NCBI GenBank assembly: GCA_949296965.1
Contig: CASFQL010000018.1
Span: 81,413 to 145,412 of the forward strand
DNA length: 64,000 bases
Reading direction: 5' to 3'
Origin: an uncultured Christensenella sp.
GTDB lineage: Bacteria > Bacillota > Clostridia > Christensenellales > UBA1242
In this document: in pieces, positions 1 to 64,000 of the stretch
Layout: each line of letters starts with the position of its first letter
Numbering within the stretch: the first letter of the stretch is position 1
Notes under the pieces: generated by a model
What the model was told of the DNA's origin: nothing
The model's database searches: none
Seen by the model: only the letters and a program-made list of their open reading frames with translations
Position numbers and translations under genes: made by a program

Positions 1-1890
1 TTTATCCAAGTTACAACAATAGACATTACCGTCAATATCTTTACCAAGTGCAAAAGTTAAAGGTGCTTTTGAATTTACAAATTGTGGTGAAGATATAATA
101 TCTTTTAAGCCGACAGTATCAATTTTATTATTAGGGACTTCTATACCAACAGCACTTTTACCTCTTATAGGAGTTTCAATTCTAATATCACTTTTTGCAG
201 CAAGAGCAAGAGCAATGTCTGAAGAATGTGCGTGAATTTTTCTAACAGGAATACCCGAAGCAATATGAAGTTCGTATCTAGTTACAGCACTGCCTCGTCT
301 AACGGCAAGGACTTGAGCTGGAATTTTAAATTCTTGTAAAACATTTTCAAGTATTCTCTTATTTTCTTCGTAGTCTTCTTCTGAAACAGAATCATTATAA
401 TAGGTTTTTAATAGGTCAATTGAAGGTCTAATGTATCCATCTTTATAAGAAAAGTCAGGGACAATTTCTTTTGTTTGATTGGAATTCCCACCCCCACCAA
501 GTATATCAAAATTAAAATTTCTATTTGTATTTAAATTAACAGTCTGACCTAAACTTTCTTCAATAGTATCGTTTGCGACATTCAAGGAATGTTCTTCTTC
601 AACAAATCTTTGACTCTTATTAGCATTAATATCTTCATCTATACTTGAAGAATAGTCGCTTTTCAAACTATTTGGATTAAGTGGACTATAATTAGGTTTA
701 ATTTCAGTTGGCTTTATAAAGTCGTCATCAATTTCGATATCAATTGAGTCAAAATCATCTTTTTCATTTTCATCAAAATTATCATTTAAACTGCTAATAT
801 TATTTGCATTATTATAATCTTGCCTTTGAGGCTCAATTTCAAATTGATTAATTTTTTTACTATTTGGAAGATTTTTATCACTATCATAAAATTCATTTCT
901 AATCTCGTCTCTTGAAAGTGGAGTTGAATTTTTTTGATTAATATATTTCATCTTTTCAACATAGTCATCATAATCTTCGGCATTTATTATAGGGTTATCA
1001 TTATGATTATTATAGTCGTATATTGAAGTTAAATACTCCTTACTCTTTTCAAAAATAGGATTTTCTCTTTTAACTGTCTTATCAGGGTTGTGCATAATTT
1101 TTTCAGGCTTATTATTTGCCATTGCCCTATTTTGCCAAGTTTCCTCAGTTTTCTCTGACAAATTATCTTCCGCTTTACTTTTTTTATCAATTATACCTAA
1201 AATTTCTTTTGCTTTTTGTTGGGCATTATATGCTTCTTCATCACGGATAAAAATATCCTCTTCCTTGTCATCTTCTTTATTTTCTTTACTTAAAATTTGC
1301 TCGGTTTCATCAACTCTCTCAGTGGAAGATAAATTTAAATTCTTAGGTTCCTCTTTCTCAAAATGAAAAGTCTCATACTCTGGCCTTTCTTCGACGACTT
1401 GTTTTTGTTGTTTATAATTATCTAGGTAGTTAAGAATAAAATAAATTGAGATAATTAATGCAATTCCATAGATCACAATACCCGCAAAATCGTGTAGAAG
1501 TTTTGTAACAGGATAAGTAAACATACCAATAAAAACTCCACCCGGAGAATAAACAGCATCATAACAAGCATTAAGATATTGAGAATAATTTAAAGGTTTT
1601 GAACTTGTTGTAAAAATTATATGGACAATACAAACAAAAAAGAAGAAGGCTAAAAAAAGTAAAACTATATACTTAGGTGAATACATAAATTTTTTCTTAG
1701 TAAGTAGAGCAATTCCAAATAAAAACATAAAAAGGAGTAATGAATAGAACATAACTCCAAAAACACCTAAGAAAAAAAGTTTAACACTCATTAAAAACTC
1801 AAATGTAGTAAAAACAAACAAGACCAAAGAAAGTAAAACCAAAGTAATACCCACTTGAACTCTAATATTTCTACTTTTATTATTCGACAT
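1..1890 (-). CDS. ftsK: DNA translocase FtsK/SpoIIIE, N-terminal 630 codons (3' end lies beyond base 1)
   Basis: Absent from the ORF track because there is no stop in the window. ATG at 1890-1888. Hand translation gives MSNNKSRNIRVQVGITLVLLSLVLF... with several hydrophobic segments and a long N/D/E-rich linker. It then reads ...EFKIPAQVLAVRRGSAVTRYELHIASGIPVRKIHAHSSDIALALAAKSDIRIETPIRGKSAVGIEVPN, typical of the start of the FtsK motor domain. The frame stays open to base 1. Confidence 0.85.
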   Translation of the reverse strand, partial: MSNNKSRNIRVQVGITLVLLSLVLFVFTTFEFLMSVKLFFLGVFGVMFYSLLLFMFLFGIALLTKKKFMYSPKYIVLLFLAFFFFVCIVHIIFTTSSKPLNYSQYLNACYDAVYSPGGVFIGMFTYPVTKLLHDFAGIVIYGIALIISIYFILNYLDNYKQQKQVVEERPEYETFHFEKEEPKNLNLSSTERVDETEQILSKENKEDDKEEDIFIRDEEAYNAQQKAKEILGIIDKKSKAEDNLSEKTEETWQNRAMANNKPEKIMHNPDKTVKRENPIFEKSKEYLTSIYDYNNHNDNPIINAEDYDDYVEKMKYINQKNSTPLSRDEIRNEFYDSDKNLPNSKKINQFEIEPQRQDYNNANNISSLNDNFDENEKDDFDSIDIEIDDDFIKPTEIKPNYSPLNPNSLKSDYSSSIDEDINANKSQRFVEEEHSLNVANDTIEESLGQTVNLNTNRNFNFDILGGGGNSNQTKEIVPDFSYKDGYIRPSIDLLKTYYNDSVSEEDYEENKRILENVLQEFKIPAQVLAVRRGSAVTRYELHIASGIPVRKIHAHSSDIALALAAKSDIRIETPIRGKSAVGIEVPNNKIDTVGLKDIISSPQFVNSKAPLTFALGKDIDGNVYCCNLDK

Positions 1891-2153
1891 TTTATTTTCT
1901 TCCAAAGTTAAACACCTCGTTTTTCTAACTTAATATTTTATCACATTTAGTTATCAAACCCAAATCAATTAGACATAAATTTACTTTTTAACAAAAATTA
2001 ACAAAAATTTTTTAACCTCATATACCAAAATATGCTTTAAAATTTTTATTAACTTTTAAACAAATTTATAAAAATAAAAGTTTTGTTTTTTTAAGTAAAA
2101 AATATATTTTAACTAATCTTATAAGTAAAAAATATTATTAACTTGCATCTAAC

Positions 2154-3419
2154 TTATTTAAAAACATCAAAAAGTGTTTCGTCAGGGTTTTTAGTCAAAA
2201 CATTCCCGCAAATATTACAATAGTTAAAAACTTTTTTTATAACTTGATTTATATCCTCTTTTGAAATTTTATCATAATCTTCTAAGATATCTTCAACAGT
2301 AAAAATTTTATTAAAAATTGACAAATTAGTTGCATTTTTTGTAGCGTGGCTAGCCCCATTTTCAAAAGAAGAAATTAAGACACTTTTACTAAAAGTTTTT
2401 GCCCTTTCGTATTCTTTATCAGTGATACCATCTTTAACAAGTTTATCAATTTCTTCTTTTATAAGTGCCATTGCCTTTTTTGCATTCTTTTCATTTGTTG
2501 AAAAACTAATAAGAACATCGCCACCCAAAGAATGTAAATATGGTTGACAAAAAATTGAGTAAACAAGTCCGTGTTCTTCCCTAACCTTTTGAAAAAGCCT
2601 TGAAGCCATACCACCGCCAAAAATAAAGGACATTAAAGGGTAAGCATTACTTTTATCATAAAAAACATTGTCTGCTGGAAAACCAAAAATTATTTGAGAT
2701 TGATTAATATCTTTCTTTTCAAAAACAAAATTCCTATCTGGGATAATATGGAGAGATTTATTTGGTTCTTCAATCTCCATTTTCTTCCTAAAAAATTTAC
2801 AAATATATTTTTTCACAAACTCGACAATTTTTTGATTTGGTAAACTACCAACTACCGAAACAACAATTCTATTCCCCACATAATTTTTTTCAAAATAATC
2901 TAAAATATCTTGTCTAGTAATTTTTTCGAGTATTTCTTTTTTACCAATAACCCTTCTTTCTATTGGAGTATTTTTATAAAAATTTGAAAGATAGTTTTCG
3001 TATATTACTGTATCGGGGACATCTTTATTTGCATCAATTTCCTCATAAATAACTTTCTTTTCTTTTTCAAGTTCAACTTCATCATAAGATGAGTTAAAAA
3101 CAATATCAGACAAAATATTAAAACACCCTTCAATGTTTTCATTTAAAGTTGTTGCAAAATAACAAGTCCTAAATTGCCCCGTATAAGCGTTAGCAATTGC
3201 ACCCAATTCTTCAAATTCTTGACTAATTTGTTTTGCAGTCCTATTTTTTGTGCCTTTAAAAGCCATATGCTCAATTAAGTGCGAAATACCATTATTTTTA
3301 TTATCTTCATTAACACTTCCCGTATTAACACAAATTAAGATAGTTGCAGGTTTTGTATTTTCAGTTTTTTCATAAACAAGCCTAACTCCATTAGAAAAAG
3401 TTTTTATTAAAGTTTTCAA
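2154..3419 (-). CDS. M16 family zinc peptidase (insulinase-like, YmxG/MlpA-type)
   Basis: 421-aa ORF with the inverted zincin motif HLIEHMAFKGT (HxxEH). It follows a polysaccharide deacetylase, as in the Bacillus ylxY-mlpA arrangement. Apparent TTG start with GAGGT 9 nt upstream. Confidence 0.85.
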   Translation of the reverse strand: MKTLIKTFSNGVRLVYEKTENTKPATILICVNTGSVNEDNKNNGISHLIEHMAFKGTKNRTAKQISQEFEELGAIANAYTGQFRTCYFATTLNENIEGCFNILSDIVFNSSYDEVELEKEKKVIYEEIDANKDVPDTVIYENYLSNFYKNTPIERRVIGKKEILEKITRQDILDYFEKNYVGNRIVVSVVGSLPNQKIVEFVKKYICKFFRKKMEIEEPNKSLHIIPDRNFVFEKKDINQSQIIFGFPADNVFYDKSNAYPLMSFIFGGGMASRLFQKVREEHGLVYSIFCQPYLHSLGGDVLISFSTNEKNAKKAMALIKEEIDKLVKDGITDKEYERAKTFSKSVLISSFENGASHATKNATNLSIFNKIFTVEDILEDYDKISKEDINQVIKKVFNYCNICGNVLTKNPDETLFDVFK

Positions 3420-3724
3420 TCTTTTTATACCTCACAACTAATTATACCAATTTTATAAAATTTTAAAAACAAAATTAACTAGTTTTTACGATTTTTGACA
3501 TATAAAAAATCGGTATTAATAATTTAAAAATTTATAAACTATCAATACCTTTTTCCCTACATATTTTTATTATATAACGCCATAGCAAGAAGGAAAATTT
3601 AATTTTATAATTGTATGGCAGCGACCAATCAAAATTATGTGTCAAAAATGTTAATTTTTGAATTTGAAATTTAACTTGCTTAAATTTTAAAGATTGTGAT
3701 TTTAAAATTACAATAGCACACAAT

Positions 3725-4462
3725 CTACACTAAACCCAAACAATCTGAAACTGTTGTTATTTGTAAATTTTTTGACTTTAATTCTTTAATTATTTTATCT
3801 AAGCAACTAGCGGTTTGACTTGTAGGGTGCATTAAAATTAAATCGCCACCAATAGTGTTTTCTGTTGCTCTTTTAAAAATCAAATTTTGGTCTTTATCTC
3901 TCCAATCAATAGTATCCCTTGACCACATAATTGTCTTATATCCTAAACTTTCAGCAACAGCCAAAGTCTTTTGACTAAAACTGCCAGAAGGTGGAGCAAA
4001 CAAAGTTGTCTTATATGCGCTAATACTTTCTACCAATTTTTGAGTCATAACAATTTCATCTTTATTTTGAGTATTATTTAATTTTGAGTGGTCTTTATGA
4101 AAATAACCGTGATTGCCAATTTCATGGCCAGCATTAACAATTTTTTGCAACATTTCATTATTTTTAGCGACCCAGCACCCACCAACAAAAAAAGTAGTTT
4201 TGACATTATTTTCTTCCAATGTTTTTAACATATCGTCTAAATATTCATCGCCCCAATAAACATTTATCATAAGTGAAACCTTATTTGTATCTCTTGGACC
4301 ATTATAAATAGCAGAATAAGACGAACCCGAAACCTGCATAGCCGCAACAGGAGAAGCAAGCGAAAATACTAAAACACACAAAAAAGTTAAACCCAATATA
4401 ATATTACAAGTTATATGAACAAAATTTCTTTCTTTACTTACAAAAAAACCAAATACTTTCAT
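3725..4462 (-). CDS. polysaccharide deacetylase (NodB domain, YlxY/PdaB-like) with N-terminal membrane anchor
   Basis: 245 aa. N-terminal hydrophobic segment, then NodB-like motifs (FFVGGCW, GHEIGNHGYFH, WSRDTIDW, LILMHP). Confidence 0.85.
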   Translation of the reverse strand: MKVFGFFVSKERNFVHITCNIILGLTFLCVLVFSLASPVAAMQVSGSSYSAIYNGPRDTNKVSLMINVYWGDEYLDDMLKTLEENNVKTTFFVGGCWVAKNNEMLQKIVNAGHEIGNHGYFHKDHSKLNNTQNKDEIVMTQKLVESISAYKTTLFAPPSGSFSQKTLAVAESLGYKTIMWSRDTIDWRDKDQNLIFKRATENTIGGDLILMHPTSQTASCLDKIIKELKSKNLQITTVSDCLGLV

Positions 4463-4510
4463 ACTACAAATATATGACTAGACTTTATATATAATTACAA
4501 AATTTTTCAT

Positions 4511-4543
4511 AAAAAAAAGAACAAGATTTTTATTCCTGCTCTT
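4511..4543 (-). terminator. intrinsic terminator after secF
   Basis: On the minus strand: AAGAGCAGG-aataaaaat-CTTGTTCTT followed by T8. The 9-bp stem includes two G-U pairs. Lies about 75 nt downstream of the secF stop. Confidence 0.5.
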
Positions 4544-4619
4544 TTCAAAATACAAAAGATTTTTAGAAAGTGACTAAAAATTTGTATTAATTTTCATTCA
4601 TTTTAAGATATTTCATTAT

Positions 4620-5708
4620 CTATTCTTTTATTTCTATAACTTCAGCATCTTCGTCATTGTTATTTTCTAAAATCTCATTTTGAGTTGATGCAACTTTCTT
4701 TTCAACTACATTAGTTCTAACAATTCCCTGTTTTGTAAAAGTTTCTTTCTTAACATTAATAAATGCCCAAAATGCAGGTAAAATAAGTAAATGACTAGCA
4801 AATAAAACTACAAATCCAACAAAACAAGCAAGACTAGTATAAATTACATTTGGTATTAAAACTAAGCACAATACAAGGCTAAAAGCAAAAGCAATTACAT
4901 ATTTAAGGAAAGTAGTTTTCCAAGTTTTACTAATATAGAGATTAGCAATATCTGCATTAGATAAATTTGAATTATTAGGCTCTTTTGCTAGGCTCTTAAT
5001 TTCAAGCATCATACTAACACTAGAATATAAACTTAAAGCATAAATAAGAGAACAAACTGCAAAGATATATCTATTTACTTCAACCCTAAATAAGATTATT
5101 AGAGAAAGGAAAACGACCAAATCAAAAACCAATCCAAAGACTATTGTCAATGCACCCCCTACTTTGAAACGGAAACAAGCATAAATACAAGCAATACTAA
5201 GTAAGAAAATAAGAGCCGAAATAGTTATCATAACAAGATTATAATCAATTAAAGAGCCAACGACAGTAGTTTTTCTAGTTAAGTCTTCAAGTTTACCGAG
5301 AGTATTTACTTGTTCTTCATCAGTTAAAGACGCAAAACTAGCACTAAAATTTTCATTAATCTCAATTCTAACTTTTTCAAGTTCTTCATCGCTAATATTG
5401 TCAAATGTAATAACAAAGTTTTGACTGTCATATTTACCTAGAACTTGAAAAGAGTTAACAGAAATGTTATTTTTATCTAAAATACTTTTTACATCATTTG
5501 AAGCCTTTTCAAAATCTTTTTCGTTTGAAATATCAATGTCGCTTAATTCAAAACTAACAACGAGTTGCGTGCCACCCTTTAAGTCAAAGCCTTTATTAAA
5601 ACCAAAAAAGAAATAAATTATGCTTGAAACAAAAACTAATATTACAGCAATTAAAAATGCTATTTTAAAAAATTTTAAGTAATTAGGCAAAGAGTTGTTA
5701 TTTTGCAT
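4620..5708 (-). CDS. secF: protein translocase subunit SecF
   Basis: 362 aa. Periplasmic-type domain followed by a multi-TM C-terminal half typical of SecF. Overlaps secD by 11 nt. Confidence 0.85.
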   Translation of the reverse strand: MQNNNSLPNYLKFFKIAFLIAVILVFVSSIIYFFFGFNKGFDLKGGTQLVVSFELSDIDISNEKDFEKASNDVKSILDKNNISVNSFQVLGKYDSQNFVITFDNISDEELEKVRIEINENFSASFASLTDEEQVNTLGKLEDLTRKTTVVGSLIDYNLVMITISALIFLLSIACIYACFRFKVGGALTIVFGLVFDLVVFLSLIILFRVEVNRYIFAVCSLIYALSLYSSVSMMLEIKSLAKEPNNSNLSNADIANLYISKTWKTTFLKYVIAFAFSLVLCLVLIPNVIYTSLACFVGFVVLFASHLLILPAFWAFINVKKETFTKQGIVRTNVVEKKVASTQNEILENNNDEDAEVIEIKE

Positions 5709-7059
5709 TTTTTACTCCCTCCCTTCTTAAATTATAGAACGACTTTTTAATGCTATTAATATTAACATAAGATAAGCACATACCCCTTAAAGCAACAAAA
5801 AGGACAAAGTAATTTACAAAAAGACCTATCAAAAGACAAATTGCAAAAGACATAACCCCACCAGAAGCCACTATACACAAAATAGCACTAATTATAATTA
5901 AAAATATATATTTTTCCAATATTTTCAAAACATTTTTAGAAAAGCCAGAAGTAACACTATTTGGAATTTTTTTACCGCTAGCATATTCACTTCTAATTTT
6001 TTCAAAAATACTAATCATACCAGAAATGAGAAGCCCGAATGTGAATAAAATGCCAATAAGTCCACTAAAATCTACAAGAACGAATGGAATTGACTGCAAT
6101 AAAAATGCGTAAACCGATATAAAAATTAAGAATGAAACAGTTGCTAATAAACCCAGCATTCTATATCTAACAACAAAGAAAATAATAGTTGCAACAAACA
6201 TTAACAATAGGACAAAAATTAACATTGATTGCAAAGAACCAAAGAAAGAACCTGTCCCTGTATTAAGTCCGCCTGTAACTGTATCATCTAATATTTTATT
6301 TAGATTAATAGGCTTAGCAAGAGCATTAACTTGCAATGCAAGAACTTTTGCACCAAGACTACTTGAAGAATATAAAGTTAATGTTGAAACTGCACTTGAA
6401 ATTTCAAAGCCTGACGAATTGTAGTTATTTCCGTTAATATACAAATAAATATTTTTTGTAGAAGAACTAGAATCGTCAACAAGATTTTGAGTCATTTCTT
6501 TTAATTTCTTTTGACCTTCTTCCGTAAGATTAATTGTAACAGGATAAACATTTTTGCTATCCTGCCCTACAAGAGAACCACCAACTTCACAATTTAAGAA
6601 ATATTCAGTAGTAATACTCCCTTCTGCATCATAATTACTGCTATCAGTGTTGATAGAAAGCCCCTTATCCCCGCCTATTAAATCAAACAAATCATAACTA
6701 CTACCAGTCATAGAAAAAAGATTAAACAAATCAGAATTGTCATAGTTTGAAACTTCAACTCTAATAGTTTCCCCGTGTCTAGTAAAAACAAGCCCTTCAC
6801 TACCAAAGGCGTTATTATATCTTTTAACTGTTTCATCTAATTTACTAACAACTTCATCATAATCTAAATTTGAGTAAGAAGCCTCATAAACCGAAAGCCT
6901 ACCCCCGCCGATATCATACCCAAAGTTAATAGCATTGAAGAAACCTCTAAAAGTGGTGTTTGTAGTAGGAATAACAAAACTTGTAAAAGTAAGCAATAAA
7001 CCAATAACGGTTAGAATAGCCACAATACAAAGTTTAATTTTACTTCTAGTTTTGCTCAT
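5698..7059 (-). CDS. secD: protein translocase subunit SecD
   Basis: Multi-TM SecD-like protein directly upstream of secF. I prefer the ATG at 7059 (GGAG 7 nt upstream) over the track's TTG at 7083. Confidence 0.85.
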   Translation of the reverse strand: MSKTRSKIKLCIVAILTVIGLLLTFTSFVIPTTNTTFRGFFNAINFGYDIGGGRLSVYEASYSNLDYDEVVSKLDETVKRYNNAFGSEGLVFTRHGETIRVEVSNYDNSDLFNLFSMTGSSYDLFDLIGGDKGLSINTDSSNYDAEGSITTEYFLNCEVGGSLVGQDSKNVYPVTINLTEEGQKKLKEMTQNLVDDSSSSTKNIYLYINGNNYNSSGFEISSAVSTLTLYSSSSLGAKVLALQVNALAKPINLNKILDDTVTGGLNTGTGSFFGSLQSMLIFVLLLMFVATIIFFVVRYRMLGLLATVSFLIFISVYAFLLQSIPFVLVDFSGLIGILFTFGLLISGMISIFEKIRSEYASGKKIPNSVTSGFSKNVLKILEKYIFLIIISAILCIVASGGVMSFAICLLIGLFVNYFVLFVALRGMCLSYVNINSIKKSFYNLRREGVKNAK

Positions 7060-7323
7060 TAGCACACTCCTTTTGGATAACAAAAAACATTATATAAAAT
7101 AAAAATAGTTTAGTCAATTACATTTTAATTAAAAAGAGCATAATTTAATTAAAATAATCATTATATCTACTAATTATAACCAAATAAATGCTTTTAAAGC
7201 AAAAATATCAAAAATCTAGAAAATAAATTTTTCTTCGTGCAAATATTACAAAAATAATACTTGAACACTGAATAAATTAATATTTTTTGTTAGAATTACA
7301 AGTATCAAAGGAGAAACTTATTT

Positions 7324-7917
7324 ATGATAAAAGAATTTGACACATTTTCAAACAGTAATGAAAAATCAATTGAGAACAAAAAAACAAAACTTTACAAAAT
7401 ACTTAACAAAACTAAAAAAGGAATTTCTAAAATACTAGACTATGTTATAAAGGAATATGGTTTTGATGCATTTATTGAAGCATTAACTGTTGTTTATCAA
7501 AAAAATAAAAGTATTGAACCTGTAACTGAATATATTATTAGTAAAAGAAGCATATCTGATATTTTTAAATACATACAACATTTTCCTAGCTAAGTAAAAT
7601 ACTTAGAACAGGATACTTTAAATTCTCTAAAAAAAGCTTCTTTTGAACACGATTTTGACACCGCAACTAAATTTGCCATTTTATTATCCAAAGAAGGAAT
7701 TGACACAACTTATTATGAAGACTATATGTTAAAACTCATCAAAAAGCCTAACTTAATTAAACAATTTTACTTATATGAAATTAATGATTTGGTTTTGTAT
7801 ATAAAACATTATATAGAAAATGTAAAAGAACTTAAAATAGAAGAATTAAAAAATATCTTGGAAAAATTTAAGGAAGAATCAGAAAATAAGCAAGAAGAAC
7901 AAGAATTAGAAAAGTAA
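7324..7917 (+). pseudogene. hypothetical gene interrupted by a single in-frame TAA (89-aa and 63-aa track ORFs are one frame)
   Basis: AGGAG lies 10 nt before the ATG at 7324. TAA at 7591-7593. The next 44 codons (7594-7725) have no stop in the same frame and run into the 7726 ORF, so the combined length would be 197 codons. It is the only plus-strand coding region in the window. Confidence 0.45.
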
Positions 7918-7946
7918 AATTTAAAGCATAAAAATAAAATAAATTA

Positions 7947-8008
7947 AAGCAATATGAATTTTTAAATTTAACTTTTAGTAGAATTTATTCGTTCATATTG
8001 CTTTTTTA
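7947..8008 (+). terminator. possible terminator of the plus-strand ORF
   Basis: AAGCAATATGAA (7947-7958) pairs with TTCATATTGCTT (7992-8003), followed by a T-run. The loop is unusually long (33 nt). Confidence 0.35.
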
Positions 8009-8112
8009 TAATTTTATTGTAAATCTAATTAATTTAACAATCTCTTATAATTTGTTCGTTTTTTTTCTTTTAGTTTTTAATCTATTTTAAATTAAACTTT
8101 CAATTTATTTTT

Positions 8113-8502
8113 TTATTTTTTTCTAACATTTACAAAAATTATTCCACCTACTAAACCTATAACACTAGCAAAAAAAATGTCATAGATTAAACTCATATTA
8201 AATGAAAATGATGAAGATAAAATAGAAAATACAAAGAACGCAACTATGGTATAGATTGCCCCCAAAATTGCTCCTTTTAACATTCCCTTTGACTTATCAA
8301 TTTTAAAGCATACATAACAACCAAATAAAATACTTAAAATCTTTATAAATTGATTTAAAACAATAATAAGTCCGTCACTCATATCAACAAATCTATAAAT
8401 TATTGCAAGAAGTAGAACTAAAACAAGAGAGCAAGAAACCGCAGAAAAGACTCCCTTTAAAATATTTAAAACACAATTTTTATTTGTCAATGATTTTTCC
8501 AT
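8113..8502 (-). CDS. small 4-TM membrane protein (YrzE/TIGR04086-like)
   Basis: 129 aa and almost entirely hydrophobic helices. Sits between yajC and secD, where Bacillus carries yrzE. AGGT RBS before the ATG at 8502. The family assignment is from memory only. Confidence 0.5.
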   Translation of the reverse strand: MEKSLTNKNCVLNILKGVFSAVSCSLVLVLLLAIIYRFVDMSDGLIIVLNQFIKILSILFGCYVCFKIDKSKGMLKGAILGAIYTIVAFFVFSILSSSFSFNMSLIYDIFFASVIGLVGGIIFVNVRKK

Positions 8503-8793
8503 AATTACCTCTTTAAAAAAATAACTTACTTAAAATTATGCATTGAAAAAAACAATTATGCTTAGTTAGACAAGTTTTATTATAAAAATTATTTTTTATC
8601 TAGGCTCTTTAACATCTTAATAAACAAAAATAAGCAAAAAGCATAGATAATAAACTATAAAAAAGACTATTTAAACAAATCTAAAAACTTGTTAAATAGT
8701 CTTTTAATACTTAACTATAAATTAACTGTCAATCAATTATTTAATCAATTAACTAATTATTTTAATTAATTAATTATTTATTTTATTGATTAT

Positions 8794-9321
8794 TTAATTA
8801 GTAGCAGTTTTAGCCTTTTTAGAAGTAACCTTCTTTTCGCTATCCTTTTTCTTTTTTGTAGTCTTTTTATCAGTTTCTTCTTTTTCTTCTTTTTCTTCTT
8901 TATTTTCTTCTACTTTTTGTTCAGTAGTGTTTAAAGAATTATTCATAACTTTTTCTTTAATTTCTTCAGGTTCGATTACATTTCCCTGCTCGTCCAATAT
9001 TAAATCTTCTTTTGTATCAATACCTAAAATAACACTTGCATTAATAGTAATGTAACTTGCTTTTCCACCATCTTCACCCGTTTTAATGACGACAATCTTG
9101 CCCATATTTGTTTCCTTTTGACTAACAATTTCGCCATAAATTCCAGCATTAGTTACAATTTTATCACCTTTTTTCAAATCACTTAACATCTTCATTGCTT
9201 GTTCTTGTGCTTTTTTCCTATTAATAGTCCCAAAAATCAAGTAGACAACCATAAGAGCAATTAAAACAATCAAAGTAATGGTCCAACCTAGACTATCTGT
9301 GGCACATAATAAATTTAACAT
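8794..9321 (-). CDS. yajC: preprotein translocase subunit YajC with K/E-rich C-terminal extension
   Basis: One N-terminal TM, then the YajC core KKGDKIVTNAGIYGEIV. About 175 aa against the usual 90-110. ATG at 9321 has AGGAG 7 nt upstream and is preferred over the track's TTG at 9327. Confidence 0.8.
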   Translation of the reverse strand: MLNLLCATDSLGWTITLIVLIALMVVYLIFGTINRKKAQEQAMKMLSDLKKGDKIVTNAGIYGEIVSQKETNMGKIVVIKTGEDGGKASYITINASVILGIDTKEDLILDEQGNVIEPEEIKEKVMNNSLNTTEQKVEENKEEKEEKEETDKKTTKKKKDSEKKVTSKKAKTATN

Positions 9322-9746
9322 CTTCAATCTCCTTTAATAAAATCAAAATAATTATATTACATTTATTTGTTTAAGGCAAACAAAAATAATTCAAAAGATA
9401 AAATAATTTCAAATAAATTGTCAAAAATAATTACTTTTTTAAAACAATTTTTAACATTTGTTATAATTAAAAGGTTACTATTAAACAAATTACTTTAATG
9501 AGGAATTTAAAAACAAAACAAAATAGAACAAAATAAAATAAATTTAAAAACAAAAAAATATAAAACAAATTACATAAAAAGTAAAAGCCCATAAGAAATA
9601 TTTTACATAAAAATTTTAATAATTTTAGTAAAACAATCTAACAAAATAAAAAAAAATTACAGTAGTTTTTTTAATTTGTCAAAATACAAACAAAACATAT
9701 TTTTCCTTATCTCTTAATTAAAAAGGGTGTAGTTTAATGAAAAACA

Positions 9747-10874
<1,128 letters not shown>

Positions 10875-10885
10875 TTAAGTAAATT

Positions 10886-11944
10886 TTAACAATTTTTTAC
10901 CTTATCTCTATAAAAAAAGCAAGCATCTCCAAAGCTAAAAAATCTATATTTTTCTTTAATTGCTTCCTTGTAAACTCTCATAGTTTCCTCATAACCACAA
11001 AAGGCAGAAACAAGCATAATTAAAGTGCTTTCTGGTAAATGAAAATTAGTAATTAAGCAATCAACAATTTTAAAATCATAAGGTGGATAGCAAAACAATT
11101 TAGTATTATCTTTCTTTGCAACAACCTTACCCGACACACCTGCACTTTCAAGCGTTCTAACCGAAGTAGTGCCAACGGCAATAATTCTTCTTCCCTGACT
11201 TTTTGCATCGTTTATAATTTTAGCAGTTTTTTCATCGACTTCATAATACTCTGAGTGCATATCGTGTTGTAAAATATTTTCTTCCTTAACAGGCCTAAAA
11301 GTTCCCAAGCCAACATGAAGCAAAACAAAACAAACTTCAACACCCTTTTGTCTTATTTTGTCTAAGAGTTCCTCAGTAAAATGAAGACCTGCCGTAGGAG
11401 CCGCCGTTGAACCATTAATTTTACTATAAACAGTTTGATATCTTTGAGAGTTTTCAAGTTTTTCTTTAATGTATGGAGGAAGAGGCATTATTCCAACTTT
11501 ATTTAAAATTTCTTCAAAAGTGCCTTGAAAGGAGAATCTTACATTTTTGCCACCCACATCATTACTAGACAAAATCTCGCAAGAAAGTTCAGGGCTAAAA
11601 ACAACCTTAGTCCCAACTTTTAACCTTTTTGCTGGTTTAGCAAGTGCCTCCCAATCTGTCAAATTGAGTCTTTTAAGTAAGAAAATTTCAACACTCGCAC
11701 CTGTCCCTTCTTTCTTTCCTAAAAGTCTGCAAGGGATAACTCGTGTATTATTTAAGACTAAAACATCGCCTGCTCTTAAATATGATAAAATATCTTTAAA
11801 AATTTTGTGCTCAATTTGTTTTGTGTCCATATTAAAGGCTAAAAGCCTTGAACAATCTCTTTTCTCCAAAGGCTTTTGTGCAATCAATTCATTTGGTAAA
11901 TCATAATAGTAAGTGCTTTTTTTTGTAAAATCAATCATTTCCAT
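10886..11944 (-). CDS. queA: S-adenosylmethionine:tRNA ribosyltransferase-isomerase
   Basis: 352 aa. [17 protein letters not shown]..., [11 protein letters not shown] and [12 protein letters not shown] motifs. Confidence 0.95.
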
Positions 11945-12965
11945 CTATATCCATTCTTTCTTGTTCTGTCAAATCTTTTGGTGTTAACCCAAGATGTTTA
12001 TATGCTCCCGCAAGTGCAACTCTACCCCTTGGAGTTCTTGCTATAAACCCAAGTCTGATTAAGAAAGGTTCATAAACATCTTCAACGGTAGCAACTTCTT
12101 CACCGATTGCCGTTGCAAGTGTTTCAACCCCGACAGGTCCGCCCTTGAAAGTTGTTATTAAAGTATTTAAAAATCTTCTATCTACATAATCAAGCCCTTT
12201 TGTATCAATATCAATCATTTCAAGCGCTTGCCTGCTGATATCAAGGGTAACTTTACCGTTTGACTTAACTTGGGCAAAATCTCTAACTCTTTTTAAAAGC
12301 CTATTGGCAATTCTAGGGGTTCCACGACTTCTTTTTGCAATCTCTAAAATCGCATCTGGGGTAATATCAACATCTAAAATTCTAGCACTCCTTTCAACAA
12401 TCAAAGAGAGTTCTTTATCACTATATAATTCAAGTCTTTGAATAATTCCAAACCTATCTCTAAGCGGAGAAGAAATATTCCCTGCTTTTGTAGTAGCCCC
12501 AACGAGAGTAAAAGGTTGTAGTTTAATTCTAATATTTCTAGCACTAGGTCCTTTACCCGTAATAAAATCAAGGGAAAAATCTTCCATCGCTGGATACAAA
12601 ATTTCTTCTACTGAATGATTAAGCCTATGTATTTCATCAATAAACAAAACATCATTTTTCTGTAAATTAGTTAAAATTGCCGCAAGGTCGGCAGCGTGTT
12701 CAATAGCAGGACCGCTAGTAATTTTAAGTTGAGTATTAAGTTCGCTAGCAATAATGTGAGATAAAGTTGTCTTGCCAAGTCCAGGGGGACCATAAAGCAA
12801 AACATGATCAAGAGCATCTTTTCTAGTTTTAGCAGCCTCGATGTAAATTTTCATACTTTCCTTAACTTTATCTTGTCCTATATATTCATCAAGGTTAGTA
12901 GGTCTAAGTGAATTTTCAATTTCAATATCACTTAATAATTTTGTGCTTTTAATAAAATCGTTCAT
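11931..12965 (-). CDS. ruvB: Holliday junction branch migration ATPase RuvB
   Basis: 344 aa. Walker [16 protein letters not shown], and a C-terminal winged helix. Confidence 0.95.
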
Positions 12966-12968
12966 AAA

Positions 12969-13559
12969 TTAATTCCTCATTTGACTAAGTGCTTTTCTAA
13001 TAATTTCTTCTGCACTATCGCCACTAACATAACAACTTTGAGCAAGTTTAGTTGCTTCCATTCTACTTACTCCCAAACCAAATAAGACTTCAATAGCATC
13101 GCTAATTTCACTATTAAGACTAACACTTTCAAACACGGCACTTCCAGCAGGAGAAGAAATCCCCACCTTATCTTTTAATTCAATGATAAGTCTTTCAGCA
13201 GTTTTCTTACCAATTCCCTTTATTGAAGAAAGAGTTTTCAAATCTTGTGAAGAAATTACGACTTCCAAATCACCATACGAAACATTTGATAAAATTGTAA
13301 TTGCTCCCTTTGGACCAACTCCACTTACACTAATTAAATTTAAAAACATTTCTTTTTCATCAAGTGTATAAAAACCAAATAAAGAAACGCCATCGTCCCT
13401 AACCTGAAAATAAGTATGAATTTTCACTTCTTCTTGCATATCTTCAAGACATTTTAAAGCATAAGAAGACATTGTAATCTCATAACCTATTCCATTATTT
13501 TCAAGTATTATACCACTCTCACTTCTATATGTAATTTTTCCAACAATATAACTAAACAT
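12969..13559 (-). CDS. ruvA: Holliday junction DNA helicase subunit RuvA
   Basis: 196 aa. MFSYIVGKI... OB fold and HhH motifs (ISVSGVGPKGA, IKGIGKKTAERL). Confidence 0.9.
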   Translation of the reverse strand: MFSYIVGKITYRSESGIILENNGIGYEITMSSYALKCLEDMQEEVKIHTYFQVRDDGVSLFGFYTLDEKEMFLNLISVSGVGPKGAITILSNVSYGDLEVVISSQDLKTLSSIKGIGKKTAERLIIELKDKVGISSPAGSAVFESVSLNSEISDAIEVLFGLGVSRMEATKLAQSCYVSGDSAEEIIRKALSQMRN

Positions 13560-13883
13560 AATACCCCTTATATTTTATTTTTTTGTGCCAAAACATAATG
13601 AATTTTTATTAAAACATTAAAAACATCAAAAATACTGATTAATTTTATAAAAGATGACAAATATAATTTCTTAAATTTTTAAATAAATTTAACAATTTAA
13701 TAAATAAAATATTTTGCATTTTGTTTAGCAATAAGTAAAAATATTAAAAAAAGTATAAATCTGTTTTATTTAAAATTTTTATTGTATTTCATTTAAACTA
13801 AGTGCTACTTTTTATTTATTAATTAGTTAAATTAAAAAACTATTAACATAAAACTTTAAAAATTTTTTGCTTTTATTTAAAAC

Positions 13884-14378
13884 TTAAATTCTATTATCAA
13901 CAAGTTGATTATTTGTTTGTAAATGAGTTAATGCTACCGCAAGAGCATCTGCTGCATCATCTGGTCGTGGAATTTTTTCAAGCCTAAGCAAATTAGTTAC
14001 CATATACTGAATTTGTTTTTTTTCAGCCCTACCATTACCTGTTAAAGCCTGTTTAATTTGCAAAGGAGTATACTCATACATTTGAATATTCTTCTCAATT
14101 CCCGCAAGAACAATTACACCCCTTGCTTCTGCAACAGGAATGACAGTCTTTTGGTTTTTGAAAAAAAACAATTCTTCAATGGCAATTTCGTCAGGTTTAT
14201 ATGTATCTATTAATGAGAGCATACCCGAATAAATATTTGCAATCCTAGTAGCAAAACTATCTTCTTTTGGAGTTGAAATAACTCCATAATCAATCACCTT
14301 AAAATAATTCCCATCTCTTTCAACAACACCAAAGCCAACAAGTGCAAACCCGGGGTCAATACCTAAAACTCTTTTCAT
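13884..14378 (-). CDS. ruvC: crossover junction endodeoxyribonuclease RuvC
   Basis: 164 aa. LGIDPGFALVGFGV, EELFF and DAADALAVALTH catalytic-acid motifs. Confidence 0.9.
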   Translation of the reverse strand: MKRVLGIDPGFALVGFGVVERDGNYFKVIDYGVISTPKEDSFATRIANIYSGMLSLIDTYKPDEIAIEELFFFKNQKTVIPVAEARGVIVLAGIEKNIQMYEYTPLQIKQALTGNGRAEKKQIQYMVTNLLRLEKIPRPDDAADALAVALTHLQTNNQLVDNRI

Positions 14379-14395
14379 AGACTAACAAAAAAAGG

Positions 14396-15088
14396 CTATT
14401 CACCTTTTTTCTCTCCCTTTAAAGAACTTATATTATTTGAGATAATTTTGTCAATAGGTTTTTGATTGACCTTTTTTTGTTTAATGACATGCAACGGACC
14501 GCTTGCATCGTGCAAATCATATTGCATAAAAAAATCTTCTCCAACATCGGCAAGTTTTTCAACTTGCTTTTTACTTAAAGGAATAACACAATAAAATCTA
14601 GTGTAACTTAGTCCTATTTGTTCTTCAAAGAAATCAATTGGAAAAAGTTCTGGGAATACAACAATAGCGCCATAAATATCTAACTTATTTAATTCTTCAT
14701 TACCACTCAAATCAGCAACTGCACCAGCAACGACAGCCGTTTCTGTTTCAATAAAAGTTTTTGCAACTTCGTTTAGAAAACTTAAAACCCAGTTGTTATT
14801 TTTATCTTCAAAATCGTTATTCCACGACTTATGCAAAATCATACAAATTTCCCCACGAGCAATACCTTTTTCCAATATATAAGCACTCAATCCTGCGGTC
14901 GAAACAAGGTAATAATTAAATTCACTACTAGGCGGGAAAATAACAATATCAATAGAAGACAAATCAGAAGGTCTTTCTAAACCTTTAAAATACATACTTT
15001 GGTCGGCATCAAACAAGCCCTTTTCCAAAAAATGATTTACCACAGCGGACTGTCTTTCTTGCAGTTTATTTGAAAAATAACCTTCCAT
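14396..15088 (-). CDS. hypothetical cytoplasmic protein (possibly SUFU-like fold)
   Basis: Track ORF is 237 aa. I prefer the ATG at 15088 (GGGGGA 7 nt upstream), giving about 230 aa. Lies 17 nt upstream of ruvC, so it is probably co-transcribed. The family guess is weak. Confidence 0.55.
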   Translation of the reverse strand: MEGYFSNKLQERQSAVVNHFLEKGLFDADQSMYFKGLERPSDLSSIDIVIFPPSSEFNYYLVSTAGLSAYILEKGIARGEICMILHKSWNNDFEDKNNNWVLSFLNEVAKTFIETETAVVAGAVADLSGNEELNKLDIYGAIVVFPELFPIDFFEEQIGLSYTRFYCVIPLSKKQVEKLADVGEDFFMQYDLHDASGPLHVIKQKKVNQKPIDKIISNNISSLKGEKKGE

Positions 15089-15435
15089 ATTTTTATCCCC
15101 CATATACAAAGTAATGATATAAAAATTATGCCTATTTTGTCAAATAAATATTAAGTTTAATTGTTATAAAATAATATCTTAGCCCCAAAAATCGTAAAAA
15201 TGTATAAAAAGATTATGAGATAACAAATTACATTGAAAAATTTTTATATGAAAAATTATTAATAATATATTGTAAAATTACTTTATTAAAATTGTTATAC
15301 TAAAAATTAAAATCTATAACAAAAAATTATTAATAATAAATAGTTAATATATTATTAATTATAAATAACTAAATAACTAATAGACTAAACAAATGCAAAA
15401 TAATTAATTAAACAACAAACAAAGAATTAACAAAG

Positions 15436-15480
15436 AAATAATTAATGAATAAATAATTAATGAATAAATAATTAATAAAT
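15436..15480. repeat. 3 x 15-bp AT-only tandem repeat (AAATAATTAATGAAT)
   Basis: AAATAATTAATGAAT at 15436-15450 and 15451-15465; AAATAATTAATAAAT at 15466-15480. Sits inside a 615-bp gene-free spacer. Confidence 0.7.
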
Positions 15481-15610
15481 AATTAGTAAATAAATAAAAA
15501 ATAAATTAGTTAGATAACCAATTAAAATAAATTTTTAATGATAGATAATTAAATAACTAAATAAATAAATTATTAGATAATTAAATGATTAAATAAATGA
15601 TTTAATAATT

Positions 15611-15658
15611 AAATGATAAAATAAATGATAAAGTAAATGATAAAGTAAATGATAAAAT
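15611..15658. repeat. 4 x 12-bp tandem repeat (AAATGATAAARY)
   Basis: AAATGATAAAAT, AAATGATAAAGT, AAATGATAAAGT, AAATGATAAAAT in direct succession. Degenerate copies extend upstream to about 15575. Confidence 0.7.
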
Positions 15659-15724
15659 AAAAAAGGAAGTTTACAACTCGTAAAATTCCTTGTATTTTTT
15701 TATCTAAAAATTAAATAAAAAATA

Positions 15725-16732
15725 TTAATCATAATTTTTTCTATCCAAAACCCCATTTAAAAGGAGCCTTTTTATTTTAGGAGATAATTTATTTAAGTCT
15801 ACTTTTTGCCCATCTATTTCAATGTTATCAGGTTCTTTTAAATAATTTTGACTATCTAAATTTTCTTCATCTTCCTCATCATCTTGCAAGATATATTTTG
15901 AAAAATCTTCGTCATCATCTTCGTTATTTTTGTCGTTTTGTTTGATGTAATTTGAAAAATCTTCTTTATCTTCATTAGAAGAATTACTATTCATACCACT
16001 AAAATCTTTCTTGTATTTTTTTAAAAACTCTAAGCCTTCGTCATCATCTTCATCGTCAAAATTAAGATTAGAATTTTTTCCCCTTTTTTCTTTCTTTTCC
16101 CTTTCTTCTAGGAATTTATCAAATTCTTCAAAAAACTTATCATTATCTTCCGCATCAAAATCTAAATCGTCTTCTTCAATTTGATATCTTAACTCGTCAT
16201 CAGACTTTTCTCTACCATAGTCATTCTTATTAAAATGATTCTTATAAACAAAATCTTCCTTTATATTATCTTTTTCCCTTTCAAAATCAAACTTATCATA
16301 AACCCTTTTTTTTGAGGAATTAAAAACAAAGTTCTTAGAGTTAAAACTATTATCTTCTAAAAAAGTATCATCTATGCTTTCACTTAAAACTTTTGAAAGT
16401 TCATCTTTGCTAATGCCTTTTTTGTTAATCTCATTTTTATTTGAAGTTTCTACCTTTAAATTTTCATTAAGTTTTAGGACTTCCTTACTAGGTGGTAGCA
16501 AAACAGGTCTTGACTGTATTTTGCTTCTGCCAAATCTTTTTTCTTTTTTTTCTAAACTTTTATCTTTTTCTTTTGCCTTATCATTTTCTTCTTTTTTAAT
16601 GGTATCTTTTGGTTTTTCTTTCTTTTTAAAATTAAATATTTTAGTAAATAATATTTTTAGTTTTTTATGATAAAGGGCAAAAAAAGATATCAAAAACAAG
16701 ATTATACAAACTATTAAAAATAAGGTAACCAT
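15725..16732 (-). CDS. membrane-anchored, highly charged (K/E/D/N-rich) low-complexity protein
   Basis: 335 aa. One N-terminal TM (VTLFLIVCIILFLISFFALY); the rest is charged and low complexity. AGGAG 8 nt before the ATG. No recognisable domain. Confidence 0.6.
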   Translation of the reverse strand: MVTLFLIVCIILFLISFFALYHKKLKILFTKIFNFKKKEKPKDTIKKEENDKAKEKDKSLEKKEKRFGRSKIQSRPVLLPPSKEVLKLNENLKVETSNKNEINKKGISKDELSKVLSESIDDTFLEDNSFNSKNFVFNSSKKRVYDKFDFEREKDNIKEDFVYKNHFNKNDYGREKSDDELRYQIEEDDLDFDAEDNDKFFEEFDKFLEEREKKEKRGKNSNLNFDDEDDDEGLEFLKKYKKDFSGMNSNSSNEDKEDFSNYIKQNDKNNEDDDEDFSKYILQDDEEDEENLDSQNYLKEPDNIEIDGQKVDLNKLSPKIKRLLLNGVLDRKNYD

Positions 16733-16938
16733 CTTTTTTTCTCCTTTTAACTAAAAATATTTTATTTTGACCGCATACAAACTAATAAATTCCCTAAAAA
16801 TTATAAATTCATTCTTTTGTTTTTTTCATAACTTTTATTTTTCTTAGTTGTAAAATAATCTTTATTAAGACATTTTCTTCTACATTACAAATTAATTAAA
16901 ATTGTTTTTTGTAATTTTTAAAGCATTATTTATAAAAT

Positions 16939-17958
16939 TTACTTTTTCCTTTTTTCATTATTTTCAACTTTAATACTATCAATTATTGAATTTCTCATAT
17001 TTGTGTCTGCAATCATATTCTGCAACTTGCAATAGTCCATCATATCAAATTTTCCATCTTCAAAAGCCTTTATAATTGACTTTGTCATTTCAACATCTTT
17101 CTCAACCTTTTTAAGTTTTTCTTCTTCAATTTTTTTCTTAGTTTCTTGGACTTTTTTTTCTTCTTTTAATTTGTCTTCTTCTGCCTTCATAATTGCGATT
17201 TGAGCAAGTTGTTCGTTTTCCTTAACTGAGCGTTCATAATCAATATCTTTTACTATTTCAATATTTAAAATTTGGACAGACTTTAAAATAAATCTACTAT
17301 CGCTATCAATCTTTTTAGCAAGAATATTTTTTGAAATCAAATCACAATTTTTCATTATATCCTTATAAGAATTAAATCCGTTGACCGCCAAAATGCAATT
17401 TTCTTTTGCTCTATTAACCAAAGTTTCTTCCAAAGTTCCACCGACAATTTTTTGTTGATTCCCCAACAAAGTTAGCGACATTTTGATTTTTAGTTCCATA
17501 TTATCAACCGTAAAAACATTAAACTCAGGGACATCTATTTCAATAGGATTAACGCAAGATTTTACAAAATCACTTACACTAGTTCCTGCATTATCAAGTG
17601 TTTTAGCACTGTCAAGGGAAAGAAGAATTCCCGCATCTTTTGCACAAATTAAGCCATTAATTACATTTTGCAAATTGCCTCCAGCGTTATAATGTATTTC
17701 AAGGTCATCAATAGTAACAAATACCCCAGACTTTTTAGCATAAACAAACCAATCTGCTATCATATCATAAGGCATTTTTTTAGACTTTAAAACTCCTAAT
17801 TTGAAAGGAGAAATATAAACTTTTTCACAAATAACCCTAAACCAAGTTTTTACAGGAATAAAAACGCAAAACAAAATCACTGCCACAACAAATAATACCA
17901 ATAAAATTATTAAGAATATTATCCCAAAACTAAGGGGTGCACCAATCATATTTTTCAT
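16939..17958 (-). CDS. floA: flotillin-like protein FloA (YqfA/UPF0365 family)
   Basis: 339 aa. N-terminal TM, then HYNAGGNLQNVINGLICAKDAG, VNPIEIDVP and the C-terminal FDMMDYCKLQNMIADTNMRNS. These parallel B. subtilis FloA (HYLAGGNVDRVVNALIAA ... GVMDYMNIKNIDADTEMRDS). Confidence 0.8.
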   Translation of the reverse strand: MKNMIGAPLSFGIIFLIILLVLFVVAVILFCVFIPVKTWFRVICEKVYISPFKLGVLKSKKMPYDMIADWFVYAKKSGVFVTIDDLEIHYNAGGNLQNVINGLICAKDAGILLSLDSAKTLDNAGTSVSDFVKSCVNPIEIDVPEFNVFTVDNMELKIKMSLTLLGNQQKIVGGTLEETLVNRAKENCILAVNGFNSYKDIMKNCDLISKNILAKKIDSDSRFILKSVQILNIEIVKDIDYERSVKENEQLAQIAIMKAEEDKLKEEKKVQETKKKIEEEKLKKVEKDVEMTKSIIKAFEDGKFDMMDYCKLQNMIADTNMRNSIIDSIKVENNEKRKK

Positions 17959-18049
17959 ACTTTGATTATAGCATAGTGCAATGCAAAAATAAACCCCTAA
18001 CTTTTTAATTAGTTAAAATGACTATATTATATTCTTGTTACCACATATT

Positions 18050-18077
18050 AAAAAGGTGTTGAAGTTAATCAACACCC
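18050..18077 (-). terminator. intrinsic terminator overlapping the nrdG stop codon
   Basis: On the minus strand: GGTGTTG-attaactt-CAACACC followed by TTTTT. The nrdG stop (18065-18067) lies in the loop. Confidence 0.55.
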
Positions 18078-18742
18078 TTTAAAGTAACATTTTGAATATA
18101 TTTTTTTGCGATTTCCATAGCCATAATATGGTCATCTTTTGGTCTTAAAGGCAAATTTTCTTTATTATATTCAACCTGCCTATATCTTTGAATAGAATAG
18201 TTCTTAGCCCCCTTAATCTGTTCACAAATTTTATCTATATCTTCAAGTGTTAAATCTGGGGAAAAAGTAGTTCTAAATTCGTAATTAACAACATTTTTTA
18301 AAAGCAAGTTCTTACTCTTAATAATGTTATCCATAGGCAAATTTACTCTAACGACTTTATGATAATCATCAAAAGGTGCCTTTATATCCATAGCGACATA
18401 ATCTACTAACTTATTTTTTATAAGATATTCCAAGACTTGATAATTTGAGCCGTTCGTATCAAGTTTAACTAAATACCCCATACTTTTAATATGAGAAATA
18501 AATTCAATTAAATCTTTTTGGAGAGTTGGTTCCCCACCCGATACAACAACTCCGTCTAAAAAGTCCTTTCTATCTTGTAAAAATTCGTAAATTTGCTCAT
18601 TTGTAAACTTTGATTTTTCATTAAACAAATGGGAATTATGACAATACCAACATCTCATATTACAGCCTGTTGTAAAAATAACAAAAGCAATTTTGTGCGG
18701 ATAGTCTACAAAAGAATTTTTAACAATTCCACCAATATTCAT
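18065..18742 (-). CDS. nrdG: anaerobic ribonucleoside-triphosphate reductase activating protein (radical SAM)
   Basis: 225 aa. CNMRCWYCHN cluster motif and GGEPTL. Immediately downstream of nrdD. Confidence 0.9.
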   Translation of the reverse strand: MNIGGIVKNSFVDYPHKIAFVIFTTGCNMRCWYCHNSHLFNEKSKFTNEQIYEFLQDRKDFLDGVVVSGGEPTLQKDLIEFISHIKSMGYLVKLDTNGSNYQVLEYLIKNKLVDYVAMDIKAPFDDYHKVVRVNLPMDNIIKSKNLLLKNVVNYEFRTTFSPDLTLEDIDKICEQIKGAKNYSIQRYRQVEYNKENLPLRPKDDHIMAMEIAKKYIQNVTLKGVD

Positions 18743-18770
18743 AATATACCTACACTAAATACCAAACTAA

Positions 18771-20903
18771 TTATTCAGCAAAATCGCTAATACAATCATC
18801 AATTTCGTCTTCCTTAATGACGAACTTAGTTCTATTCATATATTCATCATATTTGCTATCATTATAATCTTGGACAGGTCTTAAATAACCTACAACCCTT
18901 GACCAAACTTCTGCTTTTTTGCCACATTCTGGACATTCAAAATGTTCACCTGCTATGTAACCGTGGTCCTCACAAACACTAAATGTTGGAGTAATAGAAA
19001 TATAAGGCATTTTGCTTGTTGAGAAAATTTTTCTAATAAGTTTTTTACAAACTTCTTTATCTTCAATTCTTTCACCAAGATAAAGGTGTAAAACTGTTCC
19101 ACCTGTATAAAGAGATTGCAACTCGTCTTGTAAAGCAACGGTCTTAAAAATATCATCACTAAACTCAACAGGTAATTGAGTTGAATTAGTATAACTAACT
19201 GCATTTTTTCCAGCAGTAATGATATCTGGGAACCTTTTCTTATCAAGTTTAGCAAGTCTAGCGCTAACGCCTTCTGCTGGAGTTGCCTCCAAGTTATATT
19301 GATTACCTGTTTCTTCTTGGTATTCAACCATTTTTTGTCTTAGATAATTCATAACTTTTAAGGCGAATTCTTGTCCTTCCTTTGTAGTAAGGTCGGTATT
19401 TTTGAAATTCTTTAAACTTTCATTCATACCAACAATTCCAATAGTGTTAAAGTGATTTGACCAATATCCACCTGTCCTCTTTTTGACATCTCTTAAATAG
19501 AATTTACAATAAGGATACAAACCTCTATCTGTTTGACTTTCTACTATTTTTCTCTTAATTTCAAGTGAATTTTTTGCGATATCAGCATACTTTGAAAGCA
19601 TTGAAAAATATTCACTTTCGTTTTGAGCAAGATATCCAATACGAGGCAAGTTGATAGTTACAACACCTATTGAACCTGTAAGAGGGTTTGAACCAAATAA
19701 TCCGCCACCTCTTTTCCTAAGTTGAGAAACATCAAGTCTAAGCCTACAACACATTGAAACCGCATCTTCTGGGGAAAGGTCGGAATTAACATAGTTAGCA
19801 AAATATGGAATACCATATTTGCAAGTAATATCCATAATTGAATTAATGACATCACTATCCCAATCTAAATCTTTTGTAACATTGATAGTTGGAATTGGGA
19901 AAGTAAATACTCTGCCCTGTGAGTCGCCTTCTAGCATAACTTCACAAAAAGCCTTATTAATGATATCCATTTCTTTTTGATATTCACCATATGTAGTATT
20001 TTGTGGTTGACCGCCAATAATTACAGGCTGATCTCTTAAAGTTTTTGGGCATTTAATATCAAGTGTAATGTTTGAAAAAGGACATTGAAAGCCGACTCTT
20101 GTAGGAACATTCATATTAAAGACAAATTCTTGTATTGCCTGTTTAACTTGGCTATAACTTAAATTATCAACTCTAACAAAAGGAGCACAATATGTATCAA
20201 AACTACTCCAAGCCTGAGCCCCTGCCGTTTCTCCCTGTGTAGTAAAAGTAGCATTAACGACTTGTCCTAAGAAAGACCTCAAATGTTTTGGAGGTTTTGA
20301 AGACATTTTTCTAGGAACACCAGTAAATCCATCAGTTAAAATTTGCCTTAAATCCCAACCAACGCAGTATGCACCAAAGAAACCAAGGTCGTGCAAGTGA
20401 ATTGCTCCACTTTCATGGGCTTCTTTTACTTCTGTTGGATAAACTTCATTTAGCCAATAGTTCTTAGTAAAATTTTCTCTAACATAGTTATTTAAGCCAG
20501 CAACACTATGTTGCATATTTGCGTTTTCTTTTACAGCCCAGTCAGCACTGTCAAGGTATTTAGTAAACAGATCAATAGTAGCCCCTGTGAGAGCATTTAA
20601 TTCCCTAGCAGATGACCTTTTTTCTCTATATAAGATATAAGCCTTTGCAACTCTTGCGTGTCTATTTTCAATCAAAACTTTTTCAACTGTATCTTGGATT
20701 TCTTCAACAGTTGGAATTTTGTCTCCGTTCTTTGTCTCAACAATCTTTTCTACTTGCCCTGCTAAGTTTTCAGCAAGTTCTCTATCGTGCCCATCGCAAG
20801 CAAGTGCTGCCTTATAAATAGCATTTGCTATCTTATTCCTATCATAGTCTTCTATTAAGCCATCTCTCTTTCTAACTTGTTTAATCATTTTTTTTGTAAA
20901 CAC
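18771..20903 (-). CDS. nrdD: anaerobic ribonucleoside-triphosphate reductase
   Basis: About 705-710 aa. N-terminal ATP-cone (VRKRDGLIEDYDRNKI), C-terminal zinc ribbon CPECGK and glycyl-radical motif RVVGYLRP. The start is either GTG at 20903 or ATG at 20888. Confidence 0.95.
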   Translation of the reverse strand: MFTKKMIKQVRKRDGLIEDYDRNKIANAIYKAALACDGHDRELAENLAGQVEKIVETKNGDKIPTVEEIQDTVEKVLIENRHARVAKAYILYREKRSSARELNALTGATIDLFTKYLDSADWAVKENANMQHSVAGLNNYVRENFTKNYWLNEVYPTEVKEAHESGAIHLHDLGFFGAYCVGWDLRQILTDGFTGVPRKMSSKPPKHLRSFLGQVVNATFTTQGETAGAQAWSSFDTYCAPFVRVDNLSYSQVKQAIQEFVFNMNVPTRVGFQCPFSNITLDIKCPKTLRDQPVIIGGQPQNTTYGEYQKEMDIINKAFCEVMLEGDSQGRVFTFPIPTINVTKDLDWDSDVINSIMDITCKYGIPYFANYVNSDLSPEDAVSMCCRLRLDVSQLRKRGGGLFGSNPLTGSIGVVTINLPRIGYLAQNESEYFSMLSKYADIAKNSLEIKRKIVESQTDRGLYPYCKFYLRDVKKRTGGYWSNHFNTIGIVGMNESLKNFKNTDLTTKEGQEFALKVMNYLRQKMVEYQEETGNQYNLEATPAEGVSARLAKLDKKRFPDIITAGKNAVSYTNSTQLPVEFSDDIFKTVALQDELQSLYTGGTVLHLYLGERIEDKEVCKKLIRKIFSTSKMPYISITPTFSVCEDHGYIAGEHFECPECGKKAEVWSRVVGYLRPVQDYNDSKYDEYMNRTKFVIKEDEIDDCISDFAE

Positions 20904-20927
20904 TCCTTTGTTAATATGTATGCCACA

Positions 20928-20986
20928 ACTTTACCACTCACTACATATTGTGTCAACAAAAAAACAAAAAATACTATATATTGTGG
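20928..20986 (-). promoter_or_regulatory. nrdDG promoter with two NrdR boxes
   Basis: Minus strand: TTGACA (20956-20951), 17 nt, TAAAGT (20933-20928). Two near-palindromic 16-mers fit the NrdR-box consensus acaCwAtATaTwGtgt: TCACTACATATTGTGT (20938-20953, overlapping the -35/spacer) and ATACTATATATTGTGG (20971-20986). Their starts are 33 bp apart. Confidence 0.65.
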
Positions 20987-21189
20987 TCGCTTTTGTTTAG
21001 GTTGCACAAAAAAAGAATTTGTAACACTTGCACAAATATAAAAAAAGTGTTAAAAATCACTTGATTTTTTAGTTTTCTTTAACAAATTTTGCAATTTTTT
21101 AAAAACCTTTATAATAAAGAGAAAGAGAATTTTTAGTTGTAAAAATATAATTTTTTTATTGCCAAATTTTACCAAAAAACAAGATAAAT

Positions 21190-21217
21190 TTGACAATAGT
21201 ATAGTTTCTGATATAAT
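21190..21217 (+). promoter_or_regulatory. near-consensus sigma-A type promoter facing tRNA-Leu
   Basis: TTGACA (21190-21195), 16 nt, TATAAT (21212-21217) on the plus strand, about 170 nt upstream of the tRNA. There is no other plus-strand gene between them. Confidence 0.5.
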
Positions 21218-21320
21218 AAAAATATAAAAGTAAAAAATATTTTTTAAAAAATTTTTTTTTAAAAACATTTTTATATTTACTTTATATATTCCATATTTAA
21301 TTATATTTTTTCATATATAA

Positions 21321-21396
21321 ATATGTTTTATATTTAGATATATGTTTTATATGTAAATATATTTTATATGTGAATATATCTTTTATATGTAGATAT
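21321..21396 (+). repeat. four tandem ~18-bp repeats (ATATATGTTTTATATGTAR) running into the 5' end of tRNA-Leu
   Basis: Units at about 21321-37, 21338-56, 21357-73 and 21374-92. The last unit ends ...TATATGTAG and supplies the first bases of the tRNA acceptor stem (GTAGATA starts at 21389). Confidence 0.6.
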
Positions 21397-21475
21397 GGTG
21401 GAATGGTAGACACACTAGATTCAGAGTCTAGCGAGTTTTAAACTCATGCAGGTTCAACTCCTGTTATCTACACCA
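21389..21475 (+). tRNA. tRNA-Leu (anticodon CAG), class II with long variable arm, CCA encoded
   Basis: Acceptor stem GTAGATA/TATCTAC. D arm GTGGAATGGTAGACAC. Anticodon stem CTAGA/TCTAG with loop TTCAGAG. Variable arm GAGTTT..AAACTC. T arm GCAGGTTCAACTCCTGT. Ends ACCA. 87 nt. Confidence 0.9.
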
Positions 21476-21527
21476 AAATTATATTTATTATAAAATTAAA
21501 AAGACTGTCTATTAATAACTATATAAT

Positions 21528-21629
21528 AAATTATGTGCTGTTGTAATTTTGTAAAAACAAAATAACAACTATTAGAATTTAACTTAGTTAAATTTTAATT
21601 CAAAAATTAACATTTTTGGCACAAAATTT
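21528..21629 (-). repeat. four-way-junction intergenic element, copy E1
   Basis: P1 AAATTATGTGC (21528-38) / GCACAAAATTT (21619-29), with one A-A mismatch. It encloses three hairpins: GTTGTAATTTTGT-aaaa-ACAAAATAACAAC, ATTAGAATTTAAC-tta-GTTAAATTTTAAT and CAAAAAT-taac-ATTTTTG. Strand is assigned by the conserved TGTGC|CAAAA junction. Confidence 0.75.
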
Positions 21630-21694
21630 GAATTTGTCGTCGTTAAGTAAAAATAAAAATAAATTTTCTCTTTTACCTTAACTTCCTAGAATAT

Positions 21695-21796
21695 AAATTA
21701 TGTGCTGTTGTAATTTTGTAAAAACAAAATAACAATTATTAAAATTTAACTTAGTTAAATTTTAATTCAAAAATTAACATTTTTGGCACAAAATTT
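21695..21796 (-). repeat. four-way-junction intergenic element, copy E2
   Basis: Second copy, 167 bp downstream of E1. The 117-bp blocks 21526-21642 and 21693-21809 differ at 2 positions. Confidence 0.75.
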
Positions 21797-21930
21797 GAAT
21801 TTGTCGTCGCCATACAAGAATAAAATTAAACTTTTTTTCTTGCTATGGCTTCCTAAAATATAAAAAAAGGAAAATACTAAAAATAACCCATAAGGTTAAA
21901 AAGAGTAATTCCTTTTTTTATGATTGCTTA

Positions 21931-23103
21931 TTAATCTTTTTTCTTATCTTTTTCTTTTTTATATTGTTTATATAAGATAGCACCTCTAAGGACTAAAAGA
22001 ACACAAGTAATAATAAAGCCATAATAAAAATATTCATAATAATCAATTACGGGACTATTTACATAATATTGAGAAATTTCCCCATCTTTGGAAGTTAAAA
22101 CAATGTTTCCCAAATCTTTTGTCATCATAATTTGACAACCTGTTTCTTCCAATCTATCAAGTGCCTCTTGTGTTGGGTGTCCGTAATCATTTACTGCACC
22201 AACACTAATGACTGCTATTTCAGGTTTTACAGCATCTAAAAATTCAGCACTTGTTGATGTTTTACTGCCATGATGACCAACTTTTAAAACATTACAATCA
22301 AAAATTAATTTTCGAACTTCTTTTGGATATGCTTGCAAAAATGTTTCTTCATCTTCAATTCCAGCATCTCCAACAAACAGGTATTTCATATTTTGAATAT
22401 TAACCATCATTATTGGAGAGTATGAGTTCCAATCGCTAGAACCTAAATTTTCTTCAAGTGGTGTATAGAAATTAACTTCATAAGCATATTCTTCGTTAAC
22501 AATTTTATCTCCCTTTAAGGAATAATTCATTTCAATTAAGCAATCTTCGTTATATATTGCTTCCATTGTTTGACGCCAAATTTTTGTGTCCTTTACAACA
22601 AAATCTTGCGTCATCAAATTGTTTTCTTCTTCATATGTAGAATAAACACAAGGAATATAAACATTTAAAACATCATAATTTTCAAAAATATCAGGTGCAT
22701 TTCCAATGTGATCGCTATCTGTATGAGTTAAAACAAGGTAATCAATAGTAGTAATATTTAGATTGTCAATGTAATTTATAAGAGTTGAGGCAATTTCATC
22801 ATCATTTTCACCCGTGTCAATAAGCATAACTTTATCATCTGGGAACTCAATTAATGCACTATCTCCCTGCCCAACATCAATAAAATGAACAGCATAATCT
22901 CCCGTAATAGAAGTATCAAATCTATATCCCTTCTCATTAAGCGGATTATCAGTGTTCTTTACAACTATAAAACCTACTAAGAAAAACACCCAAACACAAC
23001 AAATTATGACAAAGTTTTTTAATTTATTCTTTTTACTCATTTTGTTATATTTTTTTGTATCACTAGCAACATATTTAATCCAATCAGTTTTCTTTTTACT
23101 CAT
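21931..23103 (-). CDS. membrane-anchored MBL-fold metallo-hydrolase (ComEC/Rec2 C-terminal lactamase-type domain)
   Basis: 390 aa. N- and C-terminal TM segments. HFIDVGQGDSALI, LVLTHTDSDHIGN, VGHHGSKTSTS and NDYGHP motifs. Confidence 0.8.
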   Translation of the reverse strand: MSKKKTDWIKYVASDTKKYNKMSKKNKLKNFVIICCVWVFFLVGFIVVKNTDNPLNEKGYRFDTSITGDYAVHFIDVGQGDSALIEFPDDKVMLIDTGENDDEIASTLINYIDNLNITTIDYLVLTHTDSDHIGNAPDIFENYDVLNVYIPCVYSTYEEENNLMTQDFVVKDTKIWRQTMEAIYNEDCLIEMNYSLKGDKIVNEEYAYEVNFYTPLEENLGSSDWNSYSPIMMVNIQNMKYLFVGDAGIEDEETFLQAYPKEVRKLIFDCNVLKVGHHGSKTSTSAEFLDAVKPEIAVISVGAVNDYGHPTQEALDRLEETGCQIMMTKDLGNIVLTSKDGEISQYYVNSPVIDYYEYFYYGFIITCVLLVLRGAILYKQYKKEKDKKKD

Positions 23104-23353
23104 ATTTTCTCCTTAGTATAATATAAATTTAATTAAAATAATTTACAATTTAATTAAAAAAACTTTAAATTTTTTTTAATTTAGATAAAATTATTATAAT
23201 AAAAACAATTTTTAAATTTATAAAAACTTTATTCGATTGACTTTTATCTTTAAGTTAAATAGATTTTGTGTTATAAGTTAAATTAATTTTTATATTTAAA
23301 TTAAATAACTTATAATAAAAAAATCTTTTCAACAAAATCTTAAAAAGTATATA

Positions 23354-24226
23354 CTATCTTATAATTAATGGTTTATTTTCAGTAGTTACAGCAAATTTTC
23401 TTTTTTGTGCTCTGCGTGGTTTTTTTGAAATAATTTCTAAAATTTTAGGTATGCAATCAATAGTTGCCATATAACCTTCTGCGAACATAGCATCTGCTTC
23501 ATCTATCTTGGTTGACTTATATTTTTTCATACTTGGCTTAATTACAAAGTCAGCATTGATATAACCTTTAACGGAATTGCTTTTTGTCATAATTCTTAAT
23601 GTAGCAGCAAGAACATCTAAGACTTTTAATGAGTCTGTTCCTTCTCCCCTTGTTGAATTTACATCTATTGCTATTACATAATCACAACCAAAATATCTAG
23701 GTACATCAGATGGAATATTATTTTGCAGTCCACCATCGCTTAAATGCATATCTTTATACTCAACAGGAACAAAGACTCCGGGAACGGCACAACTTCCCGC
23801 TACAATTTTAGGTAAATTACCTTTTGAAAATACTATCTCGTTTGAAGTTATTAAATCAACAGCAACAGCAGCAAAAGGAATTTTTAAATCGCAAATATCA
23901 ATGTCTCCCATTTCTTCTTTAACAATTTCCTGTATACCATCAGTTTTTGATGGCATAAAAAACTTACTTCTTTTTATATCTTTTACTTTCAAAGATTTTG
24001 CAACTTTCATAATCTCATCAGAAGTTTTACCATAAGCATACATTGCACCAACAAGGGATCCTACACTAGTGCCAGCAATGAAATCAAAACATATATTATT
24101 TTCTTCAAAAGCCTTAATTGCTCCAATATGTGCTATTCCTCTTGTCGCGCCACCACCCAATGCTAGTCCAACTTTAACCTTTTTATTCTTTGATGGAGTT
24201 TTATTCTTTGCTATAAAAAAATTCAT
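23354..24226 (-). CDS. patatin-like phospholipase
   Basis: 290 aa. Oxyanion GGGATRG, nucleophile elbow GTSVGS and catalytic DGG. Confidence 0.9.
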   Translation of the reverse strand: MNFFIAKNKTPSKNKKVKVGLALGGGATRGIAHIGAIKAFEENNICFDFIAGTSVGSLVGAMYAYGKTSDEIMKVAKSLKVKDIKRSKFFMPSKTDGIQEIVKEEMGDIDICDLKIPFAAVAVDLITSNEIVFSKGNLPKIVAGSCAVPGVFVPVEYKDMHLSDGGLQNNIPSDVPRYFGCDYVIAIDVNSTRGEGTDSLKVLDVLAATLRIMTKSNSVKGYINADFVIKPSMKKYKSTKIDEADAMFAEGYMATIDCIPKILEIISKKPRRAQKRKFAVTTENKPLIIR

Positions 24227-24347
24227 AACTTACTTTCTCCCATAAATTATAGTTCAAAATCTGCTTTATGGTTAACGACTTCTTCTACCTTATACCAATA
24301 ATCTAAAAAAATTAATTTTGTCTACTACAATTAAATTACTATAATAC

Positions 24348-24439
24348 GGACTTTGTGCCAAAAGTGAAACTTTTGTGTGAAATTTTACTAAAATTTCACA
24401 GTAAAAATTTTATTCTAAAATTTTTACCGCACAAAGTCC
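24348..24439 (+). repeat. four-way-junction intergenic element, copy A
   Basis: P1 GGACTTTGTGC (24348-58) / GCACAAAGTCC (24429-39). P2 CAAAAGT-gaa-ACTTTTG (24359-75). P3 TGTGAAATTTT-act-AAAATTTCACA (24376-24400). P4 GTAAAAATTTT-attct-AAAATTTTTAC (24401-27). Only one unpaired junction nucleotide (C24428). Confidence 0.8.
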
Positions 24440-24497
24440 CTTTCTCCCTGCCAACAAATCATCAACCCATAAACCTAATTAAATTATATAACACAAT

Positions 24498-24529
24498 AAA
24501 AAAAACACCAAACAAATTTTGTTTGGTGT
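24498..24529 (-). terminator. intrinsic terminator after the 486-aa coiled-coil gene
   Basis: Minus strand: ACACCAAAC-aaaattt-GTTTGGTGT followed by T7, 17 nt after the stop at 24546. Confidence 0.7.
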
Positions 24530-24545
24530 CTAATTGTTAAATTAA

Positions 24546-26006
24546 TTATTCATCATCGTTTGAAGAATTATCATTTTCACTTTTTGCTTTTTCTTCGGCA
24601 TCTAATCTAGCAATCTTTTCTTCAATCTCAGCGATATCAGATTTTAATTGAGATTGGCTCTTAACCAAGAACTGATTTGCTCTTTCAAGTATAGGATATC
24701 TATCTTTATTTTTTTGCATAACTTCTTCACAGTGTTGAACAGATAATCTAAGTCCTTCAAGTAAATCAAGTTCTTCTGAAAGTTTTTTAGCCTTTTCTTC
24801 GTCAATATCTACATAATTATTTACGCCATATAAAACAACTTTTTGTTTTGCGACAATGGCTTCTTTCCTTCTTAACTTTTTCTTATCCCCTTCAAGTGTA
24901 TTGTTAACCCTTCTAAGTGGAATAAATTCTTTTCTATTAGCGGAAAGTTCTTTTTCATTTTCTTTAAGTCTTTGTTTTAAAACTTCAAGTCTTGCTTCAA
25001 GTTCTTCCCTTGACTCGCTAGGAAGAGTAGCAACTTCTTGTTCGTTTGCCTTTTCTTCCAAATCTTTAATAGTTTGCTTACTATTTTCAATTTCTTGTTT
25101 TAATTCTTCAATTTGTCTTTGAAGTTCAGCCTCTTTTTGTTCAAAAGCAAGTCTTTCTTCTTCTAACTTAGAATTTTCTTGGCTAATATCGTCCTCATTA
25201 CTTTCTTCTTCTTGGACAGAGTCTTCAACTACATTTTCTTCAACTTCTTCTTCGTTAGAACTATCTTCATTAACAGGTTCTTCTTCAACTACTTCAATTT
25301 CTTTACCAGAATCTTCGTCGTCATCATTATCTAATTCTTCCTTAGTTTCATTAGCGACTTCATCAATGAAATCATTAACTCTTTTAAGTTCTTCTTCTCT
25401 TAATTGTCTTTCTTGTAAAACTCTTTCGCTAGCAGCCTTTTCAAGTTCTAATCTTTTATTTTTTTCTTCTTCAAAAAGTTGTTCAGCCTCAATTCTCTTT
25501 CTTCTTTCTTCCTCAAGTTGTTTGTAAGCATTTTCCTCGATTTCTCTTTTTTCTTCTTCTAATTTATTAAGAGCATCAAGGGCCTTTCTTCTTTCTTCAG
25601 CAATTCTTTCTTCTTGTTCATCAGATTGAGCAATGTTTTGATTGATATATGAACTCTTTTCAACATAAGCACTAGTAGGTTCTACATAACCTCTTGCTTG
25701 TTGTTCTTCAAGTCTAGCCTTTTCAGGGTCAAAACCCTCTTCCTCATCAAGTTCATCATCTTCCCTATCAAAAGTTCTTTCTTCCTGTGGTTCAGGCAAA
25801 ACTTCATTAGGTTTATTTAATAATTTAGGTCTTTTATAATTTTGATTTTCTTCTTCTGCAATCTTTTTTCCATGTCTTTTAAAGAAAATACCATTTGAGC
25901 CATCAATAATAGAGATAAATAGGTCAGACAAGAAAACGATAATAAAAGAAGCAACAGCAACAATACCAATAACACCTAAAACGCTTAAAAATGTATTCCA
26001 AATCAT
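24546..26006 (-). CDS. membrane-anchored E/K-rich coiled-coil protein, function unknown
   Basis: 486 aa. N-terminal TM (FLSVLGVIGIVAVASFIIVFL), then about 440 aa of heptad-like E/K/R/L-rich sequence and an acidic tail. Confidence 0.65.
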   Translation of the reverse strand: MIWNTFLSVLGVIGIVAVASFIIVFLSDLFISIIDGSNGIFFKRHGKKIAEEENQNYKRPKLLNKPNEVLPEPQEERTFDREDDELDEEEGFDPEKARLEEQQARGYVEPTSAYVEKSSYINQNIAQSDEQEERIAEERRKALDALNKLEEEKREIEENAYKQLEEERRKRIEAEQLFEEEKNKRLELEKAASERVLQERQLREEELKRVNDFIDEVANETKEELDNDDDEDSGKEIEVVEEEPVNEDSSNEEEVEENVVEDSVQEEESNEDDISQENSKLEEERLAFEQKEAELQRQIEELKQEIENSKQTIKDLEEKANEQEVATLPSESREELEARLEVLKQRLKENEKELSANRKEFIPLRRVNNTLEGDKKKLRRKEAIVAKQKVVLYGVNNYVDIDEEKAKKLSEELDLLEGLRLSVQHCEEVMQKNKDRYPILERANQFLVKSQSQLKSDIAEIEEKIARLDAEEKAKSENDNSSNDDE

Positions 26007-26122
26007 AATGTTAAACTCCTTTATTTAGTAACCCATTAATTTATTTACACTTGAATTTTACCACACCATAGTCCTAGTGTCAATATCAAAAATAAATTTG
26101 AGCAAAATAACCACAAAAAAAA

Positions 26123-26995
26123 TTACAATTCCCAGAACTTATCATCACTAAAATCTGGGGTATAATCTTTTGAAGCACTTTGAAAATCTTGTATATATCC
26201 ATTTGTAAAACCTAAATTTTTAATATGGGCAACAACTTTTTTATATTCAATAGGCTTTAAAAAGGTGTTTAATTCGTCAAATTCTTTTGCCTTATAAAAA
26301 GGAACATATTGACTCATAAGAGAAATAATTAAATTGTTTCCTAAACTATTTTTTATATTTTCAAATATTTTTATACTATCTTCGCATAAGCCCGGCAAAA
26401 CTAAATGTCTAACAATTATACCTTTTTTCATAACTCCATCAACTATTATATCATTTGGAATTAATTTTCTAGCCTTTTGTATGGCTTTAAGACAAACTTC
26501 GTAATAGTTTGGGGCTTTTGAGTATTTAGTTGAATAAAATTCTGAGTAATATTTACAGTCAAACAAAAAGATATCAACCACTTCACACAATTTTTCAATA
26601 TTTTCTTCTAATTCGTAACCACTACAATTCCAAACAATAGGAATTTTAAGTTTACATTTTTTTAAAACGCTAATTAATTCATTTGTATAATGAGTTGGCG
26701 TAACTAAATTCAAATTAGCCACTCCACTATTCTCAATTTTCTTAAAAATCTTTATTAAATCGTTTTCATTTAAATTACGCCCCTGCCCCAAATGAGAAAT
26801 TTGATAATTTTGGCAAAAGACACATTTTAAAGAGCAGTTAGAAAAGAAAACAGCTCCACTTCCCTTATCTTTTGGGCACAAAATAGGTTCTTCAAAAAAA
26901 TGTCGCATTACTTTTGCTACACGAAAAATATTTTCTTGCTTATTACAAAAACTTTTTTCCCTGCATCTTCTAGGACAATCTTTACAATTATTCAT
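26123..26995 (-). CDS. radical SAM protein, PflX-type (putative glycyl-radical activase-like)
   Basis: 290 aa. CSLKCVFCQN (CxxxCxxC) and an N-terminal Cys-rich segment CKDCPRRC. 8-nt overlap with the upstream DegV gene. Confidence 0.8.
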   Translation of the reverse strand: MNNCKDCPRRCREKSFCNKQENIFRVAKVMRHFFEEPILCPKDKGSGAVFFSNCSLKCVFCQNYQISHLGQGRNLNENDLIKIFKKIENSGVANLNLVTPTHYTNELISVLKKCKLKIPIVWNCSGYELEENIEKLCEVVDIFLFDCKYYSEFYSTKYSKAPNYYEVCLKAIQKARKLIPNDIIVDGVMKKGIIVRHLVLPGLCEDSIKIFENIKNSLGNNLIISLMSQYVPFYKAKEFDELNTFLKPIEYKKVVAHIKNLGFTNGYIQDFQSASKDYTPDFSDDKFWEL

Positions 26996-27881
26996 TAGGT
27001 CTAACCTCGTTGCTTACAAAAGCATAAGCAACAGCGCTAGGTCCAACATGGGCTCCAATTATAGGCCCCATAATTCTAATATTTACATCAATTCCATAAG
27101 TAGATTTTAATAATTCTTTAAGTTCATCTGCTCCATCTAAATTGTCAGTATGAACTATTTCAATATAGGGAAACTCTTTGTTAAGTGAAAAATTTGCATA
27201 TTCATTAACAATACTTTTTAAAGCCTTTTTAAAACCAATTTCTTTTCTTACAATTTTTAATTTTCCGTCTCTACCAAATTGTAAAATCGGTTTTACTTGA
27301 AACATTGAGCCAATATTTGCGGAAGTTTTACTAATTCTTCCCCCTCTTGCTAAAAATTTTAAATCATTAACTAAAACAAAATGTTGAGTTAAATGTTTTA
27401 TTTCGTTTAATTTATTGACAGTTTCACTTAAAGATAACCCTTTATCTCTCATATTACAACAAGCCCTTACAATAAACCCTTCACCGATTGTTGTCGAGTT
27501 AGCCTCTATTGCAACATAATTTATATCTGGGAAATCCTTTTTTACAATTTCAATAGCAGAGTTAGCATTATCAACAGTTGGACTTAGTCCATAACCTTGT
27601 GAAATATGTATAGCCGACTTTATGCCTTTATTCGCCATTTTTGTAAAAAGGTCAACATGTGCTTGCACACTCAAAATGGAAGTCTTTGCTATTGCACCTT
27701 CCCTAAGCCTTTTATAAAAATCAAAATATTGTTTCTGAGAAGTATAGTTATCAAGTTCAACCTCTAAATTATCTCCAACAGAAACATTATACTCTAATGG
27801 CTCAACAAAAATATTTAACTTTTGAATTTCATCGACAAACAAATCACATGTGCTATCAGTCGAAACTTCAAAATTCTTCAT
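26988..27881 (-). CDS. DegV family fatty-acid-binding protein
   Basis: 297 aa. STDSTCDL start, typical DegV length and GPIIGAHVGP near the C-terminus. Confidence 0.85.
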   Translation of the reverse strand: MKNFEVSTDSTCDLFVDEIQKLNIFVEPLEYNVSVGDNLEVELDNYTSQKQYFDFYKRLREGAIAKTSILSVQAHVDLFTKMANKGIKSAIHISQGYGLSPTVDNANSAIEIVKKDFPDINYVAIEANSTTIGEGFIVRACCNMRDKGLSLSETVNKLNEIKHLTQHFVLVNDLKFLARGGRISKTSANIGSMFQVKPILQFGRDGKLKIVRKEIGFKKALKSIVNEYANFSLNKEFPYIEIVHTDNLDGADELKELLKSTYGIDVNIRIMGPIIGAHVGPSAVAYAFVSNEVRPNE

Positions 27882-27941
27882 AAAACTTTCTCCTTAAATT
27901 TTAGGTTAATTAAGTTAATTATTATCCTTGTTAAAATAGTT

Positions 27942-28586
27942 CTAGTTCTCTTGTTTTTTATCTTCGGTATTTAATTTAGTATTACTTTCGTTTATATTTG
28001 AAATAATATTATTTTGCCTTTCTTCAAACTTCTTTGCCCTGTTGTAAGCAACTATTAATTTAGGTCTATTGTATCTTTGAACACAAATCGGCGGTATTTG
28101 TAAAAAAACATTTACAACTACAATAGGAAAACTAATACCCCAAAAATATTTACTAGGAAATATTATTAAAAGCAAAAATGCAAAAAATATTGGCAATAAG
28201 TGAATAATTTCAGCATAACAAGTTTCTGTTATAAAACCTAGTAAATATTGACTAGAATTTTTATTCTCAATTTTTGATTTGTCAAAACATTTAAACATTT
28301 TACCAAGTTCAGGTATCTTATCTTTCCAAACTCTTATTTTTAATTTTTCATAAAATTTTCTTTCATTCTTTCTTTCAGCAAAAAAACCTTTAAAAGGATT
28401 AATAAATTTTTTGTTTATTAGCCTAGCACCCAAAGCACAAGCCCCATCAATACAAAAAGAAATAAATATCCCTAAGAAAATGAGTCCAGCTATTTCAATA
28501 TTACCTATACCGTAATTTGCCCATAAACAATTTGTTATAGATAAAAGAATCCAAGTAAAACCTATTATGCTAAGATATAAAACCAT
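27942..28586 (-). CDS. membrane protein of the glycosyl-4,4'-diaponeurosporenoate acyltransferase (CrtO-like) family
   Basis: 214 aa. RVWKDKIPE, ETCYAEIIHL and PPICVQRYNRPKL parallel S. aureus CrtO (VRKWKHKI, ETKRAELIHW, PIIIVQRYNRPRL). The substrate here is unknown. Confidence 0.6.
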   Translation of the reverse strand: MVLYLSIIGFTWILLSITNCLWANYGIGNIEIAGLIFLGIFISFCIDGACALGARLINKKFINPFKGFFAERKNERKFYEKLKIRVWKDKIPELGKMFKCFDKSKIENKNSSQYLLGFITETCYAEIIHLLPIFFAFLLLIIFPSKYFWGISFPIVVVNVFLQIPPICVQRYNRPKLIVAYNRAKKFEERQNNIISNINESNTKLNTEDKKQEN

Positions 28587-28741
28587 TTAAAACTCCTAAA
28601 TATTTTTTCTTGCGGATAAAATTAAATAAAAAATTAATAAAATACCAATATATATAACTTACTGTAATAATTGAACATTAATGATTAAAATTTATAATAT
28701 CTATGCAATTATTTGTAGTAAGAAAACTATAATGTCTATTT

Positions 28742-28834
28742 GGGACTTTGTGTCAAAAGTTTCACTTTTGAGTGAAATTTTTAATAAAATTTCACAGTAA
28801 AAATTTTTTCAAAATTTTTACTAAACAAAGTCCC
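28742..28834 (+). repeat. four-way-junction intergenic element, copy B
   Basis: P1 GGGACTTTGT (28742-51) / ACAAAGTCCC (28825-34). P2 CAAAAGT-ttc-ACTTTTG. P3 GTGAAATTTT-taat-AAAATTTCAC. P4 GTAAAAATTTT-ttc-AAAATTTTTAC. Confidence 0.8.
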
Positions 28835-28920
28835 CATCTTATACCAAAAATAATTTTAGTCAATATAAGATATATATTAATAATATAGTAAAAACAATAA
28901 AAATTCAAGCAAATTTTGAC

Positions 28921-28952
28921 AAAAAAAGATATGCTAGTAACATATCTTTTTT
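28921..28952 (-). terminator. symmetric (potentially bidirectional) terminator after the NfeD-SPFH operon
   Basis: AAAGATATG-ctagtaa-CATATCTTT flanked by an A-run and a T-run, about 130 nt after the stop at 29082. Confidence 0.6.
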
Positions 28953-29081
28953 AACAATAATATAAAAGTCTAAAAAATAATATTATATATAATTTAAAAA
29001 ACATTTTTTCAAGCACTTTAATAGTAAATGATAACCTAATGATATACATATAAGATATTAATCTTTAAGTTTAAGATTTAC

Positions 29082-30020
29082 CTAAGACTCTTTAATAATT
29101 TTATCACTTTCATTACTATTCTTATTAATTATTTTTTCTTTTTTCTTTGGATTATCTCTTGAAAATCCAGCAACTTCACCAATAGAAGAAACAAGAGAAC
29201 TTAAATCAGTAATATTGCTAGGAATAATTAATTTTGTGCTATTTCCATCAGCAACTGCCTTTAATGCCTCAAAAGATTCAAGGGTTAAATATGCTTTTGT
29301 AGGCTCAGCCTCAATAATTTTTCTAATTGCAGTAGCCTTACCTTCGGCCTCAGCAATAAGTGCCATCTTTTGAGCCTCAGCCCTTAAAATTGTAGCCTCT
29401 TTTTCACCCTCAGCAATTAAAATATTACTTTTCTTCTCCCCTTCTGCAAGCAAAATTGCCTCTCGTCTTTCTCTTTCTGCTCTCATCTGTTTTTCCATTG
29501 CTTCCCTAATTGCTTTTGGTGGGTCAATATTTTTAAGTTCAACACGATTAATTTTAATTCCCCAAGGGTCAGTTGCCTCATCAAGTATTGCTCTCATTTT
29601 AGAATTAACGGTATCTCTGCTTGTAAGTGTTTCATCAAGTTCTAATTCTCCCACGATATTTCTAAGAGTTGTAGCAGTCAAATTTTCAATAGCCGCAATA
29701 GGTCTTTCAACCCCATAAGAGTATAACTTTGGATCAGTAACTTGGAAATAAACAACCGTATCAATCTGCATAGTAACATTATCTTTTGTTATAATTGGTT
29801 GAGGTGGAAAATCTGCAACTCTTTCTTTCAAACTAATTTCTGGCCCACACCTATCAAAGAAAGGTAAAATAACATGAACACCTGTTGTTAAAGTTCTACT
29901 ATATTTACCAAGTCTTTCAACAACTCTTGCAGTAGACTGTTTAATAATCTTTACGCTTAGTCCTAGAATAACGACTGCTAAAACACCAATAACTAAAATT
30001 ATAGTTCCAATTAAAGACAT
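29082..30020 (-). CDS. SPFH/band 7 (stomatin/prohibitin-like) membrane protein
   Basis: 312 aa. N-terminal TM, SPFH core (VVERLGKYSRTL..., YFQVTDPKLYSYG) and a coiled-coil AEGEK repeat region. Confidence 0.9.
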   Translation of the reverse strand: MSLIGTIILVIGVLAVVILGLSVKIIKQSTARVVERLGKYSRTLTTGVHVILPFFDRCGPEISLKERVADFPPQPIITKDNVTMQIDTVVYFQVTDPKLYSYGVERPIAAIENLTATTLRNIVGELELDETLTSRDTVNSKMRAILDEATDPWGIKINRVELKNIDPPKAIREAMEKQMRAERERREAILLAEGEKKSNILIAEGEKEATILRAEAQKMALIAEAEGKATAIRKIIEAEPTKAYLTLESFEALKAVADGNSTKLIIPSNITDLSSLVSSIGEVAGFSRDNPKKKEKIINKNSNESDKIIKES

Positions 30021-30181
30021 TTTTTGCTCCTTTTCTACTTTGTGATATTCGTTTTTTGTTTGTTTAAATACTTTTAACTATTTAAATTTCCATAAATAAT
30101 ATTTTATTAAAATATTTTAAAAACTTTAATAATTAACTTAAAAAAAATAATGTTCTTAAAAATTTTTCTACTAAATAAAAA

Positions 30182-30628
30182 TTATTCTTTTTCTAACTTT
30201 TCTTTATTATCTAATTTTTTTACAATTAATTTATTTCCTTCTATTCTAACAATTTCAACCATACTATCCTGTTTAATAGTTTTATCATCAATAGATTTAA
30301 TAGACCAAACAATTCCATTAACCTTTACACTACCCAACTCATCTTTTGTAATAGGTTTAATTACTTTAACCTTTGAACCGACAATCAAATCAAGGTTTGT
30401 TTTATCTTTACTCTTATTAAGTAGTTTTAAAAAGACTTTTCTTAAAGCCAAAATACAAACAATACTTACAACCGCCACAACGGCAATTTGAATTTCCATC
30501 ATAACGCCACAAAGAGCAAAAATTAAACCAACAAGCGCACCAACAGCAAGCCAGATTGAAACAAGTTCCATAGTAATAAACTCTAAAATAACACAAACTG
30601 CAAAAACACCCAGCCAAACATAAATCAT
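30182..30628 (-). CDS. NfeD family membrane protein
   Basis: 148 aa. Three TM segments plus a C-terminal OB-like soluble domain (GSVKVNGIVWSIKS). Upstream partner of the SPFH gene. Confidence 0.85.
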   Translation of the reverse strand: MIYVWLGVFAVCVILEFITMELVSIWLAVGALVGLIFALCGVMMEIQIAVVAVVSIVCILALRKVFLKLLNKSKDKTNLDLIVGSKVKVIKPITKDELGSVKVNGIVWSIKSIDDKTIKQDSMVEIVRIEGNKLIVKKLDNKEKLEKE

Positions 30629-31464
30629 AAAAAATAATCCCTCCTAAACAAAATTTATTATATCAATAAAATAGATATAATCAAAATAAAATATAAAAAT
30701 TAATTTCTTATTTTAAACATATCTAATTTAAATTTATTATTAATTCATACAAAACACAATTAAATTTTATTCCTACCTTTAATTTGTTATTTTATGAAAT
30801 AATAAGTTTTTTGTATATTTTAAAAAATTGAATAGAAAACAAAAAAATTAATTTCTTTATTTTATCGTAAAATTTGGGGGTTAAATATACTTTTATTAGC
30901 AAAAAATAATTTACAAAATATTAAGTTCATATTGCGAGAAATAGTTAAATTTAAAAGTTTATACAGAGACGCTCTTTTCTATTATTTTTGCAATGAAGAT
31001 TGTAAAAGTATAAATAGAGAAAAAGACTTTAACATATGATTTAAATTGTTATCATATAAAAGAATATGAAGAATTCTATTAAAAAAAGATTTGTAGAAAA
31101 TGACATTTTTTATAGCAACAACCAGAATTTTAGTCTATTATAATTAATATGTTATCCTAAAATATATCAAATAATGAAAAATCTCAATTCATGTAAAAAA
31201 ACATGCAATCATCTTAATGATTTTTATTCAAAATGTAAATTCAAACAATTATACCTAAAAAAATATATTTTTAAATTGATAATAGTTATGAATATTACAT
31301 AAAAATTTAAAAAAAATATATCAAATGAACATTTTATAAAAAATATGACTATGTAATATTAAGTTGGGATATTGCTATAAAGTATTCTAAAAAAATCAAG
31401 TGATTTAAAACAATTAATAAATCTTATCAAACAAATTAAAATTAAATAAGACCCTTTATCCTGT

Positions 31465-31505
31465 TTAATAAAAATATAACCTAGACTCATAAAATAGTTT
31501 AGGTT
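31465..31505 (-). terminator. probable terminator after ssrA
   Basis: Minus strand: AACCTAAACT-attttatg-AGTCTAGGTT (one A-C mismatch), then a U-rich ATATTTTTATT, starting 7 nt after the tmRNA CCA end. Confidence 0.45.
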
Positions 31506-31511
31506 GATTTA

Positions 31512-31866
31512 TGGTGGAGGTGACGAGAATTGAACTCGTGTCCAAAACGGTAAAAATAAATCTTTCTCCCATAGACAGTTAATTTAAAAATTTAGTTTTT
31601 TAATCTTAAATTAACAAAAAATTAAAAAACGAGTTTGTTTTATAAAATTGCCCTCCAAACATTTGGCAAAGTTTTCTTGCAAAACTGACGCCTAGAAGTT
31701 AGGTGCAAGAAGCCCAAAATCTAAACGGCTAAACTAAGCAGCAACTGCTAATCTAGCATTATTATTGTTTTCTGCATTTAAGCATTTTCCCGTTTTTAAT
31801 GTAGGCAGGAACTACACTATGGCTTAACTTATCCTTCAACCGCCCTGTCGAAACCTTTACACCCCC
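31512..31866 (-). ncRNA. ssrA: tmRNA (SsrA)
   Basis: 5' GGGGGTGTAAAGGTTTCGACAGGG. 3' GGACACGAGTTCAATTCTCGTCACCTCCACCA (tRNA-Ala-like T arm plus ACCA). Tag reading frame GCA GAA AAC AAT AAT AAT GCT AGA TTA GCA GTT GCT GCT TAG (31775-31734) gives AENNNNARLAVAA. Lies directly downstream of smpB. Confidence 0.9.
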
Positions 31867-32297
31867 GCAAGCCTTGATTGTTCTCTTTTAATATCTCTTT
31901 CCTTAATGTCTTCTTTTTTATTGTAGTTTTTCTTCCCTCTGCATATAGCAATTTCAAGTTTAAGTAAATCGCCTTTAAAATATGCTTTAATTGGAATAAT
32001 TGTTAACCCTTTTTGTTCAACCTTTTGTTTTATTTTTAATATTTCGTTTTTATTTAAAAGCAATGTTCTATCTCTATCTGCCTTTAAAGAAAACCCATTC
32101 ATATTTTGATAAGGTTTAACAAAACAATTTTTTAAGGTTACCTTATTCCCAGAAACTAAGATAAAAGCCTCATTTAAAGTCATACCGTTTTGCCTTATTG
32201 ACTTTATTTCAGCCCCTGACAAAACAATTCCTGCCTCAAATGTTTCTAAAATAAAATAATTAAAATTAGCAAATTTATTTGTAGCAACGACTTTCAC
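31857..32297 (-). CDS. smpB: SsrA-binding protein SmpB
   Basis: 146 aa. NKFANFNYFILETFEAGIVLSGAEIKSIR, typical SmpB. The last 10 nt overlap the tmRNA 5' end. Confidence 0.95.
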   Translation of the reverse strand: MKVVATNKFANFNYFILETFEAGIVLSGAEIKSIRQNGMTLNEAFILVSGNKVTLKNCFVKPYQNMNGFSLKADRDRTLLLNKNEILKIKQKVEQKGLTIIPIKAYFKGDLLKLEIAICRGKKNYNKKEDIKERDIKREQSRLAGV

Positions 32298-32391
32298 TTA
32301 TTTTCTCCTATAACATTATATCATATACTCCAATAATTGCAAATAGTTAATTTTGACAAAATTTATTTAAAAACGCAAAATTATATAATAC

Positions 32392-32505
32392 GGAACTTTG
32401 TGCAGTAAAAATTTTATTAATTTAAATTTAATAAAATTTTTACCACGCGATTTTAAATTCCATTTAAAACCGCGTCCAAAAGTTTAACTTTTGGCACAAA
32501 GTTCC
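32392..32505 (-). repeat. four-way-junction intergenic element, copy C (inverted relative to A/B/D)
   Basis: P1 GGAACTTTGTGC (32392-403) / GCACAAAGTTCC (32494-505). Hairpins on the plus strand: a 16-bp GTAAAAATTTTATTAA... stem (32405-43); ACGCGATTTTAAAT-tcc-ATTTAAAACCGCGT (32445-75, one A/C mismatch that becomes G-U on the minus strand); CAAAAGT-tta-ACTTTTG (32477-93). Confidence 0.8.
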
Positions 32506-32587
32506 TTTTTTTTACTAACTCAAATTTTACAACTACAAAATAATTTTAATACCTACAACTATTTTTATTTTTTAATAGGTAACTAAA

Positions 32588-34708
32588 CTATTTTCTTCCC
32601 TTTGATTTAACCTTTCTAACTACTTCAAAATTAAGTTTTCTCTCTTTTTTATCACAATCTACAAGCAAGACTTCAACCTTTTCCCCAATTTTATAAAAAT
32701 TATTATGAGAAACCAAACTTAAACTTTCTTCATCAAAGTTATAGAAATCATCAGTCAAACTAGCAACACTAACTTGTCCTTCACAAGTGTTGTCAAGTTC
32801 CACATAAAATCCACGAGCATTGACACCACTAATGATACCTATAAATTTATTACCAATAAACTGCTCCATATACTCACACTTTTTGTAATCAGTAATTGCT
32901 CTTTCAACATCTTCTGCTAGTTTTTCTTGTATACTAGATTTTTGACTAGACTTAACAACAAACTCGCTTAAATTTTGAGAATTTAGATAAGAAGAATTAT
33001 TTTTTAAATATTCTTTAATAATTCTATGAATTGTTAAATCTGGGTATCTTCTAATAGGCGAAGTAAAATGACAATAATATTTTAGAGCCATACCAAAATG
33101 TCCCAAGCATTTTTCAAAATATTTTGCTTTTTTTAAACTTCTTAACATAACCATATTAACAACACTTTCAATATCTTTACCTTTAATAGAATTTAAAATT
33201 TGTTGTAAATCTTTTGGCTCAACATCTTTACTTTTCAAATCAAAACTAATTCCAAGAGTGTTTATAAAATTATAAAAAGACTTCATTTTATCCATATCAG
33301 GCTTTTCGTGGACACGATAAACAAAAGGAATTCCTTTTTCATCGAAGGTCTTAGCAACAACTTCATTAGCCATAACCATAAAAGTTTCTATAATTTTTGT
33401 AGATTTTGTTGCAACTCTTTTCTCAACAGAAATAGGCATATTATTGTCGTCTACAATAACAACTCCTTCTGGTAAATCGAAATCTAATGCTCCATAACTT
33501 TCTCTTCTTTTGTTTAAAATGAGAGAAAGTTCATACATATCAAGCAGAACATCTTTGATTTCTTTTAATCTTTCACAAGTCTTTAAATCCCCATTAATCA
33601 AATCTAAAACTTCATCATAATTAAGTCTATATTTTGACCTAATAACACTTTCAAAAATTTGGCTATCTAAAATGTCCCCATCTTTACTAATTTTGATTTC
33701 AACAGAAAGAGCAAGTCTATCAACATTTGGGTTAAGAGAACAAATACCATTTGAAAGTTGTTTTGGTAACATAGGAATAACTTGATTAAGAAAATAAATA
33801 CTCGTCCCCCTATTAAATGCTTCCTCATCAAGTGGACTATTTACTTTAACATACTCGCCAACATCTGCAATATGAACACCAAGCAAAAAGGAGCCGTCAC
33901 TTAATTTTTCAAGGCTAACGGCATCGTCCAAATCTTTTGCATCTTTACCATCAATGGTAAAAAGCATTTGACTAGTTAAATCTCGCCTATTTTTAAATTC
34001 ATTTTTATTAATTTCTTGTTTTATAGAATTTGCACAACGCAAAACTTCATCACTAAAAACATCTCTAACCTTATTAAGTCTTAAAAGCCACTTAATATCG
34101 TTACCTTTTTTAGAAAGCGGACCAATAACTTCAACAACTCTGCCTATTGCATTGCCAGATTTATAACTTATGATATCAACTACTACTTTATCGTTATCAA
34201 CAGCCCCCAAATCTTCCCCAGCAGGAATTCTAATTTCCAAATTTTTCTTATCTAGTAAAACATAACCATAATCTTTTATTTTTCTATAAGTTCCAACAAG
34301 TCCATCATTTTCCCTTGATAAAATCTTTAAAATCTTACCTTCTCTTTTTTTGCCCGCATATCCACCACTTATAATTTTTACAAGAACAATATCCCCATCA
34401 AAAGCCCCTTGTAAGTTCTTCTTTGAAACATAAATATCTCCATTAGAATTTAAAACAAACCCAAAATTATTTGAGTTAATACTTAGTTTACCCTTTTCAA
34501 AGCCAAGAAAAGAAATTGTAGCGAACTTATTTTTGCTATATTCATAAATCTCGCCATCATTTACAAGTTCTTTTAACTCATCAAAAACTTTACTAGTATC
34601 TTCCCTTAAATTTGTTGCAACAATATTAGCAAGTTTACTAAGTCCCTTGTGATTAAATCTTTTTTCATTTAATAGATTTAAAATTTTTTCTTTTAAAACT
34701 GTATTCAT
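32588..34708 (-). CDS. rnr: ribonuclease R
   Basis: 706 aa. RNB domain motifs (DGKDAKDLDDAV, HFGMALKYYCHFTSPIRRYPD) and a C-terminal S1 domain. Confidence 0.95.
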   Translation of the reverse strand: MNTVLKEKILNLLNEKRFNHKGLSKLANIVATNLREDTSKVFDELKELVNDGEIYEYSKNKFATISFLGFEKGKLSINSNNFGFVLNSNGDIYVSKKNLQGAFDGDIVLVKIISGGYAGKKREGKILKILSRENDGLVGTYRKIKDYGYVLLDKKNLEIRIPAGEDLGAVDNDKVVVDIISYKSGNAIGRVVEVIGPLSKKGNDIKWLLRLNKVRDVFSDEVLRCANSIKQEINKNEFKNRRDLTSQMLFTIDGKDAKDLDDAVSLEKLSDGSFLLGVHIADVGEYVKVNSPLDEEAFNRGTSIYFLNQVIPMLPKQLSNGICSLNPNVDRLALSVEIKISKDGDILDSQIFESVIRSKYRLNYDEVLDLINGDLKTCERLKEIKDVLLDMYELSLILNKRRESYGALDFDLPEGVVIVDDNNMPISVEKRVATKSTKIIETFMVMANEVVAKTFDEKGIPFVYRVHEKPDMDKMKSFYNFINTLGISFDLKSKDVEPKDLQQILNSIKGKDIESVVNMVMLRSLKKAKYFEKCLGHFGMALKYYCHFTSPIRRYPDLTIHRIIKEYLKNNSSYLNSQNLSEFVVKSSQKSSIQEKLAEDVERAITDYKKCEYMEQFIGNKFIGIISGVNARGFYVELDNTCEGQVSVASLTDDFYNFDEESLSLVSHNNFYKIGEKVEVLLVDCDKKERKLNFEVVRKVKSKGRK

Positions 34709-34770
34709 AATAATATTTTACTAATAAGTTTAATGCGTGTCAAATTTATAGTGAAATGAAAATAAAATTA

Positions 34771-34807
34771 AATAAAAATCTCTCTTACTTGTGTGTAAAA
34801 GAGATTT
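34771..34807 (-). terminator. intrinsic terminator after secG
   Basis: Minus strand: AAATCTCT-tttacacacaagta-AGAGATTT followed by TTATTTAATTTTATTTT, about 20 nt after the stop. Confidence 0.5.
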
Positions 34808-34826
34808 AAAACATTACTAAATTATA

Positions 34827-35153
34827 TTAAGACCAAAGCGAACCGCCATAACCATACTTAGTAGAAATTAAGAACACAATAGTTAATACTGCAATAATAA
34901 TTGAAAATACAATCGTTGCTCTTTTTAATCTAGCAGCCCTATTTAGCCCTTTGTTTTTTGAATAATAAGTATCTTTAATACCTGTAATAACATTTGTAGT
35001 ATCACTACTTTCAGTTTCTTGCATCATAACAATTATAATTAGTGCTATTGCCGAAACTAAAATTAAACACAATAAAACAAATTTAAATATTGGAAAGAAA
35101 TCTGCACGCCAATTAGAAACAAGTTCGCTATCAGCCCCTAAAAGATAAAACAT
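34827..35153 (-). CDS. secG: preprotein translocase subunit SecG (probable)
   Basis: Two TM helices flank a polar loop, ...ALIIIVMMQETESS..., resembling B. subtilis SecG (IALIIVVLLQSSKS). Conserved position upstream of rnr-smpB-ssrA. 108 aa is long; a later start is possible. Confidence 0.65.
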   Translation of the reverse strand: MFYLLGADSELVSNWRADFFPIFKFVLLCLILVSAIALIIIVMMQETESSDTTNVITGIKDTYYSKNKGLNRAARLKRATIVFSIIIAVLTIVFLISTKYGYGGSLWS

Positions 35154-35217
35154 AAAATAAACTCCTTAAATAAACTAGTTGAATTTTAACACAATAAATA
35201 ATTAAAATCAACCAAAC

Positions 35218-35421
35218 CTAGTAAAAAATTAAAAAAGTAAAGAAAAACATTGTCGTTAAAACAATATACTTGACACTTTTTGCAGTATTTTTACCATCAT
35301 CATTAAGCATTTTTCTCATATAAATTATAGTAAAAATCACACAAAAAGTAATAACGGTTGACCGAAAATCATAAAAAAAATTATTCCTTAAAAAATTTAA
35401 TATCGTATTAACCGCTTCCAT
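35218..35421 (-). CDS. small 2-TM membrane protein, hypothetical
   Basis: 67 aa. AGGAG 5 nt upstream of the ATG. Two hydrophobic helices. No family recognised. Confidence 0.45.
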   Translation of the reverse strand: MEAVNTILNFLRNNFFYDFRSTVITFCVIFTIIYMRKMLNDDGKNTAKSVKYIVLTTMFFFTFLIFY

Positions 35422-35673
35422 TCTTACTCCTATGCATCTATTATAGTGTAATTATAATAAAATTACAAGAGCAATCTTTAAAAAAAATGAAATATATTAA
35501 TAAGATACAAAATTTTATTTCAAACAAAAAATATTTAGATATACCATATAAATTATGTTTAAATACATATTAAATTAGTTTCCGCTACTTTCTTTTAGTC
35601 CATAAACCAAAAAATAAAGTAAAAAATATAAAATTAAGAACTTATAGTAAATTATGAATTTTAAATTTAAGAA

Positions 35674-36450
35674 TTATTCTTTTTTTCTAGTTTTACAAGG
35701 GCAAAAAGCCTTGCAAATTTTAGCAAACTTTTCAGGTATTAAACTAGCACCGCCGACTAAAACTCCATCGACATTTTTAATTTTAGCAATTTCCTTACAA
35801 TTAACTTCGTTAACGCTACCACCATAAACAATAGTAACTTCGCTAGCAATTTTTTCGTCATACAAATCAGTCAATTTTTTTCTAATAAAGTCAATAGATT
35901 GACTAATTTCTTTTTCAGTTGCAACCACTCCTGTTCCAATAGCCCAAACAGGTTCATAGGCAATAACAATGTGATTAAGCTCATTAGCATAAATTGAATT
36001 TAACCCTTTTGTTAACTGACTAGACAAAACTTGTTCGGTCAAATTATTTTTCTTGTCAAACAAAGTTTCCCCTAAACAGAAGATACAAATAAGTCCGCTT
36101 TTTAATGCTTTAAGTATTTTTTTATTTACTAAAACATCATCTTCTTTAAACTGATTTCTTCTCTCGCTATGACCTATCAAAACTGCTTTTGCACCGACAT
36201 TTGAAACCATTTCAGCATTAATCTCCCCCGTAAACGAGCCATAAGCATTTTCATTAATATTTTGACCAGCGATTATAAAGTTAGTGTCACTTGCCTTATT
36301 GACCGCAGAATAAATAGAAACACTTGGGACCGCAATAACAACCTGACAATCACATTTATCGGTAAGTGAAGAAAGTTTATCTAAATAATCACAAACCTCA
36401 TCATTAGTTTTATTCATTTTAAAATTGGCCATAACATATTTTTTTGGCAT
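35674..36450 (-). CDS. tpiA: triose-phosphate isomerase
   Basis: 258 aa. NFKMN, LIGHSERR, AYEPVWAIGTG and YGGSV motifs. Confidence 0.95.
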   Translation of the reverse strand: MPKKYVMANFKMNKTNDEVCDYLDKLSSLTDKCDCQVVIAVPSVSIYSAVNKASDTNFIIAGQNINENAYGSFTGEINAEMVSNVGAKAVLIGHSERRNQFKEDDVLVNKKILKALKSGLICIFCLGETLFDKKNNLTEQVLSSQLTKGLNSIYANELNHIVIAYEPVWAIGTGVVATEKEISQSIDFIRKKLTDLYDEKIASEVTIVYGGSVNEVNCKEIAKIKNVDGVLVGGASLIPEKFAKICKAFCPCKTRKKE

Positions 36451-36463
36451 AGAAAAATCTCCT

Positions 36464-37978
36464 TTATTTTATTAAATTTTGTCCCGTCATCTCAAATGGC
36501 TTATCAATATTCATCATACTTAAAATAGTAGGTGCAATATCGGCAAGGGTTCCATCTTCTCTAAGCGTCTTTTTCCCCACTCCAAAAATTATTAAAGGAA
36601 CAAGAGAAGTCGTGTGAGCAGTATTTGGAGTTCCATCTTCATATCTCATAACATCCGCATTACCATGGTCCGCGGTAACAATTCCCTGTCCATTCCTTTT
36701 TAGCATCTCATCTACAACAATTTTGACACACTCGTCAACTACTTGAACGGCCTTTATTGTTGCTTGTAAATCCCCAGAATGTCCCACCATATCGCAATTA
36801 GCAAAATTTATAGCAATAAAATCATAATTATCCATAACTTCAAGGGCTTTTCTAGTAATTTCTCTTGCTCCCATTTGTGGACAAGAAGCATAACTAGACA
36901 TTTTTTCAGAGTTAATTAAAATTCTATCTTCATTTTTAAAAGTATCTTGCTTGCCTGAGTTAAAGAAAAATGTTAAATGAGCATATTTTTCAGTTTCAGC
37001 AATTTTTACTTGTTTTACTCCGTTATTGCTTAAAACTTCTGACAAAATATTTTTTGGCTGTTCATTTTTATAAACAATGTGAACATTTCTAAAATTTTCA
37101 TCATATTCGGTCATAGTTACAAAATACAAATCTAAATTTTTTACAAAATCTAAATCATTCTTTTCCGCCATAACAAAGGCAAGTTGCCTTTCTCTATCTG
37201 CTCTAAAATTATAAGAAATTACAACATCTTTTTCTTCAATCAAACCAATAGGGCTACCATTACTTGTTATGGATATAGGCTCAATAAATTCATCGGTTTG
37301 ATTATTTTTGTAAGCAAAATCAACAGCATCATAGACATCATCAAATTTATTGCCAATTCCACTTGTCCAAAGTTCATAAGCCTTTTTATTTCTGTCAAAA
37401 TTTTTATCTCTATCAAGTGCATAAAATCTACCAACAATAGAAGCAATCTTCCCACAACCAACTAATTTAGTATAATCTTCGACTTGACTAAGGTATTTTT
37501 TGATACTCTTTGGAGGAGTATCTCGCCCATCTCCAATAAAGTGGATAAAAACATCATAAAATTTATTTTGTTTACACATTTCAAGCAAAGCAAATAGATG
37601 TTCAATATGAGAATGAATTCCGCCGTCTGTTGGTAAACCAATTAAATGAATTTTCTTTTTATTTTGTTTAGCATACTTAATTGCTTTCAATAGTTCTTCA
37701 TTCTTAAAAAAAGCCCCACTTTCAATGTCCATATTAATTCTTACTAAAATTTGATATGTAACTCTACCGCTACCAATAGTCATATGCCCCACTTCGCTAG
37801 TTCCCGCCTGTCCTTTTGGAAGACCTACAAACTGCTCACTTGCCCCAATTTGAGTATATGAAAATTCATTTTTAAATTCTTGCAAATTTTTAGTATTAAG
37901 AGGGGTAATTCCACTTCTACTAAAATCTTTTGGGATACCAAATCCGTCCATTATAATTAAACAAGTTTTTTTACTCAT
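36464..37978 (-). CDS. gpmI: 2,3-bisphosphoglycerate-independent phosphoglycerate mutase
   Basis: 504 aa. LIIMDGFG, SEVGHMTIGSGR, ITADHGNA-like TADHGNAD. Confidence 0.95.
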   Translation of the reverse strand: MSKKTCLIIMDGFGIPKDFSRSGITPLNTKNLQEFKNEFSYTQIGASEQFVGLPKGQAGTSEVGHMTIGSGRVTYQILVRINMDIESGAFFKNEELLKAIKYAKQNKKKIHLIGLPTDGGIHSHIEHLFALLEMCKQNKFYDVFIHFIGDGRDTPPKSIKKYLSQVEDYTKLVGCGKIASIVGRFYALDRDKNFDRNKKAYELWTSGIGNKFDDVYDAVDFAYKNNQTDEFIEPISITSNGSPIGLIEEKDVVISYNFRADRERQLAFVMAEKNDLDFVKNLDLYFVTMTEYDENFRNVHIVYKNEQPKNILSEVLSNNGVKQVKIAETEKYAHLTFFFNSGKQDTFKNEDRILINSEKMSSYASCPQMGAREITRKALEVMDNYDFIAINFANCDMVGHSGDLQATIKAVQVVDECVKIVVDEMLKRNGQGIVTADHGNADVMRYEDGTPNTAHTTSLVPLIIFGVGKKTLREDGTLADIAPTILSMMNIDKPFEMTGQNLIK

Positions 37979-37980
37979 AT

Positions 37981-39426
37981 TTACCTTGCCTTACTTTCCT
38001 TTTTAACAGCACTTTTAGTTTTATTATCAGCCTTAGTCTTTAATGTGCTAGAATTTTTCTTACTATCTCCCTCTTTTTTCTTAGAATCTTTATTGCTTTT
38101 ACTACTTACCTTTTTATCTATTTTCTTAACACTTGAAGCAAGTTTTTGTTTTGTATCAACCTTTTTTGTTAAAGAACTTTTTAAAGAAGAAGTTTTTTTA
38201 GAAGACTTAACTTTTTTAACAGTTTTTTCTTTAATAGGATCGCCTGCATTAGCAATAATTTCAATTCCTGGTAAAGTTTTACCTTCAAGGAGTGCTAAAC
38301 TTGCCCCGCCACCTGTTGATAAATGATCAACTTTTTTACCATAGCCAGACTTAACAACAGCAGAAGCGCTATCACCACCGCCAATAAAACTAAAACCTTT
38401 TGTCTTTGCAACATATTTTGCAATTTTATTTGTCCCACGAGCATAGATTGGATTTTCAAAAACTCCCATAGGGCCATTCCAAATAACAGTTCCTGCTCTC
38501 TTTATGTATTTTTTAAAAAGTTTAATTGTCTTAGGACCAATATCAAGCCCCATATAATTGTCGTCAATTTGATTTGACAAAAATCTCACAGGCTTTTCTT
38601 TACTATCAAAATCAGTATTACAAATATTGTCAATAGGAAGAACAATTTCTGCCTTTTTGTCTTTTGACATATCAATAAATTTCTTACAAAGTTCAATTTT
38701 TGAGTCATCTACGAGAGATTTTCCAACTTTTCCACCCTGAGATTTTATAAAAGTATAGGACATACCACCCCCGATTAAAATATAGTCCGCCTTATCAAGT
38801 AAGTTTTCAATAACAGGAATTTTATCGCTAATCTTAGCCCCACCTAAAACTGCTACAAGTGGACGATTTGGATTTGACAGAACTTGACCAATTATTTTAA
38901 GTTCCTTACTAATCAAAAAGCCAATTGCATTTGGTAAAAGTTTTGCGACCCCATAAGTTGAAGCGTGCTTTCTATGAGCAGTTCCAAAAGCGTCGTTAAC
39001 ATAATAATCAGCAAGACCAGCAAGTGCCTTACTAAATGTTGGACTATTTTCTTCTTCCCCGCTATCAAATCTTAAATTTTCTAATACGACAATTTCCCCG
39101 TCTTGCATTTGACTAATTTTTTCTTTTGCATCTTTACCAATCGTATCAAGTGCAAAAGTAACTTTATTTTTTACAAGCATAGACAACTTTTCTGCAACAG
39201 GTTTGAGAGAATACTTACTATCAACCTTGCCCTTTGGTCTTCCAAGATGAGAACAAATTATTACCTTTGCGCCGTTATCACATAGATAATTAATTGTAGC
39301 AAGACTTTCCATAATTCTGGTATTATCAGTGATTTCACCCGTTTCAAAGTTCATAGGAACATTAAAATCAAGCCTTAATAAGATTTTCTTACCCTTAACA
39401 TCTAAATCTTTAATAGTTCTTTTCAT
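37981..39426 (-). CDS. pgk: phosphoglycerate kinase with ~88-aa K/S/T-rich C-terminal tail
   Basis: Start taken at MKRTIKDLDVKGKKILLRLDFNVP (ATG 39426). The track's 36 extra N-terminal residues are probably not translated. Canonical end ...STGGGASLALLEGKTLPGIEII is followed by AGDPIKEKTVKKVKSSKK...KKESKAR. Confidence 0.93.
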   Translation of the reverse strand: MKRTIKDLDVKGKKILLRLDFNVPMNFETGEITDNTRIMESLATINYLCDNGAKVIICSHLGRPKGKVDSKYSLKPVAEKLSMLVKNKVTFALDTIGKDAKEKISQMQDGEIVVLENLRFDSGEEENSPTFSKALAGLADYYVNDAFGTAHRKHASTYGVAKLLPNAIGFLISKELKIIGQVLSNPNRPLVAVLGGAKISDKIPVIENLLDKADYILIGGGMSYTFIKSQGGKVGKSLVDDSKIELCKKFIDMSKDKKAEIVLPIDNICNTDFDSKEKPVRFLSNQIDDNYMGLDIGPKTIKLFKKYIKRAGTVIWNGPMGVFENPIYARGTNKIAKYVAKTKGFSFIGGGDSASAVVKSGYGKKVDHLSTGGGASLALLEGKTLPGIEIIANAGDPIKEKTVKKVKSSKKTSSLKSSLTKKVDTKQKLASSVKKIDKKVSSKSNKDSKKKEGDSKKNSSTLKTKADNKTKSAVKKESKAR

Positions 39427-39798
39427 AATCAACCTCTTAATCTTTTTATAAGAATATTTTAGCAATTTACACAATTTTTGTATATAAAAATTAACTACTT
39501 TTTTAAAATTTTTAAAAAAACAATTAATTTGCATTTATTTGTAGAAACAATAATTATTATGTTATAGAAAATAATTTCTTGTAAAATTATTAACTAAAAA
39601 AATGCAAGAATTTAGTCAAAAAAAATTGAAAAATAAAGATATTCATATGCACATATAAGCATAAAATTTTTCTAAAATTTTTAGCACTCATAAGATATGA
39701 TTTTTTTTAAAAAAATCAATATGAATTATTTGCAATTTTTTTTGTAATATAAGTTTTTATTGCTACAATAAAATAAAAACAAATATATGTAAAAAGAC

Positions 39799-39890
39799 AA
39801 ATTATGTGCCAAAAGTTTTACTTTTGTATGAAGTTTTGTTATTCAAAACTTCATTGTAAAAATTTGAAAAATTTTTACAGCACATAATTT
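39799..39890 (+). repeat. four-way-junction intergenic element, copy D
   Basis: P1 AAATTATGTGC (39799-809) / GCACATAATTT (39880-90), perfect. P2 CAAAAGT-ttt-ACTTTTG (39810-26). P3 ATGAAGTTTTG-ttatt-CAAAACTTCAT (39828-54). P4 GTAAAAATTT-gaa-AAATTTTTAC (39856-78). Confidence 0.8.
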
Positions 39891-40104
39891 TTTCTTAATT
39901 ATATTTTAACAATTAATAAGCACTTTTATTCACTATATTAATTATAAAAAAATACCTAAGTGTGTTTTATTATATTAAGGTATAAACTACAAAATTCTAC
40001 ATTTTTTTTAAAACTTAAAATCAAAATATCTTTACTTTTTACTAGTAATATAATTTTTTATTAAGCCTTTTTAAAAGAATTTTTAAAAAATATCAAGTAG
40101 AGTA

Positions 40105-40189
40105 TTTTTACTCTCATAGAAAAGACTTTTAACACTAACCATTTCAGTGTAAGTAAGTCCAGCATTAGAATTAGCACAAAGTATTATAA
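40105..40189 (-). pseudogene. relic of a dus paralog (codons ~28-56 only)
   Basis: About 85 bp aligning without gaps to 41641-41725 of the intact dus gene at roughly 85% identity. It translates to LCANSNAGLTYTEMVSVKSLFYESKN against Dus LCAYFKAGLTYTEMVSVKGLFYKSKK. Stops close the frame on both sides. Confidence 0.65.
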
Positions 40190-40384
40190 CTTAACTAAAT
40201 AATTTATAAAAAAATACTATTTATAAAAAATTATAAGTATAAAGAATAATAATTTTTAACAATAATACAAAAAGAACTTTTTCTTTTTTTAAAGTTTAAT
40301 TTATTTCTCTAATTAAATTAAAGATACCTTAACTTTTTTTATTATTTTATTTATATAATTCACATAATAAAGTCATTTAATATT

Positions 40385-40813
40385 TTAAAGGCTTGAAATA
40401 AAAATTATTTTATTTTTAAATTTTCTCTTTGTATATACCAAATCACTAAACAACTCAAAATTATCTAGGCAAATAAATAAATCTGTTTTCCTTACATTAA
40501 AATTACTTTTATTAGAATAGGCATCAAAATAAAATAAAATGCAAATTTTCTTTTCATTTATATTAAATTCGGCTGTTTTTTTAGAAAAACTCTCTCCAAA
40601 AATAGAAATAATCTTGCCATTATAAATTAACACAGCATTCAACTGCCTTCTATAAAAATTACTGTTATAGAAAGTTAAAATTACATACTTATCCTTAAAC
40701 TTTTTACACTCCTCTAAATTTTTATAATATGCTTTTGACAAAAAAAGCGGAGTATCTTTATTAAAAGGAATTAGTGCAAGATTTTTATCAACCAACCAAA
40801 TTAAATTTTTCAT
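40385..40813 (-). CDS. hypothetical protein (orphan ORF between dus and the dus relic)
   Basis: 142-aa ORF with no Shine-Dalgarno upstream of the ATG. No family recognised; only a vague C-N hydrolase-like pattern. May not be expressed. Confidence 0.35.
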   Translation of the reverse strand: MKNLIWLVDKNLALIPFNKDTPLFLSKAYYKNLEECKKFKDKYVILTFYNSNFYRRQLNAVLIYNGKIISIFGESFSKKTAEFNINEKKICILFYFDAYSNKSNFNVRKTDLFICLDNFELFSDLVYTKRKFKNKIIFISSL

Positions 40814-40883
40814 CTAAAACATAATATGCACTAGGCAAGTATTTGTTAAATAAAGTAATTTGTCAGTTGATGAAATTTAATTT

Positions 40884-41798
40884 TTAAAACAAAGCATCTT
40901 CAATTTCTTTTAATGTTGAAGCAAACGCAATCTTTTTTCTTTTTTCAACTGCATTAGGGGCTTTACCAACATATCCAAAAGCGTGTCGTTTAAAGGTTTT
41001 TACTATATAATCTTCATCAAAATATTTTTTTAAAATTTCCAAATGTTTTTTAGCGATGTCTTTTTTAGTAAGGGAAATATTAACTTTCTGCAAAGTCGAA
41101 AAAATTTCAGGGTTACCAATGCTACCTCTACCTATCATAACGCCATCACACCCACTTTTTAGCATATGCTCATATGAACATATATCTACTATATTTCCAT
41201 TAGCAATTACAGGAATATTAACGCTATCCTTGACTTTTTGTATATCAGAAATATCAATTTCCCCACTATACCCTTGCTCCTTAGTTCTTGGGTGAACAGT
41301 AATAGCACTAGCCCCCGCACTTTCACACATTTTGGCAAATTCAACTAACACATCATCATCTTTATTAAAGCCTTTTCTAAACTTAACTGTAATTGGTTTT
41401 GTTGTTGATTTAACGCAAGTTGAAATAATTTTTCTAGCAAGTTCAATATCTTTTAAAAGAGCACTTCCGTCATTATTTTTTACAATTTTTGGAGCAGGAC
41501 AACCCATGTTTATATCAATTATATCAAACTTATCTAATATTCCACTTTTTAAAACACTTTCAAAAATTTCTGGCTCATGCCCAAATAATTGAACAGCACA
41601 AGGGCTTTCCCCTTCAAAAGTTTGAAGTAATTGTAAAGTTTTTTTACTCTTATAAAAAAGGCCTTTAACACTAACCATTTCAGTATAAGTAAGACCAGCC
41701 TTAAAATAAGCACAAAGTTCTCTAAATGCAACATCAGTAACCCCAGCAAGTGGAGCCAAAAAAATATTATTTTTTGTTTCAATATTTTTTATTTTCAT
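40884..41798 (-). CDS. dus: tRNA-dihydrouridine synthase (DusB-like)
   Basis: 304 aa. LAPLAGVTDVAFR, DINMGCPAPKIV and HPRTKEQGYSG motifs. Confidence 0.9.
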   Translation of the reverse strand: MKIKNIETKNNIFLAPLAGVTDVAFRELCAYFKAGLTYTEMVSVKGLFYKSKKTLQLLQTFEGESPCAVQLFGHEPEIFESVLKSGILDKFDIIDINMGCPAPKIVKNNDGSALLKDIELARKIISTCVKSTTKPITVKFRKGFNKDDDVLVEFAKMCESAGASAITVHPRTKEQGYSGEIDISDIQKVKDSVNIPVIANGNIVDICSYEHMLKSGCDGVMIGRGSIGNPEIFSTLQKVNISLTKKDIAKKHLEILKKYFDEDYIVKTFKRHAFGYVGKAPNAVEKRKKIAFASTLKEIEDALF

Positions 41799-42024
41799 AT
41801 GAGCATTTTACCATTTGTGTAAGTTAAATACAATTATTTTTTTTACCTTTTACTCTAATTTATTGAAAACAATACTATTAAAGAATTATCTATCTATAAT
41901 AAAAAATATAATTTTCACTTTTAAAAAACTACAAATATTTTTACACAATAAGTTTAAGATAAAACTTTTTTATCTAGTTAAAGAGTTATAGGAAATTAGT
42001 TTAAATTAAAAAATCATAAACATA

Positions 42025-43611
42025 TCAGTTTAAGGTTACTGAATTTTTTCTATTAAAAAGTTCGAATGCTTCTTGTTTAGTAAATATTTTAAATACGAAA
42101 ATACCTATAACATATAATAAAATACTAATTCCAAAGGAAATCAAAACACTCGCCATAAAAGACATAAAAATGTTAAGAGTTTTGTAAGTTAAAAAGTTAA
42201 TTAAGCAAATAAACATTGCAAGTATTAATGGTAAAACGAAACCTTTTTTAAATGAAGAACTGAAATTAAGTTGTTTTTTAAGATAAATTAAATTTATAAA
42301 TGCAGAGATAAAATAACAAACTGAATTTGATATAATTGCCCCTATAATATTAATGTAAGGATTATTGATAAGAATAACTTCAATGATAACTTTAAAAATC
42401 AAACTAATTGACAAACTAATAACGGGAATATACATTCTATCTAGGGCTTGAAGAAGTGAAGTTGTGACTTGAAGTAGTGTCAAATAAAAAATATTCATAC
42501 TTGAAATCATAAGAAGCGAGCAGGCTAAATTAAATTCATAAAGACTTTCAAATGCCCCCGAATAGAAAACTCTAAGAATAATAGGAGAAAAGATAGAAAA
42601 AATAAAAACACTTGGCAGAGTGATTAAAATAACGAGTTTAAATGTTAATTGGACTTTAACTTGAATACTTTTGTAGTCTAACATAGATAGAAAATAAGAA
42701 ATATATGGTATAACCGCCATACAAATAGAAAGAGCAAGTGTAGTAGGGAGCGAAATAAGAGTTGAAATAATACCCGAACTAATACCTAAAAGTCCCGTTG
42801 CAAAAAAACTTTCAAAGCCCATATATTTAAGTAAATTAATAATTAGGAAACTATCTATGACAAGTAATAAAGGAAGAATAGTAGAACTTATTGAAAAAGG
42901 AATTGTCAATTTATAAATTTGGCTAATTAGTTGTTTTTTTGAAAAATTTATTTGAGTTTTTTCAAAGAATTTTTTATTTTTCTTTTTATATATAAGAAAA
43001 TAAATAATAAAACAAACACAAGTTATTATTTCGGCAACTAATATCCCTAAAAAAGCCCCAAAAGTGCCATAAACTGTGCCAATTTTACTTAAAATCGTTG
43101 CAAAAGTAAAACCAAGTGATAACTTAAAAAGTTGTTCTACTATTTGTGTTATACTTGAAGGTATCATATTTTTCAAGCCTTGAAAGAACCCTTTTAGCAC
43201 ACTATTAATACCCACAAAAACAATAGCAGGCGAAATAACTAAATAACAAATATACGCACTTGGATACCCTTGCAAACTAGCAATTATTTTTGAAAAAGCA
43301 CCCAATACTACACAAATAATTACACTAATAAAAATTTGTAATAATAGAGAATAAGTTAGAGTTTTATATGCTAAAAAATTATTTTTATTTGCCACATAAC
43401 TAGAAACTTTTTTTGACACAGCAAGAGTAAACCCAGAAGAAACAAAGGCAAGGAAAAATGTATATAGAGGAAAAACGATATAATAAATTCCCATTCCTTG
43501 CGTTCCAAGAACATTAGCAAGCGGTATTTTATAAATAGCACCTAAAATCTTACATATAATTGCACTTAGACTTAGAATTAATGTTCCAAATAAAAATGAC
43601 TGTTTTTTCAT
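42025..43611 (-). CDS. MOP-superfamily polysaccharide/lipid II flippase (SpoVB/YabM-like)
   Basis: 528 aa with about 14 TM helices. Directly downstream of spoVT, as yabM is in Bacillus. Confidence 0.8.
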   Translation of the reverse strand: MKKQSFLFGTLILSLSAIICKILGAIYKIPLANVLGTQGMGIYYIVFPLYTFFLAFVSSGFTLAVSKKVSSYVANKNNFLAYKTLTYSLLLQIFISVIICVVLGAFSKIIASLQGYPSAYICYLVISPAIVFVGINSVLKGFFQGLKNMIPSSITQIVEQLFKLSLGFTFATILSKIGTVYGTFGAFLGILVAEIITCVCFIIYFLIYKKKNKKFFEKTQINFSKKQLISQIYKLTIPFSISSTILPLLLVIDSFLIINLLKYMGFESFFATGLLGISSGIISTLISLPTTLALSICMAVIPYISYFLSMLDYKSIQVKVQLTFKLVILITLPSVFIFSIFSPIILRVFYSGAFESLYEFNLACSLLMISSMNIFYLTLLQVTTSLLQALDRMYIPVISLSISLIFKVIIEVILINNPYINIIGAIISNSVCYFISAFINLIYLKKQLNFSSSFKKGFVLPLILAMFICLINFLTYKTLNIFMSFMASVLISFGISILLYVIGIFVFKIFTKQEAFELFNRKNSVTLN

Positions 43612-43613
43612 AA

Positions 43614-44117
43614 CTAAAACCTAAGCAAACTACTCAAAAAATCACATAACAATTTCATAGAAGAAAGTGGACATTCATCAAGTTTATCATTTGCAAGAAG
43701 AATTAAAAATCCACAATCAAAACCTTCACTTTTTATTTTAAAAATATAAGAATACAAATAAGTATCATCTTGATTTTCAATAATTTTCTTTTCAGTAAAG
43801 TAAACATCTTCCCTACTTTTTATATTGATAAGTTTGTCTATGTAATCTTTTTTACTAACGCCTTTACAAAGAATAACTTTCTCATCATCACACATTAAAC
43901 AAGGCAAATTATAATTTTGATAGATAATATCTAAGAAACTTTCTGCAAAACTTGAAATATTATTTAACTCTGAGAACTTTTTTAATGTAATCTCTCCACT
44001 ATCATTTATAAAAATTTCAATAGAACTGCCAGTTTTAATGTTCAAAACTCTACGCATCTCTTTTGGTATAACCACCCTACCTAATTCGTCAACTTTTCTA
44101 ACCATTCCGCAACTCAT
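43614..44117 (-). CDS. spoVT: AbrB-family transcriptional regulator SpoVT-like
   Basis: 167 aa. N-terminal SpoVT/AbrB swapped-hairpin domain VRKVDELGRVVIPKEMRRVLNIKTGSSIEIF plus a C-terminal GAF-like half. Confidence 0.8.
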   Translation of the reverse strand: MSCGMVRKVDELGRVVIPKEMRRVLNIKTGSSIEIFINDSGEITLKKFSELNNISSFAESFLDIIYQNYNLPCLMCDDEKVILCKGVSKKDYIDKLINIKSREDVYFTEKKIIENQDDTYLYSYIFKIKSEGFDCGFLILLANDKLDECPLSSMKLLCDFLSSLLRF

Positions 44118-44443
44118 ATTTATCTCCTTAAAATAATTGTATGATAAATATAGTTTAAGTAAAAGTTAAAAAGTTAAACATAAAATTTTAAATATTTTTA
44201 ACAATTAAACATTTTAAACTTTTCATAAAGAAACATAAAAAAATAAAAGTATGATTAAATTTAATTAATCTAAACTCTAAAATAAAACTAAAAAGATGTA
44301 TTGTCAAAAAAAATAAAACTCATTGTAAATTAAAAATATTTGTTTAAAAACTTTTTATTTTTCACTATAAATCTGATCTAATATTTATACTTTTTAAACT
44401 TTCAATTTTTATTAAATAACTGAAAATATTTTTTAATTTTCAC

Positions 44444-44471
44444 AAAAAAGAGTTAGTATAAAACTAACTCT
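44444..44471 (-). terminator. intrinsic terminator overlapping the stop of the 251-aa gene
   Basis: Minus strand: AGAGTTAGT-tttat-ACTAACTCT followed by TTTTT. The TAG stop (44470-72) is inside the 5' arm. Confidence 0.6.
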
Positions 44472-45225
44472 AATCTTCATCTAAATCAATATCTTCAATA
44501 TCCAACTTAGTAAAATCATCGTAATATGATTTGATCTTAGCACTTTTTAAGATAGTCGTTCCTTTCCCATTATTTTTAGATGTTTCAGTTTCTGCTTGTT
44601 CTATTCCTTCTGGGATTTGCTTAGCAAGTAATTCAATTGCCTTATCTACACACCTATCCCTAAATCTATCAAAAAAGACTCTTACACGATGTTCATCAGT
44701 ATCTTCTTCTATCAAATCTTTTTTAGACATATCAATAGGATTAAGGTTTAAGTCTCTATATAGGAAATCACAAATATACTGACTTAAAAACCAAAAATAA
44801 TTATCCAATGTTAAACTGTTAAACTCAATTATTTGTGGCCACCTTGAACTCTCCATAATTTTAAAAATTGCTGGATTAATGAAGGCTCTCATTCTATGAG
44901 GAGCGAGTTTACTACCATTCTTTGCTGCAATAATATTCCACTCAATAGACCTTTTATAGTTTATAGGAAAGAAATCAGAAAACCCTCTTTTGTAAATATA
45001 GCCCATATAATCTTGCGATGGGATATGCCCAGCACATGCATAAGCACAAACTTCTTCAATTCTTTTTAAAATAGTTTCTTTATATAAATCATTATCACTT
45101 CGCACACTATCTGGCAAAGATGGTAACCACGAACGAATTTTTAAAAATAGTTTTTGTTGGTCTTCAAAACTAATTCTATCAAAATCTTCTTTATTATAAT
45201 ATTTTTTATTATCAAATAAGTTCAT
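44470..45225 (-). CDS. hypothetical cytoplasmic protein with acidic C-terminal tail
   Basis: 251 aa. AAGGA RBS. 16 nt downstream of the giant ORF. One Sel1/TPR-like stretch (DYMGYIYKRGFSDFFPINYKRSIEWNIIAAKNGS). Ends DIEDIDLDED. Confidence 0.6.
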   Translation of the reverse strand: MNLFDNKKYYNKEDFDRISFEDQQKLFLKIRSWLPSLPDSVRSDNDLYKETILKRIEEVCAYACAGHIPSQDYMGYIYKRGFSDFFPINYKRSIEWNIIAAKNGSKLAPHRMRAFINPAIFKIMESSRWPQIIEFNSLTLDNYFWFLSQYICDFLYRDLNLNPIDMSKKDLIEEDTDEHRVRVFFDRFRDRCVDKAIELLAKQIPEGIEQAETETSKNNGKGTTILKSAKIKSYYDDFTKLDIEDIDLDED

Positions 45226-45241
45226 AATTAAATCCTTTTAC

Positions 45242-48200
45242 CTATTTGTTATTTATCTCAATTTGGATAGGAATGTCAAACGATAAAATATAATTTTCAT
45301 TAATATTATCAGTTTTACATACATACTTAAATGAAATTACTGTATCATAAAATCCAGCGGATAAAGTTTCATTAGATTGTTTTATAGTAAGGACAAGGAA
45401 AGATGCTTCTGTTGAACCAGAATTAAAATAAGTTTGGTCAAATTCAAAACTATCAGCAGAGTAAAGTTTTGTATCATTTAGTCCGATTTGAACTTGCACA
45501 TTGTTTCTTAGGAAAACAAAAGTATCTTCAAACCCTAAACTGATATTGCTTCCTGTTTTGTATGATGAATTTTTAAAAGTTAAACTAAGATTTTTCTCAA
45601 TAGAAATGGTTTTTGTAAAGTAAATAAAATCTTCGTAAACTCCATCCCTATTATTATCAAAATAGAAAGTAATAGTTACTAAAATTTCTTTATCAAAATT
45701 TAGATCATAAGAATAAATTCTTAGACTACTTAAATTAGTAACAACTGCCCTCATATGTTGTGAGGCTAAAACCGAAGAATTTTTATCAACATCTTCAAAA
45801 ACAACTGTAATCGAATGAATAGCATTTGAAGCATTTTTATCTATTAAATAAGCATTTAGGTTATCTGAAAAACTAATAGTTCCCTTAGATTTTGAAAACC
45901 CATAATTTTCCCCGTTTCCAGCAACCATAGAATTTTGAGCCTCACTACTCCCCAAAATCAAATCTCCATTTGACCATTTTGAAGTAACAGAAATTTCATA
46001 GGTAAATACTTTCGTTTGTTGAACTAACCCGCTTTCACTATCTAATGTATTAAGAATTAAATTAATTTTATATTTACTTTCTTCCATACAATTATAGAAA
46101 GTAAAAGTATTGTCCGAATTTATAACAACGAGGGAATTACTACCTGTTGCTAACTGCATACTATAAGTAACAAGCCCTGCCTCAACAGCATCCGTTCCCC
46201 CTTGTGTTTGCCCTTTATAGCGTATTGTAGCAAAGGCATTATTAGTTGAAGGGGCTTCAAAATTAAGTTTAGCGACATCAATAGTGAATGCACTAGCAAT
46301 CGTTTTAGTGTAACTTTGTTTATAATCGGTTCCATCATAAATTAGAATTATATTAGAAGTGCTATCATTCCCATAGTAAAATCTAAATTCTATTTGTTCA
46401 TCGCCCGCGAAATCACCTAGCACATTAATGGTGGAATAATTACTTGAAATAGATACAATACTGCCAAGTGTAGAGTTAGTCAAATACTTTACACTCATAT
46501 TAAAAACTTGTGAATAATCTAAAGATGTTTCCATACCAGAAATCTCAAAACTAAACAAGCCATTAGAACCAAAGATAGGAATTGTTGTATCATTTATACC
46601 ATTAAAGTCATTAGTATTAGATTTTATTGTAAAATTAAGTCCAAATACTCTAAAATAAAAATCATATCCATTTCTAACGCCTTCATTGATAACTTTTGTA
46701 AACACACCTTTTTCACTATCCCAATAATATCTAATAATTGAATCATATTCGTTACTACCAGAAGCGATATCAGTATCAATATATAATTTTAATTTAAATA
46801 AAACACCACTTTCATAAAAAGGTATATTCTTAAAGGTAAATTCGCCCTTTGTCAAATTTCTAAGATTTGTAAAATAAGCAAAATCAGAAGGCTTTTGAAG
46901 GTCATAATCTCCAACTAAACTAATCTCATATTTTGCAAAATTTGAAGCAATCAAAACATCTTTTGCATTAGTATAAAAACCATAATTTAATTCATCTAGC
47001 ATCTTAGTTCTGCTTGATAAAACACTCCAATAAAATTCGCCATCTTGGACAGTTGCGTTCAAAACAAGTGGGTTATCTTGTGTTCCGTATTGACTTTGAT
47101 CTTGGTAAGAAATAAATGCACTAGTTAGAACTAAGTCGTTAATTTTGAGTTGTAAACTATCCCTTTCTTCGTCGCCTTCAAAAATAAAATCGCCAACTAA
47201 ATTGCTATTTTCTTCCATATCAATAAATAGTTCTAAGTTAAATAAGTTTTCAATTTCAGTATTTATGGAAAGAGTATAAACAGAACTAATTTTATAAGGT
47301 AATTTAAAACCTACCAAAGAATTATTAGCATCGAAAACAGGCTCAAAGTCCATAAATTGAATACTATTTTTGTTAATTTCTTGTGCCATTTCAAGTGTCA
47401 AATTAGGAATTTTAGAAAAATCAATAGAACTAAAATCTTGGTTAAAGTTAATATTTAATAAATCTTTCTCAATATAAATTTGTAAAACATCAAGTTGACT
47501 TGCAGTAGTTGTAATAAAAAGGTATTTTACATCGCTATTATTTTCATTATAACTCAAATCATTAGTAAACATTGAATAATTTCCGCTAGTATTATCATAA
47601 CTATAAATCTTAAAATTATCTAGTTGCTTGTAAACATAAACATTAACATTACTATAAACACCCAAATCATACATTTGATTGTTATAATAATGAATTAACC
47701 TAGCAGTTATGACAAATTCTCCCAATCCATCAAGGACATAAGTTGAATTCTCATCTAAAATGTGTAAATATTTATCCCCATCTATTACTACGAACTCAAA
47801 ATCTACTTTATAATTAAGTCCGTTAATAGTAAGATATGGTAAGTTATCCATATTGCTTAAAAGATAAAAAACAACACTGCTTTCCAAAACTTGTTGAGAA
47901 GAACCATTAATTGAAATATTAAAAATAGGCTGATTAGATGGAATATTTTTAGTAATATTTATCTTATCTACTTCAACATAAATTATTTGATTTTCTTCAA
48001 ATGTAATATTTTCAATGTTTGTTGTTGCAATTCCAGCACTATCATATTTAATTTCACCTTCAATACTACCTTGGGTGATAGTAATTGTAGAATTAGCAAG
48101 ACTATACCAATCACCATTTTGAGTAATACTCATAACCCCCGCTTTATCAGGCACAAAAGAAAATTTTATTTTATAATCGCCCTTTGTTGAAGGAATTGTT

Positions 48201-49723
48201 GAGATTTGGTTATTATTAAAAGGTATAAAGAAGCCCAAAGTATTTATAGTTGCATTGCTACCATTTTCGTAAATAAATCTAAAATTAGAATTATCTAACT
48301 TTAAAGACTCACCACTTTTTCTAATAAACTTATCTTCCCCACTTGAATATGTAGGCGATACCGATTGTATTTTATGTATAGCAGGGACTAAATTAATAGT
48401 TTGTTCATAAGATTTTTCTCCGTCATCATATTTAACTATTAATTTAACTTTATTTTCATTTGTTTTAGAGTTTTCATATTGATAGTATTTATCAAAATCG
48501 TTAAAGTTAATTTCTAAATACCACTCGGACTTGTCATTTGATATACTATCACAATCTACATTTATAAAATTCCCACTTGTTCCGTCAATTTTAAATAACT
48601 GACAAGTAACTCCATCTTCAACCCCTATAAAGATATTGTTTTTAAGTAAATAATCATCTACTACACCACCGCCATTGTTAATCAAATTAATGCCAAGGTT
48701 AATATTGTTTTCTGAAACGACTTGTGGATTATTTAAATAAAGCCTAATTTTTTCATTGTAATATAAATTGTATTCTTGGTCGGTTACAGTAATATTGTCT
48801 ACATCATAATCACTAACCAAAAAATCTCCTTTACCGCTTGTAACTACACTAGAATTATCTTGAACATTTCCAATACTCACATCTTGTTGAGATTGATAGG
48901 TCTTACAAACATAGACATTAATTGTTGCAACCTCTGCAATATTTTTTGATTTAACTTTAATATCTTTTGTAAAAACAAACGGAAAAGAGCCGTCAGTTGT
49001 AGGAACATATTTATACTCAACTTCAAGAATTGTAGAAGAAACTCCGTTAACTTCAAAACAAGCAAAATTTGAATTCTGATTATTATTTTCATCTACAATC
49101 TCTAAAAAGATTTTTTTGTCCTGTAAAGCATTAAAAATACTATCTTTACTTGAGTCTAAGTTTAAATCACTTTTTGTAACATATGGGAAAAGCGAATTTA
49201 AAGGCTCAATATTAAAAACTTCATTTAATTTTTGATTAGCACTAGCAAGGACAAACTCTTGGTTTTTTTCTATTTTATTTTGACTAATATTAAGAGAGAT
49301 ACTAGAAACAGGAACATCAATTAAAATTTTACATTCAGCAACTACACTTTGATCTGTGCCTTGACCATCATATCTAGCATATAAATTTACAACTCCGCCA
49401 ATGTTGTTGCCTTCATTATTTTTAAGCGGACTAATGAAAAAAGGTTCTCCAATATTAGCATACTCTGGGAAATTAATAATGCCTTCGTCCCCCCTAGCGA
49501 CTTCAAGTTTTAGAGTCTTTTGTGTAACATTTTCAGTAGATGTTTCAATTTGCAAAGAAACAGCATTACTTGCTATTATTTCAGGGCTAGTAAAACTAAT
49601 ACTTTCTGCATAAACGATATCACCTTTAAAGCCTGTAAAAAGATATAGTCCTCCAATAAGAAGACCAACAACCCCAATAACAGACAATAAAGACAAGAAA
49701 ATAATTTTTAAAATTCCCTTCAT
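45242..49723 (-). CDS. giant (1493-aa) membrane-anchored N/S/Y/I-rich protein, function unknown
   Basis: Uninterrupted 4.5-kb ORF. GGAG RBS. A single N-terminal hydrophobic anchor (ILKIIFLSLLSVIGVVGLLIGGLYLF). The remainder is polar and beta-rich in character. No LPXTG, no obvious internal repeats and no motif I can name. Confidence 0.75.
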   Translation of the reverse strand: MKGILKIIFLSLLSVIGVVGLLIGGLYLFTGFKGDIVYAESISFTSPEIIASNAVSLQIETSTENVTQKTLKLEVARGDEGIINFPEYANIGEPFFISPLKNNEGNNIGGVVNLYARYDGQGTDQSVVAECKILIDVPVSSISLNISQNKIEKNQEFVLASANQKLNEVFNIEPLNSLFPYVTKSDLNLDSSKDSIFNALQDKKIFLEIVDENNNQNSNFACFEVNGVSSTILEVEYKYVPTTDGSFPFVFTKDIKVKSKNIAEVATINVYVCKTYQSQQDVSIGNVQDNSSVVTSGKGDFLVSDYDVDNITVTDQEYNLYYNEKIRLYLNNPQVVSENNINLGINLINNGGGVVDDYLLKNNIFIGVEDGVTCQLFKIDGTSGNFINVDCDSISNDKSEWYLEINFNDFDKYYQYENSKTNENKVKLIVKYDDGEKSYEQTINLVPAIHKIQSVSPTYSSGEDKFIRKSGESLKLDNSNFRFIYENGSNATINTLGFFIPFNNNQISTIPSTKGDYKIKFSFVPDKAGVMSITQNGDWYSLANSTITITQGSIEGEIKYDSAGIATTNIENITFEENQIIYVEVDKINITKNIPSNQPIFNISINGSSQQVLESSVVFYLLSNMDNLPYLTINGLNYKVDFEFVVIDGDKYLHILDENSTYVLDGLGEFVITARLIHYYNNQMYDLGVYSNVNVYVYKQLDNFKIYSYDNTSGNYSMFTNDLSYNENNSDVKYLFITTTASQLDVLQIYIEKDLLNINFNQDFSSIDFSKIPNLTLEMAQEINKNSIQFMDFEPVFDANNSLVGFKLPYKISSVYTLSINTEIENLFNLELFIDMEENSNLVGDFIFEGDEERDSLQLKINDLVLTSAFISYQDQSQYGTQDNPLVLNATVQDGEFYWSVLSSRTKMLDELNYGFYTNAKDVLIASNFAKYEISLVGDYDLQKPSDFAYFTNLRNLTKGEFTFKNIPFYESGVLFKLKLYIDTDIASGSNEYDSIIRYYWDSEKGVFTKVINEGVRNGYDFYFRVFGLNFTIKSNTNDFNGINDTTIPIFGSNGLFSFEISGMETSLDYSQVFNMSVKYLTNSTLGSIVSISSNYSTINVLGDFAGDEQIEFRFYYGNDSTSNIILIYDGTDYKQSYTKTIASAFTIDVAKLNFEAPSTNNAFATIRYKGQTQGGTDAVEAGLVTYSMQLATGSNSLVVINSDNTFTFYNCMEESKYKINLILNTLDSESGLVQQTKVFTYEISVTSKWSNGDLILGSSEAQNSMVAGNGENYGFSKSKGTISFSDNLNAYLIDKNASNAIHSITVVFEDVDKNSSVLASQHMRAVVTNLSSLRIYSYDLNFDKEILVTITFYFDNNRDGVYEDFIYFTKTISIEKNLSLTFKNSSYKTGSNISLGFEDTFVFLRNNVQVQIGLNDTKLYSADSFEFDQTYFNSGSTEASFLVLTIKQSNETLSAGFYDTVISFKYVCKTDNINENYILSFDIPIQIEINNK

Positions 49724-49826
49724 ACTTTCTCCCTAGTAATTATGCACATATATACATATATTATTTTGTTTAATAAGGCCCATAATATTCGTAACAAGCA
49801 ATGACAAGCATTATAAATATATAGTA

Positions 49827-49856
49827 ATTATAACTTTTGAAAGCCCAATAAGTCAA
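49827..49856 (-). promoter_or_regulatory. near-consensus promoter for the giant gene
   Basis: Minus strand: TTGACT (49856-51), 18 nt, TATAAT (49832-27). Implies a 5' UTR of about 95 nt. Confidence 0.5.
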
Positions 49857-50160
49857 ACAAACACACCAAAGTTTTTTATATTTAAAATCAAACATTTTAA
49901 TCACAACAAAAAATCAAAAAAAGATTAAATAATAAAACAAACTTTTAAGATAATTTAAATAAATTAAAAAAATAATTAAAAAAAATTTGCAACATAATTA
50001 AAAAACATAAGGTAAAAAGATAGAAATTAAGTAATTTTTTAAAACAATTTTATAAAATCATTAAATACATTTTAATAAAATTCAAACAATTTTATAAAAT
50101 AGTTAAAACAAATTAGATAGAATTTTAAAACAAATATTATGAAAAACATTTAATTTTTAT

Positions 50161-50192
50161 AAAAAAAACAAGTTATCAAATTGATAACTTGT
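50161..50192 (-). terminator. intrinsic terminator after rplQ
   Basis: Minus strand: ACAAGTTATC-aattt-GATAACTTGT followed by T7-8, 8 nt after the rplQ stop. Confidence 0.75.
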
Positions 50193-50199
50193 TTAATAA

Positions 50200-50712
50200 T
50201 TATACCAATTCAACTAAGCAAAGTTGAGCAGCATCGCCACGCCTTACAGCAGTTTTCAAAACTCTTGTATAACCACCTGCTTGACCTTTTTCTTTATTTC
50301 TCTCAGCATACTTTGGAGCATAAACATTAAATATTTTTTCAATTAAAGGGTGATTAATATCTTTTGTTCTCTCAACAAAATTTGCTTTTGACTCTTTTGG
50401 TTGGCGAACTTCTTGTCTATCAAAGAGTTTAGACATAATAATTCTTCTTGCTTTTAGTTTTCTAGGACCATCATTTAAGACTTCTCTTTTAACTTTTACA
50501 CCCTTACTATCGACATCTGTTTTAACGACCTTAACAGTATCTTCATAAGTTTTGATAGCCAAAGTCAAAATTTTTTCGGCATAACTTTGTAAAGCCTTTG
50601 CTCTTGCAGAGGTAGTAGTAACTTTCCCGTCCCACAAAAGAGAACTTGCTTGATTACGAAGTAAACTAAGTCTTTCCTTAGTTGGCCTATTTAATTTAGC
50701 AATTTTAGCCAT
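50200..50712 (-). CDS. rplQ: 50S ribosomal protein L17 (long form, 170 aa)
   Basis: LNRPTKERLSLLRNQASSLLWDGKVTTTSARAKALQSYAEKILT and C-terminal GYTRVLK..RRGD. Last gene of the alpha operon. Confidence 0.9.
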   Translation of the reverse strand: MAKIAKLNRPTKERLSLLRNQASSLLWDGKVTTTSARAKALQSYAEKILTLAIKTYEDTVKVVKTDVDSKGVKVKREVLNDGPRKLKARRIIMSKLFDRQEVRQPKESKANFVERTKDINHPLIEKIFNVYAPKYAERNKEKGQAGGYTRVLKTAVRRGDAAQLCLVELV

Positions 50713-50750
50713 AATTTTCTCCTTTAAAAATTGTATTTAATAATTAAAGA

Positions 50751-51704
50751 TTAATCTTCATCATTTCTCAAAGATAATCCCATACTTTCAAGTTTATTAA
50801 TAACTTCTTCTAGCGACTTTAAGCCCAAATTTCTAACTTTAAGCATATCATCTTTAGATTTTTTAGTTAAATCTTCAACAGTATTGATATTTGCTCTCTT
50901 CAAACAATTATAACTTCTAACAGAAAGGTCCATATCTTCAATAGACATTTCCATAACCTTAACAGGCTTATCTTCCTCATGAGAAACTAAAATATCAACA
51001 TCGCTCATATAATCAACCATATCAACAAGAAGATGAATATGGTCTTCAATGATTTTAGAAGCAAGACTAACTATTTCCTTTGCACTCATAGTTCCATTAG
51101 TTTGAACATCAAGTGTAAGTTTATCATAATCAATAGATTGACCGACACGAGTACTTTCAACTTTATAACTAACAGCCTTAACAGGGGTAAAAATAGAGTC
51201 GACCAAAATATAACCTATTGAGTAATCATCTCTTTTATTTTTTTGTGCAATATTGTAACCTCTACCACGGCCAATAATTAACTCCATATTAATTTCTGCA
51301 CTATCATCAAGTGTGCAAATTTTAAGGTCAGGGTTTAAGATTTCGACTTGGTCATTAAGTTGAATATCAGAAGCAAAAACTTCACCAGGTCCTTTTTTCT
51401 TTAAGTAAACGATAGTAGTAAAGTCTTCATCAAGCACGCTAGTTTTAACAGCAATACCTTTAATGTTAAGAACAATATCTGTTACATCTTCCATAACCCC
51501 AGGGATACTTGAAAATTCGTGTTGAACACCATCAATTTTAATAGCGATAACAGCAGCACCAGGCATAGAGCCAAGCAATGTTCTTCTCAAACTGTTACCA
51601 ATAGTAATACCAAAGCCTTTTTCGAGAGGTTCTACTACAAAAGTAGCACAACTTTTATCTTCCTTCTCGCTAACAAAGACATTAGGTTTTTCAATCTGCA
51701 TCAT
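50751..51704 (-). CDS. rpoA: DNA-directed RNA polymerase subunit alpha
   Basis: 317 aa. GNSLRRTLLGSMPG and the C-terminal domain LSVRSYNCLKRANI. Confidence 0.95.
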   Translation of the reverse strand: MMQIEKPNVFVSEKEDKSCATFVVEPLEKGFGITIGNSLRRTLLGSMPGAAVIAIKIDGVQHEFSSIPGVMEDVTDIVLNIKGIAVKTSVLDEDFTTIVYLKKKGPGEVFASDIQLNDQVEILNPDLKICTLDDSAEINMELIIGRGRGYNIAQKNKRDDYSIGYILVDSIFTPVKAVSYKVESTRVGQSIDYDKLTLDVQTNGTMSAKEIVSLASKIIEDHIHLLVDMVDYMSDVDILVSHEEDKPVKVMEMSIEDMDLSVRSYNCLKRANINTVEDLTKKSKDDMLKVRNLGLKSLEEVINKLESMGLSLRNDED

Positions 51705-51718
51705 AGAAAATTTCCTCC

Positions 51719-52339
51719 TTATCTTGAATACAACTCGATAATCATATGTTCTTGAATATTCAAGTCGATATCATCTCTCTTTGGTAATGCAATGATTTTA
51801 CCAGATAAAGATTTAGTATTAAATTCCAACCATTTTGGAGTAACCAATTTAATATCTCTAAGTTGTTTAAATTTCTCCAAATCTCTTTTACTTTCTTTAA
51901 CAGAGATTTCATCACCCACTTTAACACTATAAGAAGGTATATTTACAACTTTACCATTAACACAAATGTGACCGTGATTAACAATTTGTCTACTTTCACT
52001 TCTACTATCGCCAATGCCCATTCTATAAATAACATTGTCTAGTCTTCTTTCTAGTAAACTAAGCATATTTTCGCCAACAACACCTTTCATACGAGTTGCT
52101 TTTTCAAAATAACCTCTAAATTGTTTTTCAAGTAGTCCATATACTCTTTTAACTTTTTGTTTTTCTCTTAATTGCAAACCATAATCTGTAACTTTTTTTC
52201 TACCAAGTCCGTGTTGACCAGGAACAACAGGTCTTTTTTCCATAGCACACTTAGGTGAAACACATCTATCACCCTTTAAAAAAAGTTTACAACCTTCTCT
52301 TCTACAAAGTCTGCAATCTGCATCTACATATTTTGCCAT
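51719..52339 (-). CDS. rpsD: 30S ribosomal protein S4
   Basis: 206 aa. Zinc-ribbon-like [10 protein letters not shown]4 domain [10 protein letters not shown]. Confidence 0.95.
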
Positions 52340-52355
52340 ACTTTTTTATCTCCTC

Positions 52356-52745
52356 TTAAATTCTTCTCTTCTTAGGAGGACGGCAACCATTATGAGGAAT
52401 AGGAGAAACATCACTAATTTTAGTAACATTTAACTCTGCAGTGCCAAGAGCCCTAATTGCAGCCTCTCTACCATTGCCAGGTCCTTTAACATAAACTTCG
52501 ACTGATTTTAAACCTTGTTCTTTTGCAAGTTTAGCAGCGACTTCAACTGCCTGTTGAGCAGCAAAAGGAGTGCTTTTTCTTGCGCCTCTAAAACCTAGTG
52601 AACCAGCACTAGACCAAGAGAGAGTATTACCAGCAAGGTCAGTAAATGTAACAAGAGTATTGTTAAATGATGCTTGGATATGGACAGCACCCTTATCAAT
52701 ATTCTTAGTTTGTTTTTTCTTTCTAACAACTTTTTTATTAGCCAT
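52356..52745 (-). CDS. rpsK: 30S ribosomal protein S11
   Basis: 129 aa. [27 protein letters not shown]. Confidence 0.95.
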
Positions 52746-52765
52746 AATTTAACTTACTACCTCCC

Positions 52766-53134
52766 TTACTTCTTCTTTTTAGCAACAGTCCTTTTTGGAC
52801 CTTTTCTAGTTCTAGCATTTTGTTTAGTGCTTTGACCTCTAACAGGCAACCCCTTACGATGTCTAACACCTCTATAACAACCAATTTCTGACAAAGCCTT
52901 GATGTTAAGGGAAACTTCTCTTGTTAAATCTCCTTCAACAACTAAGTTCTTTTCAATGTAATTTCTAAGAACAGCGACTTGGTCTTCGCTCAAATCTTTT
53001 ACACGAATGTCAGGGCTGATTTTTGTTTCTTTTAAAATTTTGTTACTTGTAACTCTACCAATACCTTTTATGTAGGTAAGTCCGATTTCAAGTCTTTTAT
53101 CGTTTGGTAAATCAACACCAGCGATACGAGCCAT
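52766..53134 (-). CDS. rpsM: 30S ribosomal protein S13
   Basis: 122 aa. [10 protein letters not shown]..., [15 protein letters not shown]. Confidence 0.95.
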
Positions 53135-53187
53135 ATTAATTCCTCCATAATAAAATAAATTAGATTAAATTAAAAAAATATATATCT

Positions 53188-53247
53188 CACACTATGAATT
53201 TACTTTAACGCAAGAAAAGGCGAAAGTAAAACAGCCGCCATAGTGTG
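53188..53247 (-). promoter_or_regulatory. extended stem-loop in the rpmJ-rpsM spacer (candidate r-protein leader/attenuator)
   Basis: CACACTATG (53188-96) pairs with CATAGTGTG (53239-47). TTTACTTT (53199-206) pairs with AAAGTAAA (53223-30). CGC (53209-11) pairs with GCG (53220-22). Begins 8 nt after the rpmJ stop and ends about 55 nt before the rpsM ATG. Confidence 0.35.
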
Positions 53248-53254
53248 TAATTTT

Positions 53255-53368
53255 CTAGCCTTGTGTTTGTTTATGCTTTTTATTTGGGCATATAACCATA
53301 ACTTTGCCTTCTCTTTTTATAACCTTACATTTATCACAAATAGGTTTAACAGATGGTCTAACTTTCAT
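53255..53368 (-). CDS. rpmJ: 50S ribosomal protein L36
   Basis: Below the ORF-track size cut-off. Hand translation gives [37 protein letters not shown] (37 aa). Canonical position between infA and rpsM. Confidence 0.9.
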
Positions 53369-53394
53369 TTTTTTATCTCCTTGTTTAATAAAAT

Positions 53395-53619
53395 TTAATT
53401 AGATTTACTTCTCCAAATAATTCTACCCTTAGTCAAATCATAAGGGCTCATTTCAACCTTAACAGCATCACCGGCAAGAATTTTAATAAAATTCATTCTA
53501 AGTTTACCAGAGATGTAGCAAGTGATAATATGCCCATTTTGAAGTTTAACCTTAAACATAGCATTAGGCAAAACTTCAACAACGACACCTTCCGTTTCCA
53601 AACAATCTGATTTTGGCAT
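53395..53619 (-). CDS. infA: translation initiation factor IF-1
   Basis: 74 aa. [22 protein letters not shown]1-like fold. Confidence 0.95.
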
Positions 53620-53646
53620 AAATTCTCCTTTTTTTCAATAAAAAAC

Positions 53647-53904
53647 TTAATTTTTGTGCATAATGTTAACATTTTTTAAAAATGTAGCAATTTGATAATC
53701 ATAAAGAGAGGAAATGTCATTATCTAAATTATAAACAATAAAACAATCTTTTAAATGTTTTAGCCTTTTTTTCTTTGGATTACAAGTTTTTCGATACTTA
53801 CCATCGCAAAGAAAAGCGAACTCACCATCAATTTTAGTAATAAGGTAAACTCTACCAAAATCGTGGCCCATTTTAGAAATAACCACACTTCCAACTTGTA
53901 GCAC
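53647..53904 (-). CDS. KOW domain-containing small RNA-binding protein
   Basis: 85 aa. GSVVISKMGHDFGRVYLI...DGKYRKTCNPKKKRLKHL. This family is commonly found between map and infA in Clostridia. Confidence 0.7.
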   Translation of the reverse strand: MLQVGSVVISKMGHDFGRVYLITKIDGEFAFLCDGKYRKTCNPKKKRLKHLKDCFIVYNLDNDISSLYDYQIATFLKNVNIMHKN

Positions 53905-53920
53905 AACTTTCTCCTTTTTA

Positions 53921-54655
53921 TTAGGTCAAAATTTCCACCCCATTGTCTGTAATAAGGACTGTGTTTTCATAGTGAGCGGAAGGCAAACCGTCACTAGTTT
54001 TGACCGACCAACCTCTAATTTTGATATCGTATGAGCCCATATTGACCATAGGTTCAATAGCAATAACCATATTAGGTTTTAATTTAGGTCCTAGTCCAGC
54101 ATATCCATAATTAGGAACTGCTGGGTCTTCATGGAGTTCTCTACCCACACCATGACCGACCATATCTCTAACAACTCCAAAGCCAAATTTTTCTACATAG
54201 TTTTGAACTCTGCTTGAAATATCGCCGACAGTGTTTCCTGCTTTAATTCCTTTGATACCTTCAAAGAAACTTTGCCTTGTAACATCAATTAATTTCTGTT
54301 TTTTGCCATCAATCTTCCCAACGGGAAAAGTTCTAGCACTATCACCGTGATAACCTTTATAACAAGCCCCTACATCAATGCTAACAATATCACCTTCTTG
54401 TAAAGGCCTGTCATCTGGGAATCCGTGAACTACAACTTCATTAACAGAAGCACAAATGGAGCCAGGAAAACCACCATAGTGCAAAAATGAAGGAGTAGCA
54501 TCGTTTTTTAAAATAAAATCATGAGCAATCTTATCTAGTTGTTTAGTAGTTACACCGGGTTTAACATACTTTTCAACTTCAAGTAATGTTTCCCTAGTAA
54601 TTCTACCAGCAATTCTCAACAACTCAATTTCCTTTTCAGTTTTTATTTTAATCAT
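53921..54655 (-). CDS. map: type I methionine aminopeptidase
   Basis: Start taken at MIKIKTEKEIELLR (ATG 54655), which avoids overlapping adk. Metal-ligand motifs DIVSIDVG, GHGVGRELHE, IEPM. Confidence 0.93.
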   Translation of the reverse strand: MIKIKTEKEIELLRIAGRITRETLLEVEKYVKPGVTTKQLDKIAHDFILKNDATPSFLHYGGFPGSICASVNEVVVHGFPDDRPLQEGDIVSIDVGACYKGYHGDSARTFPVGKIDGKKQKLIDVTRQSFFEGIKGIKAGNTVGDISSRVQNYVEKFGFGVVRDMVGHGVGRELHEDPAVPNYGYAGLGPKLKPNMVIAIEPMVNMGSYDIKIRGWSVKTSDGLPSAHYENTVLITDNGVEILT

Positions 54656-54665
54656 ATAATCGCCT

Positions 54666-55292
54666 TTATTTACAAATCTTTTGAAGAATTTTATCAACCT
54701 CTTCAAAAGTTTTCTCCTTTGTTTCAAAAGAATTTACTTTTTCAAAAATACCTTTTGAAACATAGAAATCAATTACATCTTGTGGAAGTTTTTGTTTTAA
54801 GAGCCTTTGCCTTATAATTTCAGGTCTATCATCATCTCTTATATAAACTTCCCCACCACATTTTTCGCATTTACCATTAACTAGCCAATCTAAGTGTGAT
54901 GGATTAGAACAGTTTTTACAAATTCTTCTCTTTGACAAACGGTCAATGATAACTTCATCTTCTGCGTCAATCATAATTGCCTTATCAATCTTAGCAAATT
55001 CATCAAGTGCCTTTGCCTGAGATAAAACTCTTGGAAAACCGTCTAATACAAAACCATTTTTACAATCTTCTTTACCAAGTCTATCTTTAACAACAAGTAT
55101 AGTAAGTTCATCTGGGACTAGTAATCCAGCATCAATAAACTCTTTAACCTTAAGACCTAGTTGAGTTTTATTTGTAATATTTGCTCTAAAAATATCACCC
55201 GTTGAGATATGAGGTAGATTATATTTAGAGCAAATAATTTTTGCCTGTGTTCCCTTTCCACTTCCAGGGGGTCCTAATAAAACAATATTCAT
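54666..55292 (-). CDS. adk: adenylate kinase (zinc-lid type)
   Basis: 208 aa. GPPGSGKGTQ. Lid CKNC...CEKCGG. Confidence 0.95.
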   Translation of the reverse strand: MNIVLLGPPGSGKGTQAKIICSKYNLPHISTGDIFRANITNKTQLGLKVKEFIDAGLLVPDELTILVVKDRLGKEDCKNGFVLDGFPRVLSQAKALDEFAKIDKAIMIDAEDEVIIDRLSKRRICKNCSNPSHLDWLVNGKCEKCGGEVYIRDDDRPEIIRQRLLKQKLPQDVIDFYVSKGIFEKVNSFETKEKTFEEVDKILQKICK

Positions 55293-55312
55293 TAATAACT
55301 CCTCACTGTAAA

Positions 55313-56617
55313 TTATTTCAAAAATCCCTTATAATTTCTCATAAGCAATTGAGCATCAAGTTGTTTTTCAAGTTCAAGTGCAACTGAAACGACAATTAAG
55401 AGTCCCGTAGCACTGAAAGCGTTGATAAGCGAACCAGGAGTGCTAACAAATGAGAATATTAAGTTAGGAATTAAAGCAATAAGCCCTAAGAAAATAGCCC
55501 CCCAAAGAGTAATTCTATTGGAAACTTTTTTTAGATAATCAGCCGTAGGTTTGCCAGGTCTATATCCTGGTATAAATCCACCGTTTTGCTGAATTTGCCT
55601 TGAAACTTCTTCTGGATTAAAAGTAATTTGTGAATAGAAGTAAGAAAAGAATAAAATTAACAATGCAACTAAAACTGAATATAACCAAGTGCCAGCACCC
55701 AAGTTGTTTTGATACCACATATAAGCGCTACCTTCTTCTGTGCTATACCAGAAAATACTCATTATAAGTTGTGGAAAACTAATAAAAGCAGTTGCAAAGA
55801 TAATTGGCATAACGCCATTAGCATTAATTTTAATTGGGATATTAGTATTTTGACCGCCATACATCTTTCTACCCTTAATTTGTTTAGCATATTGAACAGG
55901 AACTCTCCTTTCGGCAGTGTCTATCCAAACAATAAAGCCAAAAATCAAAATAAGAAGACCAAAGAATATTAGCAAAGTCCAAATATTTTCGAGATTAGTA
56001 GAACTAATTCCTGCTATATTGTTAAATATTGCCTGACCTGCACTTGAAAGTAAACCTACAAAAATTAATAAAGATAACCCATTTCCAATTCCAAGAGCAG
56101 TAATCTTATCTCCAAGCCAAACAGTAAACATAGCACCAGCAACAAGAATACAAACAACTAAGAACCCTGTTGCGAATGTTGAGCCAAAGAAAACAGAACT
56201 ATCTAGAGTATCTGTTCCAAAACCTACAACAATACCGATTGCTTGAACCAAAGCAAGAATTAAAGCAGTTATTTTAGTATAAAAACCAATCTTTTTCTTT
56301 CCATCTTCACCTTGTTTAGAAAGTCTTTCAAGAGATGGAATAGCAATAGTAAGCAGTTGGATAATAATAGAAGCGTTAATATAAGGGACAACACCAAGTG
56401 CTAAAACTGCTCCGTTAGCAAGTGCGCTACCACTAACGGCACTGATAATTGAAATGAAATCGCCACCACCTTCAACAGCACCTTGGAAGGTATCAAGCAT
56501 AATACCAGGGGTAGGCAACCAGCAACCAACTCTATAAACAAGCAACAAAAGTAAAGTTATTAGAATTTTTCTTCTTATGTCTTTAATTTTAAATGCTTCT
56601 TTAAGACTTTTAAACAT
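55313..56617 (-). CDS. secY: preprotein translocase subunit SecY
   Basis: 434 aa, 10 TM. GIMPIIFA-like motif GVMPIIFA. Confidence 0.95.
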   Translation of the reverse strand: MFKSLKEAFKIKDIRRKILITLLLLLVYRVGCWLPTPGIMLDTFQGAVEGGGDFISIISAVSGSALANGAVLALGVVPYINASIIIQLLTIAIPSLERLSKQGEDGKKKIGFYTKITALILALVQAIGIVVGFGTDTLDSSVFFGSTFATGFLVVCILVAGAMFTVWLGDKITALGIGNGLSLLIFVGLLSSAGQAIFNNIAGISSTNLENIWTLLIFFGLLILIFGFIVWIDTAERRVPVQYAKQIKGRKMYGGQNTNIPIKINANGVMPIIFATAFISFPQLIMSIFWYSTEEGSAYMWYQNNLGAGTWLYSVLVALLILFFSYFYSQITFNPEEVSRQIQQNGGFIPGYRPGKPTADYLKKVSNRITLWGAIFLGLIALIPNLIFSFVSTPGSLINAFSATGLLIVVSVALELEKQLDAQLLMRNYKGFLK

Positions 56618-57063
56618 TATACCTCCTCAACGGTACCCTTAGATTTAACAATTTTCTTTTTAGCAGATTCAGAAAATTTATTTGCTTTAACAGTCAATGC
56701 TTTTTCAAGTTTACCATTTCCAAGAACTTTAACTCCGTATTTTTCGATTTTTGAAAGAATACCTTTCTCAATCAAACTCTTTGCATCAACGACAGCATTT
56801 TCTTCAAATTTGTTAAGGTCCGAAACATTTACAATAGAATATTCTTTTCTAAAATCAGCATTAGTGAAACCGCGTCTAGGCAATTTTCTAATTAAAGGCA
56901 TTTGACCGCCTTCAAAGCCGACACGAACACCACCGCCACTTCTAGCATTTTGACCTTTATGACCTTTGCCACTTGTTTTGCCAAGTCCACTGCCAATACC
57001 ACGGCCAAGTCTTTTTGAAGAAAATTTTGAATTAACCGCAGGTTTCAATGATTGAATGTTCAT
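56617..57063 (-). CDS. rplO: 50S ribosomal protein L15
   Basis: 148 aa. [19 protein letters not shown]. Confidence 0.95.
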
Positions 57064-57093
57064 TTTATTTCTCCTTTATAGATTTTTAAGGTA

Positions 57094-57309
57094 TTAGTCA
57101 ATTTCTTCGACTTTAACCAAGTGTTTAATTTTAAAAAGGCTTCCCTTTATACAATCATTGTTAGGGAAAATCTTTGTAGTGTTAAGTTTAACGAAACCAA
57201 GAGCCTCTAAAATTTTTGCCTGTTTTTTGTCATAGCCTATAACACTTTTTATATAAGTAACTTTTAATTTACCATTACTTTTTGCTTTTTTTGTGCTTTT
57301 CTTTTCCAT
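57094..57309 (-). CDS. rpmD: 50S ribosomal protein L30 (short basic N-terminal extension)
   Basis: 71 aa. KLKVTYIKSVIGYDKKQAKILEALGF. Confidence 0.9.
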   Translation of the reverse strand: MEKKSTKKAKSNGKLKVTYIKSVIGYDKKQAKILEALGFVKLNTTKIFPNNDCIKGSLFKIKHLVKVEEID

Positions 57310-57327
57310 TTTTTATCTCCCTAGCAA

Positions 57328-57996
57328 TTAAATTTCCTCAACGGCTTTACCACGAAGAGCAGCGACTTCTTCACGGGTTCTTAATTTTTTCAAACCCTCA
57401 ATAGTTGCCTTAACTCCGTTAATCTTGTTGTTTGAGCCGTGTGATTTTGTAACGATATCTTTAATACCAGCAAGTTCAATAACTGCTCTTGCACTACCGC
57501 CAGCAATAATACCTGTTCCTTTTGGAGCCGAGAACATATGAACACTGCAAGAACTAAACTCACCAATGACATCATGAGGAATAGTTGTATTAACGATAGG
57601 AACAGAAATTAAATTTTTCTTAGCACTAGCAGTTGCTTTTTCTACTGCTTCTGGGACTTCATTTGCCTTGCCTGTTCCGATACCAACAAGACCATTCTTG
57701 TTGCCAACAACGACAAGAGCACTAAATCTCATTGTTCTACCACCCTTAACAACCTTAGCAACTCTTCTAACTTCGACAAGTTTTTTGTCAAATTCGCTAT
57801 CTTCTCTACGAGTAACAGGTTTATCAGTCTTTTTTCTATCAAACTTTTTATTTGATTGTTTTGTTTCCAAACTAGAAGACTTAACGGTTGATTTTTCAAC
57901 TTTTTTTGTTTTAACTTCAACATTTTGTTCAGTTGTTTCTACATTTTGAGTTTCGACAACATTGTTTTCTTGATTTTCTACCATAATTTCCTCCAT
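57328..57996 (-). CDS. rpsE: 30S ribosomal protein S5 with ~55-aa N-terminal N/E/T/K-rich extension
   Basis: 222 aa. The core starts at about [16 protein letters not shown]. Extension: [32 protein letters not shown]... Confidence 0.93.
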
Positions 57997-58364
57997 TAGA
58001 ATTTAAGCCCTGCCTTTCTTGCACCTTCTGCTAATTGCAATACTCTACCAGAGTAAAGGTAACCGCCTCTGTCAAAAACAACTTCTTTGATACCTTTTTT
58101 TGTAGCCAACTTTCCAATAAGTTCACCAACTGCAAAAGCCTGTTCGCTCTTTGTTTTCCCCTTTAAAGTTTCAGCAAGAGCGCTAGAAAGAGTGGAAGCA
58201 GCACAAAGAGTTTTACCCTTTTCGTCATCAATAATTTGAGCATAAATATTTGAAGTGCTTCTATAAACATTAAGTCTAGGTGTTGAACTTGAACCAAAAA
58301 CTTTTTTTCTAACTCTCAAATGTCTTTTCTTTCTTTGAGCGTTTTTATTGTCTTTATTAATCAT
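57996..58364 (-). CDS. rplR: 50S ribosomal protein L18
   Basis: 122 aa. [11 protein letters not shown]..., [12 protein letters not shown]. Confidence 0.95.
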
Positions 58365-58382
58365 TATCTTTCTCCGTTAGTT

Positions 58383-58928
58383 TTATTTCTTACCTGAAAC
58401 TTTTCCGACTTTTTTAATTACAACTTCATCACTATATCTAATTCCATATGCGTGATAAGGTTCGACAGGTCTAAGACCTCTAATTTTTGCTGCAAATTGT
58501 CCAACTTGCTCTTTTGAAATACCCTTTACAACAATAGTAGAAGCATCAGGACATTCAAGTGTAATTCCACTTTCTTCTTCAACATCAATAGTATGAGAGA
58601 GTCCAAGAGAAAGGACAACCTTGTTTCCTTGTTTAATAGCCTTGTAACCAACACCATTAATAACAAGTGTTTTTATAAAGCCCTCTGAAACACCCTTAAC
58701 CATATTAGCAACTAACATTCTATATAATCCGTGTTTTGCCTTACAATCAGATGAATCATTAGGTCTTGTAAGAGTAATGATATTATTATTTACTTCAACT
58801 TTAATAAGTCTATCAACTTTTTGAGTTAAAGTACCAAGTTTACCAGTAACTGTAACAACATTTTCACTATTAACATCAACAGTAACCCCGTTTGGTACTT
58901 CGATTGGCATTCTTCCTATTCTTGACAT
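58383..58928 (-). CDS. rplF: 50S ribosomal protein L6
   Basis: 181 aa. MSRIGRMPIEVPNGV. Confidence 0.95.
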   Translation of the reverse strand: MSRIGRMPIEVPNGVTVDVNSENVVTVTGKLGTLTQKVDRLIKVEVNNNIITLTRPNDSSDCKAKHGLYRMLVANMVKGVSEGFIKTLVINGVGYKAIKQGNKVVLSLGLSHTIDVEEESGITLECPDASTIVVKGISKEQVGQFAAKIRGLRPVEPYHAYGIRYSDEVVIKKVGKVSGKK

Positions 58929-58944
58929 AATCTAAAACCTCCTC

Positions 58945-59343
58945 TTACCAAACGAAAGCCAAGACTTCACCACCAACATTTTGGCGTCTAGCCTCTTTAT
59001 CCGTCATAATACCTTTATTAGTTGAAACAATTGCAATTCCAAGCCCATTTAAAACTTTTGGAATATCATTACATTCTGCGTAAACTCTAAGACCAGGTTT
59101 AGAAATCCTTTTCAAACCTTGGATAACTTTTTCTCCATTAGGTCCATATTTAAGAGTAATTTTAATTGATTTGTAATTGCCATCATCAACGAGTTCGTAT
59201 TTTTCAATATAACCTTCGTTAAAAAGAATTTCGGCAATAGCATTTTTTGTTTTTGAAGCAGGAACACTAACTTCAAGTTTTTTAATAGTCAAAGCATTTC
59301 TGACTCTTGTGAGCATATCTGCGATTGGGTCTGTAACTATCAT
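58945..59343 (-). CDS. rpsH: 30S ribosomal protein S8
   Basis: Start taken at [17 protein letters not shown] (ATG 59343, AGGAG 9 nt upstream). The track's TTG start would overlap rpsZ. Confidence 0.93.
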
Positions 59344-59360
59344 CTTATATTTCTCCTTTA

Positions 59361-59546
59361 TTACCAACTAGACTTTTTAACGCCAGGAATCTCGCCCTTA
59401 TAGGCTAAATTTCTAAAACAAATTCTGCAAATACCATATTTTTTTAATACAGCATGAGGTCTACCACAAATAGAACATCTTGTATATTCTCTTGTAGCGT
59501 ATTTTTGCTTTCTTTGTTGTTTGTTAATCATTGATTTTTTTGCCAT
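59361..59546 (-). CDS. rpsZ: 30S ribosomal protein S14 type Z (zinc-binding)
   Basis: 61 aa. [20 protein letters not shown]. Confidence 0.95.
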
Positions 59547-59575
59547 AATAAATATCCTTTTTAATCCTAAAAAAA

Positions 59576-60136
59576 TTATCTTTTTGCAAAAGGCATTCCA
59601 AGCAAACTAAGTAAGGAATAAGCCTCTTTATCAGTCTTGGCAGTAGTAACAATGATAACATCCATACCTCTGACTTTTTCGACTTTTTCATATGAAATTT
59701 CAAGGAAAATAAGTTGTTCTTTTATACCAAAGGAATAATTTCCCCTACCATCAAAAGACTTTGGACTAACTCCCTTAAAATCTCTAACTCTTGGAAGAGC
59801 AACTGAAATAAGTTTATCTAAAAACTCATACATAATGTCGCCTCTAAGAGTAACCTTTGCACCAATTTTTTGTCCTTCCCTAACTTTGAAGTTAGAAATT
59901 GATTTTCTAGCAAGAGTAGGAACGGCTTTTTGACCAGTAATTGCAGTAAGTTCGTCAAGAGCCAAATTAAAACTTTTAGAGTTGTCTTTAACTTGACCTA
60001 AGCCCATACTAACGACAATTTTATCAAGTTTAGGTATTTCCATAACATTTTTATAAGAATATTCTTTCTTTAATGCAGGAACAACGCTTTTCTTGTAAAA
60101 CTCACGAAGTCTAACATTATCTTTTTTGTTTGCCAT
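59576..60136 (-). CDS. rplE: 50S ribosomal protein L5
   Basis: 186 aa. [29 protein letters not shown]. Confidence 0.95.
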
Positions 60137-60145
60137 CTCTTCCTC

Positions 60146-60706
60146 CTACTTTCCACCGATTTTTTTAGCAGTGCTAGCAGTCTTTTTAACAGTTGAAGAC
60201 TTTGTAGCCTTAACGGTTGAAGACTTTGTTTCACGCTTTTTAGTATCTTTTACAGTGGTTTTGTTTTCTGCTGTTTTTGTGTCTGCTGATTTTTTAACAG
60301 AAGTTTTCTTTTCCTTCTTATCTTCTTCTTTATTTGAAGAATCTTTGGTTGAAGACTTTGTTGTCTTTGCTTGCTTTTTAACCCCAGAATCTAAAACAGC
60401 ACCGCACTTTTTACATAATCTAACTTTTTTATTGTTAGCATCTAGTCCCATTTTAACTCTTGTAGCCTTGTTGCAAACAGGACAAATAACCATAACATCA
60501 CTAATGTCAATCTTGCCTTCTAGTTTAACAATACCACCCTTATCTTGTGCGGACCTTGGTTTTCTATGTTTAACGACAATATTAAGTCCTTTAACCGTAA
60601 CTTTGTTTTCATCTGGGAAACATTCTAAAACTTCACCACTCTTACCATTTTCCTTACCAGCAAGAATAAGAACATTGTCGCCTTTTTTAATCTTTAACTT
60701 TGCCAT
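60146..60706 (-). CDS. rplX: 50S ribosomal protein L24 with zinc ribbon and ~76-aa K/T/S-rich C-terminal tail
   Basis: 186 aa against the usual ~105. KOW core IKKGDNVLILAGKENGKSG. CPVC...CKKC. The tail contains the direct repeat TKSSTVKA/TKSSTVKK; the DNA repeat GTTGAAGACTTTGT lies at 60192-60205 and 60216-60229. Confidence 0.93.
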   Translation of the reverse strand: MAKLKIKKGDNVLILAGKENGKSGEVLECFPDENKVTVKGLNIVVKHRKPRSAQDKGGIVKLEGKIDISDVMVICPVCNKATRVKMGLDANNKKVRLCKKCGAVLDSGVKKQAKTTKSSTKDSSNKEEDKKEKKTSVKKSADTKTAENKTTVKDTKKRETKSSTVKATKSSTVKKTASTAKKIGGK

Positions 60707-60721
60707 TTCTGCGATTCCTCC

Positions 60722-61090
60722 TTATAGCACCTCAGGAGCAAGAGAAACGATTTTCATATAACCATCTTCTCTAAGTTCCCTAGCAACAGGCCCAAAAATA
60801 CGAGTTCCACGAGGTTGTTTTTGACTATCGATAATAACAGCAGCATTATCGTCAAATTTGATAGAAGTTCCATCTGGTCTTTGAACACCTTTGTTAGTTC
60901 TAACAATAACAGCCTTAACAACATCACCTTTTTTAACGACTCCACCAGGAGTAGCTTTTTTAACGGAGGCAACTATAACATCACCAATATTGCCACTTCT
61001 TCTAAAAGAACCGCCTAAAACTCTAATACACATAATGATTTTTGCACCAGTGTTATCAGCAACTTTCAATCTTGATTGTGGTTGAATCAT
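60722..61090 (-). CDS. rplN: 50S ribosomal protein L14
   Basis: 122 aa. [17 protein letters not shown]. Confidence 0.95.
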
Positions 61091-61102
61091 ATAAATATCC
61101 TC

Positions 61103-61363
61103 CTATTTTGCTCTCTCAACAATTCTAAGAAGTCTAAAATGAGTAGTCTTACTTATAGGCCTAGTTTCCATAATTTCAACAGTATCACCAACATGGCAAT
61201 CATTGTTTTCATCATGTGCTTTAAATTTCTTAGTAACTTTTACGACTTTTTTATAAAGTGGGTGTTTTACATTAGAAGTAACTGCAACAACGCAAGTTTT
61301 ATCCATTTTATCACTAACTACAACACCGATTTTTGTCTTTCTATTGTTTCTTTTTTCTTCCAT
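61103..61363 (-). CDS. rpsQ: 30S ribosomal protein S17
   Basis: 86 aa. [37 protein letters not shown]. Confidence 0.95.
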
Positions 61364-61374
61364 GATTCACACTC

Positions 61375-61602
61375 CTATGCCTTAACCTTTTTATCTGAGT
61401 TTGAGTTATTAATACCTAACTCTCTTTCGGTAAGAACAGTTTTGATTTTTGCGATATCTTTTTTCAAAGAGTTCAAAAGCATTGGATTAGCAAGGTTGCC
61501 TGTTGCATGTTGAAATCTAAGATTAAACAACTCAGCCTTAACAGAAGTCAACTTTGCATTAAGTTCCTCATTAGTTAAATTTCTAATTTCTTTTATTTTC
61601 AT
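61375..61602 (-). CDS. rpmC: 50S ribosomal protein L29
   Basis: 75 aa. ELNAKLTSVKAELFNLRFQHATG. Confidence 0.93.
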   Translation of the reverse strand: MKIKEIRNLTNEELNAKLTSVKAELFNLRFQHATGNLANPMLLNSLKKDIAKIKTVLTERELGINNSNSDKKVKA

Positions 61603-62057
61603 TAAACTGCACCACCTTCTACAACATTTTCCTGAGTTTTTGCAGTGTTAGTTTCCCTAGTAATGATTTTAGTAACACAAGGAAGTTTGTGAGAAGCAAG
61701 TCTTAAAGCCTCCCTTGCTACACTTTCTTCAACACCTTTAATCTCAAAAAGAACTCTGCCAGGTTTTACAACTGCAACCCAATATTCTGGGTTACCCTTA
61801 CCACTACCCATACGAGTTTCAGCAGGTTTTTTAGTAATAGGTTTATCAGGGAAAATATCAATCCAAACTTTACCGCCTCTCTTAGTATATCTAGTCATAG
61901 CAATACGAGCGGCTTCAATTTGATTTGAAGTAATCCAAGCAGGTTCAGTAGTTTGCAACCCATAATCGCCGTAAGCAAGTTTATTTCCACGAGTAGCAAC
62001 ACCCTTCATTCTACCGCGATGAACCTTTCTTCTTTTAACTTTTTTAGGCATTAACAT
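61602..62057 (-). CDS. rplP: 50S ribosomal protein L16
   Basis: 151 aa. [19 protein letters not shown]. Confidence 0.95.
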
Positions 62058-62058
62058 A

Positions 62059-62724
62059 TTACTTGTTACCTCCTTTTAATGTAGGAGATTTTTTAGAAAG
62101 TATTTCTCCGTTATAAACCCAAACTTTTATACCCAAAATACCAAAAGTAGTTTTTGCTTCTGCAAAGCCATAGTCAATATCAGCCCTTAAAGTTTGCAAA
62201 GGTAGACTACCTTGATGGTAATGTTCGCTTCGAGCGATATCAGCACCGTCCAAACGACCACCAACCATAGTTTTGATACCTTTAACACCAGCCTTAATAG
62301 CCTTTTGCATTGCCATCTTCATAGCCCTTCTAAAATGAACTCTCTTTTCAAGTTGATTTGCAATACTTTCAGCAATTAAAGTAGCATCAGTATCAGGGTT
62401 TTTAACTTCCTTAATATTAATAGAAACTGACTCTGCCTTAGTCATTTTCATAATTTCTTTTTTAAGAGTTTCAACTCCAACACCCTTTTGACCAATTAAA
62501 ATACCAGGGCGAGCAGTGAAAATATTAACAATAACTCTTTTTGCGGTTCTTTCAATAACAATTTTTGAAATAGCACAAGCGAAGTATTTTTTCTTAATGA
62601 AATTTCTAATTGTGTTATCTTCTTTAATATATTTAGCAAAATTATCTTTACCAACATACCATAAGGAGTTCCAATCTTTATTTATACCAATTCTAAGTCC
62701 ATTTGGACTAACTTTTTGTCCCAT
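62059..62724 (-). CDS. rpsC: 30S ribosomal protein S3
   Basis: 221 aa. [16 protein letters not shown] domain. Confidence 0.95.
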
Positions 62725-62737
62725 ATCCTGCTCTCCT

Positions 62738-63124
62738 TTACTTTACCGTATCCAATATAACAGTTATATTGCTCGTTCTTTTTAAAATTAGGTCAACTCT
62801 TCCTCTGGCTCTAATATTCTGTCTTTTATAAGTAGAACCTTGTCCAGAATATATTTCAGCGACATACAAGTCTTGTTTATTCAATCCCTTATTGTTTTCT
62901 GCGTTACTACCAGCAGATTCAATAACCTTACGAACAAGGTCAGCGGACTTGTTAGGAGTATTTTTTAAAATAGCAACAGCCTCGTTATAACTTTTACCTC
63001 TAACCAAATCCATAATAATGTTTAATTTTGTAGAACTGACTCTCAAAAATTTAGCCTTAGCGTATGGTCTAGTATCACGAGATTGATTGATTTTTTCAGT
63101 TTTTTCTTTAATTCTCTTTGCCAT
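62738..63124 (-). CDS. rplV: 50S ribosomal protein L22
   Basis: 128 aa. [23 protein letters not shown]. Confidence 0.93.
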
Positions 63125-63135
63125 ATTAACTCTCC

Positions 63136-63414
63136 TTACTTTTTACCCTTGACCTTATCAGCACCATGGCCTCTAAAAGTTCTAGTAGGAGCAAATTCAC
63201 CAAGTTTATGACCTACCATTTCAGCAGTGCAATAAACAGGAATATGCTTTTTACCATTGTGAACAGCGACTGTATGACCTACAAATTCAGGATAAATAAC
63301 AGATGCTCTTGACCATGTTTTAATAGGTTTTTTTGTATTAGATTCGTTCATTTCTTTAATACGAGAGAACAATCTTTCTTCAACATAAGGTTTTTTCTTT
63401 AATGATTTACCCAT
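63136..63414 (-). CDS. rpsS: 30S ribosomal protein S19
   Basis: 92 aa. [16 protein letters not shown]. Confidence 0.95.
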
Positions 63415-63431
63415 TTTCTAACTCCTTGCAA

Positions 63432-64000
63432 TTAAGACCTACTAATAATAAACTTATTAGTATTTTTCTTTTTATTTCTTGTTTTAAGACCAAGAGCAGG
63501 TTTACCCCATGGAGTGACAGGACTTGGCCTACCAATAGGGGATTTACCCTCACCACCACCATGAGGGTGGTCACATGGGTTCATAACAACACCACGAACA
63601 GTAGGTCTAATTCCCATATGTCTTTTTCTTCCAGCCTTACCAATAGAAATGATTTCGTGGTCAATATTACCAACTTGACCTAATGTTGCCCTGCAATCAG
63701 CAAGAACAAGTCTCATTTCTCCACTTGGCATTTTGATAGTAGCATATTTACCTTCTTTTGCCATAAGTCTAGCAGATATACCTGCTGACCTAGCAATTAC
63801 AGCACCTTGATTAGGTCTAAGTTCAATGTTGTGAACAACACTACCAACTGGAATATTTTTAAGAGGCATACAATTTCCGACTTTTACTTCAACTTCTTCT
63901 CCGCTCATAACTTTATCGCCAACATTTAAGCCGACAGGAGCGAGAATGTAAGATTTAGCGCCATCAGCATAGTGAAGCAAAGCAATGTTAGCAGTTCTAT
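63432..64000 (-). CDS. rplB: 50S ribosomal protein L2 (C-terminal part; 5' end beyond window)
   Basis: [29 protein letters not shown]. The frame stays open to the window edge, and the track's internal M is not the true start. Confidence 0.93.

Follow-up and report, generated by a model that had tools for sequence, protein, structure and literature searches.

The 64,000-nt stretch of DNA analysed here (the window) carries two tandem 167-bp units immediately downstream of a tRNA-Leu gene. In our view it is somewhat better than an even bet (probability of roughly 0.55) that these units are adjacent copies of an undescribed small interspersed repeat of the REP/BOX/MITE kind in an uncultured gut-type Clostridia genome, and not a device specific to this locus. 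The core of the repeat is a module of 90–115 nt that can form a perfect four-way junction on either strand. Approximately 11 copies, all of them intergenic, were found in an ∼82-kb read of scaffold_36 (ENA assembly ERZ16268208), which comprises the window and 18 kb outside it; this corresponds to ∼1 copy per 8 kb. We regard the repeat as probably mobile.

Two tandem units downstream of tRNA-Leu

The genes in the window, among them nrdD, degV and floA, fit an A+T-rich anaerobic Firmicute (29% G+C), and their closest homologues come from Clostridia MAGs. On the plus strand, a consensus sigma-70-type promoter (TTGACA-16-TATAAT, 21190–21217; 12/12 match, with TG before the −10 element) is located upstream of tRNA-Leu (anticodon CAG, 21389–21475). 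The leader of this tRNA contains about six tandem 19-bp units (21283–21396) that are not homologous to the 167-bp units, and this 19-bp expansion is absent from the relative L039. The 167-bp units follow head-to-tail, starting ∼50 nt 3′ of tRNA-Leu. TRF reported a period of 167 bp with 1.9 copies (21526–21835), and a repeat search gave 87% identity over the whole unit (21519–21685 versus 21686–21852), in agreement with an earlier note on this DNA that had described two tandem 167-bp units at this position. The promoter and the absence of a terminator before the units, both also reported there, were confirmed: a consensus scan of 20900–22000 returned zero terminator-like sites, and thus none between tRNA-Leu and the units. 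Because no terminator was found in between, it is possible that the units are co-transcribed with tRNA-Leu.

Both units are built in the same way, with all parts on the plus strand. In unit 1, the MFE fold of 21527–21631 is a four-way-junction module in which P1 (UAAAUUAUGUGC/GCACAAAAUUUG) surrounds the hairpins P2, P3 and P4. It is followed by the linker GAATTTGTCGTCG (21630–21642), a 39-nt hairpin that we call allele A (21643–21681; 5 bp, a bulged C, 5–6 bp and an AU-rich loop) and the tail CTTCCTAGAATATAAATTA (21682–21700), whose final TATAAATT doubles as the beginning of unit 2. Unit 2 repeats this order with a junction module that is again the MFE fold (21694–21798), the linker GAATTTGTCGTCG (21797–21809), a 39-nt hairpin of a second type, allele B, with the bulged C as in allele A (21810–21848), and the tail CTTCCTAAAATATAAA (21849–21864), with which the array ends. 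In each unit, P1 closes P2, P3 and P4 with 0–1 unpaired junction residues, and the single-stranded linker and the variable hairpin come next. A terminator-like hairpin (21866–21922) adjoins the array, and the next gene, encoding an MBL-fold hydrolase (21931–23103, minus strand), is convergent.

The 117-bp blocks at 21526–21642 and 21693–21809, which share the linker and for which the coordinates in the earlier note were exact, differ at just two positions (21569, C/T; 21575, G/A). These differences replace G-C by G-U and G-U by A-U, and pairing is kept on the plus strand only. A 25-nt core of the block had three matches in the window versus zero expected, and folding with RNAfold, as the note had proposed, revealed strong structure in both units (z = −5.0 for unit 1 and −7.2 for unit 2); taken together, these values exclude chance as an explanation for the units. 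The tandem junction itself (hairpin A, tail, unit 2, hairpin B) was seen in three independent assemblies (L001, L002 and L003), which rules out an assembly artefact. Of the six contigs covering the tRNA-Leu locus, four break in or near the repeat, so that the unit number could be under-called and higher in some strains. A repeat that occurs about once per 8 kb must affect assembly, as these breaks illustrate, and probably affects transcript ends too.

A dispersed family with a shared fold

The four short elements in the window were first located with a P4/P1 sequence search. RNAalifold on a plain MAFFT alignment of all eight copies failed to recover P3 and P4, as that alignment placed the two subtypes out of register, and the covariance model (R1) was consequently built from the short type alone, using six copies (the four window elements plus two of another genome), and run unfiltered. 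R1 detected exactly seven sense-strand copies in the window, including both units (38 bits, E = 8e-7 for unit 1; 32 bits, E = 2e-5 for unit 2) and a module at 3630–3727, as well as four further copies, one of them decayed, in the flanking 18 kb of the same scaffold. The module at 3630–3727 is part of a third full-length copy on the minus strand (3560–3727; R1 29 bits), complete with linker, allele-B hairpin (3580–3618) and tail, which begins on the stop codon of a polysaccharide deacetylase gene. The remaining four are short-type copies. Three of them are on the minus strand, at 24346–24440 (junction module only; 92.9 bits), 28741–28834 (86.2 bits) and 39797–39891 (92 bits; with a P1 resembling that of the full-length type, then a T-run), and one is on the plus strand at 32392–32506 (79.7 bits), antisense between rnr and smpB and followed by T8. 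The search for further occurrences of the unit sequence, also suggested in the earlier note, thus yielded one more full-length copy and four shorter elements. The picture of a local, tRNA-linked device did not hold up, as the scaffold of the units belongs to a dispersed family with members elsewhere in the window, on the rest of the scaffold and in two other MAGs.

The family comes in two forms. The full-length form consists of the module, a 12-nt linker, the 39-nt bulged hairpin and a tail that ends in TATAAATT and thereby recapitulates the 8 nt with which the unit opens. The short form lacks linker, hairpin and tail and consists of the junction module only. Short elements have the same P1-P2-P3-P4 architecture as the units, with stem sequences that are partly different, and the 39-nt hairpin is only ever attached to the full-length junction type. 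P1 is formed by the two ends of the module, which at the DNA level constitute an 11–13-bp terminal inverted repeat (..TTTGTGC/GCACAAA..) in every intact copy.

For all 14 intact copies, the MFE structure was a three-branch (four-way) junction with helices of 10–13, 8–16, 8–13 and 5–8 bp; one further, decayed copy does not fold into a four-way junction. Across the six short-type copies, 96.3% of the cells were paired, with both partners replaced in 15 pairs and a single partner replaced in none. None of 500 shuffles reached this level, and slid controls paired 35–54%. There was no conserved unpaired nucleotide, since loops and junction residues all vary among the 14 intact copies. The MFEs of the sense and antisense strands were equal, and the ∼440 pairs included 8 G-U versus 3 A·C, counts that are too small to assign a strand. 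Equal MFEs together with so few G-U and A·C pairs fit a palindromic element at the DNA level. A search of the whole window against Rfam 15 at gathering thresholds returned tRNA and tmRNA only, with no family for the repeat, and a permissive search of 21380–21920, 24300–24490 and 32350–32550 gave nothing but sub-threshold generic hairpins.

The two 39-nt hairpins had been described as completely different in sequence, yet alike in shape. The hairpin arms and the closing CTTCCTARAATAT are indeed found at the positions claimed, and the shape is kept while the stem sequence is replaced. The sequences, however, are not completely different: both hairpins align without gaps and are identical at 23 of 39 positions, mostly in the loop and upper stem. 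In an alignment of five hairpin sequences, alleles A and B differed on both sides in 6 of 11 stem pairs and on one side only in none, the bulged C fell in one column in all five, and 94.5% of the cells were paired. Allele A also occurs in the MAG ‘Clostridia bacterium BRZ_E bin128’ (bin128; loci L024 and L032), and allele B recurs in the window in the copy on the minus strand described above. Given this gapless homology and the recurrence of each type elsewhere, hairpins A and B, by their sequences, are two old alleles of one homologous module and not unrelated look-alikes, which replaces the idea of a ‘swapped’ hairpin. The argument that simple duplication and drift would not produce such a pair still stands, as a 98%-identical scaffold is found beside so altered a hairpin.

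Dispersal, proposed mobility and alternative readings

In the nearest relative (GCA_949290565.1; MBL-fold protein 72% identical), no unit was present at the tRNA-Leu(CAG) locus and no copy upstream of patatin; the flanks are not identical to those of the window. Short-type copies are present elsewhere in that genome (L012 and L015). The comparison of this locus between related genomes, which the earlier note had recommended, showed hairpins A and B in other strains and tRNA-Leu without units in the nearest relative. In bin128, two full-length copies with unrelated flanks match each other at 100% identity across the 176 bp that TATAAATT delimits at either end. The surroundings of one of these copies are syntenic with 40873–45225 of the window, a segment in which the window has no copy. 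Together with the empty tRNA-Leu and patatin sites, the bin128 copies document insertion polymorphism among related genomes. Identity of the unit between bin128 and the window is 89%, compared with 64–73% for neighbouring housekeeping DNA.

R1 detected no copies in 50 kb of equally A+T-rich DNA of relatives, and more distant relatives (51% identity) had none in 23 kb. A scan of GTDB returned 31 loci, which were mostly chance matches; only L012, L015, L024 and L032 were real. Scans of JGI metagenomes with the linker pattern and of IMG/VR with the P4-P1 pattern each gave a single match, attributable to chance, and blastn in distant mode with both units found no match in plasmid and phage collections. 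Literature searches returned no published four-way-junction or four-stem-junction repeat family.

The density of the copies, their patchiness, the identical copies in unrelated flanks, the decayed copy, the inverted repeats of P1 and the lack of strand asymmetry all point to a DNA-level element. We propose that the family spreads, or once spread, through the genome as non-autonomous DNA and that selection may act on a folded single strand, as in REPINs, bcr1 and BOX elements. At the tRNA-Leu locus, a first copy would have inserted ∼50 nt 3′ of the tRNA gene in this lineage only. A second copy with the other old hairpin allele could then have joined it, by insertion into or recombination at its TATAAATT end, so that the two share one TATAAATT. 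Gene conversion between the neighbouring junction modules would subsequently have removed their differences, and the conversion tract would have stopped at the hairpin because the stem arms are too different to pair. Strain L003 is informative in this respect. Its unit 2 differs from unit 1 at 5 of 73 comparable nt, whereas the window strain shows 0 differences there. Among the differences in L003, P4 is altered on both sides, from A-U to G-C, which is the state found in bin128 and in the short type. As L003 keeps a diverged unit 2 scaffold, the near-identical scaffolds of the window strain seem best explained by gene conversion between adjacent copies. The locus would then be a clean small case of concerted evolution, in which conversion homogenises the homologous part and halts at a compensated stem. 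Any effect at the RNA level, such as a structured 3′ extension of tRNA-Leu, a stabiliser or a terminator-like block, would be a by-product or a secondary use.

Some observations count against this proposal. No transposase or recombinase was present among the called genes over the ∼82-kb scaffold, and inspection of the flanks revealed no target-site duplication at short-type copies. In the full-length type, the direct repeat of 8 bp at the two ends does not vary between unrelated sites and so may belong to the element and not be a target duplication. The compensated stems of the internal hairpin P3 argue for selection on a folded strand, for which a purely parasitic MITE of the DDE type would have no use. 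Furthermore, −10-like hexamers before P1 and T-runs fit small RNA genes equally well, and the two differences between units 1 and 2 keep their pairing on the plus strand alone.

The best-surviving alternative, unlikely though still worth serious attention, is that the junction modules form a multigene family encoding small structured RNAs, each transcribed on its own with a −10 box just before P1, and some with P1 and a U-run as terminator; these RNAs might act in trans or bind a protein. On this view, the full-length form would represent an extended isoform, and the tandem would be two genes in a row, transcribed from the tRNA-Leu promoter or from the −10-like box found in each tail. In line with this, a −10-like hexamer was found 0–8 nt upstream of P1 in 9 of 14 copies versus 25% in the intergenic background (p ∼0.002, for copies that are not fully independent), although such hexamers are common in spacers with 79% A+T. 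T-runs directly follow P1 at 32507, 39796 and L049 20789, and the copy at 32392–32506 has TATAAT upstream and T8 downstream even though it is antisense to rnr and smpB. The strong covariation in junction and hairpin, a conservation between genomes that exceeds that of housekeeping DNA, and differences between units 1 and 2 that are G-U-compatible on the plus strand would also be expected of RNA genes. However, the lack of any conserved unpaired nucleotide would be unusual for a functional RNA, and neither the G-U and A·C counts (8 versus 3) nor the equal MFEs indicate a strand asymmetry. The high copy density, the patchy occurrence among close relatives with an empty tRNA-Leu site in the nearest one, the existence of a decayed copy and the absence of an Rfam match speak against small RNA genes as well. 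A DNA repeat and an RNA role are nevertheless compatible; bcr1 and BOX, for instance, are both dispersed and transcribed. We rank the interspersed repeat first and small RNA genes second without treating them as exclusive.

It seems improbable that the elements are cis-acting RNA structures which the host, with a genome poor in canonical terminators, maintains in order to protect 3′ ends or to mark processing points between genes and downstream of tRNA-Leu. At 8 of 10 loci the element is co-oriented with the flanking genes or tRNA, but this is not significant (one-sided p ∼0.05) and is confounded by nearly all genes being on one strand; two copies are antisense. The copy at 3727 that starts on the stop codon of the upstream gene, the L049 copy (20693–20788) that lies between convergent genes with a T-run, and the region of 20900–22000 with no consensus terminator would all suit such a role, and REP, BOX and ERIC have effects of this kind (PMC3049150). 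Yet orthologous junctions in relatives lack the element, which is thus not required there, and two stacked copies after a tRNA, next to the terminator-like hairpin at 21866–21922, have no obvious purpose.

A bolder idea, to which we give little credence, is that the junction modules are abundant unrecognised small structured RNAs or single-stranded DNA substrates, whose fast-changing but always paired stems (outer P1, P3 and the bulged 3′ hairpin) may be specificity determinants for a dedicated lineage-specific protein. If this were true, the family would be a shape- and sequence-addressed system and not junk repeats, with the tRNA-Leu array as a two-allele expression site. Very improbable is the idea of the earlier note in its literal form, in which an unchanging scaffold would present interchangeable hairpins whose sequence is purposely varied at this locus to provide specificity or to act as a guide. 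The scaffolds, identical at 115 of 117 positions beside a stem with six swapped pairs, are compatible with it, and the invariant bulged C suggests recognition by a protein. However, the five sequences available, which come from three genomes and three strains, contain only two alleles, both of which stay constant from locus to locus and from genome to genome, and other strains carry the same A and B hairpins at the same locus. In addition, a self-paired stem is no guide unless it is opened, no associated enzyme gene lies nearby, and the polymorphism of L003 shows that it is the scaffold that changes at this locus and not the hairpin. Finally, a duplicated attachment site left by an integrative element targeting the 3′ end of tRNA-Leu, as a direct repeat immediately 3′ of a tRNA gene might suggest, is scarcely credible, with no tRNA sequence in the units and nothing integrated between them, and is refuted by the copies at loci without a tRNA (3560–3727, L024 and L032).

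Several other identities were rejected. For an integron attC site, the GTTAAGT (5′) and ACTTAAC (3′) of allele A are the reverse of the R″(RYYYAAC)…R′(GTTRRRY) arrangement, allele B has neither, and there is no integrase nearby. A ToxI-like array of a type III toxin–antitoxin system does not match the next gene, which encodes the MBL-fold hydrolase and is convergent on the minus strand, and a tandem riboswitch or cis-regulatory leader is contradicted by the absence of conserved unpaired positions and of a downstream gene on the plus strand. Hairpins A and B are not intrinsic terminators: they are followed by CUUCCUA, and a T-run after P1 is seen only in three short-type copies elsewhere. A sigma-54 promoter in TTGGCACAAAATTTGA was dismissed because its −12 element is not conserved in other copies, and a small ORF in the unit (MCCCNFVKTK, from ATGTGCTGTTG...) because it is absent from the short-type copies. 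An IS3-family element of the relative L039 was considered as the parent IS, but its ends share only CCAAAAGT, 8 nt, with P4.

Comparison with known interspersed repeats

With REP sequences and REPINs, which RAYT transposases (IS200/IS605-like, Y1) mobilise, the family shares short, abundant, extragenic palindromic units, a folded single strand with compensatory changes, tandem arrays and the lack of a classical target duplication. REPINs, too, change in a compensatory manner, form tandem arrays and insert beside copies that are already there (PMC3116915). The differences lie in the fold, a 90–115-nt four-way junction here as opposed to the simple or doublet hairpin of REP, in the A+T-rich composition compared with the G+C-rich REP, and in the Clostridia host. 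We also found no RAYT/Y1 transposase domain among the called genes of the ∼82-kb scaffold and of 8–12-kb pieces of relatives. The bcr1 element of the Bacillus cereus group, which is transcribed and keeps its structure via compensatory changes (PMC3184786), is likewise an interspersed repeat of a Firmicute, ∼155 bp long, with a cruciform-like compensated structure and a distribution that is not conserved between relatives. However, every bcr1 site has 5-bp direct repeats on either side of the element, whereas there are none at the short type and a constant 8-bp repeat at the full-length type, and the fold differs.

BOX elements are modular (PMC3049150), and the pneumococcal BOX (boxA-boxB(n)-boxC), RUP and SPRITE repeats resemble the present family as modular composites of Firmicutes with optional modules and much predicted structure that are often located 3′ of genes. 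Effects on co-transcribed genes would be expected by analogy with BOX (PMC3049150). Nevertheless, no sequence relation to BOX and no Rfam or BLAST match was found, and the family is set apart by its closed four-way junction and by an optional bulged hairpin with two compensated alleles. MITEs of the DDE type are similar in being <200 bp long and in having terminal inverted repeats (here P1), many copies, variable presence and decayed members. In contrast to such MITEs, the short type has no target-site duplication, and the full-length type has the same TATAAATT ends irrespective of the site. Among the called genes of the ∼82-kb scaffold we found no parent IS with matching (GGGACTTTGTGC-type) ends, and the internal hairpins covary, which neutral decay of a MITE does not predict.

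Strong covariation makes the family either a false-positive trap or a real candidate for pipelines that search for structured RNAs. A dedicated enzyme for the junction or the bulged hairpin, should there be one, would constitute a new mobilisation system. Weighing these comparisons, we consider that the family behaves like REP/REPIN, bcr1 and BOX, yet cannot be filed under any of them by its fold, its composition and its optional module. With its closed four-way junction and optional bulged hairpin, it would be a structurally unusual addition to the small interspersed repeats of bacteria, in an uncultured, very A+T-rich lineage of Clostridia for which no such repeat had been described before.

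Sequences flanking and ending the tRNA-Leu array

Upstream of the tRNA-Leu(CAG) gene, about six tandem 19-bp units resembling TATATATTTTATATGTAA (window 21283-21396) fill the span from the consensus promoter to the tRNA, and each unit repeats approximately the first 8 nt of tRNA-Leu (GTAGATAT). The leader sequence is single-copy at the corresponding locus of the nearest relative (GCA_949290565.1), and the 19-bp expansion is therefore specific to the window lineage. Within the array, the tails of both units start with CTTCCTA (window 21682-21688 and 21849-21855), as do the full-length tails at L024 and L032, two loci of the MAG Clostridia bacterium BRZ_E bin128. This heptamer, the complement of the Shine–Dalgarno-like UAGGAAG, is kept in three of four distinct full-length copies, with CGTTATA in its place in the copy at 3560-3727. 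On the 3′ side, between the array and a convergent MBL-fold gene, A7GGAA and TTCCT7 enclose an inner AACCC-ATAA-GGTT hairpin (window 21866-21922). This inverted repeat looks like a bidirectional terminator, and it was not called as a terminator by the consensus scan.

Family copies and spacer sequences in the window

One family copy (window 32392-32506, plus strand) lies antisense inside the 290-nt spacer between rnr (32588-34708, minus strand) and smpB (31857-32297, minus strand), a short distance upstream of the gene for tmRNA (31512-31866, minus strand; tag AENNNNARLAVAA). It has a TATAAT 2 bases upstream and eight T residues immediately 3′ of its closing stem, P1. Another copy (39797-39891) sits between dus and pgk, in a 1.4-kb interval where no genes were called (39535-40883). 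The same interval holds a 93-nt partial duplicate of dus, apparently a gene fragment, that is 85% identical to its counterpart (40097-40189 versus 41633-41725). Elsewhere, the intergenic spacer at 15316-15670 is taken up by a long low-complexity array composed only of A and T, with periods of the ATAA/AATAAATAAATAATT type.

Copies outside the window and an IS3-family element

On the window's own scaffold, in a piece just outside the window (L050), the S10 ribosomal protein operon is preceded by two oppositely oriented copies: one at 5760-5847 (minus strand) and a decayed one at 6082-6172 (plus strand; MFE −12 kcal/mol), whose junction is lost. At L024 of bin128 (3974-4150), a plus-strand ORF reads into the tail of a family element on the opposite strand, and the element appears to supply the ORF's final codons and stop codon; insertion thus seems to have reshaped the 3′ end of a gene. 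In GCA_949290565.1 (L039 140-1470), an IS3-family element with HTH_21/rve ORFs and inverted ends of ∼30 bp (containing CCCCAAAAGTT) lies upstream of patatin, at the place occupied in the window genome by the family copy 24346-24440. The sequence that this IS3-family element has in common with the P4 hairpin of the repeat family amounts to only 8 nt (CCAAAAGT).

Follow-up and report, generated by a model that had tools for sequence, protein, structure and literature searches.

A family of intergenic repeats with a four-armed hairpin fold in an uncultured Clostridia genome

What are the short, highly foldable sequences that recur between the genes of this genome? A preliminary description of the window (the whole 64-kb stretch of DNA analysed here) listed six copies and offered three explanations without ranking them. 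In these, the copies could be a REP/MITE-like element that is mobilised in trans, they could form a family of small structured RNAs, or each could be a cruciform site for protein binding. The copies belong to an uncatalogued family of intergenic repeats, ~90-170 nt long, whose fold is a four-armed hairpin cluster, and below we weigh the three explanations, along with others, against the anatomy, covariation, setting and distribution of the family.

Copies, forms and anatomy

Re-reading the sequence confirmed the coordinates, sequences and orientations first given for the six copies, of which three (A, B and D) lie on the + strand and three (C, E1 and E2) are inverted. Two covariance models of the family, R1 and R2, were used as profile searches and recovered from the window only these six and a seventh copy, F (E values of 1e-5 to 1e-20; Table 1); the next-best match, opposite-strand hits of the copies aside, reached ~21 bits with R1 and ~15 bits with R2. 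Just beyond the window, the scaffold carries four further copies (G, H, I and J), for a total of 11 copies in 80.6 kb, so that the density is about one per 7 kb rather than the one per 10 kb originally estimated. The elements measure 85-167 nt and have a GC content of 0.16-0.30.

Table 1 Positions of the repeat copies, their parts and two neighbouring features in the window.
Feature	Position	Strand	Details
Copy A	24348-24439	+	Fold -37.3 kcal/mol, z -9.9; 96.1 bits (R1), 82.9 bits (R2)
Copy A, P1	24348-24358 with 24429-24439	+	Closing stem
Copy A, P2 hairpin	24359-24375	+	Followed by linker T, 24376
Copy A, P3 hairpin	24377-24399	+	Followed by linker A, 24400
Copy A, P4 hairpin	24401-24427	+	Followed by linker C, 24428
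Copy B, A-type	28742-28834	+	Innermost P1 pair T-A, not C-G; adjacent pair a G.A mismatch here
Copy C, inverted	32392-32505	-	P3 with ACGCG/CGCGT clamp and one G.T pair; P4 of 16-17 bp
Copy D	39799-39890	+	E-like P1 (AAATTATGTGC) with A-type P2 and P4
E1 unit	21528-21694	-	First of two 167-nt tandem units; four-way junction 21528-21629
E1, 5' module	21630-21694	-	Linker GACGACAAATTC, P0 hairpin, AGGAAG, TTTATATT
E2 unit	21695-21861	-	Four-way junction 21695-21796; 5' module 21797-21861
E2, P0 stem			GCCATA-G-CAAGAA
Copy F, E-type unit	3564-3726	+	P0 module 3564-3631; four-way junction 3632-3726; 34.8 bits (R1), 40.1 bits (R2)
tRNA-Leu	21389-21475		53 nt from E1
Intrinsic terminator of the gene upstream of copy A	24503-24531		Copy A lies between it and the patatin gene

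The family has two forms: a short A-type (about 85-114 nt), which is the four-armed structure alone, and a long E-type (~165 nt), which adds a 5' hairpin. E1 and E2, initially described as 102-nt elements, are instead two units of one 167-nt tandem repeat, each with an extra 5' module consisting of AGGAAG, a hairpin with a bulged G (P0) and then the linker. The same module is present in F and in two copies from another metagenome-assembled genome (MAG). E1, E2, L006 and L009 have TTTAT(A) at either end, and F has it at its left end; among A-type copies, only I and L003 are flanked by TTTAT on both sides, the distance being variable. Being identical in every E-type copy, this TTTAT(A) would mark a fixed terminus of the element or a target site that it prefers, with no demonstrable target-site duplication. 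Next to P1, no target-site duplication was seen in the A-type copies A, B, C, D and G, for which flank comparison does not define exact ends.

All six first-reported copies fold into a closing stem (P1) around three hairpins (P2-P4) with RNA z-scores of -5.1 to -11.0, and the same fold is predicted for RNA or single-stranded DNA on either strand (DNA z about -11 to -12). The helices are 7-17 bp long and follow a fixed order, always with three hairpins inside the closing stem. In the common register, every copy has 1-nt linkers at P2/P3, P3/P4 and P4/P1 and only P1/P2 is flush, so the junction, earlier called gap-free, is so only in some copies, where the linkers happen to pair. The P1 arms span 11 bp, within the 4-30 bp range of MITE terminal inverted repeats, and are complementary in every well-preserved copy; E-type P1 carries a conserved T.T mismatch. 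Preservation ranges from perfect (G, -42.6 kcal/mol) to partly decayed (F, -19.5 kcal/mol, with three G.T pairs and two A.C mismatches), and in J, also decayed, the junction fold is lost.

P3 and P4 look like duplicates of a single hairpin, with eight of ten arm positions identical. Unpaired nucleotides are conserved too: a 3' C-run that leads into TTTTATA, and the G bulged out of P0.

Covariation and strand symmetry

The compensatory stem changes listed in the preliminary description are real. Pairing holds at 97.5% of helix positions in a set of 12 distinct sequences, and double (compensatory) changes occur at 19 of the 36 pairs, a result matched by none of 500 shuffles. Stem sequence varies freely so long as pairing is kept, and stem lengths vary as well.

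Covariation this strong in stems of variable length would be expected of multicopy structured small RNAs of ~90-110 nt, each with its own promoter and acting in trans or binding a protein, with the junction as the functional fold. Consistent with such RNAs, a good promoter match (TTGTCT-16-TATAAT) lies 2 nt upstream of copy A, the 1-4 unpaired C residues directly after P1 resemble a defined 3' tail, and C, F and L006 carry G.T pairs on the P1-P2-P3-P4 strand. However, correctly spaced promoter-like sites placed to start at P1 are no more common than at random intergenic positions on either strand, and departures from Watson-Crick pairing are about equally G.T (five) and A.C (four), so that neither strand is favoured. 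No consistent U-tract follows the copies, their 3' flanks are inconsistent, and a terminator scan that called the real terminators nearby called no copy as an intrinsic terminator. Loops are not conserved, decayed copies exist, and in an Rfam 15 scan of the window at gathering scores only tmRNA and tRNA-Leu passed, with the best match to a copy at 28.2 bits against a cut-off of 48.7. The earlier statement that no open reading frame, canonical terminator or catalogued RNA family accounts for the copies thus held up, and we consider the small RNA explanation unlikely.

Strictly Watson-Crick, strand-symmetric pairing, and the equally good folding of both strands as DNA, could instead indicate a double-stranded or extruded-cruciform binding site with a host function, such as nucleoid organisation or recognition by a junction-binding protein, in which the hairpins would be palindromic sites. 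The P1/P2 corner (TGTG[C/T]|[C/T]AAAA) and the P4/P1 corner are invariant while the loops are variable, which also fits. But paired stems that vary freely are the opposite of a sequence-specific duplex site, some copies are decayed, and for a cruciform to extrude stably, arms that are AT-rich and 7-11 bp long are short, making a host binding site very improbable.

A further idea, which we hold to be unlikely, is that selection acts on the four-way junction because the junction itself has a function, either as a new class of junction-like substrate for recombination or transposition or as a new family of compact ~90-nt, four-helix small RNAs with a C-rich 3' tail, produced from many loci. The strong covariation, invariant P1/P2 corner, fixed 1-nt linkers and unpaired C-run could be compatible with a functional junction in either version. 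In the substrate version, a structure-specific enzyme could recognise a Holliday-junction-like folded single strand and not a simple hairpin or duplex end.

Genomic setting, distribution and probable mobility

Host genes are tightly co-oriented and all copies lie in the spacers between them; copy C, for example, sits between the RNase R stop codon and the smpB promoter. This placement, together with the very stable folds, would suit a cis-acting RNA module in the untranslated regions of the neighbours, blocking 3' exonucleases, terminating or insulating transcription, or supplying outward promoters. Cis effects on neighbouring genes have been published for REP, Correia, SPRITE and BOX repeats (PMC10969869, PMC3184786), and a C-to-T change in B and F creates an outward-facing TTGACA on the gene-sense strand. 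Such a role is nonetheless distinctly doubtful. Copy A follows a canonical terminator and precedes the next promoter, and is therefore probably outside both mRNAs, G sits between convergent genes, and the 11 intergenic copies are mixed in orientation (4 gene-sense versus 7 antisense).

Related genomes keep the same genes without the element. Searched with filters off, ~158 kb of syntenic sequence from eight RNase R lineages (62-78% identity) contained no R1 match, and seven of those eight loci contained none to R2 (L162 was searched with R1 only). The spacers concerned are longer here than in relatives: 290 versus 19-124 nt between RNase R and smpB, 1027 versus 211 nt between lactamase_B and nrdD, and 319 versus 110-156 nt upstream of the patatin gene. 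This absence from close relatives argues against small RNA genes, a cis-acting module and a host binding site alike. Among the data searched, the family occurs in three MAGs of the clade, this one and two others, and among 166 loci searched the P1 sequence is confined to the elements. Another MAG contains two copies on different contigs that are 100% identical over ~165 nt and have unrelated flanks. One assembly contig stops 66 nt past copy I, as expected at a repeat.

Contigs from different strains gave a closer view of individual copies. In strain contig L013, C replaces A at position 28824, which restores a G-C pair in copy B. Two elements compared between strains carry 2 SNPs over 203 nt, a rate that is not below the 0.65% of other intergenic DNA, so no constraint is visible at this level. 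Copies A and C share the + strand flank TATAATAC beside P1 despite having opposite interiors. An invertible, phase-variable switch, with the P1 arms as inverted repeats and a 70-90-nt interior that flips, could produce this pattern, but the orientation was always the same in six independent strain contigs for copy C and in three for copy B, and the shared flank is absent from the other copies. Known invertons also have a far longer interior than 70-90 nt, and we regard a switch as extremely improbable.

Together, these results suggest that the family probably behaves like a lineage-specific, mobile DNA repeat more than like conserved RNA genes. Lineage-specific insertions in otherwise syntenic spacers, identical copies at unrelated loci, the tandem pair, decayed copies beside perfect ones, the use of both orientations, and the lack of G.U excess or promoter enrichment favour, among the three options first offered, the REP/MITE-like element mobilised in trans over a small RNA or a cruciform site. 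With somewhat more confidence than doubt, we read the copies as a small, non-coding dispersed DNA repeat of the REP/MITE/bcr1 kind that has multiplied in the spacers of one uncultured low-GC Clostridia lineage. Several observations count against this: the 64-kb window contains no transposase or recombinase, including no RAYT (Y1 HUH transposase) gene, and no related insertion sequence was identified; A-type copies lack a target-site duplication; the strain contigs compared showed no presence/absence polymorphism; the C-run with TTTTATA and the bulged G of P0 are conserved unpaired features that this reading does not account for; and only three genomes among the data searched carry the family.

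As a mobile repeat, the element would spread via a folded single strand or cruciform extrusion, with the P1 arms (11 bp) serving as terminal inverted repeats and the P1/P2 corner being read by an enzyme supplied in trans. Candidates for that enzyme are a structure-specific transposase and a site-specific recombinase, such a recombinase having been proposed for TTTAT-flanked bcr repeats (PMC3184786, PMC6542083). Foldability would be selected in propagating lineages, giving rise to compensatory changes between subfamilies, and copies would drift and decay after insertion. Any effects on neighbouring genes, such as protection of RNA 3' ends, termination or outward promoters, would be secondary.

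If the mobile-repeat reading is correct, the family is a well-defined and unusually regular addition to the structured, transposase-less repeats of Firmicutes (bcr1, BOX), and its copies lengthen intergenic spacers and interrupt assemblies. The source clade, made up of uncultured gut-type Clostridia, is one in which no element of this sort had been described before. Screens for structured RNAs will find these elements repeatedly, so a model for masking and annotation is useful. The clean anatomy (four perfect helices, an invariant corner and two size classes, one of them TTTAT-ended) offers a good system for studying how such repeats, bcr1 included, are copied. Should the junction instead turn out to function as an RNA, or as a recombination substrate with the shape of a junction, it would represent a new structural class.

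Comparison with known repeats

Branched, covarying, mobile intergenic repeats are already known, including bcr1, BOX and REP/BIME. The best Rfam match was to TD-2 (RF03162, clan CL00124), which aligned with copy D over the whole model. TD-2 and TD-1 of Treponema denticola number 28-36 per genome, are species-restricted, and have several hairpins with covariation, modular stems and mixed orientation to genes (PMC1950547). The repeats described here are likewise multicopy, with several covarying hairpins, modular stems and mixed gene orientation, whereas TD-2 has no closing stem. Identity with TD-2 was rejected, as the score is far below the cut-off, only one of seven copies gives even this weak match and the alignment leaves the first TD-2 hairpin unpaired.

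Like REP/BIME, the copies are intergenic, occur in both orientations without target duplication, and have compensatory hairpins with short unpaired tails, joined into larger foldable units. A REP is a single GC-rich hairpin of 20-40 nt (stem 8-9 bp, loop 4-5 nt) with GTAG or CGTC unpaired at one end (PMC3733652), in contrast to the four AT-rich helices of 7-17 bp in fixed order found here and to P0, which has 12-19 bp, a bulge and a larger loop. P0 of E-type copies is followed directly by GACGAC, giving CGTC when read from the opposite strand, as in CGTC-tagged REPs (PMC3733652). We rejected identity with GTAG/CGTC-tagged REPs, given the four helices and the presence of CGTC beside P0 of E-type copies only.

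MITEs such as Correia/NEMIS, RUP, Chunjie and QMITE share with our family a length of <500 bp, AT-richness, intergenic location, terminal inverted repeats, stable predicted folds, a copy number that varies between related genomes, and a mixture of full-length and decayed copies (PMC10969869). Unlike MITEs, the elements form a multi-branch junction and not one long hairpin, and A-type copies have no target-site duplication. Copies within one genome also differ far more than those of a typical recent MITE burst and yet keep almost perfect pairing, a pattern that selection on each copy could produce as well and that weighs against the mobile-repeat reading.

BOX of Streptococcus pneumoniae is another modular Firmicutes repeat in which paired end modules enclose hairpin modules, with mosaic copies and clustering with other repeats (PMC3184786, PMC10969869). 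The duplicate-like P3 and P4 hairpins here may be compared with such modules. The number of boxB modules varies, whereas three hairpins are always present here, and we found no sequence relationship to BOX and no Rfam match.

The closest analogue appears to be bcr1 of Bacillus cereus. In the B. cereus group, bcr1 (one of the group A interspersed repeats) is mobile, transcribed, ~155 bp long and non-conserved in distribution, with TTTAT direct repeats; its cruciform-like structure is kept by compensatory changes, some copies have lost stability, and it has no transposase of its own, a mechanism resembling site-specific recombination having been proposed (PMC3184786, PMC6542083). In blastn searches, both element types gave nothing meaningful against 72,556 plasmids, a set in which some plasmids carry bcr copies (PMC6542083), and no matches to a phage collection. 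The elements differ from bcr1 in having three internal hairpins (a four-way junction) instead of two and A-type copies without consistent TTTAT flanks. Like bcr1, they are AT-rich intergenic repeats of Firmicutes with a patchy distribution between related genomes and a closing stem around independent hairpins that compensatory changes preserve, some copies have likewise decayed, and their E-type unit, bounded by TTTAT(A), is ~165 nt long compared with ~155 bp for bcr1.

Copy number and anatomy of the repeat

We confirmed from the sequence the six four-armed elements of the preliminary description (copies A, B, C, D, E1 and E2) at the positions given there; each folds as a closing stem (P1) around three inner hairpins (P2 to P4). 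For either strand, whether folded as RNA or as single-stranded DNA, the energies lie 5 to 11 SD below those of shuffled controls. R1, a covariance model derived from four of the copies and run with filters off, recovered all six in the window together with a seventh, copy F, which was also visible through the junction motif; a broader model (R2) returned the identical seven and nothing further. Sequence past both window ends on the scaffold (ENA metagenome ERZ16268208:scaffold_36, 176.7 kb, of which the window is the reverse complement) added copies G and H, and I and J, extending the four-way-junction repeat to 11 copies in 80.6 kb, all of them intergenic.

Twelve distinct sequences were placed in a common register, comprising eight window or scaffold copies, one strain allele and three copies from other metagenome-assembled genomes (MAGs). 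In this register an 11-bp P1 is stacked directly on a 7-bp P2, followed by P3 (9–14 bp) and P4 (10–17 bp), with 1-nt linkers at P2/P3, P3/P4 and P4/P1 in every sequence. The junction had been described as gap-free, and some copies do look so because the single nucleotides sometimes pair, but the linkers are present at three junctions throughout. Overall, 416 of 432 helix cells are Watson–Crick, and in the loop-trimmed alignment 97.5% of cells are paired and 19 of 36 pairs are changed on both sides, which bears out the compensatory stem changes. Neither the 500 column shuffles nor the slid-register controls produced anything close to these values. Deriving the alignment from the fold tilts the comparison towards the structure, but the gap is very large.

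Loops are not conserved across the 12 sequences; hardly any variation is seen at the corner TGTG[C/T]|[C/T]AAAA or at the P4/P1 corner. The conserved strings TTGGCAC and TGTGA are, by eye, not spaced as a sigma-54 or CRP-like site would require, and that reading was rejected. Arms of P3 and P4 agree at 8 of 10 positions, suggesting that the two arose by hairpin duplication. Copy I carries yet another P1 (GGGCTATGTGT/ACACATAGCCC) and another P3. Copy F is decayed in part, with three wobbles and two mismatches, and copy J has lost the junction fold; individual copies are thus allowed to decay.

Distribution across lineages and strains

The window is 29% GC and carries housekeeping genes, including ruvABC, secDF, nrdD, smpB/tmRNA, RNase R, glycolysis genes, spoVT/spoVB-like genes and ribosomal protein operons, with all protein genes on the minus strand. 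Its RNase R protein assigns the window to an uncultured Clostridia clade: among the matches listed, identities were 57–67% to many MAG proteins, a few of them labelled 'Clostridia bacterium', 78% to one protein and 47% to a Christensenellaceae-named protein.

A P1/P2 pattern scan of a genome collection yielded 3 true loci among 11, revealing the family in two other MAGs. One, labelled Christensenella sp., holds a single copy of the short form (A-type, the four-armed structure alone). The other, labelled Clostridia bacterium, holds two copies of the long form (E-type) on different contigs, 100% identical over ~165 nt with unrelated flanks. The same scan of metagenomes gave at least 120 loci, with no family member by covariance model among the matches listed, and that of viral sequences gave 13 loci, none a family member by covariance model; the metagenome and viral matches (among those listed) are chance only. 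Searching plasmid and phage collections by blastn with elements of both types returned nothing meaningful.

In the syntenic RNase R region of eight related lineages (62–78% identity, ~158 kb in total), R1 was negative throughout and R2 was negative in the seven on which it was run, the remaining one (L162) being covered by R1 only (both with filters off). The RNase R–smpB spacer is 290 nt here compared with 19–124 nt in these relatives, and the spacer upstream of patatin 319 nt compared with 110–156 nt. The absence of copies and the shorter spacers together indicate that the copies are lineage-specific additions to a conserved gene order. Alignment of the closest relative in search of empty sites gave no exact ends, the spacer being too diverged.

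Among the strain contigs examined, no inversion or presence/absence polymorphism was found. Two strains differing by 0.3% showed 2 differences in the 203 nt covered over two elements, one of which makes or breaks a P1 pair; their other intergenic DNA differs by 0.65%. An independent assembly stops 66 nt past copy I. Most intergenic strain-to-strain differences fall in the ~880 nt between tmRNA and nfeD, which hold no called gene; one short strain contig instead has a DUF5301 gene after smpB. In one relative (L163), a typical tmRNA-site island lies just downstream of smpB/tmRNA. It encodes a large serine recombinase together with a Rep-like gene of the rolling-circle kind (REP_ORF2-G2P), and none of the four-armed repeats was found in it.

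A 1,493-aa ORF followed by a 251-aa ORF, neither with a Pfam match, is kept upstream of spoVT in relatives (1,475–1,488 and 244–246 aa), and the larger product is a large conserved protein of unassigned family. The phosphoglycerate kinase ORF is readable as 517 aa, although the source record annotates 481 aa and its length in relatives is mostly 394–402 aa (L163 has 446 aa); the N-terminal extension may not be real.

E-type units and their surroundings

E1 and E2 had been delimited as 102-nt elements; they instead belong to a tandem repeat made of two 167-nt units. Each E-type unit reads TTTATATTnTAGGAAG, an extra 5' hairpin (P0), GACGAC(A/C)AAT(T/C) and the four-way junction, and since it ends in ...CACATAATTTATA, TTTAT(A) stands on both sides. 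In P0, 6 bp are followed by a bulged G and further pairs; its stem sequence varies between copies, and its module is common to E1, E2, F and the copies of another MAG.

The nrdD–lactamase_B spacer is 1,027 nt here compared with 211 nt in relatives, so that the tRNA-Leu(CAG) (the only plus-strand gene of the window), an AT-rich tandem array and E1/E2 are all lineage-specific additions. Another AT-rich array lies between copies I and J, where the spacer preceding the S10 ribosomal protein operon is 914 nt long. Two alike 14-nt boxes, ACTACATATTGTGT and ACTATATATTGTGG, precede the anaerobic ribonucleotide reductase gene and are putative NrdR operator boxes.

The spacer adjoining copy D contains 93 nt that, at 85% identity, are a gene-fragment duplicate of the 5' part of dus, 1.5 kb away; GCACAAAGT belongs to this fragment and was rejected as part of the element. 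A 486-aa ORF adjoining the element here and in a second locus (L009) was likewise rejected as a shared partner, the two proteins being unrelated.

Coordinates of features (window positions unless a comparison contig is named)
Feature	Position	Strand
Copy F	3632-3726	
Two 14-nt boxes upstream of the anaerobic ribonucleotide reductase gene	20938-20990	
Interval with tRNA-Leu(CAG) and the two features below	21190-21475	
Perfect TTGACA-16-TG-TATAAT	21190-21217	
Tandem array of about six AT-rich units, 18-19 nt each, reaching and slightly overlapping the tRNA 5' end	21283-21396	
Stretch between tmRNA and nfeD	30629-31511	
Phosphoglycerate kinase ORF	37981-39534	-
dus fragment duplicate	40097-40189	
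GCACAAAGT	40170-40189	
Counterpart of the duplicate	41633-41725	
251-aa ORF	44470-45225	-
1493-aa ORF	45242-49723	-
19-nt AT-rich tandem array, GAAAAAGATATATTAACT-like	L167 ~5900-5990 (past window position 64000)	
tmRNA-site island	L163 15629-18215	

RNA gene, binding site or mobile repeat

Several readings of so well-kept a fold were weighed. A multicopy small RNA is unlikely: promoter-like hexamer pairs set to start at P1 were no better than random intergenic positions on either strand, a general promoter scan gave the background level of AT-rich DNA, and no U-tract is consistent across copies. As the preliminary description held, canonical terminators do not account for the copies (the scan called real terminators nearby and none of the copies), nor do ORFs; small ORFs were rejected as coding because their lengths and frames differ and follow stem symmetry. 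We consider a cis-acting RNA module quite improbable; relative to genes, 4 of the 11 copies are sense and 7 antisense, with copy A between a canonical terminator and the promoter region of the next gene, and copy G between convergent genes. Departures on the P1-P2-P3-P4 strand are balanced (G.T 5 versus A.C 4), so that no strand is favoured and the count is uninformative on this point. We give very little credence to a putative DNA-level binding site.

Taken together with the strand symmetry, the absence of promoter enrichment and of terminator calls, the placement of copies A and G, the decay, the strain differences and the assembly break, the structure appears to be selected in propagating lineages and not in each resident copy. 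This pattern is characteristic of selfish or mobile repeats; the folded form would be needed for copying. With moderate confidence, we regard the most likely explanation as a structured repeat with a four-way-junction fold that is lineage-specific, probably mobile and had not been catalogued before.

The absence of a known RNA family also held, with no match in Rfam 15 at gathering thresholds. At permissive thresholds TD-2 on copy D was the best match and the only one to appear, and it was rejected (28.2 versus 48.7 bits, with the first TD-2 hairpin unformed); TD-1 and TD-2 are multicopy, species-restricted motifs whose function is not known (PMC1950547). The element agrees with MITEs in size, composition, location and terminal inverted repeats, but the ends of A-type copies showed no target-site duplications, nor was a parent IS identified (PMC10969869). 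It falls outside the definition of REPs (PMC3733652), the likeness being limited to GACGAC beside P0, which recalls the CGTC tag. By analogy, the element would work like bcr1, REP or MITE while fitting no one definition. Matched by published description, it comes closest to bcr1, a repeat of ~155 bp from the Bacillus cereus group that has TTTAT direct repeats and whose distribution is not conserved. Compensatory changes maintain the cruciform-like fold of bcr1, the stability of which varies; bcr1 has no transposase, and the mechanism proposed for it resembles site-specific recombination (PMC3184786, PMC6542083).
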